This document shows positions 1-64,000 of a DNA stretch of 64,000 nt, one piece after another. The notes under the pieces were generated by a model. That model had not been told where the DNA came from. It worked only from the letters and a program-made list of their open reading frames with translations, and did not search any database. The DNA is from Phallusia mammillata (taxonomy: Eukaryota): positions 14,508,001 to 14,572,000 of the forward strand of contig OZ281501.1 in assembly GCA_965637545.1 (NCBI GenBank). The letters are read 5' to 3'. Within the stretch, counting starts at the first letter, position 1; every line of letters starts with the position of its first letter. The position numbers and the translations under genes were made by a program.

Positions 1-299
1 TTTGGCCACAGAAGCTTTAATTTCTGTGGCTTTATTGTGTGATAAGGCTTAAAAGGTGACTGTGGGATTTGTGATTTAAGACGGAATTTCCATTGATTTT
101 GGGTGTGGCGATGACGTCATGGTGTGATCTCTGATTGCTTGTCAACCAAAAAAATAGGATTGACTGATGTTTATATATTGACAGTCTATTAATTGCGTAG
201 CGGCGGTTCAAACGTTTTTGCATTGCGCAAGTTTTACAAACGAATAGAAATGGATGCAAAAGGCATATGAACTGGCAGTTTCCGCGCAATATACACAAC

Positions 300-545
300 T
301 TAACCAGATATTTGTTGTTAACTTACGAAATGTAATAGTGCAGCGGAGCTAATAAATCTCCATAAAAACCTCAAGTTGATCAAGGCCACTAAATGTTTCA
401 TTGGGATAACGCCCAAGCCAGAATTCCAACAGGGATTATACCGAATCAAGTCGATCGCTTCTTTTTGCTACAAGGCGTAGGTGAGATTCGAACCACCGAC
501 AGATACCTATAGAGTGGTGTTCTACAAGTTGACCGACCCTCGCAA
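300..545 (-). mobile_element. Probable tRNA-derived SINE relic
   Basis: Minus strand contains a B-box (GGTTCGAATCTC; plus strand gagattcgaacc at ~483-494) in a degenerate tRNA-like head, followed by non-tRNA body sequence. Confidence 0.4.
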
Positions 546-3500
546 ATGCCTTTAGAAAATCCAACAGAAAATCTTACGCAAACAATAATAGTAGTTACAC
601 GAGCAAACGCTTTTCAAACTTAATTCGGCATGAAATGCACAAAGCTTTGCTAAGTGCTAGTGTTAAACGTTTAAACCACATATTTACAAAACAGAAAAAA
701 ACTCGCAGATTAGTCGTTTTACGATGTATTGGAATATCATATAAATCTATAATTATATTTTATTGCCTTATGCTATCATTGAGTTTTCAAATTACTATTT
801 GATATTGGACAGAAACTTACGGGTATCTGGTCGTAAAAAGGATTACCTCATTGCAAATTCAAGAGCAAAAGCGTGCAACGATTGACAAGAATACAAACTG
901 GTGACGCAAAACGCCAATAGCTCTTTAACAGCTTAATACTGTGAATCTTGAAAATCATCTTCAAAGTCTTATATAGTTCTGGTGCGGTTTTATAACCTTG
1001 GTGTCGCATGACAACCCATGACGCAACAAAACAAACCTCAATGACGTCATAGACGTGTTAGAAGCAGAGTCACCCCCTCAAAAACCCACGCGCCCCGGTT
1101 TTTGTTATAGGAAGCACGGAAGGGGATGTTTTTTAATCGTTTCGCCGTTTTAAAAACGCAAGTCCGCGAATGAGTTTAAATCGAAAAACAATTAAATTGA
1201 AAATAAGAGTTTAGGCGTTCTCACGGGAAAAATGAGAAAAAATGCCGTTTTCGGCTGAAGACAACCACATGAAACTGAGTTTATAGCCAGATGGTAGTGT
1301 GTGGATTTACGCGCTGCTGCTGTTTATGAAACCACATGAAAAGCGTGTCAATATGCTAAGATTAAATCTAACTCAGCTTCCAAGGGAGTGGTGTTACTCA
1401 TTGAAAAAAACCTTTTATGGTATTTGTGTGCATCTACCCAGCATGAAACCTCATCTTTATCGATCAAAAAGCCATCTAAAATGTCTGTGCTAATAATTAA
1501 ACTCCAAATATTCACAACTTTTTAGGTCCGAGATTAAGTTTTCATTAGCATATTTATCGAATAAGAAGTAAAATGAAACTGAATGTGATGAAAACATATT
1601 TTTCACACTTATTCGAACCCGCAAACAAAAAACTTTCTCTAACCGTGAATTTAGAATCTAAACTTGGAGTAAAACTAAAACGCGTGTAATGTCACAACCT
1701 AAAAAATACTGCCAGTCAACAAATTGTATGTTGCAAGCGATTTTCAGGACAATTGCGCCACGATATGTTTTGCGCTATCCCTCACGCTAACTCAGCTGAA
1801 ATGTGTAATCGAAATTGTGAACTTTAACAGAATATTCCAATTTCATGGTTGAAAAATAAAAACCACCAATGGGTTTTCCTGTTCGTTTTTTTAGGTACAA
1901 AATGTTTAGAAAATAATGACAAAGCAAAGTTCAATTGGGTTCAATTGTAAAAAAAGTAAAGTAACAGTACCGACTAGCCTACATGTAATTGAGAACTTTT
2001 TAACACGTTCGTCAGTAATGTGTTGAGTTTGCCAACTGTAACAAAACATTTTTTTGTCAGCGAAAGGATATAAAAAAATTTATGAAAGCTTAAAGGGTTC
2101 GTGCACAAAAAAAGGTCAAGAACCACTGATGTAGATGATTAAGCCGTTACTAGCGCCAATATACACCCCATACAGTTTCATATCTGATTTTTGTTGCATT
2201 TGTCTGTATAACGTTTTAAGGACAGATATAGCCAAATTTTATTGACAAGCTTTTATTTGTCCTCTTTAGCGTGAGAAATCAAGACATGCTTTAGTATGAA
2301 TCATTTCCCACTAAAATTTATAGCTAGCTCAGGGCAAGTGGGGACTTTTACACCACTATGTTTTTCACCACACCTGTGAAAAACCACACCTGTAAAAGTA
2401 AGTTTCGGGTCATAGTGGTAATCTGACCTTATTTTGACACTAGGATGAAAGTGTTTAAAGGTCTACATGCATGTTATTTGCATACTGCACTTTCAAAGGT
2501 TAAACAACAGGTAATTGTCGACAACATAATCATTAAATACTCATTTTTATCTTAACTTGCTCTAGTTTTAGGTTAGGAATTTTACACAGAGAAACTAATT
2601 TTTGCGTCGCAAAATAAAAACAGATCTACATGCTTTTACATTTGTACCATGACGCAACACAACTGTTACGTAATGATGACGTGTTACAAAACACAACTTC
2701 CTCTACTACATCTGCAGTAATTTAACAAGCAAACAACCTAACCAACGTCAATGAACAAACCTACACAAAACATATCGTGACGAGTTTAAATCAAACCACG
2801 TATACAAACGTTCACATAAGTTAAATAAATAAGCGTTCATACGCCACATAAAACATTTAGTGGTATATGACGCCTTGGTTACGTAGACGTTTAACGATGA
2901 TTATAACATGTTTTCATTTCTGTTTCCTCAGTCACTTCACGTGCCAGGTTTTGGTAATTAATAGGAGGAAAATTGACGCAAAACCACAAAGCCCACCCCA
3001 GATGTGGAAGCAATTTTGCATCGTAATTTTACAAAGTCATTGTAAACTGCGCGTACAGTAAGGCTAATTATTTTTCTTTATTCTTCTTGCTTTTTAGTGC
3101 GTTAGCAGCGCATCTTCAATGCTTTGTTTGAACTCTCAATGCCAAATTTTGGACTTTTAAGATTGTAACTTTACAACCGCGTAGGCAACACAACTGCACA
3201 CATTCAACGAAAACAATAAACTTCATTTCGAGCTGGAAACTGAACTTTGAACTCGCAGACACTGAGGCAAAAAGTTACGTCAGTTTTCTAAGGGTTAGAA
3301 ATTCACATGTTCTAAAATTGTAGTATTTGGAATCAAAATGCAGCATTTTGTCAAATATCAGGTTGCTGCTCCAATTAAGTTGGAGGAGATGTTATGAAAA
3401 TATGACGGTTTTAAGCATTTCATTTACTTCCATAACACGGTAGATATCAATGGTGTTAATATATTTTAAGCTTTCATTTAATATTTCAAAACACGATCAC

Positions 3501-6500
3501 TCGCGCCTTTGTGATTATAACAGCCGGGGGCAAGGGCCTTGACACACGCGAACAACGTACACATGATATCTGGAAAATGAAACGCACCCAATCGTAGACA
3601 TCTCTGCAGAAAGATGACGAACAGAAAACCGCAACGCTATTTCACCTTTTTCCCTTCCTACTATTTATTTCTCTCTTTTTCGCGGCGCTTGTGTCACTTA
3701 AAAGGTTGTTGCAGAGACTTGCAGGTCACAGAGCGTCTACTTCACAGGGCCTGGCATGTAGGACTTATTAGTGTATTGGTTCAACTGAAATTTTGCGTTA
3801 TATTTGTTTGTAGCATAAAACGTGCAAAACAGAGCATAATCCAAGTAACATGTTTAGCCATTTATATGTATTGGACTTAGTTAGTCAAAGGTTATTTGCA
3901 TTTAGTTTGTTTGCTACAGCGCTTGTCCCCAGGTTTATGCTGCATGTACGTACATAGAAAATGTTGTAATGTCAGAACAGAAGGTTATAAGAAACATACG
4001 AAATTTGTTGTAGGTAAACGATCGTATTTAAGCATTGCTAATGCCAAATAAGAAAAGTGTAGCAAATAAGATCCAACCGACAAGAAGCGCTTTTTTAACA
4101 CGCGTCGGTGTACAATGTGTAGTAATTTGAAGTGTTCAGCAACGTTTTAAACGCCTAAAGAATTATTTTGATTACTTCTAGCTATTTAAGGTTCGTAAAA
4201 TTGCCTTATTGCAAAACAGGGGTGCACATACAGTTACAGTTATAAGGTAAAAAAAAGTTAAGAATATGATTCCATTTTGCAAGACCTAAACGTCCATGGC
4301 GCCCGGCCTAAAGGTCCCATTTCCGGGGACAATTTCGTGAAAATAGCCCAGACACAAACACATTGCGCTCAGACGGGGGGCGAGACAGATAAATTCGCGA
4401 CCCACTGAGAAAATTGCCCCAAAATGCCGGGTTAGGGTCGGGGGCACCGTGGGGGGCAGACAGTCTTTTCCCATGGTGGGTGAAAAGAAGGATTAGCAAA
4501 CAACAGTTGTTAGGGGTGTAGTTTAGGAATTGGGTCACGAAATTGAAGGGTATTGCTTTGCTGTGCAATTTAGACAGATTGGTCTGAATGATTTGTTAAG
4601 CATAAATTTTGTTCCTCAGTTAAACCATTGTTAACGTCTTTTTCAGGCAAGAGGCAGTTTATTGCAAATAATCATAACTTGGTCTGTAGTTTTGCAGAAA
4701 CACTTGTTCAAAATTACTGTCAGGTAGCTCGTACATTGAGAATACATTTCAAAGATTTAGTTTAAAGTTTGTTGAAGAAGTATTACTGTTTCAAATGTTT
4801 TTTCGGCAATGCCCAAGGATATTTTCATAGGACAACTTAAGCATTCAAGTTATTGCAGTTCCATGTAAAATGTACTGGATGTTGTAATCAGGCGTGTTGA
4901 AACCAAGATGATGAAATCATTGGTTTTAGCTTTGCAACAATAGTTCGTCTGTACGCCAAAACACATTAGTAAGTTGCGGTCATCGACCGATATTTGCGAA
5001 AATGAGGGGCTTTCCCTCGACTAAAAACTGATCACAACAAGTTCATTGTGAAAAATCAGGCTATTTGTTAATGAGTTTTCCACCATTAGTCTCACAACAC
5101 TGAATAATTGTCTGTTTGAACAAACAAAGCAGGAGTAAACAAGAACTACTGAACGGAATACTTCACACAAGGTTTTGTTGTGTCTAAAAAGCAAAAGGTT
5201 GGAAGGAATAAGGAAAAGGTCATGTAATACCGGGCTATTTTTGAACGCTAAACCTCTACATAAAATATGTATGTTATGACCTTGTTCAGGAAATAAAAAT
5301 AGACACAGTCTACCAAGGTGATACGTAACTGTTGAAAATTGGATCTTATGATTCATTGTACAGTAACAAATCTAAGGCCTGTAGTTACACGACTAAGATC
5401 ACCCGTATTAGCCAAGAAGGGCTTTCTTACAAAATGCAATTGGTGGTCCCAAATGTCAAAAGTCACGTATACGTTGAGGCTTAACACTGTGCTTTATAGT
5501 GTGTATGTAATTTATCAATAACTTTGCAATTGTTTTGCTGGTTGGTTTCTCAACAGAATTAACATCAAATGCAAAAGCATGGCATAACTGAACCATATTA
5601 AGCTTAAGCTATTAGACGAACAAACCAGACATTGGTGGGTTCCAAGAAGGCTGCCAAAACCCAACTACTACACTCAGACAGCTTCTAATTAAGCGGTGCG
5701 ACTCGCGACCTTCTGGGGTGTAAGTGCATTGGTCTTAACCGTCACTTCTATTTTCGTTAAGGTGTCGCTGCAATTAAACTGGGTGAATAAACAAAAGCTA
5801 TTATTGCAAGCCAAAGTGTCGCAAGCGCATTAGTTTATTTGATAATTAGGTTTGGAGGACGTTAATAGATTGCATTATTGTATTCTAGACATCTGTTGTT
5901 GCGTAGAGTATGAACAATAGTTTTAAAGCTCAGTTGTAAATGTTGGTTTTAGTTTGTATTTTTGTTGTAAAGTGATTGTCCTCAATACACAGAATCTAGA
6001 ATTGAATTTGTATTTAACAGTCCATCGTCATGCAGCCTTAAAATTTTGCTGTTGTTTCGAATTTTGTTATTTGAGAGTTTATGACTTTGCAGATTTGTTT
6101 GGACAAGGTTGCATCAGTTTCGTATTTAGGAAAATGCAATAGACCAATGTGAAATAGCAAGCTTGCTAAGTTTACCAATCACGCAGTTATCTTAGAACCT
6201 ATCTTAAAATTCATATAATGAACGCACATGCTTGATACGTATAATGCACAATTTGCTAAAATGTGTTTAGAAGTTCACAAGGAAGGCCCATAGCAATTCT
6301 GCCAGGTGCAAAAAGACGTGAGTAGTTGTATGAAATCACTGCGATTTCGCAAACATTTGCAATCCAAAGTAGGTAAACAGAACTAACCCATCACCCGACA
6401 AGTGAAGCTAAACGCACGCACGAATGCACATGATACGCCTGCGCCACCGCCAGCGAAAATTGCTATCATTCTGGCATTACTGGCTGTCTGCCATAGTCGA

Positions 6501-9500
6501 CCCATGTCAAACTGCTTAGCGGTAAATCTTTAGGATTTGGCAGTTTTACCGTGAGTAAGTTTTCCCACGATCAACGTTTTTTGTTTCAAGCGTGAACACT
6601 AACTAATAGGAAATTGTAAGCGATAGTGTAAAATAAGAGCAACTATGGACTATAAATCAGGAGATTTTCACATTTTTATACCTATTTTTTCATATTTTTT
6701 AGGAGTTTAAATTAAATATTTTTTAGGAGATTTAAATGTCACTTATGGCCGAAAGAAAATGGGTACACATTAAACTTCTAATGGCAAAAATAGTCATAAA
6801 TAGTCATTTAAACAAAAACTCGGCGAAGTTATACTGTCAACATTCAAGCAAGTTCACTATTTATCAAGAGCGCATGCTCACCGTGAAAGACACGATCTAG
6901 TCTTGAATCTTATTGTAAGATAAGTGCAAGGAAATTGACTGTCATATTTAACGATAACATCAAACACGGTTCATGGATCGTAACGCACTTTTAAAAATCG
7001 CGCCATTTAGCGTTTTTCTCGATTCCGTGTAACGATACACACCAAAAGTCAATTCGCAAAGACACTGGGTATTCTTTACTCTGGAGTATACACTCTATCT
7101 GGCCCATCAGGCCCGCTGTAATGGTTGAAAGGGCCCGGGGTTTCAGTGTCTGGGGCGATTTCATCTTATCGGCTGTGATACCGAAGTGAGATTGACACGG
7201 GAATTTGCTTGTTACGTGTTGGTGCGAGGGTTGTACCAAGCAACTGGCCATCCGGTATCTTATCTACGCTGTTTACAGCTCAATTTGACGCGTGCTGCGC
7301 CTGATAACCAACTGCTGATGCAGAGTGGCGGTGTGTTGTCAGTTTACCACAGAATTGTCTCTAGCAGTAGTAAATTTGCTATGTAACGTGAAACCAGGCT
7401 TTCATTTGTATTGAAAATCGTATTTATGTAGCAAAACGCTGTAGCCGTTGGAATCCAATTAACCTTATGGCAGTGCGATCTCGCAATGTCATGTTAAGTC
7501 AGGTTCCCACAACGCTAAAGCAGTGAAAAAAGCAAAAAATGCACCCAATTTTATTTTATATTAAACGTGTATTGATTTAGTTGAAATAAGTTTATGAAGA
7601 TTTGTTTCGTTTGTTTATTACATGTATACAACTCACTTTATAGCATCCTCATCAGTTTCTTATTCAAATACAATTCCACATCAAACAGGAAAAGGATACA
7701 TATTGCATGTATCTATATCTTTACATCTCTCGTAAACATTTTCCTTCGCTGAGCCAGCAAACATCAATTTTTGCTAAGTTAGCAATCTCGCGTGATCCTC
7801 CCACAAGAGGCAAGAATCTGTCACGCAGACCTCGTTATTTACAACGATTCAACCACAACCGAATGCGGCCTGGAATCCCGACGATCTGGCCGACGTGAGG
7901 TCAAGCGCGACCAAATTTCGCACGCCTGGCATAGTTGCTGTCATTAAAATGCGTTTCCCACAAAAGGAATTATCACTTTAGCGCGTCAATATTTTGCACC
8001 TATCCCTCTGGGGAACGGGTCAAAGTTATTGCTATCGACAAGACACACCCTTGACCACGCCTCTTGTCCTGTTGCGTGTCACTTGGTAATTGGGGCTTGA
8101 CGAGGTGACACTCCGAACTGTCGCTATTTTGATACGCCTGATTAGAAGATGCGCAGTTTAAAGTTGTTTTGTAGTTACAAATTTGCAGGGCGAGAACTTT
8201 ACGGCGTCGTACTTGGATGTCCATTAGTCTTAACATACAACAACACTTAATGCGCTACTTTACAACAAGGCATGTTAAGAAACAAGGAACGTTTCTGAAC
8301 TTTTGCATCGACGCTGTTTTTGAGTCGAGTTTATTTTTTGCTTCACCATTGCATTAAATGATCATCAAGCCGGATATAGCTGCACAACGTAAAAACCTTA
8401 TGGAGCATAAAATTGTGCCCGTGCACGGACCGTGGCTAAACGCTATACCACATCTATACAATGTTGTCATCTAACGTAACTTCGTCTTTAGGTTTGGTTA
8501 AGTCATGAATTTGGCCTCTTCCAAACCATTTGAAACGAGCTGTAACGAATGGACCAGCTGGAAAAACATCTAAAATGCAGCTCTACACGTGTTGCAAACC
8601 GCTCGAAATAAGCTCGCAAGTGCACAGCGCTCCATTGCGCCACAACGTGGACAAAGTCGAACATTCTTACAGCTATTGAGAGATGAAAACACAGACTTGT
8701 TAGTTCGTTAAAAGTCGACATTCGGACAGTATGAAGTTTGGTGGCCATACATTTGAGGTGGACAGGCAATAAAGGACGGACAGTTGGGTCATCAATTCAA
8801 CGAAGTGTCATCTGGCCGTCACATACCTACTGGATATACGACAGTGGGAAATAAGCGTGGGCCGGCTGCTGGTTTTCTAACCTTATCTGTTAAGCACCAA
8901 TGTTGAAACATGCTAAGACATGTCGTCAGTTCAAAGCGGACCTGAATCTCTATTTGCTTGTGGACGGGTTGAGTTTGTTTCGCATATACCCGGCGGTCAC
9001 GTGTTAGGAGAAACGATCTTTGTCGAGTCACGTGAGTAAACCCCGAAGTTCCTATGATCGATTTTTTGGTTTCTCTCTGGAATTTCAAGTCATTATCATG
9101 TTTACAGTAGAATTCAAACAGACGCAGATCAAGAAGGAAAGTCAAGTCGGAATGTGTGCCAAGTACTGTAGTGACTTGAAGGGGTTACGTCAGGTTAAGA
9201 ATGACGTTCTTCAGGTCATGACCCCTGGCACCTTGGCAATCGTAAAGCGCATATTAAAGCTCCGTTACTGCTTGGCACTTTTACATACGCCGAATTTGAG
9301 AAACAGGAATATTTCGAATGCTTTTGCGTGGGATGAGCTTGTCTATTTTGATTCTAGCGGGTTAATAAAGGAACGGGCAAAGTTCGATAGATTTCGCCGT
9401 GATTTATCGCCATAACATCGGGCGGACGACAAATTTCGGCCTGAGCGCTGGTAATAAAGCACACGAACGCTTTTTTATTTGCTCTCGGCTCGTTTTTCGT

Positions 9501-12500
9501 GAGCAAATATTACGTGCAATACCGACGCAACGCAGAACGCTCTACTTAAGATTTTGCTATTCTGCGCCTTAACGTCGACGGCACGTTTTTAGTCGGTGCT
9601 AATATTTTAACCCAGCAGGCGGGCCTGTATTTGAACGGCAATATTTCCGTCTTTTGACAGGCTGAAGCATATGCGCCTAGAACGCTTTGAAAAGGCGTTC
9701 AGTCAAGATTAGTCAAGAAGCACAACTTTACACATCAAAAGTGCGAGTGATGTGGGTTTAAATGACTTCGTGTGATGGTGCCGATATATGTTATTTAACA
9801 ATAGATGAGTGCTTGTTCGTTAACGATTCAAGAGTAAGTAGGCGGCAAGGCTTTGTAGGAAAATGCAGGTGGGATTGCTGAACCTATCTTATGTGTTCAC
9901 GATCCTTGAAATTTATTGATTTTTGAATTATGACTTTCAAAGAGTAAGACAGTAGTCACAGCTCAGTTAAACGTTGTCAAAGCCTGGAATATGTTAGTTT
10001 TGAAAAGGAGTGTGTTTTTAAGTGTGATTAATATTAGACCTATTCGATAGGCGTGAAAAAGAAATAGAGATGCATTTAAAGCTATTCAATCCAAGAAGTA
10101 GGTTGCTTTAAGCAGTGACAGTTTGGCATTTTGAGCATGAACACCTTGTCACGAGCAGTTACCACAAAATATGGACCAAGTTATTGCGCTCTAATACAAA
10201 AACAAGCTTTTTAACATTAAAATGCATCTTTTTCAATGTGTTCGTTAGCGCAAAATAAAAACAAATAGTACGCAGCATCTCAGCATAATCAGACTCACTT
10301 TAAAAAAAACGTTGCTAAAACAATGAAAAGGCTCAACATGTGGACAGAAACTAGCGCTACGTAATGGGTCGATGTAATCTTGGCTAAAATTACCCTTGAT
10401 CAACACTTTGCCCTCAGTTGTGGCATCGTACACGCGTGGGTAATTGTGACGCTCGATTTCGGGTTGTTTGTTTTGGAGGATCGGCTCAATAACTCCAACG
10501 TTTGTGGGCTACTGACGTTCAGGGTAACGGGGTGGCTATGTTTGCACGATAAACGCAGAGATAATTGCGAGTTTCGGTACACCCGTACCTTGTCCGTATG
10601 AGTGTAACAAGCCTGTTTAACCCATCGGTTTATGCACATCAGTTTAAGCTGTGTCTGTCTGAGTTTTGGGCAAGTCTGCCAACCTGGTCATATTTTGGTC
10701 GATTATATCTTGGGAAAGAAATGATTTTATTCATTTCTAAGAATTCGCCTACAAAATTAGCTTAGCTGGGAAAGTGAAATTTACTGTGAACATTCAGTAA
10801 TCAGCTAAATACATTACTGCCCTGACATATGCAAATAAAACTATTAAAGTTTATTTAAACGAATGCATTTTTTGTCCTAAACATTGTTGTTTAATTGTTG
10901 GTAAGAAAATCACTGCAGTTCCAGATGTTTTGTTTTATGATACGTCTATGGCAGCCCTGGTTGTGGACAATGTGAAATTGAAAGTAGTTGTACAAATACA
11001 CAAAGTGATGTTTAAAATGTAAAAATGTACTGTGGATGTAAGGAAGAAGAGCTTATCAAATACATAGCAACTTAAACACTTTTATGGTGCGTCCCGCTGT
11101 AAAACGCTAATAGTCTACCCACACGTGTTCACTTCGCAACACGATAAACATTAAGAGGGAAATTAGTAGTTATTGTATTGACACATGCCAAGTACTTTAC
11201 CATACAAGGGTTGCACGCCGGCGACTTGACATTGCAAAGGAGTGTTGATAGGCTGGCGCAGCTTGGCAAAAAATATGTACATGTCCTAGCCTCCGGCGTC
11301 GGCCAGTAGACGCAAATTTGTTGGTCTGTTTAGACATTTCGACGGCTAATCACTTAGCGGTCTATTAGCTGTTAGCACGCGAGCAAAAAGTCAAAAAACG
11401 ATCTAGTTGCTTTTTGATGCTGAGTGATAAGCCGGGTTTCATTGCAACAAGGCTGTGCAGTTTTCTTGAATGTTCGCATACAGTTTTATGGCCGAATTGT
11501 AGTGGACATATTTGCAAGAGGCGTTGATAATTGTGTTTGCATTTCCGGGTTATGGGGGCTCTTAGGTAACTCACACCATCACGAGTATTACAAAAATAGC
11601 CTGGATCGCCAGCAATTGAGACAAAGCATACGACTTTGCGTAGCTAGTGTGAGATAGATGTAGTGTCCCGACGCAGTTCTAAGATAATAAAACCGCAGCA
11701 CCTGGGTTGGAGCTTGTGGGTGTGTTTAACTGCGAGGTGTCGGTCCAATAGCTGATAAAAGGCGCGTTAAGTATTTACGCAATTTCGTGTAACACTGTTT
11801 AAAAGTTGTGCAATGTTTATGATATATGCGTTTTATTTTATTGGGCTTGTTGCATGAACGAAGGTTAAAACTTGTAGGCGGGTATCGTAATCCAAAAATC
11901 TAAGTAAGTTTTAAACTTTGTCAAAAATATATCAAATTAAAAAAACATGTTGCTTTAAACCGAGTTAAAATTACTTTTTTTTTAAATCAGTTTTTTTTCG
12001 TTTCTGAACTAAACAAATAAAAACATATTAAGAGGACAACTGCGCAACTTTCGTTCGTAAACCTTCTTAAACACCTATTTGTAGACATATGCAGCATAAA
12101 TCGTGCAGCAATTCTAATAGGTTTTCTGCAAACCAAATTAGCCTAAAACTGTGGGACTTTTAGAAGTAATATCTATTTAACAGCTTGTCCGTATAATTAA
12201 CCTCTTGTAAGAACCAGGTTAATTTTGAAACGTTACGTATCGCGCTTGACAGGAAACACAGAGGTTCACGACAAAGTGTGATGCTTACGTCATAATCCTG
12301 AAAAACGTCAACACGAGCAGAAAACATTACCGCGAAATTAGTTCGATTACACTCCGAGGGCATAACATACATTGGCCCGAACCACAGAGAGCAATGTACC
12401 TGTTGAGGTAATGACTGCTCGTGCTAACGGTTTGTTTGGATTCAACTCGTGCCGTGACGTAATAATCATTGTCAAGGGGTAATTACTTAGTGGGCCGTCC

Positions 12501-12910
12501 GTGTAATAACGTGGCACGGTAAGTGAAGGGGTGGCATAGTGAAAAACGCGCTCGGTTTTGGAATAACATCTGTCTCGAATCATGTATGGGGTTCAGCTCA
12601 TATGCGCAGGCGTATAGGAGATTAGCGTAGCCATATTTTAGAAGCGACTCATTCAAGCAAGATATTCAAGTATTTGAAAACATATTGTCGGTGTTTAAAG
12701 TTTAATGCAGTTGTGAAGCATTGCTTTATGCTGATGCGCATTCGCAGATTTATAGTGTTTTATTAATCTGGTGTGCCAAGTTTTGATGTTGCAGTTTCTA
12801 TAACAGCGTGAGAGCGTGCCAGCCATGTTGCAACGGTACAAAAGACTCATAACACCTATTAATATCTTAATAGAAGATAAGTCATCGATTTAGCAGTGCG
12901 CTCAGGGCTA

Positions 12911-12932
12911 TGACGTCACGTGCACGACGTCA
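12911..12932. promoter_or_regulatory. Composite CRE/E-box palindrome cluster ~1.1 kb upstream of the Wnt10 ATG
   Basis: TGACGTCA (12911-12918) overlaps CACGTG (12917-12922) and is followed by CGACGTCA (12925-12932). Function not demonstrated. Confidence 0.35.
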
Positions 12933-14018
12933 CGATATTGTCAAGTGCTGGACGAAGTGCAGTGGTTATGACATGGTTGAGAATCTGGGTGGGAATGAAT
13001 AACTTAAAAGGTTACTGGTGCCCTGGCCTTGATCTTATATCAACATGCGTCAAACACACCCTGGTAGCTTTCTGAGCGACGAAAACTGAAACAAAGGCGT
13101 TTGAGGGTCCACTTTTATGCGTGCCAGGGCACAGAAGGTGTGGAAGTCGGAAGCTACTTTCACAAAACGGTCGCTTTGTTTTAGGCCAATGACTGTAAAA
13201 TTTGTGGTCCAGTTTTCATGGGGCTAGCTTATATAAGACCGAGGTACATAAACAGCAGGCAGTACCGAAAACCAAAAGTGAAAGAAAAAAATATATGCAC
13301 GTTTTATAATTTAGGGTACTTCCTGCTACAGTAGGAATTGGGTCAAAGTCCATACAAGGCATTTTAAGCATGTTAGCAAAGCGTGCGCTTGAAGTTTGGC
13401 AAAACGTCATTTATTGTGCGTATTCTTTTGTCGTGGTATTTGCACCGAGTATTATTAGCAAGTCGAAAGTTGAAATTGGTGTTCCCGAGTTCAATGGCAG
13501 CTTAAGGTTTATTCAAAGTTACATAGTAGATGTCGTTCACAAAACGCCGGGACGTTGTGTTCCCTCTGTTGGAATAACAGTGCTATCAGCCCCGCCGTTA
13601 CCACATGAAGAGGCGGGCTGTTTTAATGGCTCGTGCAAGGTGGCGGACAACTTTTTTGATGGACCGCCAGATAGATGGGTTATCAGTATCACCCGCTGAA
13701 ATACTTTTTAACGAGACTTTGTGAACCAAAGGCCGCTTTCCTTGCAAAAAATTTGGGTATTGGGCACAATTTATGACTTTGTTTTACATAAATTGTTTGG
13801 AAATGTTTGTTATATTTTCATGTTTGTAGGAGAACGAACACCTACAATGTTTGAGTTTGTATTTTGCCTGAAATAATATCAGTGACTTTTTGTTTTGCAG
13901 CGACATTAGCGAACTAGGACATACCTAAAGTACGACCTGTGTAAAAAAAACTGAACCTATTTATAACGTACAAACTTGGAGTATTAAACAACAAAAGATA
14001 CGTCACATTTGGATACAA

Positions 14019-17000
14019 ATGGATTTACAAAAGTGCTCATTTACATTCTTATTTCTCGTTCTTTCACAGTAAGTAAAAAAGAAAACCTGTTAATGCACGT
14101 TATTGCATGATGACAATTTGCAGCACTTATTTTGGTGTAAAGTTAACTTGTAGATTTTTCACAAGATTAAAGACCTTTTTTCGGTGCTACTGGTCAATAA
14201 TGTTGTTTAAACAAAACGCATTGAACAAACCCCCTTAAAACCAAACTTTTGCTGCTGTAAGAAATATGTAACAGGTATTATCACACGCAGAATCAGAGCT
14301 AGAAGACAAAATATGTCATATTTTATGAGAAAATACCCGAAACAAGTCAAAACTCGAACCAGCAACGTAACGAATTTTTTATAACCGCACAACCTCTTTG
14401 ACCACAGCAACAAATTCATACAGGATCACATGCACAAATTTCCATATTACAAGCCTTCTATAACAAAATGAAATCAGGGTTTATCTGTTTAATCTTAACT
14501 TAAAAATTTAGGCCAAAACATGTTCCCAAAACGGAGAAGTGATTCATGTTCGCGTAATCTCATATGGTAAACTCCAGAAGTTCGGCACTCGAGACAAATA
14601 CATAAGGCATTATTCATAATACAAATGTATACAGTATCTGTTTGCCAAAGATTAAGGCAAAGTAACAATCTCCTTGCTGTAGCTTGCGGGTTAACTGTGT
14701 GATCTTCAAATAGGAACAAACAATCGCTTTATGGTTCCTAGCAACTTTTAACTTAGCGGCAAGATCTTCCTTTGAGGCTTACAGTAATGTAATCCACACA
14801 TACGCGTCGGTTTAAACAAGATTAAAGCGAATTTTCTTCGAGAAACGCCGAAAAGCTGACTTGATTTCGACAAGCGATGGATTTATAAGCTCTTTTTTCA
14901 CTCAACGGGTGGTCTGTCGGTAATCTTTCATTTGGACCCAAAACAAAACCGAATTACAAATTTAACCAACTGGACAAGCTGGTAGTGAACACAACAATTC
15001 GACAATATATCCAAAAATATAGTAAGCTTTTGAAACACTATACACAGATCTGTTCACAAGTTTAATGAGGAAAATAACGGCCCAAAAAGACTTAAAAAGC
15101 GCAGATGATGGCATTAGCATTTGTCGAAACGTTTGATTAATGAAGCATGTCGCTTTTAAGTCTATTTGGACCGTTATTATCCTTATTGATATATTCAGCC
15201 TTTCGTTACAAAACATGACATGCGAATAGTCTACTGATAATATCCACTTTTTACAGGACCCTCGCGTATAAAGATTATTACCATTTGGGTGGCGGGCACC
15301 ACGAACCTCGCAGGGAATCTCGACTTACTACTCGTATCGTATGTGGGAATGTACCCGGTTTAACGCCAAAACAAGTAGCTCTCTGCAATGAAGACCCACA
15401 TGCCGTTGCATCGGCCATACAGGTAAGCTATACTCGTTTGTATTTGCCAAGAGGTTTGGTGACTTTTGCTGATGTTTGCGCAAAAAATCGTTCGGACAGG
15501 AAAGAGTAATGTATGAATAGAATTTGAGAACATTTTTTTTCTGTCGCTTGGTCCAAAATTTTCTGCTTTGAGCAAGGATAAAAACTAAAAGCTACGATTT
15601 ACAAAAGTGGCGAAAATAATAACTCCGGAAGCGCGAAATATGCGTAGTTTATTTGTTGATACGCCGTAATATCCCTTTTCCATCGTTCTACTCCACCCAT
15701 CATTGCACTCTAATGGGATGTTATGATTTTTAACGACGCAACGTGAATTAAATCACAGTGAAAGGTTTAAAAATGGGAAACTGATTTGAGTGTTATGGTG
15801 TCGTCCCTTGGGCGGGCAGTGAAATGTTATTTTCTGCACTGTGGGTTGTTGAATTTCCTGTTCCAGGCATTTTAAATGTCATCTTCCACGGAGGATGTAA
15901 AACATGGCATAATATATAGCTTTGAAAAAAATTGTAGTACCCAGTATGTACTGTATTTGTGGAAAAACTGGATCACATGTTTGAATGAAGTTTGCATACA
16001 ACTGCAGCACAAACGTTTGACATAATATCATTACCGTTAAAATTAAAGTAAAATTTCAAACTTGCCCGATTTAATAGGTCACAGCGTTTGATATCTGCTG
16101 TTTGATGTGGTATTTTAACAATTTTAAAGCAAAATTAAAAACCTTATTTATTTGGTTGAATTTTGCAGGGTCTTCATGTTGGAGTACACGAATGCAAGCG
16201 ACAATTTAAAAATCATCGTTGGAATTGTAGTTCACTGGAAACGAAAAACAAGATGCCTTTTAATAGCGCGTTTCTTAAAAAAGGTAACAAATCACGTTCA
16301 TAGTGCAAAAAAACGAAGAGATTTTTAAATACATTGTTTTTCACGCAATCACTATTTTATTTATAAAAAGCCTTTTAAATTCTTTTAAAACTTTTGAGGC
16401 ACACGAACTAAAAAGTAGCAAAGCTTAGAATAAAATTAAAGTAACATACAAGTCAGTCATTTTGCAACTAGAAACAATTTGACAAAAACTTTTGCCATCT
16501 TTATTAAAATAAACATTTTTTTTGAAATTTTTGGTGAATGGTTTGAGGGGTATGGCAACACTTTTGAGTTTTTCATTAAGTAACCTTCAAGGCAAAAGTT
16601 TCGAAAAGTTCAATAACAGTATTATATCGATTTCAGCCTCCGGTTTCAAGGAGTCGTCATTCGCTTACGCAATCACGGCTGCTGGTGTCGCCCACCAGGT
16701 CGCGCACGCGTGCAGCTTGGGCAAAATCAACGAGTGTCATTGCCCACTGTCAGCAGGACGGCGGAAAAAGATAAAGGTAATTTTCAAATTTTAGCTATTA
16801 ACGCACTTACACAAAAAACCAAACTCAAGACGCCAATTAGTTGCTAACTTCAATCAGTTTTGTGCAGAATATGCAAATTTCAACTTTACATATTTTGTGA
16901 TTTCATTTACATTATCCTAAAACGCAAATGACAACATGTGAAAACAAATTGCGCATATCCAGAAAATTGCTTTAAAACTCAACTACATAGCACAATCGAC

Positions 17001-20000
17001 AGACATTTACATCTTTGCTTTACATTTAGGCCATAAATAAACAACATTTTTCGCTCACAGGACAGTTTCAGTGCTGGAGACAACGTGAATCGCTTCAAAT
17101 ACTTTGGCTGTAGCCATAACATTAACTTCGCCATCAATTATTCGATTAAGTTTCTTGATCCGGAATCCACCAAGGACCACACTTCGATGGTCAGACAACA
17201 TAACAACAGAGTCGGCCGACTTGTAAGTACAACTGTTTTATTTCCAACTTAAAAACTAACATGCAATTTAAGTATAGTTGTTTGATATAAACACTGAACA
17301 TTTTTCAATTCGTTGGCAGTTTATAAGTGTCCAAAGGTTTGCCAAAGAAAATAGAGCATATCATTAGGCAATACTAAACAAACGCATTAACCAAGTGTTG
17401 AAAATCTGATGTAAACTTTAAAAGTAAATTATTAAAACATATAAATTAGTGGAAGTTGCACTGACAACAAAACAGAGATTAAACTTTTGAAATAAATTGT
17501 ATTTTCTGAATACTATCTGGCAGCAATTTCTTCATATTAGTGAAAAGAATGACTAAAAAATGTAGAACCACAGAAAATATCGGTGTGTGCGGTTTGTAGT
17601 GTTAAATCGGTGATTGTAAATCCTACATAATTTTGTTCAGATTGTGGGCCAAAACATGAAACGATCTTGTCGTTGTCATGGGATTTCAGGATCATGTAAC
17701 CAGGAGACTTGTTGGTATCAGACACCCAACTTTCGTGAAGTTGGAGAAATGATCAAGCGAAAATACGAATCTGCCCAATACCACGGCGAACTACCGTAAG
17801 TTACATCAGTACATCAATGACAATGTGATCAAGAATATGAAAAGCAGATAGAAATACTAAAAAACTGCCCAAAAGTTTGTGTACAATGAATACATTCCAA
17901 TACAATAAATCATTGCATTGATGATAACAATAGCGATTGTTGAAATATCTGTAATAGAATGTATTCATTGTTCAAACACAAGTTCACTGGCAGTTTTGGA
18001 TTTAGAAACGCAACTGTTACGTTAGAAAACTCTACGTGTTACGGTGGTTTGTAGAATATTTGTTTTCTAATGTCTGAGTCGACAAGAATGCGTTGTGCGC
18101 TCCACGGCAGCACCTGGTTCGCTGATACAGTTTAATCCAGTTCGTGATATCATCAGTCAACAAGGTGGAATTTCGCTATCTCAAGAACAGTTAGGCGCGC
18201 GAGCTTTTGCCTATTTTTACTTAATGGCGTTATAGGTTACTTAACTAAGGGACTTTTTACCGAAAAAGGCACGAAAAAAATTAAGCTTGAGCTTAGTTTA
18301 CCGAAGTTTTAACGTTTACCAAAGGTATATTTTACAAGTAAATAGTTTTCGCAATTCAATTTGTACGTTTTTACCAAAATCACCAACGGTTTTACAAACA
18401 ATTCGTAACAGCCTTACACAGAAAACACATTTGTACCAACGAATTCGGTACATTCCCAGCCTAGCCTTGTACAGCTCAGCAGATTCTATTAGTAGATCGC
18501 AATTTATGGCCTCATTATACAACGGAGGCCGCCGCAATTAAAATGACAAACACGGTACACGCGAAATATGTTGATCTCTGTTTGTACAGCGGTCACAAAA
18601 GCATGGCGCAACACAACTGGTTTTTAGGCAACTTGTTTGTTGATAACTTCTGGGAACGTGGAAAGCCACAAAAACCTATTTCGTGTCATCTTTATCTGGC
18701 GACGCCAACGGGTATAGACAAGAGATATGGCTTCGTTATCTTTGCCTGGGTATGGCACCATCGGTGTACGACCACTGCCAAAAAACACCAGAACACGAAG
18801 ATTGCGCAACGGGGTCATGGGTTAAAGATGGGGTTCTACAGATAAGCGTTACCTCGAATTTCGAAGTAGACATTATGCAGTACAGCGTACTATACACGAA
18901 AACGTGCGCCCAAGCATTTTGTTCATATTCGTCATAGTATAAATGGTTTAAACTTGGGTTCATCCATTTGTCTACCATGGAAACAAATATTACCTAAGTT
19001 TAATCACGAGTTACCACACTTACACCATTTTTGTTAATTGATAAACGCCTAATACACCACATACAACAGTACATAATGCCGTTTCTGCTAAATTAGGGCG
19101 CAGCTTCCTTGAAAAACGCCAGTTACAGCGTTCCTGTGGCGTTCCACAGTTTAAGTTCAAAATTCCAGGTGTATATATAAAGCATAATCATGATAAACCA
19201 CGTTTAACCCAGAAACTTAACAAATCTATGTAACTAATCCGTACCGCAATGGTCTATTAAGGCAAGCATGTCACTTTGGCGTTTGTTTTTACTTTTGTTA
19301 AAATGTGCGTTATTGCGTCAAAGCCGGGTCGTGAATGTTACACGCGTATTAAGCGCCTTTTTGTCTTCTGCCTTCTGCCTTCGGGCTTCGATTGTTTAAA
19401 GCCTAACAAGCCGTAAGTATTTCAGTTTTATACCGTCTCGATACGAAAGACCTTTTATTTGGTCGCCAAATGCCTACAAAGTGGCGTGTAAACACGACAG
19501 GGTCCCACCCAATATCTTACATACGCACAGGTGCAAATTTCAGGGTCTCGCAGTTTTTTTGACCGCAGACCTCTGGGCGATAACGCGCTGCAAGAAAAGT
19601 TAAGATGTGTTTATGTGGCGCAAAAACACACCACAAACCGTGCTCGGAACGCGAAGCCCTGTCACGCAAGTAAAAACACCGCGCAAAATGAGTAATTTTT
19701 GCCTGACTTTGGACCACAAATGCCCGCAAAAGCTCTCACACGTTGTCCGATGCCATAGATTGACCCGAACCGACCGCGAAATATTTTTAACTCTTCGTTG
19801 AATATTTGTCACCTCGTGGCATCGATATCTCTGACCGGATCGCCCCTGTGATTAATCTCTCATTGGCGGCTTTGGCTGTTTGCGAGATCCCGAAGCAGTA
19901 GATAAATTTTAACCCCCTGCGCTCTTTCTCATTAACTTCAGTTTTTTAACCTTGAGATATTTTGACCGATATGACGCTGGTTCGATGTATTGGGTTGATC

Positions 20001-21822
20001 TGATATCGCTAGATATGTCGTAGCTGCGGTGCTGGGGTGATTTTATGTTGATAGCATGGCGATTTTTTTCCTGTGATGATTTAAAAGCGGTTTGTGCTTC
20101 CTGTAAGGCTGACGAACACAGAAGGTTTCCACAAGAATGTCTCCAATATGCGATCAAGGAGAATAGACAATCCGTGTAAATTGCAATTGTCACACAAAAA
20201 TGCCAGAAAATAAAGCAAACTCCAACTTTTCGTAACAAAAACGGCTTGCAGCATTTTAAGTTTAAGCTATTTCGTACGGCAAAAGCGAATAATTTCGATA
20301 AAACCTACGTTTAGGGCGAATACATTTAGGAAAACATGCTTCAAAAGCGGCCAAGTCACAGCAATTAATCACAACGCACCCAAATATTTAATTAAGCGCT
20401 CACGGTTCAGCAAAAAATGACTGAGAGGTCATGCGTTGGTGATAAACGATAGCAGTGAAGTTGACATCGGTTTTGCAACGGAAGAGGCTTGTCAGAACGG
20501 AGTGAATCATGAAATGCATTCACAACAGTGTAGCGATTTTACATGGGAGATTTATATCGGAAACCGATCAACGAGGATCTTAGCAGCTGCGACGTGGTGT
20601 GCTGTATTTATTGACAGTAGTCTTGTTTGTGCAGACGATGTCGGTAATAATTCGTTACTCTTGCTTGTTTTTATGCACGACCTTGCCTTGGACGAAATGG
20701 TTTACTAAACTAACTTATGCTGGCAAATGCATTTTTTTGTAAAACTACGAAAACCAATATACGACCTGCTAAAAAAATCTAAAAAAACATTCAACTAAGT
20801 TTTTGAATTACTTTACAAAATGATTTGCTAATTTCTTTCAAAATGTTTGCGACAATTAAATGCATAAGCCAATCAGCAAATGGACACAAAACTAAAAAGA
20901 AGTATAACAAAACTCAAAAAATTAAAAAACATTTAAACGTATAGTAACGCAATCAATTTTACAGCCTTAACAAATGATGCAATTACCAAAATATGCGTTG
21001 TGGGACAAACAACCGCTAATGGGACAAACAACCGCTCAATGTTGGGAAGCCTCTTTGGTTTAGTATTACTTCACTAAGGCATAGTTTGCGCAATTTCTCC
21101 ACATGAGCAGCATGGGTGGCTTATGTTGTGTAAGCTTATGCGGCAACTTAAGTCGTAAATCAAAACTTTGCTCGGGGCCCAACTTATATTTCATGCAATC
21201 AGTCGAAATTTGGAGTAAATAAGGCAAGCGGAAATCGTACGTGTGTGTGGAAAACAAGATTCTTTACAGGTGTTGTAAGACAGATTAAGTCTTGGCCCAC
21301 GTCTTTTTGGAGCTTGCCACACATTTAAGAGTGCAATTTGCAAAGGGACTATAGGCTATATCTAAACCAAAAGTCAAGGGAAGCTGGTATCAATGAACTC
21401 TTTTCTTGACTGTTTCTAGTTGGTTTAGAATTAAATTTATAACGTCATGTGTTGGAATAGGAACTGTGGGATTTTTGAACACAATTAACAACGTGTAATT
21501 TTGCATTTACAGAAGCAACAACAACGTACGACCCAACAACGCAGTCTCAACGGCAAGCAACGATGCACTGCTTTACTACACCACGTCCCCACGATTTTGC
21601 AACCCGAATCACAGGTTAGCTGTGGCAGGAACTAAAGGTCGCACCTGCAGTCGTACAGCGCCACCTAGCGACCCCAGTAGCTGCCATCATATGTGTTGTT
21701 CACGGGGTTACGACACCCACAGGGAGGTACGACACGAAAAATGTCACTGTCGGTTTCATTGGTGCTGCTACGTGGAGTGTCAAAACTGTACCGTATCTGA
21801 AAGAGTCTCCGTGTGCCGCTGA
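14019..21822 (+). CDS. WNT10: Wnt10 ligand (WNT10A/B pro-orthologue), ~365 aa, 7 coding exons
   Basis: Exons 14019-14068, 15257-15422, 16169-16283, 16637-16776, 17061-17222, 17641-17795, 21513-21822, all GT-AG and phase-consistent. Signal peptide [57 protein letters not shown] matches recalled WNT10A ([37 protein letters not shown]). Also [11 protein letters not shown], acylation motif [10 protein letters not shown], and C-terminal [16 protein letters not shown]. Exon 1 is the least certain. Confidence 0.93.
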
Positions 21823-23300
21823 TGGATACGTAAATGGTTCAGAAGAATGGACCTTTATGGGTCTATCGCACTGTGTGGTATTAGGCGACGAGCACCACGT
21901 AGCGGATAAACATTCAAATGTTTTCAACCGTTAACAGTCGCCCAAGCGTTAGTGAAGGACAGCGCTTTGTCATATCAGTATTCCTGCAACGGTTATTGGA
22001 CAAACGGATATCTATGCATCACAACACAGACAAGTCGGGAATTTTGCGATGCTTTTATGCAACATCAACGCAAGGCGCAAGATGAACTTAAGTTGCTGAA
22101 GGACAGCGTATCATTTGATAAGGTGTTATCTTTTTTTATTTTGATTGTTTCGTTGCGTCTTGTTCGAACTACTTGCCAAAAAATGCGTTTTTCGAACAAA
22201 GTACAAGTCCAGTTGCATTTACTATTCATTTTCTTCAAGCATAAACAAGCAAAGGCTAAGGAAGAAGTTTTTTTTCTGCAAAGAAGTATTTTTTCGCACA
22301 CATATCATTATGTCAAAATGTGGTAAAATTGGGTTGGGGTAAATTTACCAAATCTAAAATCAATTTTATTTCGGAACCGTGCAAGTTCAAAACCTGTTTT
22401 TTTAAAAAAAACAAATTTTGATCGTTTTCGTTAGATACGTACGTAGTCATTGCCATACATGAGCAGCAGCTCATAATCATATCAACACAACAAACCCTGC
22501 CACGTTAATAACAACGTGCTCTTTTTTAGACCATTGAGCAACCGTCAACTTTTTTACGCAATTTATTTTCTCGTTTTTTTTTGTAAATGAGATGAAAAAG
22601 TTATATATTTCTTCTCTCCTTATTTTTACTTTTCTAATTCTATCTTCAAGTGCGCTTATACAGTCCTTACACCAACTCGCCAATTCGACACAGTTCAATA
22701 GAACACGTTTCCGTATGTGATAACAACTCTTTTTAATATTTACTTCGAAACGAAACCCGAAACAAATTTTCAGCATGTTCCATTTTGTGTGAAACCGATT
22801 TCAATGCAATTTGTCTCTTTGCGTTCAAGGGTATTTTTTTTAATTCAGTTTCCAACTTTTTTCTATTACATTTTCGCTTTTCTTCTCTTTTTTGCTTTAT
22901 TTATGTACACGTTTTCAATTTTAATAAAATTGCAATAACCCTTCAGTTACTTGCGTAATCACTTCGGGGCATGAAACCCAAAAAGTCAGTTAAGTTTCTT
23001 CAAGGTAAAAACTTAGAAAAAGATCAGCAGAGTGGACAATACGAAAGCAGTTTTTAAGTTTACTGTTTAAATGCAATCAACGTTAGGGCAGGCCAACGTT
23101 GTCAACGAAACGTTTAATGAAGTGTTTAAACTTAAATTATTTCTGTGAACTATATATCCTGAAGTGAACAATCATTTCGCTTTCGCATGCCGCTTTAGAG
23201 GTTCTTATTTCAATTACGGCCACCTGTGTCATCACAGAGCCCAAATATGAAGGTTAACAACCAAACATGTACGCCCAGTTAGTCAGTTACATAAAAATTA

Positions 23301-23400
23301 TAGAGATACAAAGATTTCGGTTTCGGCCGAATAACGAAGATTCGGTTTCGGCCGAATAATGTGGTTGCGATTCGACCAAAACCGAATCTTTAACGTGTCC
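23301..23400. repeat. Degenerate MITE remnant with TTCGGTTTCGGCCGAATA subterminal repeats
   Basis: Two direct copies of ttcggtttcggccgaata plus an inverted ccgaatcttt; termini decayed. Confidence 0.45.
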
Positions 23401-24584
23401 AACTTAAATGCGTAAATCGTCTCTTTATAGCCTAACTATTGTACCACAGAATCTTTAAAACCGTGCAAAAACTAACAGCGCGTCAACTAATATAGTTTTT
23501 AAAGCCAGAAACGTTCAAAACTAAATCATAATGTAACAAAATTATACATTTGTGCATATGTTTTTGTGTAAAAAGCGTACTCTTTCAACAGTTTAACAAA
23601 TAAAATAAATTAGGCAAAGTCCTCAAACAATCTGCAAAAAATGCCTACCTGTTACTTTACTTTCTTGAATCACGGTCCAGATAGACACCTTTACGCCTTT
23701 TCGCATTTTCAGCAGTGGCAATCTTATTTACTACTACAACTAATGACCAGCAACTAACTCGTCTATTAAATACATAGTACATATGTAAACAATGAACTGG
23801 TAATTTGACCCACGAACAAAAATATGTTACAAACAAAGCAAATTAAACCTTTAAACTTGCCTCAAGTAGAATTCAAATTAAAATGCACATCAGACAACAA
23901 GTAAAGGCGAAACAAAACTTCGAAATGTTTGTTAGTTTTAAACCCAACCCGTGCCTGAATTGTGACATTAATAACGCATGAAAACTTGTTTGAATTTAAG
24001 TACAAATCTGCATTCCTTTGCTTCTGATGCTAACTCCACGTTACAGCCGTTGTCAGTTGAACAATCAGTAGTTTTCCTGCAGTGCTTACCAAACGCGTCT
24101 TTCGTAACAATCAACTATTCGGGAATTGTGCGCCCTTTGACACGTCATAATGCCCAAAGCACAGCAGGTAAAAGCAGAAAAGCATCAAGTTGTTTGCGTT
24201 TTTATTAATTTCGGGTTTTACTTGACGATTGAGGTGTTAATACATTGATAAAGGCAACCTGAATAGGACGATGGAACTTCAGTACAAACAATATATTGGG
24301 CAGAAGAGCTCCATTCAGTTTATATTCTAGTAACACCACCTGTTCTGTTGTCTACAACTGTTTTTGCAACTGGGCTTTCTCTGACCTTAAATTACCCTAC
24401 TAATAGTCAAATTCGGATCAAATTTACATCTGACGACAACGAACTAGGTAAACATCATACAAAGGCACCCATTCAATACATGATGTTTATTTAGATACAC
24501 AACATTGGTAGACTGTGATGTAATTTGTAACCAGTTACATGATTTAGAAATACTCTGGCAAAAGTAACTTCCATAGAAATAGAT

Positions 24585-26287
24585 TTATTTCACATCGATT
24601 CGCGAAAATGAGTGATCAACACCGTATTCGTTTTCAACATAGACCTCGTATTTGCCACTGTCTTTCTTCGTAGCATTTTTTATGGTTAGAATTGTAGTGT
24701 CTCCATCAATATCCCAGAATAGGTGGTCATCCTCATCAACGTCTTCGCCATCTTTTGCCCAGCCAACCTGTCGTCATTAAAATTAATTACATGCATATTA
24801 ACACATTTGAATTCCGAATAGTTTCATTTGAATTCCAAATAAAGTTTATTTAGGATTTATTTAAACAGGTTTACGTTAAAATCAACACCTTTGGCCATTT
24901 TGTTGAAGTCCATGCCCAAAATATATTTAACAAAGACTCATAAAAACCGTGTAACTCACATCAGGTTCTGGGTCTCCAACGAGTTTAGCCGTCATTGTGA
25001 TAGTTTTACCGCACTTGCAAACTTGATTCGGTGGCCCTTTCTCGATCTTAGCTGGGGCTTAAAAACAGTTAGATTTAAAAAAAAAATTTAAATTATAGTT
25101 CCTAATGTGAAAGGAATGAGGAAAGCTATTTAGATTTAACAACCCTAAAACATACATTGTTTCTTTTGTTTCTTTACACATGTTATAGATTTATTTGTCT
25201 TCGCAAACGTACGCAATAACATGACTCCTATTTGTGTCTTGCATTAAACAACGAGATATCTTATCAAAATAAGCTGCTTACTGTTAATAGTGACTTTGGC
25301 AGAGTCAAAAGCTTCTCCGAACTGGTTGTACGCTTGACACGTGTAAGTACCGAAGTCATTTGAATTTGTGTTTTTTATGACCAACGCACAAAGATCTGGC
25401 AGTTCAAAGACGATCGTATATTTGGTACCCTCGTCAATTTTTTGACCATCCTTAAACCACCTGCAACAGTTACATGAAAGTTAACCATAAAACACAAAAA
25501 ATCTTGAATTTAGGTAAATATTCAAACAATATTTAAGACTTTTAAAAGGTAGGCCTAATCACAAGATGAAATAACAAAAACGTGTATAGTAGCAACTGGT
25601 TTCAGAAATACATGTGTGAAACATATCATTGATTTGCATACTTTACTGTGGGATCGGGAAACCCAGAAAGACGACCTTCAATTCTTGCTGAGCTGTCCGA
25701 AAGTGAATTTACGTCTTTGAGTTCTTCCACAAATCTGAAGCAACGTGAACCAGAATGTAAGCAGAGCAAGTCCAGGCATTAGTTTAAAGGGAGAGAATTA
25801 AGTCAGATTCGGACATGAGTGCCATGCAGTCTTACACATTTGCTTCGCAATTTCTCTTTCTTTGCACGAATGTTAATAAGTACAGGAAGTGTATGAATAT
25901 ACAGTTGCACACCTAGTTAAACAATATAGGCTTGTCTGGTAAATTGAAATTTGGTATATATTGGATAAACTCACATTTTGAGATGGTTATGGTTTATTTT
26001 ATAACCCTAATGTACAACCTAATCACGCTGGATAATAAACATGCTTTGGCGACCTGAAAGAAACACTATTTATGATTTACAAACCTTCAACTAAGTTGAA
26101 TATAATTTTTTAAGCAGCAAAAAAGAGGTACTATCTTGGTATGCACAATTTACCTTGGTGGTCCATCTTCCTTAAACTTCTTACGCACTTGATGGCCTCG
26201 AAATGATTTTTGGATCATACGAGCCGCCATTTGGACCTTCTCATCTTTAAGGTTGATGCCCGGAGGAGCCACCGGTTTTGACGGCAT
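24585..26287 (-). CDS. SPEGNB: SPEG-neighbor protein orthologue (IQ motif + two Ig-like domains), ~228 aa, 5 coding exons
   Basis: Minus-strand exons 26287-26154, 25734-25642, 25460-25282, 25057-24960, 24767-24585, phase-consistent. IQ-like AARMIQKSFRGHQVRKK; Ig motifs FPDPTVKWFKDG and DFGTYTCQAYNQFG. C-terminal VGWAKDGEDVDEDD...DSGKYEVYVENEYGVDHSFSRIDVK closely matches recalled human SPEGNB (VGWTKDGEDIEEDD...DSGKYEVYVENSLGMDQSFARVDVA). Confidence 0.88.
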
Positions 26288-27501
26288 GGCGCTTCTGCGA
26301 TAAAGCGAAATTTTTTATACATTGCAGCTATTTTTGTTCCACTAAATCGTGCAAAATGTGCAAATGAATCGCTGTTATTTGCTCAGTATAAAATGATATT
26401 ATTAATGGCATACTTCACACAACGTTAAACCTGGACAAAAATTAGGTTTAGGCTATATTGCTGGTGCTGTTATCATTTGTGTATAACTGAGTGGGAAGCA
26501 TTAAAGTTGATTAAAGAAAAACGTTAAGCGATTTACTAGCAAAAAGCGCTGCCCCTAAATTGCGCAAATTACTGAAAAAGCATGTATAAATTATACATTT
26601 ACAACCGGTAAAATCATAAGTTATATCCTTTCCGGAAGAATAAAACATGAGTACGAACGCTCCACTTACCTTTAGGCCTAGACGTCGACACAGGCAAACA
26701 GCAACTGAACGGTTTTCTAACAACTCGCCTTCTAATACAGAACAACTACTGTTATGAATCCTTAAGCTACAGGGTAGCAGGGGTAGCGGGCTCACCCCCA
26801 TGGCCCTCCACATCGCTCAGCTATTTTGCCATCTGACAGCTGACGGTGTTGGCGTCACGGAGGCTTCGAGAAGCAAGATAGCTCAACTGGGATTTTAAAT
26901 CTCTGGAGAGGAGAGATTGCTTTTTCTTCAAGCCTTTTTTGGAATGCCGGCAGCATCTGCGTTTGTGTCAATTGGTTTTAAATGTAGTGGGTTACGATAG
27001 CTGTTGCTGGTTTGTTTTTCATCGTCTTCTTGTAATCGGGAACGTTTAACTGGGTTAAAAGTCATTGGGACTTATGTAATCTTTGCATTTTTTTAAATTT
27101 CCAATTAAACATCATATTTATAAAATATTGCATCAAGTATCCACACAAGAGCTTTAAAATGTTTCGACACTATCTGTTTTGTCTGGATGTCTAGATCAGC
27201 TGCTAACTGATTATGATTTCAACGATTTGCTACTGAAGAAACAAAAAATGTAAAATTGCCGACGTTGTGTTACAAGGTGTAACATTACTGCCTTTGTGAT
27301 GAGTTGTTTGATTGTCTTGTTTTTATTTTAGGCGGGCGGGTAACGCCTTAATTCGTTGTGCTTGCGATGAGTTGGCAGTCGAGCTGGCTGCTGATATGTT
27401 ACATTTACAAGATGCGTTAAATCAGTGGTCGGCAACCGCCGGTCCGCGAGGAGTTCGCTACCGGGTAGTTTTTCAGGTTAAATGCTTGAAAACATTTAAA
27501 G

Positions 27502-27735
27502 CAGTGGTCGGCAACCACCGGTCCGCGGCCCGGTACCGGTCCGCGAGGAGTTCGTTACCGGGCCGTATTATTTTTCAGGTCAAACGCTATAAAACATTTT
27601 GTCCATATGTCCCGGGGATGTTTAACTAATTTAGGCGTCTTCTTTGCTAAATATTTCTAGTTTTTTGAAGACCGGTCCGCGAAAAAATTTCACTTTAAAA
27701 AACGGTCCGCAGTAGAAATAGGTTGCCGACCCCTG
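27502..27735. mobile_element. hAT-type MITE (234 bp) preceded by a partial duplicate of its left end (27423-27501)
   Basis: TIR cagtggtcggcaacc / ggttgccgacccctg (1 mismatch). 8-bp TSD atttaaag / atttaaaa. A second left-end copy starts at 27423. Confidence 0.8.
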
Positions 27736-27749
27736 ATTTAAAACAACAC

Positions 27750-27830
27750 AAATGGCTCGGACAGGATTAGAAGCCACGACCTCGTAAACAGACGGCGGTT
27801 GCGCTAACCACTCGACCATCTTGAAGAGCA
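27750..27830 (-). mobile_element. tRNA-like SINE head or tRNA pseudogene
   Basis: Minus strand gatggtcgagtggttagcgc (A-box-like) ... ggcttctaatcctgtccgagcc (degenerate B-box). The acceptor stem does not pair. Confidence 0.45.
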
Positions 27831-28360
27831 TGCAGGCTACACTTATAAATGCTTTACTTTACTCAAATTCTGTCATATTCACGTTTGCTTACAGGCAAAA
27901 CCCCGTCTGATAGAAACGCACAAATTCACATCTAATGTAGTTGTTTGCTGCTAGAAGAGGTCAAAGTTTTGTTTCTCTAATTACGGTAGATGTCGCCACA
28001 TGCTGCCGCAAGTAGGCCTATATTGGCTGTTTTCAATGACAAGGTACTTGGCCGAATGGTCCGGCGCGCCTGACCAACAAGCTGAGTTAATAAAACCTGA
28101 TCGGAATTCGTCCCCGGGATCATTTTGCGTTCAAACCCCGTGAAAAAACTTCTTTCGTGACAAATTAACAAATTTTCAAACAGATCAACCTTTTGGTTTT
28201 TCGTTTAGATTTCATCTGTTTTGTTTGTTTCTTTTTCAAAACAGCCTAATTTTAGTCGAGTTATTTAATTGATCAGACTTCGACACGTCTACAAATTTAA
28301 AAAAAAATAGTTGATCTGTGCTCTTACACCATTTACTCTCGTGTAGGCTATCTTTTAAAC

Positions 28361-30484
28361 CAGGGCTTCCCAAACTTTTTTGGTCGCGACCCCTTTTAAT
28401 CTCTTTAAATTGTCTGCGACCCTTCTAAAAATACCGGGGCGCGACTTTTGATCATCAGAGGCGACGCCTATACCGTGTGCAGTATCTGTACCCTAATGGG
28501 ACCAAATACCCATGCATTTTACGCGCTTTAGCTTTTAGTTTCTGTCACATTGTTTTGCAAATAGGCACTTGACTCAATTTCTTTTTGTGTTTTGGACAAA
28601 TGCTGAGCGTCGAGAACATAAGCACGTACGTACGGAAAGATTATTTGCCGAATGAGCAATTTTAACAACGATTTAGGTTTTAAGTAATTTGTTACGGCGG
28701 AAAATATAAGTATAATGTAAAGTTAAAATAAAAGTAAAATATTAAAAGTAAAATGTATGATGTATTGTTCCCGCCTAAACTAAGGTCACCTCAGCTTCAC
28801 AAACGGATATTAAACACTGCCTGGAAATCGCAAATTTATTACCTATTTTTATTTTTTTATAGGTGGAAGTTATTGAGATTGTTATTTTGTACAAAAGTTC
28901 TTGAGCAGATGTGGGCAGTTAGATTCAACCAGAAACACGAAAGCTTCAACAGTTAAAACCTAATTTAATTGTTACTACAGCACGTATACGTATAGCAGGT
29001 GTGGCCAACACGTCGATCGCGATCGACTGGTCGATCGCCTGCTTTTGACTGGTCGATCGCCACTAAATTCTCTGGTCGATCGCCTGCTTTTGACTGGTTG
29101 ATCGCCACTAAACTAATCAAACGCTTATTAATTGAAAAACAAATTAAATATTATAAAACAGCACTTCTGTCATTTTGAAACAACGCACACATGTGTAATA
29201 AGACAATACCTAAGTAATTGTCACTTTCTTTGTTGCGTAACAATTGTTATTTTGGCACCAAATTATGTCGTAACAACTACAATGTTTGTCGTCACAACTT
29301 GAGTGTTTGCTTTAACGAAGCTGTTGCTATTGATTGGGGAGATTTAAAAGTTCCCACTGACTACTTTGATAAAAATTGTGTGCATATGCGACGTTTTATT
29401 GTTGTAATAACTAGGTGATACTTGCCAACAAAACTCATGACCATAAATATGTGGCAATTGTCAAGCAAATCGCATGAAAAAATTTGCGTTATTGCTTTGT
29501 GTTAGTGTCAGCCTAAATTACGACTGATCAGTCGATCGCGTACAATTAAGAAAATTTTCGTCGATCTTAACGACTGGCAAGTTGGCCACCCCTGACGTAT
29601 AGGATCCATTGCTCGCAATTCCAACGCAGCTGGTAAAAATTAGTAGACAAGATAATACTACAATTATACGCAAACAATCGCCTTTTTCTTTTGTTGAAAA
29701 CAAGTGGGGCATTACTTGGTAGAGGAGGATCTTATACATTCCACATCAAATTACACTACATTTACCAAATTAAATGTTACTTATTATAAATGTACAAGGT
29801 GTGAAATAACTAAATATTTTGGTATTAAATGTACAAAGTGTGAAAGCAAAACCAATTTGGGAGAAGCTCGTTACCGTTATATTAAAAAGTGTGGTACGTC
29901 AGCCGTCACCATATATAGTCTCAATAAAGTGTCTCTTGTGGCAAATTAAATGCCCAACCTTGGTCACAAAAAAGAGAATCGCCACCCAACACAATTGATT
30001 CAAATCGCAGCATGTGCCCCTGGTGTTTGCTTGAAAGAGGAATAAAATCTTTTAGTTAGTTGAAGTTAGATGAGTCTCATAGTTGTATATATTTATACAA
30101 TTAATAATGTTAAAGTCGCCTCCCTAAGAAAAATCGCCCCCGGGTCCAAAAATGGTCACCATCGCCACCTCGATTCACGAAATCGCCCCCGTTGAAGAAC
30201 CTTGACTTAAACGTTAGTCTATATGTCATGTTTATGTTGCACTAAAATGACTGTGTATTGCAAAACAATTGCAATCGTTGTGTTTCAACCGATGTCTACT
30301 CGATCAAGGGCGTCACTACAAGCGTGTTTGTGTATAGCTGGAAACGTTTTAAAACCGACGTAACTTGCACAAAGATGCTATTGTGACATTATACAACCTG
30401 TGTATGGAGTATTTTGTCGAAAATTGATGCATCTCTCTGCGACCCCTCAAGTTTGTTACGCGACCCCCAGTTTGGGAAGCCCTG
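28361..30484. mobile_element. Non-autonomous hAT (Charlie-like) element, 2124 bp, hosting a nested insertion
   Basis: Perfect 15-bp TIR cagggcttcccaaac / gtttgggaagccctg. Perfect 8-bp TSD ttttaaac on both sides. No transposase ORF recognised. Confidence 0.9.
28996..29594. mobile_element. Nested hAT-type MITE (599 bp)
   Basis: TIR caggtgtggccaac / gttggccacccctg (1 mismatch). Perfect TSD acgtatag. Subterminal gtcgatcgc repeats at both ends. Confidence 0.9.
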
Positions 30485-31394
30485 TTTTAAACGATACTGC
30501 AATTCAATTTACCATGTATTGCACTAATGCAATAGTTAAGAGGTATATTTGGTCGGTATAGCCTCCATGCATAGAAGAACAACGTTATTAAAAAAAAACG
30601 CTAATATGAATTAATATTTTGCAAGAAAATGGAACCGGTTTAAAGTGGTGGTACATAGCCTACCACATGCATGTAACTTTTGAAGGTAAACCTATATACA
30701 CACTTCTGTGACTATTGTGCTGCGAGCAGGTTGTAGATGTTAAGAGTTAAACTACACTACTACAGTATAACAGTATGTCATTAATGTTCAAAATATTTAG
30801 CTGATTTTAACACTTTTTTTTGTCAGGAAGTTTCTGCCCAGGCTACCAATGCTCCTAAATTAAAGCTGTGCAAACAAATAAATCTTTAACTAAGCCAAGA
30901 ATTCTTGAAATTAGCGTCTAGTACAAATTTACAACCCATAAAATTAATTATTAGCCACCGTCTTCGTGCAATCTGGTATCAGCTCAGGGGAGATCACGCC
31001 ACGTCTGCCACAGAAACATTATTTGTCGGCAACAGAGCATGACTGTTTTGGAATAACGTCACAAAATACAAGCGTTGACAGTGACTGACTAAAATGTTAA
31101 AATATTTAATGTTTAGGCCTATTTGCGCTACTTAGCAGAAAATACGTTTTTTGTTTAAAAATTCTGATCAAAAAACGAATTAGGTAGCAAATATTTACGG
31201 CTGCAGTTTAATCAAAACAAGCTGTATGCCTATGGCGGTTTCGCTCATAAATTACGACAAAAGTGATCAGAAAACTGTTTGCCCTTTTTAAAGCTTTACT
31301 TGGTTTCTATACTAGTGCATCATACAATCGTTGTACCACAAATCAGGTTTTGCAAAACGATGGTTTTCAACTTTTTGTGTTTTTAATGTGCACC

Positions 31395-31445
31395 GCTACT
31401 AGGCAACCATGGTGACGTCATACAAATGTAAAGTTACGTCATTAT
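31395..31445 (+). promoter_or_regulatory. Probable DNPEP promoter: RFX X-box-like motif, CRE palindrome and CRE half-site
   Basis: gctactaggcaaccatggtgac (X-box-like), TGACGTCA at 31413-31420, TTACGTCA shortly after. Lies at the boundary between CpG-rich and CpG-poor sequence, ~400 bp before the ATG. Confidence 0.4.
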
Positions 31446-31834
31446 ACAACTGTTTCAAGATGATTCCGTAAATGGACAAGGCTAATGGAAATTAAAATTT
31501 GCCATAATGTGGTTCTCCTATAGTTTCTTGCTCATTTCCTTTTTGGTTCACTCTTTTTTCCTGGTGTGTTTATTAGTTTGTAATTTGTTTTTGCATATTT
31601 GGTAATGAATCAATAAAATACCTTTGTGGACTTATAGATACTGAGGACTGAAGTAAAAATCTTAAATTCTTACTGTTTAAATGTTTACATATTTCTATTA
31701 CTTAACATTGCAGTCTTGTTTTGCTATAGTGTTTAAAAACATGTACTAAAACAACATTATTTTGCACATTTTTATGCAAGGCCAAAAATGAGTAAAATTT
31801 GTTTTGCAGAAAACAGCATTTTTTTGAAGTAACA

Positions 31835-33232
31835 ATGGCAAATAAAACAGCATCCCTTAAGGTTGCCCGTGACTTCATTAAATTTGTAGATGCATGTCCA
31901 TCACCATATCAAGTGGTAGAAGAGTGCAAGTCTCGATTAGTTAGTGCTGGCTTTAAAGAGATCCGAGAGCGGGATCATTGGAATGTTAAACCAAATGATA
32001 AATGCTTTGTTACAAGAAACCAATCTACCATTATTGCATTTGCTGTTGGTGGACAGTACAAACCTGGAAACGGATATGCCATTGTGGGGGCCCACACAGA
32101 CAGCCCATGCTTGAGAGTGAAAGTTAAAAGCACCAGGGTCAAGCAAGGTTTTATTCAAGTTGGAACTGAATGCTATGGTGGTGGTAACTGGCCCAGTTGG
32201 TTTGACAGAGATTTAAAAGTAGCTGGTCGATTGCTTGTTCGAGATGAAAAAAATGTCATTCAGTCTAAATTGGTGCACATTGACCGACCTGTCATGCGGG
32301 TTCCACACTTGGCTATTCATCTCCAAAGAGAAATGAATGATAAGTTTTCCACCAACAAGGAAACTCAGCTGGTTCCCATCCTGGCAACACAAAGTGGATT
32401 TCAGCTAAACCAATGTGGTGAAGCTAAATCAGAAGCCACTGGATGCTCTGCAAAGCACCACAGTGCTTTCATTCAAATGCTTTCACAAGAAGTCAATGCA
32501 TCCCCAGATCAAATTGTGGACCTAGACTTGTTTCTTGCAGACCACCAACCTTCTGCTATTGGTGGAGTACTTGAAGATTTTATATTTGCTCCAAGACTTG
32601 ATAACCTGCTCAGCAGCTACTGCAGTTTGGTTGGCCTTATTGAGTCTTGCAATGCGGGCCTGGATAAGGAAACCTCCATAAGAATGGTTGCTCTCTTTGA
32701 TAATGAAGAAGTTGGGTCACAAAGTGCTCAAGGGGCAGGATCTTCAATCACTGAGTATGTCATGCGTAGGCTGTCTGCTGACACCCAAAATAGCACTGCA
32801 TTCGAAGAAAGCATTCCTAAATCAATGATGATAAGTGCTGACATGGCCCATGGCATTCACCCCAATTATGCAGACAAACATGAAGAAAACTTCAAACCCA
32901 CTTTCGATGGTGGCCCTGTCATTAAAACTAACAATAACCAAAGGTATGCAACAACAGCAATTACTGCTACCATTGTAAGGGAGGCTGCAAGGTATGCTGA
33001 TGTGCCTGTTCAAGATGTTATGGTGCGCAATGATTCGCCCTGTGGCTCCACTATTGGTCCTATTTTGTCCACACGCCTCGGAATGCGCACTGCCGATGTT
33101 GGCGCTGCACAGTTGAGTATGCATTCGTGCAGAGAAGTGTGTGGAGTTTATGCACCAGAGCAGTGTTTGAAATTGTACCGTGCCTTTTACGAAAATTTCA
33201 CCAAAATTGATGCAGCCCTCAATGCAGAGTAA
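31835..33232 (+). CDS. DNPEP: Aspartyl aminopeptidase (M18 family), 465 aa, single coding exon
   Basis: Uninterrupted ORF; first ATG at 31835 (the ORF track starts at an upstream TTG). M18 motifs GAHTDSPCL, SWFDRDL, PRLDN, FDNEEVGS, SADMAH, CGSTIGP and LSMHSCRE are all intact. An acceptor-like gttttgcag ends at 31809. Confidence 0.96.
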   Translation: MANKTASLKVARDFIKFVDACPSPYQVVEECKSRLVSAGFKEIRERDHWNVKPNDKCFVTRNQSTIIAFAVGGQYKPGNGYAIVGAHTDSPCLRVKVKSTRVKQGFIQVGTECYGGGNWPSWFDRDLKVAGRLLVRDEKNVIQSKLVHIDRPVMRVPHLAIHLQREMNDKFSTNKETQLVPILATQSGFQLNQCGEAKSEATGCSAKHHSAFIQMLSQEVNASPDQIVDLDLFLADHQPSAIGGVLEDFIFAPRLDNLLSSYCSLVGLIESCNAGLDKETSIRMVALFDNEEVGSQSAQGAGSSITEYVMRRLSADTQNSTAFEESIPKSMMISADMAHGIHPNYADKHEENFKPTFDGGPVIKTNNNQRYATTAITATIVREAARYADVPVQDVMVRNDSPCGSTIGPILSTRLGMRTADVGAAQLSMHSCREVCGVYAPEQCLKLYRAFYENFTKIDAALNAE

Positions 33233-33649
33233 TTATTTGACAATGTTCCCCACTTTATAATGCAAAGTTCTAATTTGTTTCCAGATTTCTGATATGTTTC
33301 TGTTTCTCATTTGTGATCAACATGATTTTGTATGCCCTGAACTTTATTGCATAATTCCATCTTTTCCTTATGCTTGCCTGTCAATATTGATTTCTAAGCA
33401 AATGTTGCATTAAATTCCGGTGCAAAACATGAGTTTCATGTATATAAATTGTTTATTCACTTCAAGTGCAGGATTTGATGTGCTAAATTTATTTCCGTGT
33501 ATGATTGATAATGATTTCTACCAATGTCACTGTTTAGATTATAGTAATATAGACACTTGTGATTTTTCCGGATTTGCAGATATGTAAGATTAGGATGCAT
33601 AGGTTTCTAGTACAACGGTGTTGTTTGCTTTTCTTGCAATAAGTTATTG

Positions 33650-36600
33650 ATGGCTACCAGTGGAAGTATAGAAGGGATTGTTTACAAATGGACCAACTAT
33701 TGGGGAGGTCAGTTAAAAATTTCACATAAAAATTTGTCTGCTTTAAATTTTCCACATGCATGACAATAAAAGCACATGGTTTAACAAATTTGGATGTATA
33801 CATATCACAAAAAATTGAAGAAATAGTTTTATCATAAACTTGTTTTATGGAAGGATGGCAACCAAGATGGTTGGTGCTGCACAATGGCATTCTGTCTTAC
33901 TACAACAGTGAAGAAGAAGTTGGAAAAGGATGCAGAGCATCTATTAAAATATCGGCCAGTGACATAGTCGGTATGTCATCATGATTTTGTGCACAAGAAT
34001 TTGCTGTTTAAAACACTTGCTGCCTGAATGCCCAGATTTGAATTGTTGTTCTCCACTTACTCTTTTACAACTTGGTAACACAAAAGAATGTTTTTCCAGC
34101 TTATCCTACAGACAATACAAGGTTTGATATTGTTGTTCAAAATGAACAAAGATGGTATTTAAAGACGAGCAACACAGGAGAGCGACAAGGTTGGATAATT
34201 GCCCTGGGCACATCAAAAGCAAGTAGCTCTGATGGAATTACCCAAAACAATCAAGGTAACTTTCTGTTTTTTTGTCGTTTCATTGTGCTAATAAAACAAT
34301 ACATCACCTTATTGTGTTTAATGTGCACAGTAGATCTTGTGTTTAAAATTGTGACCTTAGCTTTTGTTTTGTAGAGTCAATTGAGGCTCAGGGTGAATTA
34401 CGAACGTGTATGAGTGAAGTACGATTGTTCTGTGACCTTCTCGTTCAACAAGCTGTCAATGTAAAACAGGAAGCACAAAAAGACCAACCAGATGTGGAGG
34501 TAGACATACTATAAAAAATACACAATAAATATTTGCCAAAAAGGTTTCAATACTAAAGCCTGTCGTGTTTTGTATCTTTTTGGGCTGTAATATTCATCAG
34601 TATATTTAAGAACATATCCATGTATAGTGTTATAATAATTATGTTTTCATGTATTTTTCATCATTTCTTTGATCAAGTGGAAAATTATACCCCTAACATA
34701 AGCCTGACTTAATCCAAACTATTGTTGTGGCCAGAAATTATCGGACGCTTCCACCCTTCTTTCGACGACTTGTGACACATTTCTAGCCACGTTGGGTAGA
34801 TGTTTGAATATTTCTGAAACAGTCTTTGAGCTGCCATCATCTCCAGGCAGAATGATCATGAGATCGCAATCAGAACAATCTGCACTTCCACAGATAAACA
34901 TGGCAAAATCAAAACACAAAAAAGTAAGTTCTGTTATGCTTTTGTGTACTTTTTAAGGAACACATAGACTAAAACTTACAAAAAGGCCACCTTTCTGGTT
35001 TTTCTTAGAGTTTAGAAATATTCGCATCATATTAATACAATTACTTACTTGCATATACACATCTGTGGATACCCAGTTGTTTTTCTGTAAGTTCTGTTAT
35101 CAGAAATTTTATTCTAATGGTTTTGTTTACATTCCTAGAAATTAAGCGAAAAGGTTTGGTTCCATGAAGAAATATTTTTTCTTATTGTAGCGCTATGCTA
35201 GAAGTGGAGCTGGCACACCACCATCACCAATACACAATGCTTTCAACCAATCACTGGCCAGCATTCCACCTCACTCCATGTCACCTGACAATTTGAACCA
35301 ATCACAGAGCGGCAATTCTGAGAGTTCATCTATAAACAGTTTAACGTTGTCTGAAGCAACAGATTTTAGAAGTTCAAAAGTAACAAGAACGTTGTCATCA
35401 CCTGCTAATACAGGACCAGGATTGTCGAACAATTTGACACTGGATATACACAAACACAAGCCAAATGAAAACAGTACAGAAAACAATGTGGATTATATTG
35501 CTGATGATTCAGACATGGAAAGAATGTTAACATTTTTTAGTGCCATGTTGCACAGGTGAGCTATTTTATGGAACTCTGTAGATGGGTTTAGCAGTTCAAA
35601 ACCACAACTTTAAAAGTGAATCAACTATGTTAGAATGTATTCTACATACACAAACTCTCTAGCAGTTGGGTTTTTTGTTGTGTGTATGAATCAGAAGGTA
35701 AATGTCAAACAGAAAGTTATCATATATTACATTAACATTATTTTGCGTTTGGGAATTCTGTTGTATTAAAACTCATGCTTTGACATTTTATTCCTGACAT
35801 TTAAGACTGGATATCCAATGGACTAAAAACCCTATTAGGCTACTACATATGTCACAATCATGCTGTTGAAATGTATAAAAATGTCAGATAACCAATAATT
35901 TGATCCAAACTAACATGTTAAAATTTGCTTATGATCCTAATGTACAACAAATCAAGGTTTCTTGCAAAAAATTGAAAAATGTTACTACCATACAACATTA
36001 GACTTTTACATTTGTTTGTAGCTTTTCTGACATCTCCCTTGAAGAGGATGGGGGAATTCCCACCATGCCATTTCTTTCAGCCTGCGAAGGCATCGTTCCT
36101 TTCCTTGACACCATTGGTTCCACAGCCTTCGCTCCAGTTAAAATGGATTTTATGGGCAATATTGGGGTGGGTCTGTTTTCATCTTGTTTTGTTTTTGTTC
36201 AGACTGTAAAATGGTGTATAGCTTTAACTGACATTTGGTATTTTTGGATGTACTGTTATAAAATCTTTGGTTAGACATTATTATTTGGTGCATATGTAGA
36301 CCCTTGCACACTGGGATAAACAAAAAAATGGTTTAACATAATTTTTTTTAACATAAACAAATGAAAAAATCAACAATTGTTGTCTAAATTTTTGGCAACA
36401 ATTCCATTATTGTGCTTAATAAACTTAACTGCATCGTAATTTTACAAACAACATACTGTTTTATTTTTGTACAGAAACTGCGAACTAAGTACACATCCGA
36501 GGTGTCAAAATTTGAAACATTGCAAGCAATTTTGAATCAAGAAATCTGCACAGCAACAACAAAAGTTCGAAACTCTGCCACAGACGCCCTCATGTGGCTA

Positions 36601-38103
36601 AAAAGAGGGCTCCGCTTTATCCAAAAGTTTTTGGTCAACTTTAAAAGCGGCGAAAGAAATCTTACTCTTGCACTTAGTAAGAATTTGAACTTTATCTGTA
36701 TTGAGTTAAGATGAACATAAATTCATAACTGGGATCAGCCCTGAAGCATTCGTGCAGACCTGCAATCATGGCACATTCGACTTCCAGTCGTGGTTTAAAT
36801 CCCACGGCAGGCTAGGTTTTTCTAGCTTTGCCCAGGGTTGTCATCGACTTGAAACCAAAAATAAGGACAATCGAAAGATGAAATTTTCATACTAAACAAA
36901 ACAAACGTTTTGGACAAATCTTTGGCAGTTATACGAGCCATGACATATCATATGCAATATTTTGGAAGAAACAATCTGTTTCAGTCACTTCTTGTTCGTA
37001 GAAAATACTTTGTGCATCTCACAACAGCTCAGGTCTAGGTTTACTTTTACTTGTAATAGGGATTTGACCAGTAATTGTTGAAAATAAGACAAAAGGACTC
37101 AAGTCAAAAATAAGGACATTTCTTAGAAATAATGACAATGAATTTTTCTAAGACATAGCCCTTCAAAGTAAGGGCAAATCTTAGAAATAAGGATGGTATG
37201 GTAACCCTGCTTATGCCAGAAAAATATGGGAGTGCTTGGTGACCAGCTGATTTGGTATAATGCCTTTGATGGGTCTGGCATACTATGATTTATCTGCATT
37301 GATGGATGTTTTAACAGGAAATACTGTTCATATACATATATTCACATATTTTTTTGTATTTTACAGATTCAGCCTATGCCTCGACGTTAAAGGTTTATCA
37401 TGGTTGGGTCGTAAAAGGAATATTTGCAGTAAGCGTTACCTAAAAATATGTGCAAAACCTTTGTGCACATGGTTTTCAGCAATTAAGCATTTTGAAAAAC
37501 TGTTTTTTGGAACTTCGTAGTTGTTTGACCTTTACAATTTCATTTGAAAAGTACTAGTAGTATGTAGAATGCTGAACCAAAAATACCATGAAACCAATTT
37601 GTTTTTTAGCTTGCAGTAAAAGCTGCCCCCTATCCAAAAGACTTCATACGTGCATTGGCGCCAAATCCTGATAATGCAGATGACAAAAGGTAACGAATCA
37701 AGATATATGTTCACTTAGTCACATCATTATTAACTAAACACTTCTATCAGCAACTTTAAGAATACCAATTTTACTAAACTTAAAAGCAAGGATAACTCAG
37801 TTAGGTTCATTTTACTTGGTGAAAGAAAACAAATTGACACAACTGCAATTTAAACAATGACCAAACCTAAAATCATTGGACAATGTTAGAACATTACAGT
37901 GTGGGTGGAAAAATTGATAATTTGCTTTCAAATTTTTCTCACGTTTCTACAATACAAATCAAACTGTACTTTGTTTCAATTTCAGATTTATTTCCATTCT
38001 TCTGCAAGATATTGATCAATACACCACTGCAATGGATGTTGTGCTGAATATAATTGACAATTTTTATGAAGAACATGACCTAGAATCCACTGCCGTTGTA
38101 TAA
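33650..38103 (+). CDS. PLEKHA8: PH domain + glycolipid transfer protein domain protein (FAPP2), 11 coding exons
   Basis: Exons 33650-33707, 33854-33970, 34100-34255, 34375-34499, 34735-34923, 35191-35555, 36022-36166, 36475-36676, 37367-37428, 37610-37689, 37986-38103, all GT-AG and in phase. PH domain [29 protein letters not shown]. GLTP domain FAPVKMDFMGNI, VRNSATDALMWLKRGL, YHGWVVKGIFALAV, ending EEHDLESTAVV*. AATAAA at 38190-38195. Confidence 0.93.
36833..37209. mobile_element. Old MITE in PLEKHA8 intron 8
   Basis: TIR cagggttgtcat / atggtaaccctg; internal aaataagga repeats; degenerate TSD (gctttgcc / cttatgcc). Confidence 0.55.
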
Positions 38104-41100
38104 TGTTCTGCATTGCTTTTAAATAACCATCATAACTTTCAATCCAAAATTAAATCTGTCAAAGCACTTCTGAAACACATTCCTTTACAAATAAAGAGAG
38201 AAACTAAGCATTTTTACAACCATGTGGGCATAAAAATATTATATAAAAGAAAAATAATTTGGAGCAAAGCATAAAGGCCAACTAAAGAAAGTATGTTAAA
38301 AATTAGCACAATGAAGTCAAAATCTAATTATTGTAATTAATTCTTAACCCCGTAGACTCACTGTATCATTACCAACTGGACACATACTCGTTATTTGATA
38401 TTAGATGACATTTATATGCAGTTGGTCAGCTACATTGTTTGACAAACTGCTTGCGTTGTTTGTCTATCTCTCAGTTAACAGTTTGTACCAAAATAATTTT
38501 TTTTTCGCTTGCAAAATGTCACTAGAAAATTCAAATCCCTTCAGCAATCCACTTTAACAAAACCAAAAAATGCTTTGTCATGTGTATTTTGCTTGCACAG
38601 CTTTTTACCTTGTATTTGTAAATGTATTATATATGTTGGTCACAATTGCCTTGTCAGTATTGCTTGCCACCCAAATATGAATATTTACTGTCAAGCACAA
38701 TGACAACAAAAAACAAAGCTCCATCTAAACGTACAGATTGATTCGTTCACAAGGGTCAGCAACGCTTTTTGTTAGGGGCCAGTTAAGCTAGTTTTATTGC
38801 CTTTGCAGTAAAATAACCAATGTTTGGCGCATGCAAATTTATTACCACTAAACAGTCACAGCTTAAAAGGGACCATTTTACCCACCCAACACCCATGTTA
38901 CTTCATAACATGATACAGTGTCCAAATTTCATATTGCATTGTTTCTGCCCAATCCAGAAACAAATTGCTAACAGACCAGTACCATGTTATGTATGCTGAC
39001 CCCTAGTAATTATCACTCTACGTGAGTTGTTGTTTTGTTCAAAATGATATCAGTTGCAATTTGTTAGAAGTGAATTTTGTTTAAATTTATTTTTTAATGT
39101 TTTATTTGTTAAAGAAAACTATTCAGCTTCTGTCATAGACAGTGTGTAAAAAACTCTGATCTGCCTTTATATTAAATAGCTTGCACAACACATCAATTTG
39201 TTACAGGCCTTAAAATGCTGTTTGTGTAACATAATGATGTTATCACTCCAATGTTTTACTTGTTAAACAAATGCACATCTGTTAGCACAGTAGTTCCCAA
39301 CGTTTTTGTTCTACTCTTAACTTTTCCCGTACAACACCCAATTTGTTGAAATAAAATAGCATATTCTGTATCCATGGGTCCCTTGTAACTCTCCCATGGG
39401 CATCTTTAAGGTCTGCAAATCCCAGGTTGGGAAGTACTGCTTAGTGAACCATGGTTTGATGTTGTTTGCAGGCGATTTGATCAAGTGATGGTTATGGTGC
39501 TGATTTTGTTGTTTTATTGTAATGGTTACAAATGTCTGACCAAAATCTATCTTCAAAACATTTTCACTGAATTAACACTAAATAGGCATTGTGTATAAAT
39601 TACCCACTGTATTTGTATAAGTTTCATTTTCACATTTTGTTGCATCGTTGTGTTCTGAAATGGGTTCAATGAGTTTTATAAAATGCAGTGATCTAGGAAT
39701 TTGAATATATGTTTCGATGTTGAATGTACGTTACACATAGTCTGAAGTATAACCATTCCATGAATCGTGTGGTGGGTGAATGCACATTTGTTTTTGCCAA
39801 TATTAATGCTAGTAGCTGTATTCTGTGCAATTTGTGTATACCATGTACAACTGTCATATAGCAAATATATAGCATTTTTGTGCATTGTATGTTATTTCAC
39901 AAGGCTATATTCTTCGCAAGTCCATCAGAAAATTGGCTACTGTATTAAGCAGTTTATTTCTTGATTCTTGAAGATTTGGGATAAGACTTAAATCATTGGC
40001 TGTTCCATTTAAACTTGTTTTACATGTTAGAATTGTTCAAAATGAAACTTTTATAACTGTATTGTATCATTCACAGCTAAAAAGTTGTTCCCCCAAAAAT
40101 TAGATTTTCATTTTGCAAATTTTTGTGAGGTTACAGGTTATTATAAATTCTGTGGTTGTGAATGATACACTCAAGTTAAACTAAAAGCCTGAGTAGAGCA
40201 GCACACAAGCTGTTGCATCAATAAGAACTTTACATTGCTGTATACATTTCTCATAATGCGCAAACACAAGTTCAACAATTAAGAACAATTTTTGTGATTC
40301 AAAACGGTCATAGCAAAAAACAAGTAAAGTATTGATTTAACGTACAGACAGTAAAATGGAAAACAAGCGCGAGGCATCCATGCACGACTTAAGAAGAATT
40401 GCAAGTCTGTACAAAAGCAACATTTATGTGACTGATGGACTAAGCAGTCCACTTCAAAATATATGTGATCTTTCATTTAAGTGTACACTTTATTTTTTAC
40501 CCTAACATGAACCAATGGAGCAACTAAATTTGTCTGCAAATTCGCTTGATACGTATAACAATGCAACTGCATACATGGACCACTTTGAGTACTGAAATCG
40601 GTTGCCCAACAAGCTTTGGTAAGTCAAAAATTTTCAGAGGAAATAGGACACGCGCTTTAAGAGATGAAGCATTTTCTTAGCTTATGGTTCTCTATCTAAC
40701 AACTTACCTAAAGCATGTATTTTTTGTGCAAAGTATGTATGGGCAGGGACAATGTATCAGCAGGGACAATGTATCGGCAGGGCTAATAGAAAAATGGCAA
40801 TTAAAAAAAACCTTTTCTGACAATTTATAAATATGCAACATGCAAACGCAAGGGAGTGAAACATGATGAAAATGTGCAACAAATCATATATCATCCTATC
40901 GGGAATGATACAACAATTTGTTACAGCATGTGAAACATAAGACTGACATTTCATTCTTTATGTGAGTTTTGTGTGCAAGAGCATACCCCTAGCTTAGGTA
41001 ACACACAGCAGATTATGTGATAAGCGCATGTAGGGTGTAACATAGCACCAATTTTACAGTACACAGTGTCTTAGCACCATTAATTGTAGCACCTTTAAAG

Positions 41101-42240
41101 AATCTACACATTTTTTGGATATATTATACAATAGCATTAAATATCAAAATGAGTATTGCAAGAGGTTCACAAAAAAAAGGTTTATTCTTATCGATGCTAC
41201 ATTGTGTATGACTAAATTGTGTTTGACGTGATTATTCACCCTCAATTATGCGGCAAGTTGCTTTATAGAATGAAGAAAGACCAGGAATTGTTACAATGTG
41301 ATAAGTGGTTCCGCGGGACAAAAATGCAGTTACAATGGCAGGTAATTTTACATAAACTTGACAGCATATTTCTTCACACAAGTTAAAAATATTGGCAAGG
41401 GTTGAGAGGGGCAGCGTTTTTGAATAAAAAAAATATTTTAGGTAACTCTAGCTGTCACAGATTGCAAAATCTTCTTCAAATACCATTTAAAAAAGGATTT
41501 ATGTAACTATTTCCTTCAGTACCCTAGCAACAATGACTTTTCTGTTAAATTATGTACAGTTAACCTTGGTTAATATGGACCAAAGAATTTTTACGGGTTA
41601 ACTGATTTCAATTAGTCAGGTTTAAGGGATGTTCGCTGTAGTTTTAATGAGAGAGTGCTTTTTTGGTTTTAAAGTGTCACAGTAATGTAAAGAAACTGGT
41701 AGATTGGCTGGAAAATGTTCTAAAAAAAGCTTAAACTGCATTTTATCACTTGAAAATCGACAACAGGAAAAAATGGTAAAACTGCAGAGAAGAACATATA
41801 AGCCATCAGCAAATAGATAAAGATGTAAGCTAAGCAATGACACGCAAAACAGCTTTCAAAGATCATGCCAAAATCAGGCACTATATGAAACAAGTGATAC
41901 AATCTTGCAAAACTACTATGACGTAACTATATTACAAACATTTTGCAATGACCGATATAATTTCTTAAAATATATTTTTGTTTGAAGCATTCAACGTATG
42001 GCATGATCCTCAAAATTTCAAATAATGTTTGTTGCGAAGCTTTAATCTAGCTTACTGCATGATTTTTCTTGATTAACCTGCTTTGAAGGGTATGTAAAGA
42101 AGACGAGTGCTAATTTCGTACATGGAAAAAACCAAAGAAGAGCAATGATTTTCGGCTTTCAAGTCAACATTGAAACAACAAAGTCATTAAGAAATGCAAA
42201 ATCCATGGCTGTTGGTTGTAAACGGATGAGGTTGTAAAAG

Positions 42241-42336
42241 CTAGACATCATTTTCCTTTTCCTGTGGTGGTTTTGTTGAACCTCGACGAGAAGAACGAAA
42301 ACTTAAGTTTCTCTTGAGCGAAGTCAGCACATGAAC
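42241..42336 (-). CDS. CACNB: CACNB terminal exon resembling the vertebrate beta1a-specific C-terminus
   Basis: Acceptor tttttcacataag. Phase-0 exon encodes [31 protein letters not shown], joining the preceding exon that ends ...SHLQ|gtaacg. Recalled rabbit beta1a: SNLQ-VQVLTSLRRNLSFWGG...QEHAM. Confidence 0.82.
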   Translation of the reverse strand, partial: VHVLTSLKRNLSFRSSRRGSTKPPQEKENDV

Positions 42337-45300
42337 CTTATGTGAAAAATCTTGAATTAGTTGAAAGAATTACCAAAGGTATTTGCATGCACTAGTTTGT
42401 TCCAGAAATAGACATGCAAAAAGTTATATTCCTTTCTGGGTCACATGTACAAAATACTAACATCAAATAGACAAAGACTACTGATTGTTAGAAAAGAAAG
42501 AAATATGTTTAAAAGACATCTAGTTACAAGCATTTATTTTGAAAGTTCTATGATCTAAATTAAGTTGTATATATGTTTGAACATAATATCATTATTACTG
42601 GCTGGTTGAATTATGAAAGGCCATAGAAAATGTTATGTTTTTATTTAGGTTAAAAAAACTGTGAAAGAATTCTTGCTGCAGGAGTATTTTTACTGTTATC
42701 AGTGTTTGCATTTAAACACATATAAACTGACAAAAGATAAGTGTGCAAGAGGTTTTTACCTAGCAAGCATGAATAATTTTGCTCATCTAATTGTGTTCAA
42801 GATATTATAGCAGCACTGCATTTGTTTTGTAATAAATTAACAAATTTGTGTAAAAAACTTCGTTATTGTGAAATATGATGATTCTTCAGTACTTTTGGTC
42901 ATTGAGCTTGGTTGTCCCTAAACATTTTCCCATTTTGGTCAAACATAATTTAATCTAAGCACAAAGAATTATAAGTGATAATGCATGAAACCTGGCGCTC
43001 AGTATTTGCTGGAGAAAGACCACAAGCACACAACATCAAGAGAATATACAACACCAATCCAACTTGACTCAGCCAAAGCAAGAATTAGATACAAAGAAAC
43101 ATTAGGTAGTAAATAAATGAAGAGAAACCTCAAGGAAGAGTTGTCAGCTGGGTTAGTTGGGTCACGGAAGGAAGAACGGAGACTTGCTGAAGCAGCTTAC
43201 ATTAAAATACCTGGCGTACATACCTACGTTACCTGCAAATGTGAGGTTTGGGAGTTATTGCCGCTCCTCGCAAGTGCAGGGTTGCTGTACATGTTTGCTG
43301 GATGCGTAGCTCGCCAGTATGCTTCCAGGTACTCGGCCAAATGCTCACAAGCATCTTCTAGTTGATTTTCGTCAAGAACAATATCAAATAAGTCCTAAAA
43401 ATATTATCCACTGAATTAATATAGTGGCCCTAAACAGGAATTCCCCAATGAGGAAGTTTTGTATTTGCATAAAAATACTACAACAAAAACAAGACTGACA
43501 ATTATGAATATTTTTGTGGTAAAGCATTATCATTCAAAATACAACAAAAACATCTCCAAGACATTTCTAACCTAAAATATATCGAAATCTATCGAAATTT
43601 AGAGGAATGGTGTAGCTCTACTTATTTTATGATTGCTTTTTATGAAACGATTCATTTTTGTAGCAAGTTTTACTTTATTTGCAAACTTTACCTGATTGCA
43701 CTGGGACAGCTTTTCTGAAGCCACCATTTGAACATTGAGATGTTTTGACTGTGATTTGCCCCTCGACTTTATGAGACGTTGCAAAACCTTAAAAAAATGA
43801 AAAATGGAGGTTTATAAAAATACAGCTTGTTTAGTAATGTTTTACCAAAATATGCAATTAGGCTTGAATGTGATCTACCCCATATTCCTAAAAAATATAT
43901 ATGTATATTATAATTTCTTGTTTGTAAATTGAAGAAAATATCTTTTCACATAATGAGTACCAGTTGTGGTATCATACAGAATTGGTGAAACTTGGCTTTT
44001 CGGCCTCCCGACAAACTGGAGTACCATTAGAGGGCTACACAAGCCAATAAGGTCTATGTCTTGTCACCAGATACACTGATGAAACCTTCTAGGTCAAAAC
44101 AGTGTGTACTGTCTGCGGCTTTCTTATCATTTATTGGCTTGATGGTTTAATACTGATATGCTACTGTTTGAATTCAGCATGTAATATGATTAACTGGATT
44201 GCTATTAACCTTGAAGTTTATTAAAAGTTAAGAAGGATTCAGTCAAGGTTGAACAATCTAGGTTCATCTTTTAGAAACATAACTTTAAAATACAAACTGT
44301 TGGTGGTTAAAACTTACTTTTGTGGAAGATATTTTTAGTGACACTATGATGGGAGCTAAAGATGTTTTTGTGAGTTGCGAAGGGTGATTAATTGTGTCCG
44401 CATCCAGAACCACCAGTTGAAGTGTTCGTGCCAATTCAAATATCCTTTCTATCTCACGCTGCACTTCAGCTAAAAAAATGAGAACGATTTCTTGTATGAA
44501 GGCTCAAAAACGAAGAGATATCATTTTTTGCTAGAGTACCCCAGTTTCAATCTGGTTTTAGCAAGATTTTGCTCCTACAAAACTTCCAGACAGCTTAAAA
44601 TCTTAATTAGATACATATTTTTTCTACTTTATTTATACTTATGTATTTATGATTTTATTTGAACATTTTATGTAAGTTTTTTTTGAGTTAGCAGTTTTAG
44701 TTTGAATTAAGCCAAACATTTTACAGAATGAGTTGATTCTCGAGATGTTAAAAAAGCTAAATTGAATAAAGTTCAAAAAATGTGACAATTTTCATTTTTA
44801 GTAACTAGTTTTTGAATTCCCAAGCCCAAGATGGAGTCAACAAATGCAGAGTTGTAGTTTTAGCGTAATTAGGGGGTATTGCAAGCAGATTACATGTACA
44901 CCATATATGCATTATGAAACACAATCCAGTTGCTCAAAAGCATTGAAATTACATATGGCAACCGAAGAAACAATGTAACTAAGGCAACACATTTTAGCGC
45001 ATTACACATAAACATTGAAAAACTTGTTTGGGGTTACAAAATCATCATTTGTGCAAAAACACAACTTTGCAGCCCAAAAGATAGTACAAACACTTACCCA
45101 AGCTGGATCTGGTGTTAGATTTTTCAATGACAGCCCGTTTACTTGGATTATTAAGTACAGCTCGCTTAGCCAATGAAATATCTGCTGTAACTCTTGTAAT
45201 TGAAATTCGTCCCTCAAATCTTCTTTTTAAGAAATCAAATATGGCTTTCTGCATCATGTCAGTCACCTAAAAGTATTAGGGTAACAAAAATGATCCAAAA

Positions 45301-48300
45301 ATATAATTTTGACATGCGCAGTGGTGATATGTACAACTGATGGAAAGGTATAGAAAATATATAAAAGTTATTTCAATCTCTATCTTCATGTGAATTAACT
45401 GTCTCATTTTAAATTGTGTTGGTTAAGCACAGTGCCAGAACGAAAAGCAATAACAAACCCAAAAAATTGTTATGAAAGGACTTTTTTAACAAGTTATGGA
45501 ATGACACCCTCCACAATGTTTGATTAAAAAATAAAATTAGCCTAATTAAAAACCAAAGTTTTTTCAGTCAGTTTCAGTTTTGTTCAAGCTGCTCTTGGGG
45601 TGAAGTTTTTTAAAGTGCAAAGAAAACCATTTTAACTAAACCAAAATCCGAAGAGTGCAAGAATTTGTTATAATAAACTCCACAATAATCACATGTGGCA
45701 TAATGAGTAGATACGAAAAAATATTCTTCATATCTGTATCTTGATTACTTATCATATTAATCCTCTTGATGTAATAAGTTCGCGAAATTTAGCTTGCACA
45801 CTATGCAAATTTAACCCTTTTAGATGCAAAAGAATGCATAATATTGGACCAAACATAATACCCAAACATTAGAGAAGACTGCATTGCACAATGTTGAAAC
45901 ACATAAAAATCTAACAAATACATCAAAATCGCAATTGATATAAATTATGCATCAGTTATAGAGAGTCTACAAATACAATTTCACCTCATATCCCTTCAAT
46001 GACGGTCCTACAAGCACCACCGGTCGCATCGAGGGCACAACATCGTATGGCGGAGTGGTCTCTTGTTTTCGGAAGAAGGCTTTTCGCTTGCCATCCTTGT
46101 TAGCACCTCCAGAATTTACTGATGAAACTGAAGTCTTTGGGCTTCTTAGAGAAAACAACATAAACAGATAAATCAACTATTTTTTTATATATATCACATC
46201 TTTGGCTAAAATCATAATTTTGTTTAAAAGTTATAATCAATAGCGAGGTAATGATATGCATGTGTTGTTCAAAGACTAAATGACGAAAAAAAGTTCTGTG
46301 TAAGTACATAATTATTTATTGTTTCGCAAAATGAAACATTTATGAAACTGGTACACAGCAAATTAAAATTTTTTAAGGCAACCAAAGTCACTTTTTTAAT
46401 TAAAAAAAGGGACTGTCCTTTCATCTAGCACCATAAGGTACTGTAAAAGGATAAAATCTTATGTACGTACATACAAAGGTCAAAAAGTATGTTTGTTAAA
46501 GGTGAGCTGCGCTGGTTTAAATAGTACTTAAGCGTATTTGCATGTAAGCACTTTAACACACACAACTATATCAATAATTTATTGCTATTTTTGGATGAAC
46601 ATATTATGCTAAACATGGGTAATTTAAGTTCTAAAGGTTAATCCAAAGTAAACTACATAAGACTCTGAGCAACAATTTGTATTTTTTTGACATCAGAAAA
46701 CTTGGGGGAAATTATAATATATTTTTTCAAGAAGACAATTTTAAAACACAGCAAAAAAATGTTCTTCAGTCTGTCTTAAAAAAGACTATAAAAAAGGCAA
46801 TTGACTGCAGGTAAGGGTAATGCCATAACACGCTACAAGAATTAGCCTGTGTAACAGGGGTTGACTCTATTTGAATAAGACAGAAACAAATAACGCCTCT
46901 TTAAATGGGTGAAAGTAATAATTTTACAACTAAAAGATTACATTGCCGCTGATCGTCTGCACTCCTTTTGAACATAATTTGCTTTTTGACTACAGGTTTG
47001 TACACAAACCAGGGTAAAAAGTGTTTTGACATAAGATAAATCAATGCGGGTCTTACTTGGAATAACAATATAGTAGTAATGAAATTGTACTCAATTATTC
47101 CTAAAGCCACAGAACTAGAAATTGCACACTTACAATCAACCGCATGTTACCCCATGGTATTGCGATTTGAATACTGCATGGTGTGTGAAATGTGAGAATA
47201 CAAGCCCCTACAAGCGTAAATTAGACCAGATTCTAGTACTATTTCAATTATAAACCCTCAACCAACCCGAATAGCTCTAACCATCAGCGCTTTCAAAAGT
47301 CTGCAAAATTATTATTTTTGCAAAAGCATATTCAAGTCCTTTACAACTTCCTGTAACAAACAGTATTTAGTACCACCGTATTGGTAAGGGGTGTAAAAAA
47401 TTTTGGTAAATTAGATGAAGTAATTTTTTTTTTAAATCATGTAAAATATGTATAGACTCAATATAATGGTGAAAATTTGTTTTTTGCAAAGTTTTATAAT
47501 TTTTTTGTCCATAAAAATAAAAATAAAAGCAAAAAAAAACAGCTACTGAAGGAGTGCTCTTTAAGTTCAAGGCCCTTCTTATTAAAACATAATAATGCAT
47601 TAATACTCAAAAAATAAAAAACCTATCATAAACTTCTGAAAAAACACATTATTTCAAATTTATGAAATTTATTTGATTTTGTTAAATTGTTGTTATCCCT
47701 GGTAAGCAAACTTGTTTTTACAGGAAAATGTTAACATTCTCTGTGTATCATGTATTATTTATGCAAAGTGCACCACTTTCATGTTCACAGCCAAACAAAG
47801 TGTACACAAAACATTTAATCTATGCAGAGAAAGATTACGCCCAAGGTTTATCTGTAGGACACCCACAATTTCTAAAACAATGTCAGTATGCTGTGAAATA
47901 TTTACACTATGTTCTCCAAGCTTATAGCAGTGAAGTTTGTTTAACGGACTAAAATGTTACTTATAATCAATTATGAATTTTGTTTGACCACTAGTTGGCC
48001 TAAAAATATGCAGGTTGTAGGTTTGTGTTTTCAACAATTTCTTGTTAGTTTTGGCTAAAATGATTTGGCCTATACACTAAACAATACTGATTTAAAACTA
48101 ACTTTATAGCAAGCTTGATGCATTATGAGTTACAATCAGCAACGGTACACTGTGAGCTAAAAACTATATTATATCATAAACTAAAAAATGCTTCATTTCG
48201 TGCAAAATTATTGTTAAAATTATATGTATATGTATGCAACAGTTGAATATAAAAATATAAAATCAATGTCAAACTAAATGCTATTCTCAGGCAACAAAAA

Positions 48301-51300
48301 ATATTTATAGGCAACCCAACTTGGGTTACAGCCAACATTTGAAAAACAGTGCCTTACAGGTTTGTAAGTTACAAAGATTTAAACCAGGGATCAAAAACCC
48401 AGGCATGCAAGGTGATTTTTCTTGGCACACAATTTAACCTGTTACACTTCTTGTTTCAATTTTTTATCATGACATTGTCTTAAATACCAGTCTACATGCA
48501 CAAAACACTCTTCTTTCTGCTTACTCTTAAGGTCACCAGGCACAATCGACTGTTACCGACAAAAGTTGAAAAGTGAAGCCATTACCAAATAAAAACAAAG
48601 TAAATTGGCATGCGCCACTTTAAAGGTTGTCAACCCTGGTTTAAACCAATGACCTCAGGATCACTAAAATAAAAGATATATACATAAAACCGACCTTTGT
48701 GTAGTGGAGAAGTTTTGTTGTGGGTTTGGTGAATCCGAATCATCTTCGTCCATGCCATTAGTATCCATGTCATACGTCACTGTAATAATACACAACTTAG
48801 TGAACACTTTTTAATCATGTTATAGCCGATTCTGTTTGATCAAGGTTTACTATTCATCTTTGGAGGTCCAGGGTTTTCTGCACGATTTTTTAGGATAGAC
48901 AAATTTAAAGCATGCTTTAAAAATATTGGACAATACCATAACGAAAAATCAAATACGCAAAATTTCTTTTTATTAACAAATTAGTGTTTTTGCAATTTTG
49001 TCAAGCAATAATAAACTAATAACAGACTACAGGAATTCTGTATGCAATAAAAACGAAATTTGCAACCAGGAGAAATAATTTTTACCAATATCAATTGGTC
49101 ATTTAACATGCAATAAAACAACAAAATTGTATACAATAATTTAATATCTTATATGGTTATAAATCACATTGCATTGGAAATCAATAACAATGATTTGAAC
49201 TTATGGCACAATTTTGCTCATAGTGTAGTGAATGGTTAGCAGCAACATAATTCAGTGATAGGTGCTATATCAGTGAAATGAATACACTTTTTTTCTTTGG
49301 TTGATCAACATGACCTTCAAGTAATATCTTTACATCATTTAATTGTGTTCAAAACTAGTAATGTATGCTCAAAACCAATGGTTTCATTGAACCTGGCTTA
49401 ACTGGTTCGATCGAATCCAATGAATTTTTCATTTATTTTGTTTTTAACGATCAGCAGGTAAATGTACATATAAAACTTACACCTTTATCACTTTTGTTAA
49501 GTTACATTGCTCTTAACCAGTTTGTTTCAATCATTTTGTATCACCACTTAACAGCAGTCTGTTCCAACTTTTGCCATTATTTTCCTCACGCTCAACTATA
49601 TGCAAATGACTTCAATGCTCAGAGCTTCTTGACTCTATTTCTTAACCTTCCACTCGAACACACCACAGGAACCTTTCTAGTGCTGGCACTCTTCCAAATG
49701 AGCTACACAAGCTTGGTGATAAGCCCCTGGTGAGTTGAATCATAGGCACTATTGCCTACCTCATATTCTGCACATGTCAGCCTTGACGTATCTGACCACC
49801 CGTTAAACCATTATTCAGCTTAATGCACATAATTTCTCAACTGGAGCCAACCCTAAGGTATCAATTCAAACAGGTGATAATGGCACACTCCTAAATGAAA
49901 CATAGTACGTCAGGCTTGTTGTAGGCTTCTGTGATGGGTGCAAATGCCACCGCAATTTTTTAGGCCTATGCCTTGCCATATATAAGAATACTTTGAAAGA
50001 CTGGCTTGATTTGATATTGTACCTAAGTTTGTAACCCTTTGGTATAGTACCCATGAAGCCTGGTGTATTATGATTTTGCTGCACAGATAAACCCAAGCTG
50101 GGTTAAAAAATCGAAATGTTAAAAGTTGAAAAACCTCCTTCAAACTGATACTGCATCTTTTTTCTCAGAATAATCGAACCATGCATAGTGTTCCTCCTTT
50201 AAACATATTCTTAGATTACATGCAAGCCTGAACTGGTTATAGTGAAGTAGCTACAGCCAATAAGCATGTGATGTCAGGCAATGCCAGTGGTGGGTTGACG
50301 TAGATGAGAGCATATGGGCATGCTACCTGAGTTTTGTATATAACAGCACCTGGGGAGGAGGGAGGTGTAGCCTTTCTAGACAAAGTATTATTACCATCTC
50401 CGAGACTGGACGTTGACGTGCCTCCAGATTTGGACATGTAGAATTTGTTCGACTTGGATCCTGGAGTTTGAGACTGGCGGATCGCTTCTAGCTTGACAGG
50501 GGAAGGAACGAAACCAACACTGCAGCCTTCTTTGACTAATCGACCGATCCACCAGTCATTGTTATATTTCTGTAAAGTTTAAGTATGTAAAGTTTTTTTT
50601 ATCAAAATCCACTTGATAAAACTAAAAGTTTTTTTTTTTTTCGTTTAGTGATTCAAGAAAACACACAATAGCACTAAAACAATAGCTGCATAACATTAAA
50701 CCATTAAGGAGTGCAAAAGAGTAAAGTTGGTGGATAATGACAGGACATGGTTACATTATACCAGTGGTTCTCAAACTTTTTTTGTTGCGGCGCCTCTGTA
50801 AAAGTTTACTAATCTTGCGACGCACCAGCAAATAAAGGTTAATGAGGAAACTTATTATTTAAGTTGTGTTTATTGATACAACCACAAAAATCCACGAAAC
50901 GGAACTATTCTGCGACGCCCTTGGAAACTTAAAACGATGCACCAGGGCGTCGCGGCGTATAGTTTGAGAACTACTGCATTATACTATTGTAGCACTATGA
51001 AAAATCAAAAGCATAAAATGCCAAGATTTATTTAGTATATTTGCAATTACTTATGCCAACATCAGTAATTTAGACTTTGACACACAAGGTTTCATAAAAG
51101 ATTTTAAAAATGTTCATTAAAATGTTATGTTGTACATAGTATGCAAGGCAGTAGATTTTTTTAGCTAAATCTGTTTGGCAATCAAAAAAGGCAATCAATA
51201 AACTGAAAAAGTAAAACAAATATCTCAAGATATTGCATAACTAATCATTCAAATTTAATCACAAACATAACTGCCAAAGAACTTGCATATATAGAATACA

Positions 51301-54300
51301 TTATGCAAACATTTCAACAATCACTGTTGTCATAATCAGTGCAGATTGTCAATCAAGCTGTATAACACATTATATAAAGCACCAATAGTGATTGTTGAAA
51401 CGTCTGCATAATTTATTCCATATACACTAGTTCTTTGGCAATTATGTTTATAATTAAATTACTCTCTAAGTCCGCATGTAGTGTTCCTAACCATTCAAAC
51501 ATATGCAATTTTCAATTTTTATCCATATACGAGTATGTGAGTACATTCTTAGCCATTTAGGTTTTTTAGGGGTTTTATTCTTTTTCTATTATCCTCCCTA
51601 TGGATTTATCTTCAGTAGCAGGTGCATTATTACTATCTAAAAATAACTTTGCATTTCACATGGTCTTGTAAGCTGCTTTGCGAAGAAATTTGTACTACAG
51701 GTGGTCAAATTTTAACATTCAAATAATTAAAAGTTTTAAATGATTTTTTAGCTGGATACGCAGTTTTTATGACCAGACTCTATATAACAACAAAGATTCA
51801 AGCTGTACATTTGATCATTTTTTAGAATTGTAGTTTCTTATGTAGTATGCAGTGTCTCAATAACTGGACTATACCCAGTGGTGGGATTCAGCCGGTTCGC
51901 ACCGATTCTATAGAACTGTCTCACGAAATTTTCTGAGATCAGCGAACCGGTTAGCATTACTGGTTACTGTGAATGGACTTTTTGTAACAGAACCAGCTGA
52001 AAAATATGACTTTTGTGATAGAACTGGCTGACAAAAAATTTGAATCCTACCACTGACTATACCCATTGGTCTTAATATTTGATAAATACCTCTTTAATAT
52101 GAAGAAAATCTTTTGCCTCAAACGAAACTGCAGCACCCTGGACAGGAGAGTCATCGTCATGGGAACCATCATAACTTACATTAGTCCGAACAGCAAATGC
52201 TACCGCCTTGGTCTGAAAATAGATAACAAATATGGTTAAATAACAAATCAAATAATTATTCAATACCAATAAAACATTAACATTAAACCAAATTTTATTC
52301 AGTGACAATTGTAGTTTTAGAATTGTAGTTTCTTATGTAGTATGCAGTGTCTCAATAACTGGACTATACCCAGTGGTGGGATTCAGCCGGTTCGCACCGA
52401 TTCTATAGAACTGTCTCACGAAATTTTCTGAGATCAGCGAACCGGTTAGCATTACTGTCAATGGACTTTTTGTAACAGAACCGGCTGAAAAATATGACTT
52501 TTGTGGTAGAACCAGCTGACAAAAAAATGAATCTCACCACTGCTTCTTAAGTACTGAGTTCTAAAAACAGAAGCAAAATTTGTTAAAACCTTAGCTTTTT
52601 CCAATTGGTTTAAAGCCTGGCGTTCAGTTTCACGCTTAGCGGCCTCTGGATCTTCTTCTAATGATACATCAGAGTCGGAAGGTCTGCTCATACAGGAATC
52701 TGCTGACCCCTAAAAAAGTACAGTATACATGTAAAGTCAAATTAAAGCACTCTGCCTTGACCAAGCACGGTTAACAAACCAGCGTTAGACAGAAACGAAT
52801 ATTTTAGGGTTTAAGGGGTGAAAATGAGTAAATCCTTTTAAATGGTACAAAATTTTTTAGAATACCTTACATTGCACCAAACAACAAAGCATGAAACTCC
52901 TAGCGCATGTATCAGTATAGCCGTTAAAAAAACTAGAAGGGTGGCTTAGCACATTTCACTACAGCATATACACTACAACCTATTTTGCAACTGTAATAAA
53001 TTCCCTATGCTTATTATATACTGGGTCCCATATCATCCAACATCTTTTACAACCTTGATTGTTTCTGCAGGCAGAAACTCATGGGTCCCCGATACCGCAA
53101 AGTTGTAAACAGACAACCACAAGAAAGGGTGTTGTAAAGTCAAACACAGTGATTGGTAGTGTTCCCTAAATAAACATGTTATGTAAAGTACAAACTGTCC
53201 TAATCTCATGCAATTCAGATATTTTTATAAGTTTGTTTGCCTAAATAGCGTGAAGCACTGACATCTCAAATGGCATATTATACAAACTGTCAAAATGTCA
53301 TTTCACTCAAATATTGTTAAAAAATTCACCCATTTTAGGGGGCTAATGGGGGAGTAAATATTGGGGCTACAGGGTGAAACACAACAATCGACGCCATAAA
53401 ATGGAATAATAAACAAACTGTCCAAATTCTATCCAAATCGGACATTGTTTAAAATTTTACCCATTTTAGGGGGCTAGTGGGGTAAATATTGGGACTACAG
53501 GGTGAAACACAACAATCAACGCCCTAAAGTTAAACAATGAACAAACTGTCCAAATTTCATCCAAATCGGACATTGTTTACAATTTACCCATTTTAGGGGG
53601 CTAGTGGGGTAAATACTGGGGCTATTGAGTCAAACAAAACAAATGGCACATCTACATAACTATATCTTCCATCAGTGAAAATTTCATCCAAATCCATCAA
53701 ACATTTCAAGGCAAAACGAGGTGGACAAACTTTAGGAAGAAAAAAACAAAAAAACAAACAAATCGAGTAAAATCAATATGTGTCCCCTTCAGGGAAGGGG
53801 ACCCATAAATATTCTGTTTTGGGGGCCTAGGGGTGAACCGCTAGATCATTCCAGGTCAAACTTCAGGAGGATTAAATTTGGATTAATAACTAAGATCTGT
53901 GTAAATTTAAAGCACCCTTTCTTGACCAAACGTGTATAACAAACCAGCGTTAGACAGAAAAAAGAAAAACACTGTCAAAAACAATACATATGTGTCCCTT
54001 TCAGGGAAGGGGACCCATAAACAACAGGATGAATAAACTAAGTTCAACCATTTTAATTCTTATTATGCAACTAAAGCACAAAAACAGCATTCTAGTTTGT
54101 CCATAAAACACAAAAGTTGAAAATACAACTACTAATTCTAGTAGTTGCTTGGTTTAAATAGAAGTCGTCAACCTCTTGCCTAAGCTGTTTATTCATGATA
54201 TGTAAAGTGACTCAGAAGTTTAATTCAAAAAAGTCAAGCACTTTTTGATATAATTGAACTGTTCCAATGCCTGTTTTGTGTTTGTTATAATGTAATAGTC

Positions 54301-57300
54301 CTTCAAACCCAGAATATACACACAAATCTGTCTGTTTTTGATTACTGCTTCTATCACTTAAAACATTATTACACATAAAAATGTGTCACATCAAGCCTTT
54401 ATTACTTTGAAATTACTATTAAATTGGCATGTGGCAGTCAAATAGTTGCCGTCCCCTGGTTTACAGTCCAACTACACTGCAAATGACTTAATATAACAGA
54501 TATGAATGTCAATGGTTTGTTTTAAAGTACTTCGTTTTATAATGTAAAAGTACACTAACAATGATGGCCTAAAGTTTCATGTATTGTGCAAAATATGTTT
54601 TTTACGTAAGGTTTTAATTTCTTACATGTGAGTTTAATCAATTCAATTCTATCAATATTGGTATTAGATGTTCGAACCACACTGTATCTTAATCTAGAAA
54701 TGCTCTAAAAACAGTACAGCAAAGCACACCACCTAAAAGAAGTCTGAAACATTTCTTTGTATTGTGTGCTACAAGTGCTCTAATTATAAGTCTTAAATGG
54801 AATCCAAACAAATGAATTTCTAAAAAAAGACTCACTAATAAAACTGCCAATCTTATTTTATGAACAACTGCCTAAATAGCGGGTAAGTCTGCCATTTCAA
54901 AGTCACTTACATTCACAGCTTTATGAGGCTTCTCCATATCTAAGCCTTCTTGCAATTACATGTATCCTATTGAGACAGTCAATAGAACAAGGACACAAGC
55001 AAAAAATCAATTGAAGGACAAAGCCTAGGCAGGCGGTCAGCTTAACAAAACACTTGGCACTTTAATTTGCAAAATTGCATAAGCAGTTGCTTTTGAAACT
55101 GTGGTGAGATGCATGCTATAGTACATCCCAAGAGAATTCTCTTAAGCCTCCACTGAGATTGCACAATGACGTTGGCAACATGAAAAAATGCAGATCTGTC
55201 TTAATAAGCCATTTAGTGCAGGGCTGCCTGTATACATTGGTAGCTGTAGCATAGGGATTGGAGCTTGCGGGTATCAATCTGTCAACACTGTCCAGTCCCT
55301 AAGCACTTACAAGGTGATAATCCTTTTGGCCATTGCCATTGATTTTGAGTTGCTGATGAGCCTTATGTTGCAAAGCAATTTTTAACTATTTTTGCATTGC
55401 ATTGCAGTGTAGTGTTTATAGAAAAGTAATTCTATATTAACCAAACTTTTAATAAATATTTTATTCCACATGGTAATGTAAATTTAATCTATTTACATTT
55501 AGGAAAACTGGACTTGTGACTTAAAAAAGAGAAAACTATAATTTCACACCTCAAAATGTTGTTAAAATCATTTGATTTGAGCTAATGATTATGCAACTAA
55601 TACATTTTTGAAGGTGGTGTGTTTGTGCTGTGGAAAAATTTTCAAACCCACATTCTTATGAATGCAAAAAGCTAATCATAAAGGGCAAACATGTGTTTAG
55701 AATAGTAAATTGTGGAATCTGTTAGTGATGGGACGATACCAGGTTTTGAAGCGAGTACCGATACCGAGTACGAGTACCACATGTATATACCTTCGATACC
55801 GAGTACGATTACCGAGTACTTAAGTACAGTGTTGTACTTGGTTGTATATCACCTGCTAATTTATCTGCCATGGCCGGCGTACAGGCGCGTACACACACAT
55901 GCCGAAAAAAGTAATCTCCATACGATAGCGAAAAAAATTCGTAACCTGGCGGAAACTTTTCCCAAATTTGTACTGTCCGAAGCATATATTGGCACAAAGT
56001 TTTCAGTGTTCTTATAGTGTAAATCGGCTTTCGGTACTCGCACGTTGGTATCGAAAACTGAGACAAAATATTTCGATACCGAGTACGAGTATCGATACCA
56101 CTGAAATCGTTCGATACCATCGATACCGAGTACCAAGTACCAGGTACCCGTCCCATCACTAGAATCTGTCCCACCAACCAATGTGTTTAGTTTGACAAGG
56201 GACAAAATTAGTACTTGCATGTTTCTCATATTACAGCATAATAAGGTTTTTGTCTGAGGTTAAATACCAAATCATAGACGACCTTCTAAATATTCTGTCA
56301 GCAAAACAATAGTTAAATGCTGATAACAATAAAAACATTTTTTTCTCTAGACTTGGTCCCAATACAGATCAACACCCAGAGGCTGGTAGAAAATTCATAA
56401 ACTTCTTGCAAACCTGCCATACTGACATACTGAGATAAAAAAAACAATCACTTATATATATCAAAGTTTTTAGACCATGAGCTTTAGGCAAAATTTCTCA
56501 AACTGAACATTAATGGCCATAGTTCTCCGAACAAAACATTTGAATGAAATCAGCAAATAAACAACCGTGTCAACCGTAGAGAAAGTTCCAGAGTGTATTA
56601 CCTGCCATTGATAGCCCAGCAAATTGTCTGAAGAGGACATTGGGCCTCTCTCCAACATAATAGAGAACCTAGCATCGAATACTACATCCACTTGAGATCT
56701 GGGTTGAGGTTGCAGCCAGGTTTAACCATGCATAACATTCACTTAGCTAGGTTACAGTAGCCGAAAAAATCACATAAACAAACTGAAAGCGCAAGTTAAC
56801 TGTACTTAATGTTGATAGATAAACAGCGCTTGTTTTGGCATGTTTTGTATGTTAATGTCTTTTTGCATAACACTGATTTAAAAAAGGTTTTCGTTTTTTA
56901 AGGACAAGCAATAAACAAACATATGCTTTTAAATCCTAACATTTCATTTGTTTCACATAATATTTACAGGGGCTGCTTTAGTTTACAGTCCCCATTTGCC
57001 AAGTAATAAATTTCTTGATTATCAATTTTTTAACAACTATATTTTGAAATAGTTTGCTTCCTATGCATTTGTAACAATAACATCAAAAATTAACATAACA
57101 AAATATATTCAGATGCACAACGTATATGTATGCAGTATAGAGAAAAAAGACAATACATTCCCATTAAAAAATCAAATCTGTTCTAGGTCTTCCTGTTGCA
57201 CAATAACATTTCCAATTTACTAATCAATATTTCTACATCTCTAAAGTCAGTCAACACACCTAAACATACCGTGCATCTTTGTTACTACTAGCAATTTAAT

Positions 57301-58608
57301 GCAAGCTGGCACATAGCAAAAAATAGGGCCATCTGAACTGAATAAAACAAGCCTTTGTTGTATTGGACAGTAGCAAGCCCTCTGCAACTGTTTCTCCTTG
57401 CCAGAACCAAGACCTATGCCACAGCCTTTAACTGCTTTCTAGAATCCATACATAATTAATGAGGTGCAGCTATCAGAGGGGGTACAGGGGTGGTACAAAT
57501 GCCCAGACTGAATCATATATTTCGTTTTCAATCCACTCAGCTTGCTCTTATGTAATTGCTCAGTGTTGGGCCATGAACTAATGTGTATAGCTCGAGGAAA
57601 CAGTATGACCGCACAGGCAAAGTTATCGCATTTTGGTTTGTCTACGGTGCTGTTTAGATCCACTTATGATGTCATTTTTGCACTTTGCTAACACTTAAAG
57701 ATTACCTTGGAAAAAAACAACTATTAATATAAATGCTTGTGTGCCTGCCCAATGATATTTCAAGATAAGTCAATGGTTATTATCAAGTAATTGGCATGAA
57801 AACAAATGAAAATACTCCAATATATAAATTACTGACAATTTAAACACCCTTTCGACAAAAAAGTGCATAAAAATCCAAAACAAAGCATTATATAGAACTA
57901 GTATTTAAAAAAACAGTAACCTACCAAATCTTTTTCCAGGCACATTTAAATTTATCCTTTGACACCAATGCTTGTTTAGTATAGGTGACAAAAATAATTG
58001 AACAGTTCATTTTTTGTTCGCACTTATTAGAAACTCAAACCATATTGAAGGCAAAATTTGCAAATTGATTTTGGATGTGCAAAAAATGAATTAGTAAAGC
58101 TTTTATGATTTGGCAGTGCTGGCAATGACATTTATTTCTATTTGGTTAAAAGCAAGTATGAATCATTTTGGGTTCCTATTAATCTTTTAAAGTCTTTAAA
58201 CATCACATTTTTTGTATGTTTTACAAAGTGTATGTTTGTAATTTTACAGATTATTTGTTTGTTTCCTAATTTATTGCAATACTGTTGACAAGATATAGGC
58301 ATCTGTCCATATGTTTAATGATGAAAATATATAATGGCCTAAATAGATGTAAAAACGACATGCTTTAATTTTCAAACGTTTCAGCAAATGCTCATGCCAT
58401 GATCAGTGGAGCAAGTCCTCTTTATGTTTATTTGGGCCATTAATTATTTTCATCATTAAACTTGTATTACCAGATGGTTTGAAAAAATGTAAAAACATAT
58501 TTTTTGAAACAATCATACCTGCTTGGTGAGGGAATTAGATGATGATCCACTCATACTTCCACCATGTTTCAATCGACTCTTTTTGTTAGAACTTTTTACT
58601 CCATGTGT
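42241..58608 (-). CDS. CACNB: Voltage-dependent calcium channel beta subunit (SH3-HOOK-GK), single pro-orthologue-like CaVbeta; first coding exon not securely identified
   Basis: Minus-strand exons 58608-58519, 52709-52590, 52212-52090, 50569-50350, 48779-48695, 46144-45985, 45266-45098, 44469-44318, 43787-43692, 43394-43233, 42336-42241, phase-consistent. Motifs [101 protein letters not shown]. Confidence 0.93.
47138..47378. mobile_element. Truncated inverted copy of the 59312-59615 MITE family
   Basis: Reverse complement of 47270-47340 matches the internal gacttgaatatgctttt...gacttttgaaagcgctga...tagagcta of the 59312 copy. One TIR (gtatttagtaccacc) is retained at 47363-47377. Confidence 0.7.
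48385..48638. mobile_element. Aged hAT-type MITE
   Basis: Degenerate TIR cagggatcaaaaacc / ggttgtcaaccctg; TSD atttaaac / gtttaaac. Confidence 0.6.
50762..50976. mobile_element. hAT-type MITE (215 bp)
   Basis: TIR cagtggttctcaaact / agtttgagaactactg (1 mismatch); perfect TSD cattatac. Confidence 0.88.
51876..52055. mobile_element. hAT-type MITE, copy 1 (downstream intron of the CACNB SH3 exon 52212-52090)
   Basis: TIR cagtggtgggattca / tgaatcctaccactg; perfect TSD actatacc. Confidence 0.88.
52371..52542. mobile_element. hAT-type MITE, copy 2 (direct repeat of copy 1, including ~57 bp of its left flank)
   Basis: First ~86 bp and the upstream flank (ttttagaattgtagtttcttatgtagtatgcagtgtctcaataactggactatacc) are identical to copy 1. 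The right part diverges and there is no matching right TSD. Confidence 0.8.
52742..54020. repeat. Composite repeat, probably Helitron/Helentron-derived: ~129-bp tandem units plus two 3'-hairpin ends
   Basis: Units cattttagggggcta...caaatcggacattgttt start at 53331, 53462 and 53589. Perfect hairpin gtccccttc-agg-gaaggggac at 53782-53802, with a near-copy at ~53993-54013. cttgaccaa...aacaaaccagcgttagacagaaa is shared by 52756 and 53921. The family assignment is inference. Confidence 0.55.
55723..56161. mobile_element. hAT-type MITE (439 bp) with TAG termini
   Basis: Perfect 13-bp TIR tagtgatgggacg / cgtcccatcacta; perfect TSD gaatctgt; many internal cgatacc / cgagtac repeats. Confidence 0.92.
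56602..56658 (-). CDS. CACNB: Candidate alternative first coding exon of CACNB (short N-terminus [19 protein letters not shown])
   Basis: ATG at 56658, 19 codons ending CAG|GTAATA in phase 0, compatible with the phase-0 exon starting GSADS at 52709. Lies between the long-form exon 2 and exon 3, where vertebrate short-N-terminus first exons lie. Confidence 0.45.
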
Positions 58609-59311
58609 CTACAAGAAATAAAATAAAACACCTTTAACTCAAGAATACACCGCAATCTTTTTTGTAAGACATCTGAGATACAAAGCAACCCAGCTATAGC
58701 CTGCCGTCGACCTACAAGCCACATAAGTGTGGAAAGCATTACGCTTTGCAATATATATGTCTAATGTCTAATTGGATAAGTGTATGGATATATAGAACAC
58801 TTATGAGATTCAAAGCTAGGCAAGTGTTACTGAATTCAACTTATCTCTGTCCTGTGCACAATCATGAAATTCAATTCAATTGACTTCCTAACTGTAATCG
58901 TCAAAAAAACACACATAAATGCTCTGGTTATGTAACATGTAAATGTGATAGTTTCATTCAATTTTTCTGACACTTAAAAAGTTACAATTTAGAATGTGGG
59001 ACTTCATTCTGTTTAAAGCAATTCTTTTCCAAACAGTGGTAAACACCAATGCGTTATTGTGCCAGAAACAAGCCTTCTCTTGATAATAGTATTTAAACAG
59101 TTTTACAAACTACATATATTATTTGGATATACATATATGAAAAACTTAATATGTGGCCTTGGTTATTCCAGAAAAAAACATATTTGAGCAATATGTCTTT
59201 CAAAACAATACAAGGTAAAGTCAGATACAAGTTGCATATTTGTAACCTGTTTATTTTAATGAAAAATCATAAGTTTATAAACAAGTGTAACCAATCTGGC
59301 CTCTCACTGAT

Positions 59312-59615
59312 CAGTGGTACTAAATACTGCATGGCCGCATGATACCGCATGTTACCGCATGTGACCACATGTTATCACACGAAAGTTGAAAATGACTTGA
59401 ATATGCTTTTACAAAAATTGTAATTTTGCGGACTTTTGAAAGCGCTGACGTTTAGAGCTATTTGTGTTGGGTGAGGGCTTGTAATTGAAATAATACTAGA
59501 ATCTGGTCTATTTTACCCTTGTTGTGGCTTGTATACATTTAACACACCATACAGTATTCTAAGCGGAATACCATGCGGTTACATGCAGTAACATGTGTGT
59601 ATTTAGTACCACCCC
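59312..59615. mobile_element. MITE with accgcatg subterminal repeats
   Basis: TIR core tggtactaaatac / gtatttagtacca; 8-9-bp TSD (c)tcactgat on both sides. Confidence 0.8.
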
Positions 59616-61885
59616 TCACTGATGATGGCGTGAGCATTTGCTGAAACGTTGAACAATAAAGCATGTTATCTGTTGTTATTTTCCTCATTAATAATGTTTA
59701 CCTTTGTTACTTCAAGTGTGTCAGTATGGTGCATGGCATCATCATTTATAACATATTGATGGTCCACAGACATTTCCACTGAACTCCTTAGGACCATTTC
59801 ATGTTATTACAACTTAAATAACAACAATCAATATTTACAGAGAAAATTGCTGTTATTTAGATAAGAGCAGAAACTACTACCCGAGTTATCCTAAAACGTT
59901 AAGCCTGCAAAAGATAATAACTCTAATTAGGTTTTTGAAAACAAACAGCCATGACCCGGAGCAAGATGTACTTCACAGAAAAAAATTATCAAGCCCAAGG
60001 CAGACAAGTGATCTTTTTTTCTTGTTGATTTCTTGGCGACTTTCATTGATAAGATGCGATATTTGGTATATACCAAACGGGCCCCATTTTTTGACATACA
60101 AATCACATATAATCAAACATATTTTTTGATAAACCCAAACAGTTTTGGCAATTTAAAATACACCTACAAATCTGCAGCCTTAGGTGTTCAGTTTATTATT
60201 ATTTGCTATCCAGCTATATAATTTTCACACCTCTGGCCTAGCATTTTTTGCTCAGTCTGTAGAATCAAAGTATGTATAAAACACAAGTAGTCAAACCCAT
60301 TGTTTCGTGATAGAGCCGCACGGACGCCATTTGTGTCCAAATTAATACAGCAGGTATAGGGGAAAACACATAAATTGTCTGATTTTTACACACTGGTGGG
60401 ATTTACTGTGAGTTTCATAGGCAAAATCGAATAAAACTTTTGGGTTCTAACATTTGAGCGTGATAATGCACGCTGAACACAAATATTTAAAGTTTACATG
60501 AAAATTAAGCGGCCAAATTTACATGAAAAACAGCAATTTAGCGTTGAAATGTTAGAACCCGAAATTTTTATTCAATTTGGCGAATCAAATTCGCGTCTAT
60601 GCTCTCCAGTTTGTAAAAATCAGACAATTTATGTGTTATTTTTCTCTACCCACAGTATCATTTTAAACACAAAATTGTGTTATATATATAGACTTTGTGT
60701 AGAATATGGCAGTTCCCAACACGTCTCCAGCCTGCATGACTACTATGTCTTGCAAATCCGTGTGTAAGACCATTTTTTACCAGGTACAAAGCAAGTGATA
60801 ATAGCGCCAGGCATTACTTTCTTACACATAATCATTACAATATTACTTTATTTAGTGTTATTTTAACAGGACTAAATATTCGTCTTGCAAAAGTTCACAA
60901 ATAAAAATTATAAAATAGACATAGAAAAAACATATTTAGAACCTATGTCCCACTTGTGCTTTGTGCATTAGAAAGTCATTTATCTGTGGTAAAAGGAACT
61001 TTTTCCATCTCAAATTTAAATAATTTTTAGGCACTAGTATTTTGCTTAGAATTTTGCCTTGCATCTAAATTAGGCACACAAAACACTCAATTTTCACACC
61101 AAAATTAGTAATCAACGCAAAAGTACAAACAAAACCCAACACGAAATTATTGGCTGAATGTTTTCACAATGAAAGGCGCTTCATCTGTGTTTTACAAGAT
61201 ACATGTACTCAAAGCAGGCACTTCGTTTGAAATAGCTTGTTGTCAATTTAACGTACTTCAACATGAAAATTTTACACCAAAACATGAAAAACATCAACAA
61301 AACTAAATAATTTAAGCTTTCGTATAAATCGAACACGAATAGATAACGAAGATTACATAAAATTGGTGAAGTTAGATTTATATCTTTCCAAATAGCGATT
61401 CTAATGTTGCATCGCCTTCAGATGCATAAGACATTATTTTCTTAACGTTAAAAAAGGTTTTTCGGTTTCGATCGAAATAAACAAACAAAACTTTTTATTT
61501 GCTTATTTTATACCACATGCTGGAACACTAAACGTACGTGACGTGTACATCGATAATTCCAGAACCGTTGTACGAATTAAATGTTTTTGCTCACTGTTTT
61601 GCATTTGTTACATCTGATTGCTTGTCTATCGTAGTATTAAATGTTAAAAATCTTTTTTAAAAACTGATATTTTAAGATGACATCAATGTCATCGATACAA
61701 ATTCTACATAAAAAACGGTTGAATTTTTCGGAAGCATTTTTTGCTCCAAAACTGTTTGTGTGAATTTATTTATAATTTTAATTAATAGAAGTGTTTTTCG
61801 AAATCTTATTTATGTTTTCTTTTACCCTTTACTTTGATTTAGGTAAGATATTTAATGATAAAAAAAAAATTGTCGACGTAAAAGT

Positions 61886-61897
61886 GGGGAATTCCCC
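61886..61897. promoter_or_regulatory. Perfect NF-kappaB-type palindrome upstream of TRAPPC2L
   Basis: GGGGAATTCCCC, within the longer near-palindrome gtggggaattcccccac, ~77 bp before the ATG. Confidence 0.35.
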
Positions 61898-61973
61898 CAC
61901 AATACAAGCCCACGATGTGTTTTGGTTTTGTTAGCTGTTTTTGCTAAACTTAAGCGTATTCTAACAGTTTAGT

Positions 61974-62432
61974 ATGGCAGTGTGTATTGGAGTAATTGCG
62001 AAAGAAAACTATCCGCTGTACATTCGCTGTGCGCCGAATGTCGAAAATGAGGTAAACTTCCATTTTACGGTGCACACATCGTTGGACGTAATTGAAGAAA
62101 AAGTTGCCAGCCTCGGCAAGTCAACATCTATTTCAACGACTGACCTACGAGAGTTCTATTTGGGACAGCTTTATCCTTCCGAGGACTACCGCATATATGG
62201 CTATGTGACAAACACTAAAGTAAAGTTCGTGATTGTGGTAGAAGCGGCAAACACCCAGCTTCGGGACAATGAAGTACGAAGCATGTTTCGGCGGCTACAT
62301 AACGCATATACTGACGTAATTTGCAATCCATTTCACGTACCTGGTGATAAAATCAAATCAAAATCATTTGACAGTGTAGCCTCTTCAATGATTGTCCCTG
62401 AACGAAAAAAAGAAAATCCTTTGGTTATTTAA
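61974..62432 (+). CDS. TRAPPC2L: Trafficking protein particle complex subunit 2-like (sedlin family), 152 aa, intronless
   Basis: [68 protein letters not shown] match recalled TRAPPC2L. An acceptor AG at 61971-61972 lies 1 nt before the ATG. Confidence 0.95.
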
Positions 62433-62678
62433 TTTTGTTTCATTGTTGTCTCTCGAATGTTCAGAATAGTAAATTGTTTCAGTGTCTATTCATAATGTTT
62501 TGATTTATCCTGTTGCTTATGATTTATGAATGGCTACTATTTCAGTTTTTTATTCTGGCTATTGTTTAAAATAGAATTTATCCTTTGTGTTTCTTTTAAT
62601 GGTGTACAATGTACATGCATATTTATTGTCATGTTTGTGATGTCGTTTTCAGATCATTAGGGTTGTGTGTTTGTATAA

Positions 62679-64000
62679 ATGTTTGCACATAGTTTAAAAC
62701 TCAGACTTGCATTGAGGGAAATACCTCTGTTGCAAGGTTTTGTTGCTAAATTACCAATTAGGCGCAACTTTGTACCATACTCTCAGAATCTCTTCTGTAT
62801 TTCCCGGAGTTTGACTGTAAGTGCACAGAGCAACAGATGGTGGAATAATTCATATCATAACAAGCGGTCAAAAAGTGTTTTTCCCTGGTCATTCGCGTTA
62901 TTGCCATGTGTCAGCTTTTTCAGTGTGGATGACAGTCCTCAAAGAGGAGATGTGATACAAAATGGAAATGCATTGCTGCAAGCTGTCACAAGTGGAAACA
63001 TTTCTGACCTTAAAAGCATTTTAAACCAGATAAAATCATGGGACCAGTCATCAAAAAACACTGTGTTAAATCACAGACACCTTCTTGGTTGGACTCCACT
63101 TATGGTTGCTGCCATAAGCGGACATTTAGAAGCAGTGAAATTATTGTTAGCGGCAGGTGCTGACCCAAATATGGGTGATAATTTTTGTCTAAAGGCCCAG
63201 CAGAATGTCAGCAGGATGCAAGGAGCGCTGATACGAGAAGAAGAATTTAGTGATCGTTTAATTCCCTTTTCTGACTTTAGAGGATTTACTGCGCTACATT
63301 ATGCTGTGCTCATAGACTCAAAACATGCGGTTGAAGAATTGGTCAAGCACAATGCTGATGTGTCAAAGAAAAATCACATGGGCTATAGTGCGGTAAAATA
63401 CTGCAAGGATAAAGATGGGGCTATTGGGAAGTACTTGACAGAAATGGAAGAGCTGGCCAATGAGCTAAGAAAAGAAGAGGAAGCCAAAGAAAGAGCATTG
63501 TACCCACTGGAAAAACGTCTGAAAGAAAATATTATCGGTCAAGAAGGAGCTATTTCAACAGTGGCTTCTGCTGTGAGAAGAAAACAGAATGGTTGGTACA
63601 ATGAAGACAACCCATTAGTATTCCTTTTTCTTGGATCTTCAGGGATTGGAAAAACTGAACTCGCTAAGCAGGTTGCCAATTACCTCCACAAAGACAATAA
63701 GAAAGGTTTTGTTCGACTTGATATGTCAGAGTACCAAGAAAAACATGAGGTTGCTAAGTTGATCGGCTCCCCACCAGGCTATATAGGACATGATCAAGGA
63801 GGTCAATTAACAAAAAAGTTAAAAGCTCAACCAAATGCCGTTGTATTGTTTGATGAGGTGGATAAGGCTCATCCAGATGTTTTGACAGTTTTATTACAGC
63901 TGTTCGATGAAGGACGTTTAACCGATGGACGTGGACAAACAATACAGTGCAAAGATGCAATTTTTGTCATGACGTCGAATCTCGCAGCTGATGAGATTGC
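62679..64000 (+). CDS. CLPB: Mitochondrial disaggregase CLPB/Skd3 (targeting peptide + ankyrin repeats + AAA+), intronless so far, truncated by window end
   Basis: Open frame from ATG 62679 to the end (440 codons, no stop, so absent from the ORF track). Arg-rich N-terminus; ankyrin motifs GWTPLMVAAISG and GFTALHYAV; Walker A GSSGIGKT; pore loop GSPPGYIG; Walker B VVLFDEVDK; sensor-1 MTSN. Acceptor gttttcag ends at 62652. Confidence 0.95.
   Translation, partial: MFAHSLKLRLALREIPLLQGFVAKLPIRRNFVPYSQNLFCISRSLTVSAQSNRWWNNSYHNKRSKSVFPWSFALLPCVSFFSVDDSPQRGDVIQNGNALLQAVTSGNISDLKSILNQIKSWDQSSKNTVLNHRHLLGWTPLMVAAISGHLEAVKLLLAAGADPNMGDNFCLKAQQNVSRMQGALIREEEFSDRLIPFSDFRGFTALHYAVLIDSKHAVEELVKHNADVSKKNHMGYSAVKYCKDKDGAIGKYLTEMEELANELRKEEEAKERALYPLEKRLKENIIGQEGAISTVASAVRRKQNGWYNEDNPLVFLFLGSSGIGKTELAKQVANYLHKDNKKGFVRLDMSEYQEKHEVAKLIGSPPGYIGHDQGGQLTKKLKAQPNAVVLFDEVDKAHPDVLTVLLQLFDEGRLTDGRGQTIQCKDAIFVMTSNLAADEI

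Follow-up and report, generated by a model that had tools for sequence, protein, structure and literature searches.

A five-gene run from Wnt10 to CACNB in Phallusia mammillata as a possible relic of ancestral linkage

Wnt10, a small gene encoding an IQ motif and two Ig domains, DNPEP, a FAPP2/PLEKHA8-type gene and CACNB are consecutive over ~45 kb in Phallusia mammillata, and it is somewhat probable that this co-location is a decaying relic of old linkage rather than a unit under protection. Within the window, i.e. the whole stretch of 64,000 nucleotides that was analysed, the confirmed extent of the run is 14.5-52.7 kb. Pfam domains and exon peptides bear out the original prediction of five neighbouring genes in no more than 45 kb, all five being present and consecutive. 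The features of the run and its flank are the following.

14520-21822, + strand: Wnt10, seven coding exons, Pfam wnt on six exon pieces, published as Pma_Wnt10; approximate exons 14520-14567, 15240-15497, 16166-16290, 16660-16775, 17060-17230, 17640-17796 and 21520-21822
24585-26287, - strand: small muscle-type Ig gene, ~228 aa, I-set twice and IQ; five coding exons, 26154-26287 (exon 1), 25640-25734, 25281-25458, 24958-25058 and 24585-24765
27300-28450, no strand: repeated elements in the spacer between the Ig gene and DNPEP, outside all five genes
31835-33232, + strand: DNPEP, M18 aspartyl aminopeptidase, intronless, 465 aa, Peptidase_M18
33650-38103, + strand: FAPP2/PLEKHA8-type gene, ~11 exons, N-terminal PH, Ser-rich linker, C-terminal GLTP
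about 42.2-52.7 kb (5' end 52709), - strand: CACNB, voltage-gated calcium-channel beta subunit, VGCC_beta4Aa_N and Guanylate_kin; conserved exons 52461-52709, 52075-52332, 50240-50578, 45970-46176, 45048-45266, 44288-44503, ~43770-43790 and ~43314-43355
61974-62432, + strand: TRAPPC2L, intronless, Sedlin_N, flank outside the run
62679 onward, running past the window end at 64000, + strand: CLPB, Ank and AAA_2, flank outside the run

The Wnt gene reads from an ATG at 14520 to a TGA stop at 21820-22 and has a last intron of ~3.7 kb. Its exon peptides match letter for letter the sequence labelled Pma_Wnt10 in the alignment of PMC6060547 (Additional file 2), where the subfamily was placed by published phylogeny, and on this identity the gene is assigned to the Wnt10 subfamily. 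An outer limit of the run at 14019 would fall in the putative Wnt10 5' UTR. No other Wnt gene is present in the window, with neither Wnt6 nor Wnt1 beside Wnt10, and neither desmin nor a SPEG-type kinase motif was found there.

The neighbouring gene on the opposite strand carries an IQ motif in exon 1 (22.7 bits against a Pfam cut-off of 20.3) and two I-set Ig domains (E = 6e-12 and 3.5e-12, Pfam), each split across two exons. Reading frames and split codons join cleanly across the exons, and three of the four introns (24766-24957, 25459-25639 and 25735-26153) show up as CT..AC joints in contigs from run X9, a run guessed to be RNA. Among the best 60 solved structures, the closest to the Ig exons are the Ig domains of titin, myomesin and MyBP-C; SPEG/APEG-1 is absent from these 60, and the matches are to generic sarcomeric and adhesion Ig domains. 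Compared with representative proteins, exon 1 returned only multi-IQ proteins in the best 150, with neither an orthologue nor its own protein among them. SPEGNB is a small protein of ~230-240 aa with two Ig domains, uncharacterised and of unknown function in human. The Phallusia gene fits this size and layout, with an N-terminal IQ motif in addition, and it and DNPEP face each other head to head across 5.5 kb, with no kinase motif in the window. Its size, domain layout and place beside DNPEP fit the label of a candidate SPEGNB. It is conceivable, though somewhat doubtful, that this gene is the orthologue of SPEGNB and that Wnt10-SPEGNB-DNPEP has been kept since the tunicate-vertebrate ancestor.

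DNPEP is a single ORF that covers the full Peptidase_M18 profile at positions 1-432 (E = 5.6e-169). It matches UniRef A0A6F9DBF5 of Phallusia mammillata at 100% identity, and named DNPEP of vertebrates (fishes, lamprey), molluscs and cnidarians at 55-58%; no amphioxus DNPEP is among the matches listed. The full-length M18 domain and these closest relatives identify the predicted product as an animal DNPEP. The PLEKHA8-type gene begins 417 bp past the DNPEP stop, with an acceptor-like pyrimidine tract and AG just before its ATG. Pfam placed the GLTP domain on two exons and the PH domain, weakly, on two. The nearest solved relative of the GLTP exon is the PLEKHA8 GLTP domain 5KDI (61 bits vs 39 for GLTP), and that of the PH exons is the PLEKHA3 PH domain. 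PH and GLTP are encoded by consecutive exons of a single strand, which other ascidians have conserved too. The gene is likely to be the sole pre-duplication equivalent of PLEKHA8 and PLEKHA3. For CACNB, VGCC_beta4Aa_N was detected with E = 6.6e-20 and Guanylate_kin on two exons (Pfam), and the SH3 and alpha-binding-pocket motifs were located. The predicted protein is a CaV beta subunit with an N-terminal domain, SH3 and a guanylate-kinase-like domain. A short ATG-led ORF near 58.5 kb (the 58608 limit) is a possible further 5' CACNB exon.

Between the five genes, scans for tRNAs, for Rfam RNAs and for ORFs with a Pfam domain were all negative, and the ORFs of the spacers and of the window's first 14 kb are without Pfam match. 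In the repeat zone between the Ig gene and DNPEP, contigs of all four runs stack up to a summed depth of 40-550, show 90-95% likeness and have numerous loose ends; the ORF at 27312-27626 inside this zone has no Pfam match. Downstream of the run, TRAPPC2L is separated from CLPB by 246 bp.

The complete five-gene run has no match in any other species examined, and only two pairs within it recur. DNPEP is followed by PLEKHA8 in four other ascidian assemblies (L001, L002, L007 and L011), with spacers of 0.4-2.1 kb across ascidians. The 8.6-10 kb upstream of DNPEP is devoid of the Ig gene and Wnt10 in all four. In one of them, the 40 kb upstream of DNPEP (1.8 kb unseen) lacks Wnt10, the Ig gene and CACNB and contains nothing but TRAPPC2L-CLPB, a WD40 exon and transposon ORFs. 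The tail-to-tail arrangement of Wnt10 and the Ig gene recurs in a single further tunicate, L014, where the last exon of Wnt10 is only 52% identical to that of Phallusia, exons 3-5 of the Ig gene are 66-75% identical, and the last intron of Wnt10 is 3.3 kb. Using blastn, window positions 13-27 kb aligned with L014 at only five coding exons, with no conserved non-coding DNA around Wnt10, in a comparison of one species pair whose power is limited by fast tunicate divergence. The microsynteny expected among tunicates holds for the pairs, Wnt10/Ig gene in L014 and DNPEP/PLEKHA8 in four assemblies, but not for the whole five-gene adjacency. CACNB was not found beside PLEKHA8 or TRAPPC2L in the other species looked at; the sequence that follows PLEKHA8 in L004 and that surrounding TRAPPC2L in L005, L006 and L008 contain transposons and no CACNB. 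The TRAPPC2L-CLPB tandem recurs at three further ascidian loci, its two genes 29-107 bp apart. In two species it is found upstream of DNPEP, in Phallusia downstream, and this difference indicates that the region is rearranging. Ascidians have been reported to retain some macrosynteny with scrambled gene order, and in a published survey the ascidian Wnt cluster consists of Wnt9-Wnt6-Wnt3 only, with Wnt10 apart.

The published human order at 2q35 is PTPRN, RESP18, DNPEP, DES, SPEG, SPEGNB, GMPPA, with DNPEP and GMPPA flanking DES/SPEG, and papers place WNT6-WNT10A at 2q35 and WNT1-WNT10B at 12q13. These reports agree with the original prediction, which had put WNT10A, DNPEP and SPEG/SPEGNB at 2q35 and WNT10B at 12q13. 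A pufferfish locus reads TMEM198-DES-DNPEP-PTPRN, with no SPEG within 10 kb. A literature search on a CACNB/WNT10 paralogon found no paper. In human, WNT10A, DNPEP and SPEG/SPEGNB are spaced over ~0.5 Mb at 2q35, with ~20 genes from WNT10A to DNPEP, and CACNB3 is ~0.15 Mb from WNT10B. Most CACNB genes, and the FAPP genes in the vicinity of HOXA and HOXD, map tens of Mb from these loci or to different chromosomes. Because human chromosomes 2, 7, 12 and 17 hold about one fifth of human genes, location on a Hox-bearing chromosome is a loose criterion. Human members of three or four among the five families fall within ~0.5 Mb of each other, and this is hard to get by chance.

The Phallusia run is like the human 2q35/12q13 Hox-linked paralogon in that the same gene families are linked with Wnt10 near, and its head-to-head DNPEP and Ig gene recall human DNPEP-DES/SPEG and pufferfish DNPEP-DES. 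The two differ in scale, as genes that are immediate neighbours in 45 kb in Phallusia are interspersed with others in human, and in content, as the human loci have Wnt6/Wnt1, desmin and the SPEG kinase and the window does not. The run likewise shares Wnt10 with the ancient Wnt9-Wnt1-Wnt6-Wnt10 cluster, a classic linkage that predates the vertebrate genome duplications, yet the window holds Wnt10 alone among Wnt genes.

To explain the co-location, we propose that the five genes would have lain in one chromosome region in the tunicate-vertebrate ancestor, a region that later became the Hox-linked paralogon, represented in human by 2q35, 12q13 and related segments. Intervening genes would then have been lost or moved off in the Phallusia lineage, giving a compact run. 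Only two short pairs persist in tunicates, Wnt10/Ig gene tail to tail and DNPEP then PLEKHA8; the joins linking the pairs vary among ascidians, and the run would not be held as a unit. Ancestral proximity is suggested by the human map positions, some of them taken from papers. The lack of conserved non-coding DNA, together with the broken run elsewhere, fits decay rather than constraint, and suggests that the run is under no selective constraint. The earlier view of a retained pre-duplication neighbourhood is partly supported, by human 2q35/12q13 linkage and the two tunicate pairs, but the run is not stable in tunicates. Much of the statistical weight of the relic reading comes from the Ig gene as candidate SPEGNB. 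As four ascidians have neither the Ig gene nor Wnt10 beside DNPEP, the Phallusia joins may be recent, and the likeness of the run to human could be partly coincidental. With many windows examined, a look-elsewhere effect also applies.

Chance juxtaposition through rapid tunicate rearrangement is rather unlikely but deserves the most weight among the alternatives; the Hox match would then reflect a loose criterion applied to many windows, perhaps with residual macrosynteny. In its favour, four ascidian assemblies have neither the Ig gene nor Wnt10 upstream of DNPEP (over 40 kb in one), CACNB was not found beside PLEKHA8 or TRAPPC2L elsewhere, and the side on which TRAPPC2L-CLPB lies varies. TRAPPC2L and CLPB, which follow the run, are not known to be Hox-paralogon genes in human. 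However, joint proximity in both lineages would be improbable if scrambling were pure, given the ~0.5 Mb that spans WNT10A, DNPEP and SPEG/SPEGNB and the ~0.15 Mb between CACNB3 and WNT10B, and the Wnt10/Ig gene pair is common to the divergent tunicate L014.

Explanations in which the adjacency is actively maintained are less probable still. In a genomic regulatory block, Wnt10 enhancers would lie in or beyond bystander genes and breakpoints would be selected against; Wnt10 is indeed a developmental regulator flanked by unrelated genes, its last intron is large in both tunicates, and its pairing with the Ig gene is conserved. Yet the conserved non-coding elements that define such blocks were not found in the Phallusia-L014 alignment, the bystanders DNPEP and PLEKHA8 are apart from Wnt10 in other ascidians, in human ~20 genes separate WNT10A from DNPEP, and Wnt10 and the Ig gene are convergent, sharing 3' ends and not promoters. 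Nothing therefore points to the regulatory block around Wnt10 that had originally been suggested, and we regard it as quite improbable. Slightly less credible again is functional clustering, with muscle co-regulation of the Ig gene and CACNB, or an ascidian operon of DNPEP and PLEKHA8, maintaining adjacency. The nearness of the Ig domains to sarcomeric ones is in line with the former, but two housekeeping-type genes part the Ig gene from CACNB, and the two are not adjacent in other species. Ascidian operons are resolved by spliced leader and rich in intronless genes, and both tandems, intronless DNPEP to PLEKHA8 and intronless TRAPPC2L to CLPB, resemble them and are conserved among ascidians. 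The acceptor-like site before the ATG of PLEKHA8, 417 bp on and on the same strand, and the retention of the tandem in four other ascidians also speak for an operon; in contrast, the DNPEP-PLEKHA8 spacers are long for ascidian operons. Judged by its spacers of 29-246 bp, TRAPPC2L-CLPB alone looks operon-like.

The 2q35/12q13 paralogy and some ascidian macrosynteny are already known and the run is broken in other ascidians, so current views are unchanged; with no evidence for a regulatory block, the run is a new and modestly interesting instance of residual ancestral linkage. If it is a true relic, it would be compact tunicate evidence of how a Hox-linked chromosome region was arranged before the duplications, tying 2q35 (WNT10A, DNPEP and the SPEG region) to 12q13 (WNT10B, CACNB3) and to the FAPP genes near HOXA/HOXD. 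If the Ig gene is SPEGNB and its neighbourhood with Wnt10 and DNPEP is that old, the Phallusia gene order would represent the ancestral ascidian state, SPEGNB would be ancient, strongly conserved (66-75% between distant tunicates), of sarcomeric Ig type and older than the present arrangement of SPEG, and an uncharacterised human gene would have a conserved invertebrate counterpart open to study in ascidian embryos.

The gene order of the window, which has a G+C content of about 36% and numerous short exons, was derived from Pfam scans of exon-sized ORFs together with comparison with solved structures.

Genes of the window (position, strand, gene and evidence)
14520-21822, plus strand: Wnt10 (Pfam, published Pma_Wnt10 peptides)
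24585-26287, minus strand: two-Ig gene (Pfam I-set and IQ)
31835-33232, plus strand: DNPEP (Peptidase_M18)
33650-38103, plus strand: PH+GLTP gene, PLEKHA8 (Pfam, solved-structure comparison)
about 42.2-52.7 kb, minus strand: CACNB (Pfam domains, family motifs)
61974-62432, plus strand: TRAPPC2L (Pfam)
62679 to past the window end, plus strand: CLPB (Pfam)

The ORFs in the spacers and in the first 14 kb had no recognisable Pfam match, and tRNA and Rfam scans of the window returned no genes. The original prediction that five genes, from Wnt10 to CACNB, are adjacent within 45 kb is borne out by these scans. Repeated elements lie at 27300-28450, where contigs from all four runs are very deep, 90-95% alike and have many loose ends; short interspersed repeats, present in numerous transcripts or loci, are the probable explanation.

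All seven Wnt10 coding exons were located, and their peptides agree letter for letter with Pma_Wnt10 in the Additional file 2 alignment of Somorjai et al. 2018 (PMC6060547), in which ascidian Wnt genes were assigned via phylogeny. The window contains no second Wnt gene, which fits the report in the same paper that the sole Wnt cluster retained by ascidians is Wnt9-Wnt6-Wnt3. The only long ORF in the window is that of DNPEP; its product is a full-length M18 aspartyl aminopeptidase (Peptidase_M18, E = 5.6e-169) that is 100% identical to UniRef A0A6F9DBF5 (Phallusia mammillata), an identity that assigns the window to this ascidian. DNPEP reads as one unbroken ORF in Phallusia and likewise in each of the four other ascidian assemblies (L001, L002, L007 and L011 among the comparison loci), whereas pufferfish DNPEP spans 4.9 kb with no direct translation and thus appears spliced. 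The intronless state therefore seems old and common to ascidians. In the gene that follows, the PH exons are nearest to the PLEKHA3/FAPP1 PH domain among solved structures, and the GLTP exon matches the PLEKHA8/FAPP2 GLTP domain best (61 bits versus 39 for GLTP itself). PH and GLTP within one gene is the FAPP2 architecture, and vertebrate PLEKHA3 and PLEKHA8 probably share this one gene as their counterpart. CACNB was recognised by a beta-subunit N-terminal domain (E = 6.6e-20), guanylate-kinase exons and family motifs.

The Ig gene, originally named SPEGNB, has five coding exons and ~228 residues, as assembled from reading frames, three introns bridged by contigs of run X9 (guessed to be RNA) with minus-strand GT..AG ends, and one predicted junction. 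Exon 1 carries an IQ calmodulin-binding motif over the Pfam threshold, and exons 2-5 form two I-set Ig domains, each spread over two exons. The nearest solved domains are those of titin, myomesin and MyBP-C, and the predicted product is a sarcomere-type Ig protein. When representatives were searched with exon 1, the matches listed were swamped by multi-IQ-repeat proteins. The gene is consistent with SPEGNB in its size, its two Ig domains and its head-to-head position beside DNPEP. Human SPEGNB is described in papers only as of "unknown function", within the SPEG locus and with low expression in tongue and skeletal muscle. No kinase motif was found within the window, so no SPEG-like gene lies there.

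We compared the loci around DNPEP and TRAPPC2L relatives with every window ORF by tblastn. L001, L002 and L007 group with Clavelina by TRAPPC2L similarity. In four other ascidian assemblies (L001/L004, L002, L007 and L011, identical to L012), the single DNPEP ORF is followed by same-strand PLEKHA8 exons, with a spacer of 0.8-2.1 kb versus 417 bp in Phallusia. This pair could be kept as an operon, as DNPEP is intronless and a pyrimidine tract with terminal AG at 33620-33652, a few bases 5' of the PLEKHA8 ATG, resembles a putative spliced-leader acceptor site; however, the spacers are long for ascidian operons. A second candidate tandem is formed by intronless TRAPPC2L and same-strand CLPB, separated by 246 bp in Phallusia (61974-64000) and by 73, 28 and 107 bp in L005 (10001-12512), L006 (10001-16341) and L008 (2964-5635), Clavelina lepadiformis among them. 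By its spacing it is operon-like and conserved across ascidians. The annotated Clavelina CLPB product is a fusion with a WD40/PRP4-type part (1151 aa).

Neither the Ig gene nor Wnt10 was present within the 8.6-10 kb upstream of DNPEP in any of the four other assemblies, permissive thresholds included. In two Clavelina-group species, TRAPPC2L-CLPB precedes DNPEP-PLEKHA8 on one strand, lying 40 kb upstream on the L002 contig (ctg13811l, 556-618 kb, L002/L005/L009/L010) and 55 kb upstream in the other species (ctg9305, L007/L008). The 40-kb L002 interval, walked except for 1.8 kb, contained transposon ORFs and one WD40 exon; exons of Wnt10, the Ig gene and CACNB were absent from the part covered. 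CACNB was likewise not seen in the 10 kb past PLEKHA8 of L004, nor around TRAPPC2L (10 kb) in L005, L008 and Clavelina L006. In Phallusia, TRAPPC2L-CLPB is 29 kb downstream of DNPEP-PLEKHA8, with CACNB between. The two pairs remain linked in Phallusia and in these two species, in a changed order.

With the last Wnt10 exon as query, a search of metagenome contigs recovered two from one tunicate (L013 and L014, 99.5% alike), in which Wnt10 has the same exon structure as in Phallusia. In L014, Ig exons 5, 4 and 3 follow on the opposite strand, 4.3 kb past the Wnt10 stop (75, 66 and 72% identity). Ig exons are 66-75% identical between Phallusia (24585-25458) and L014 (14638-17177), versus only 52% for the last Wnt10 exon. 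This better conservation than in neighbouring Wnt10 suggests that the Ig protein, with no function known, is under strong constraint.

WNT10A, DNPEP and SPEG/SPEGNB had all been placed at human 2q35, and papers give those positions. WNT6-WNT10A is at 2q35 (WNT1-WNT10B at 12q13), a 2q35 deletion gene list reads PTPRN, RESP18, DNPEP, DES, SPEG, SPEGNB, GMPPA, then OBSL1, and DNPEP and GMPPA flank DES and SPEG. The pufferfish DNPEP locus holds TMEM198, DES (minus strand), DNPEP (plus strand) and PTPRN. In human, WNT10A and DNPEP are ~0.5 Mb and ~20 genes apart, and CACNB3 and WNT10B ~0.15 Mb. CACNB1 is at 17q12, CACNB4 at 2q23 and CACNB2 at 10p12; PLEKHA3 (2q31) and PLEKHA8 (7p14) are each a few Mb off a Hox cluster. 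Location on a Hox-bearing chromosome is a weak criterion by itself, since chromosomes 2, 7, 12 and 17 carry about one-fifth of human genes and a larger share qualifies for multi-paralogue families. Chance does not readily account for the sub-megabase human proximity of three or four families, an argument in which much weight falls on the putative SPEGNB identity.

The run is built from pairs that are conserved, namely Wnt10 and the Ig gene, DNPEP and PLEKHA8, and, outside the original prediction, TRAPPC2L and CLPB. A retained pre-duplication neighbourhood is thus supported in part: the first pair is kept in L014 and the second in four ascidians, but the joins between pairs vary among ascidians, and the Ig gene and Wnt10 are missing from the 8.6-10 kb upstream of DNPEP in those four. 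The proposed regulatory block around Wnt10 finds no such backing; judged from the alignments, the run is unlike one, because coding exons alone align between Phallusia and L014 in the Wnt10-Ig region, the part spanned before the L014 contig stops inside the Ig gene. Muscle co-regulation of the Ig gene and CACNB has no support either, as two housekeeping-type genes lie between them and they are not neighbours in the other species examined. The pattern looks like residual linkage under ongoing rearrangement, and published analyses describe ascidian genomes as keeping some macrosynteny with scrambled gene order. Candidates for the ancestral state are the Ig gene beside DNPEP, as in Phallusia, and TRAPPC2L-CLPB upstream of DNPEP, as in the other group; if the Ig gene is SPEGNB, the human order would favour the Phallusia arrangement. 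The run adds a new example, a modest one, to a phenomenon already known.
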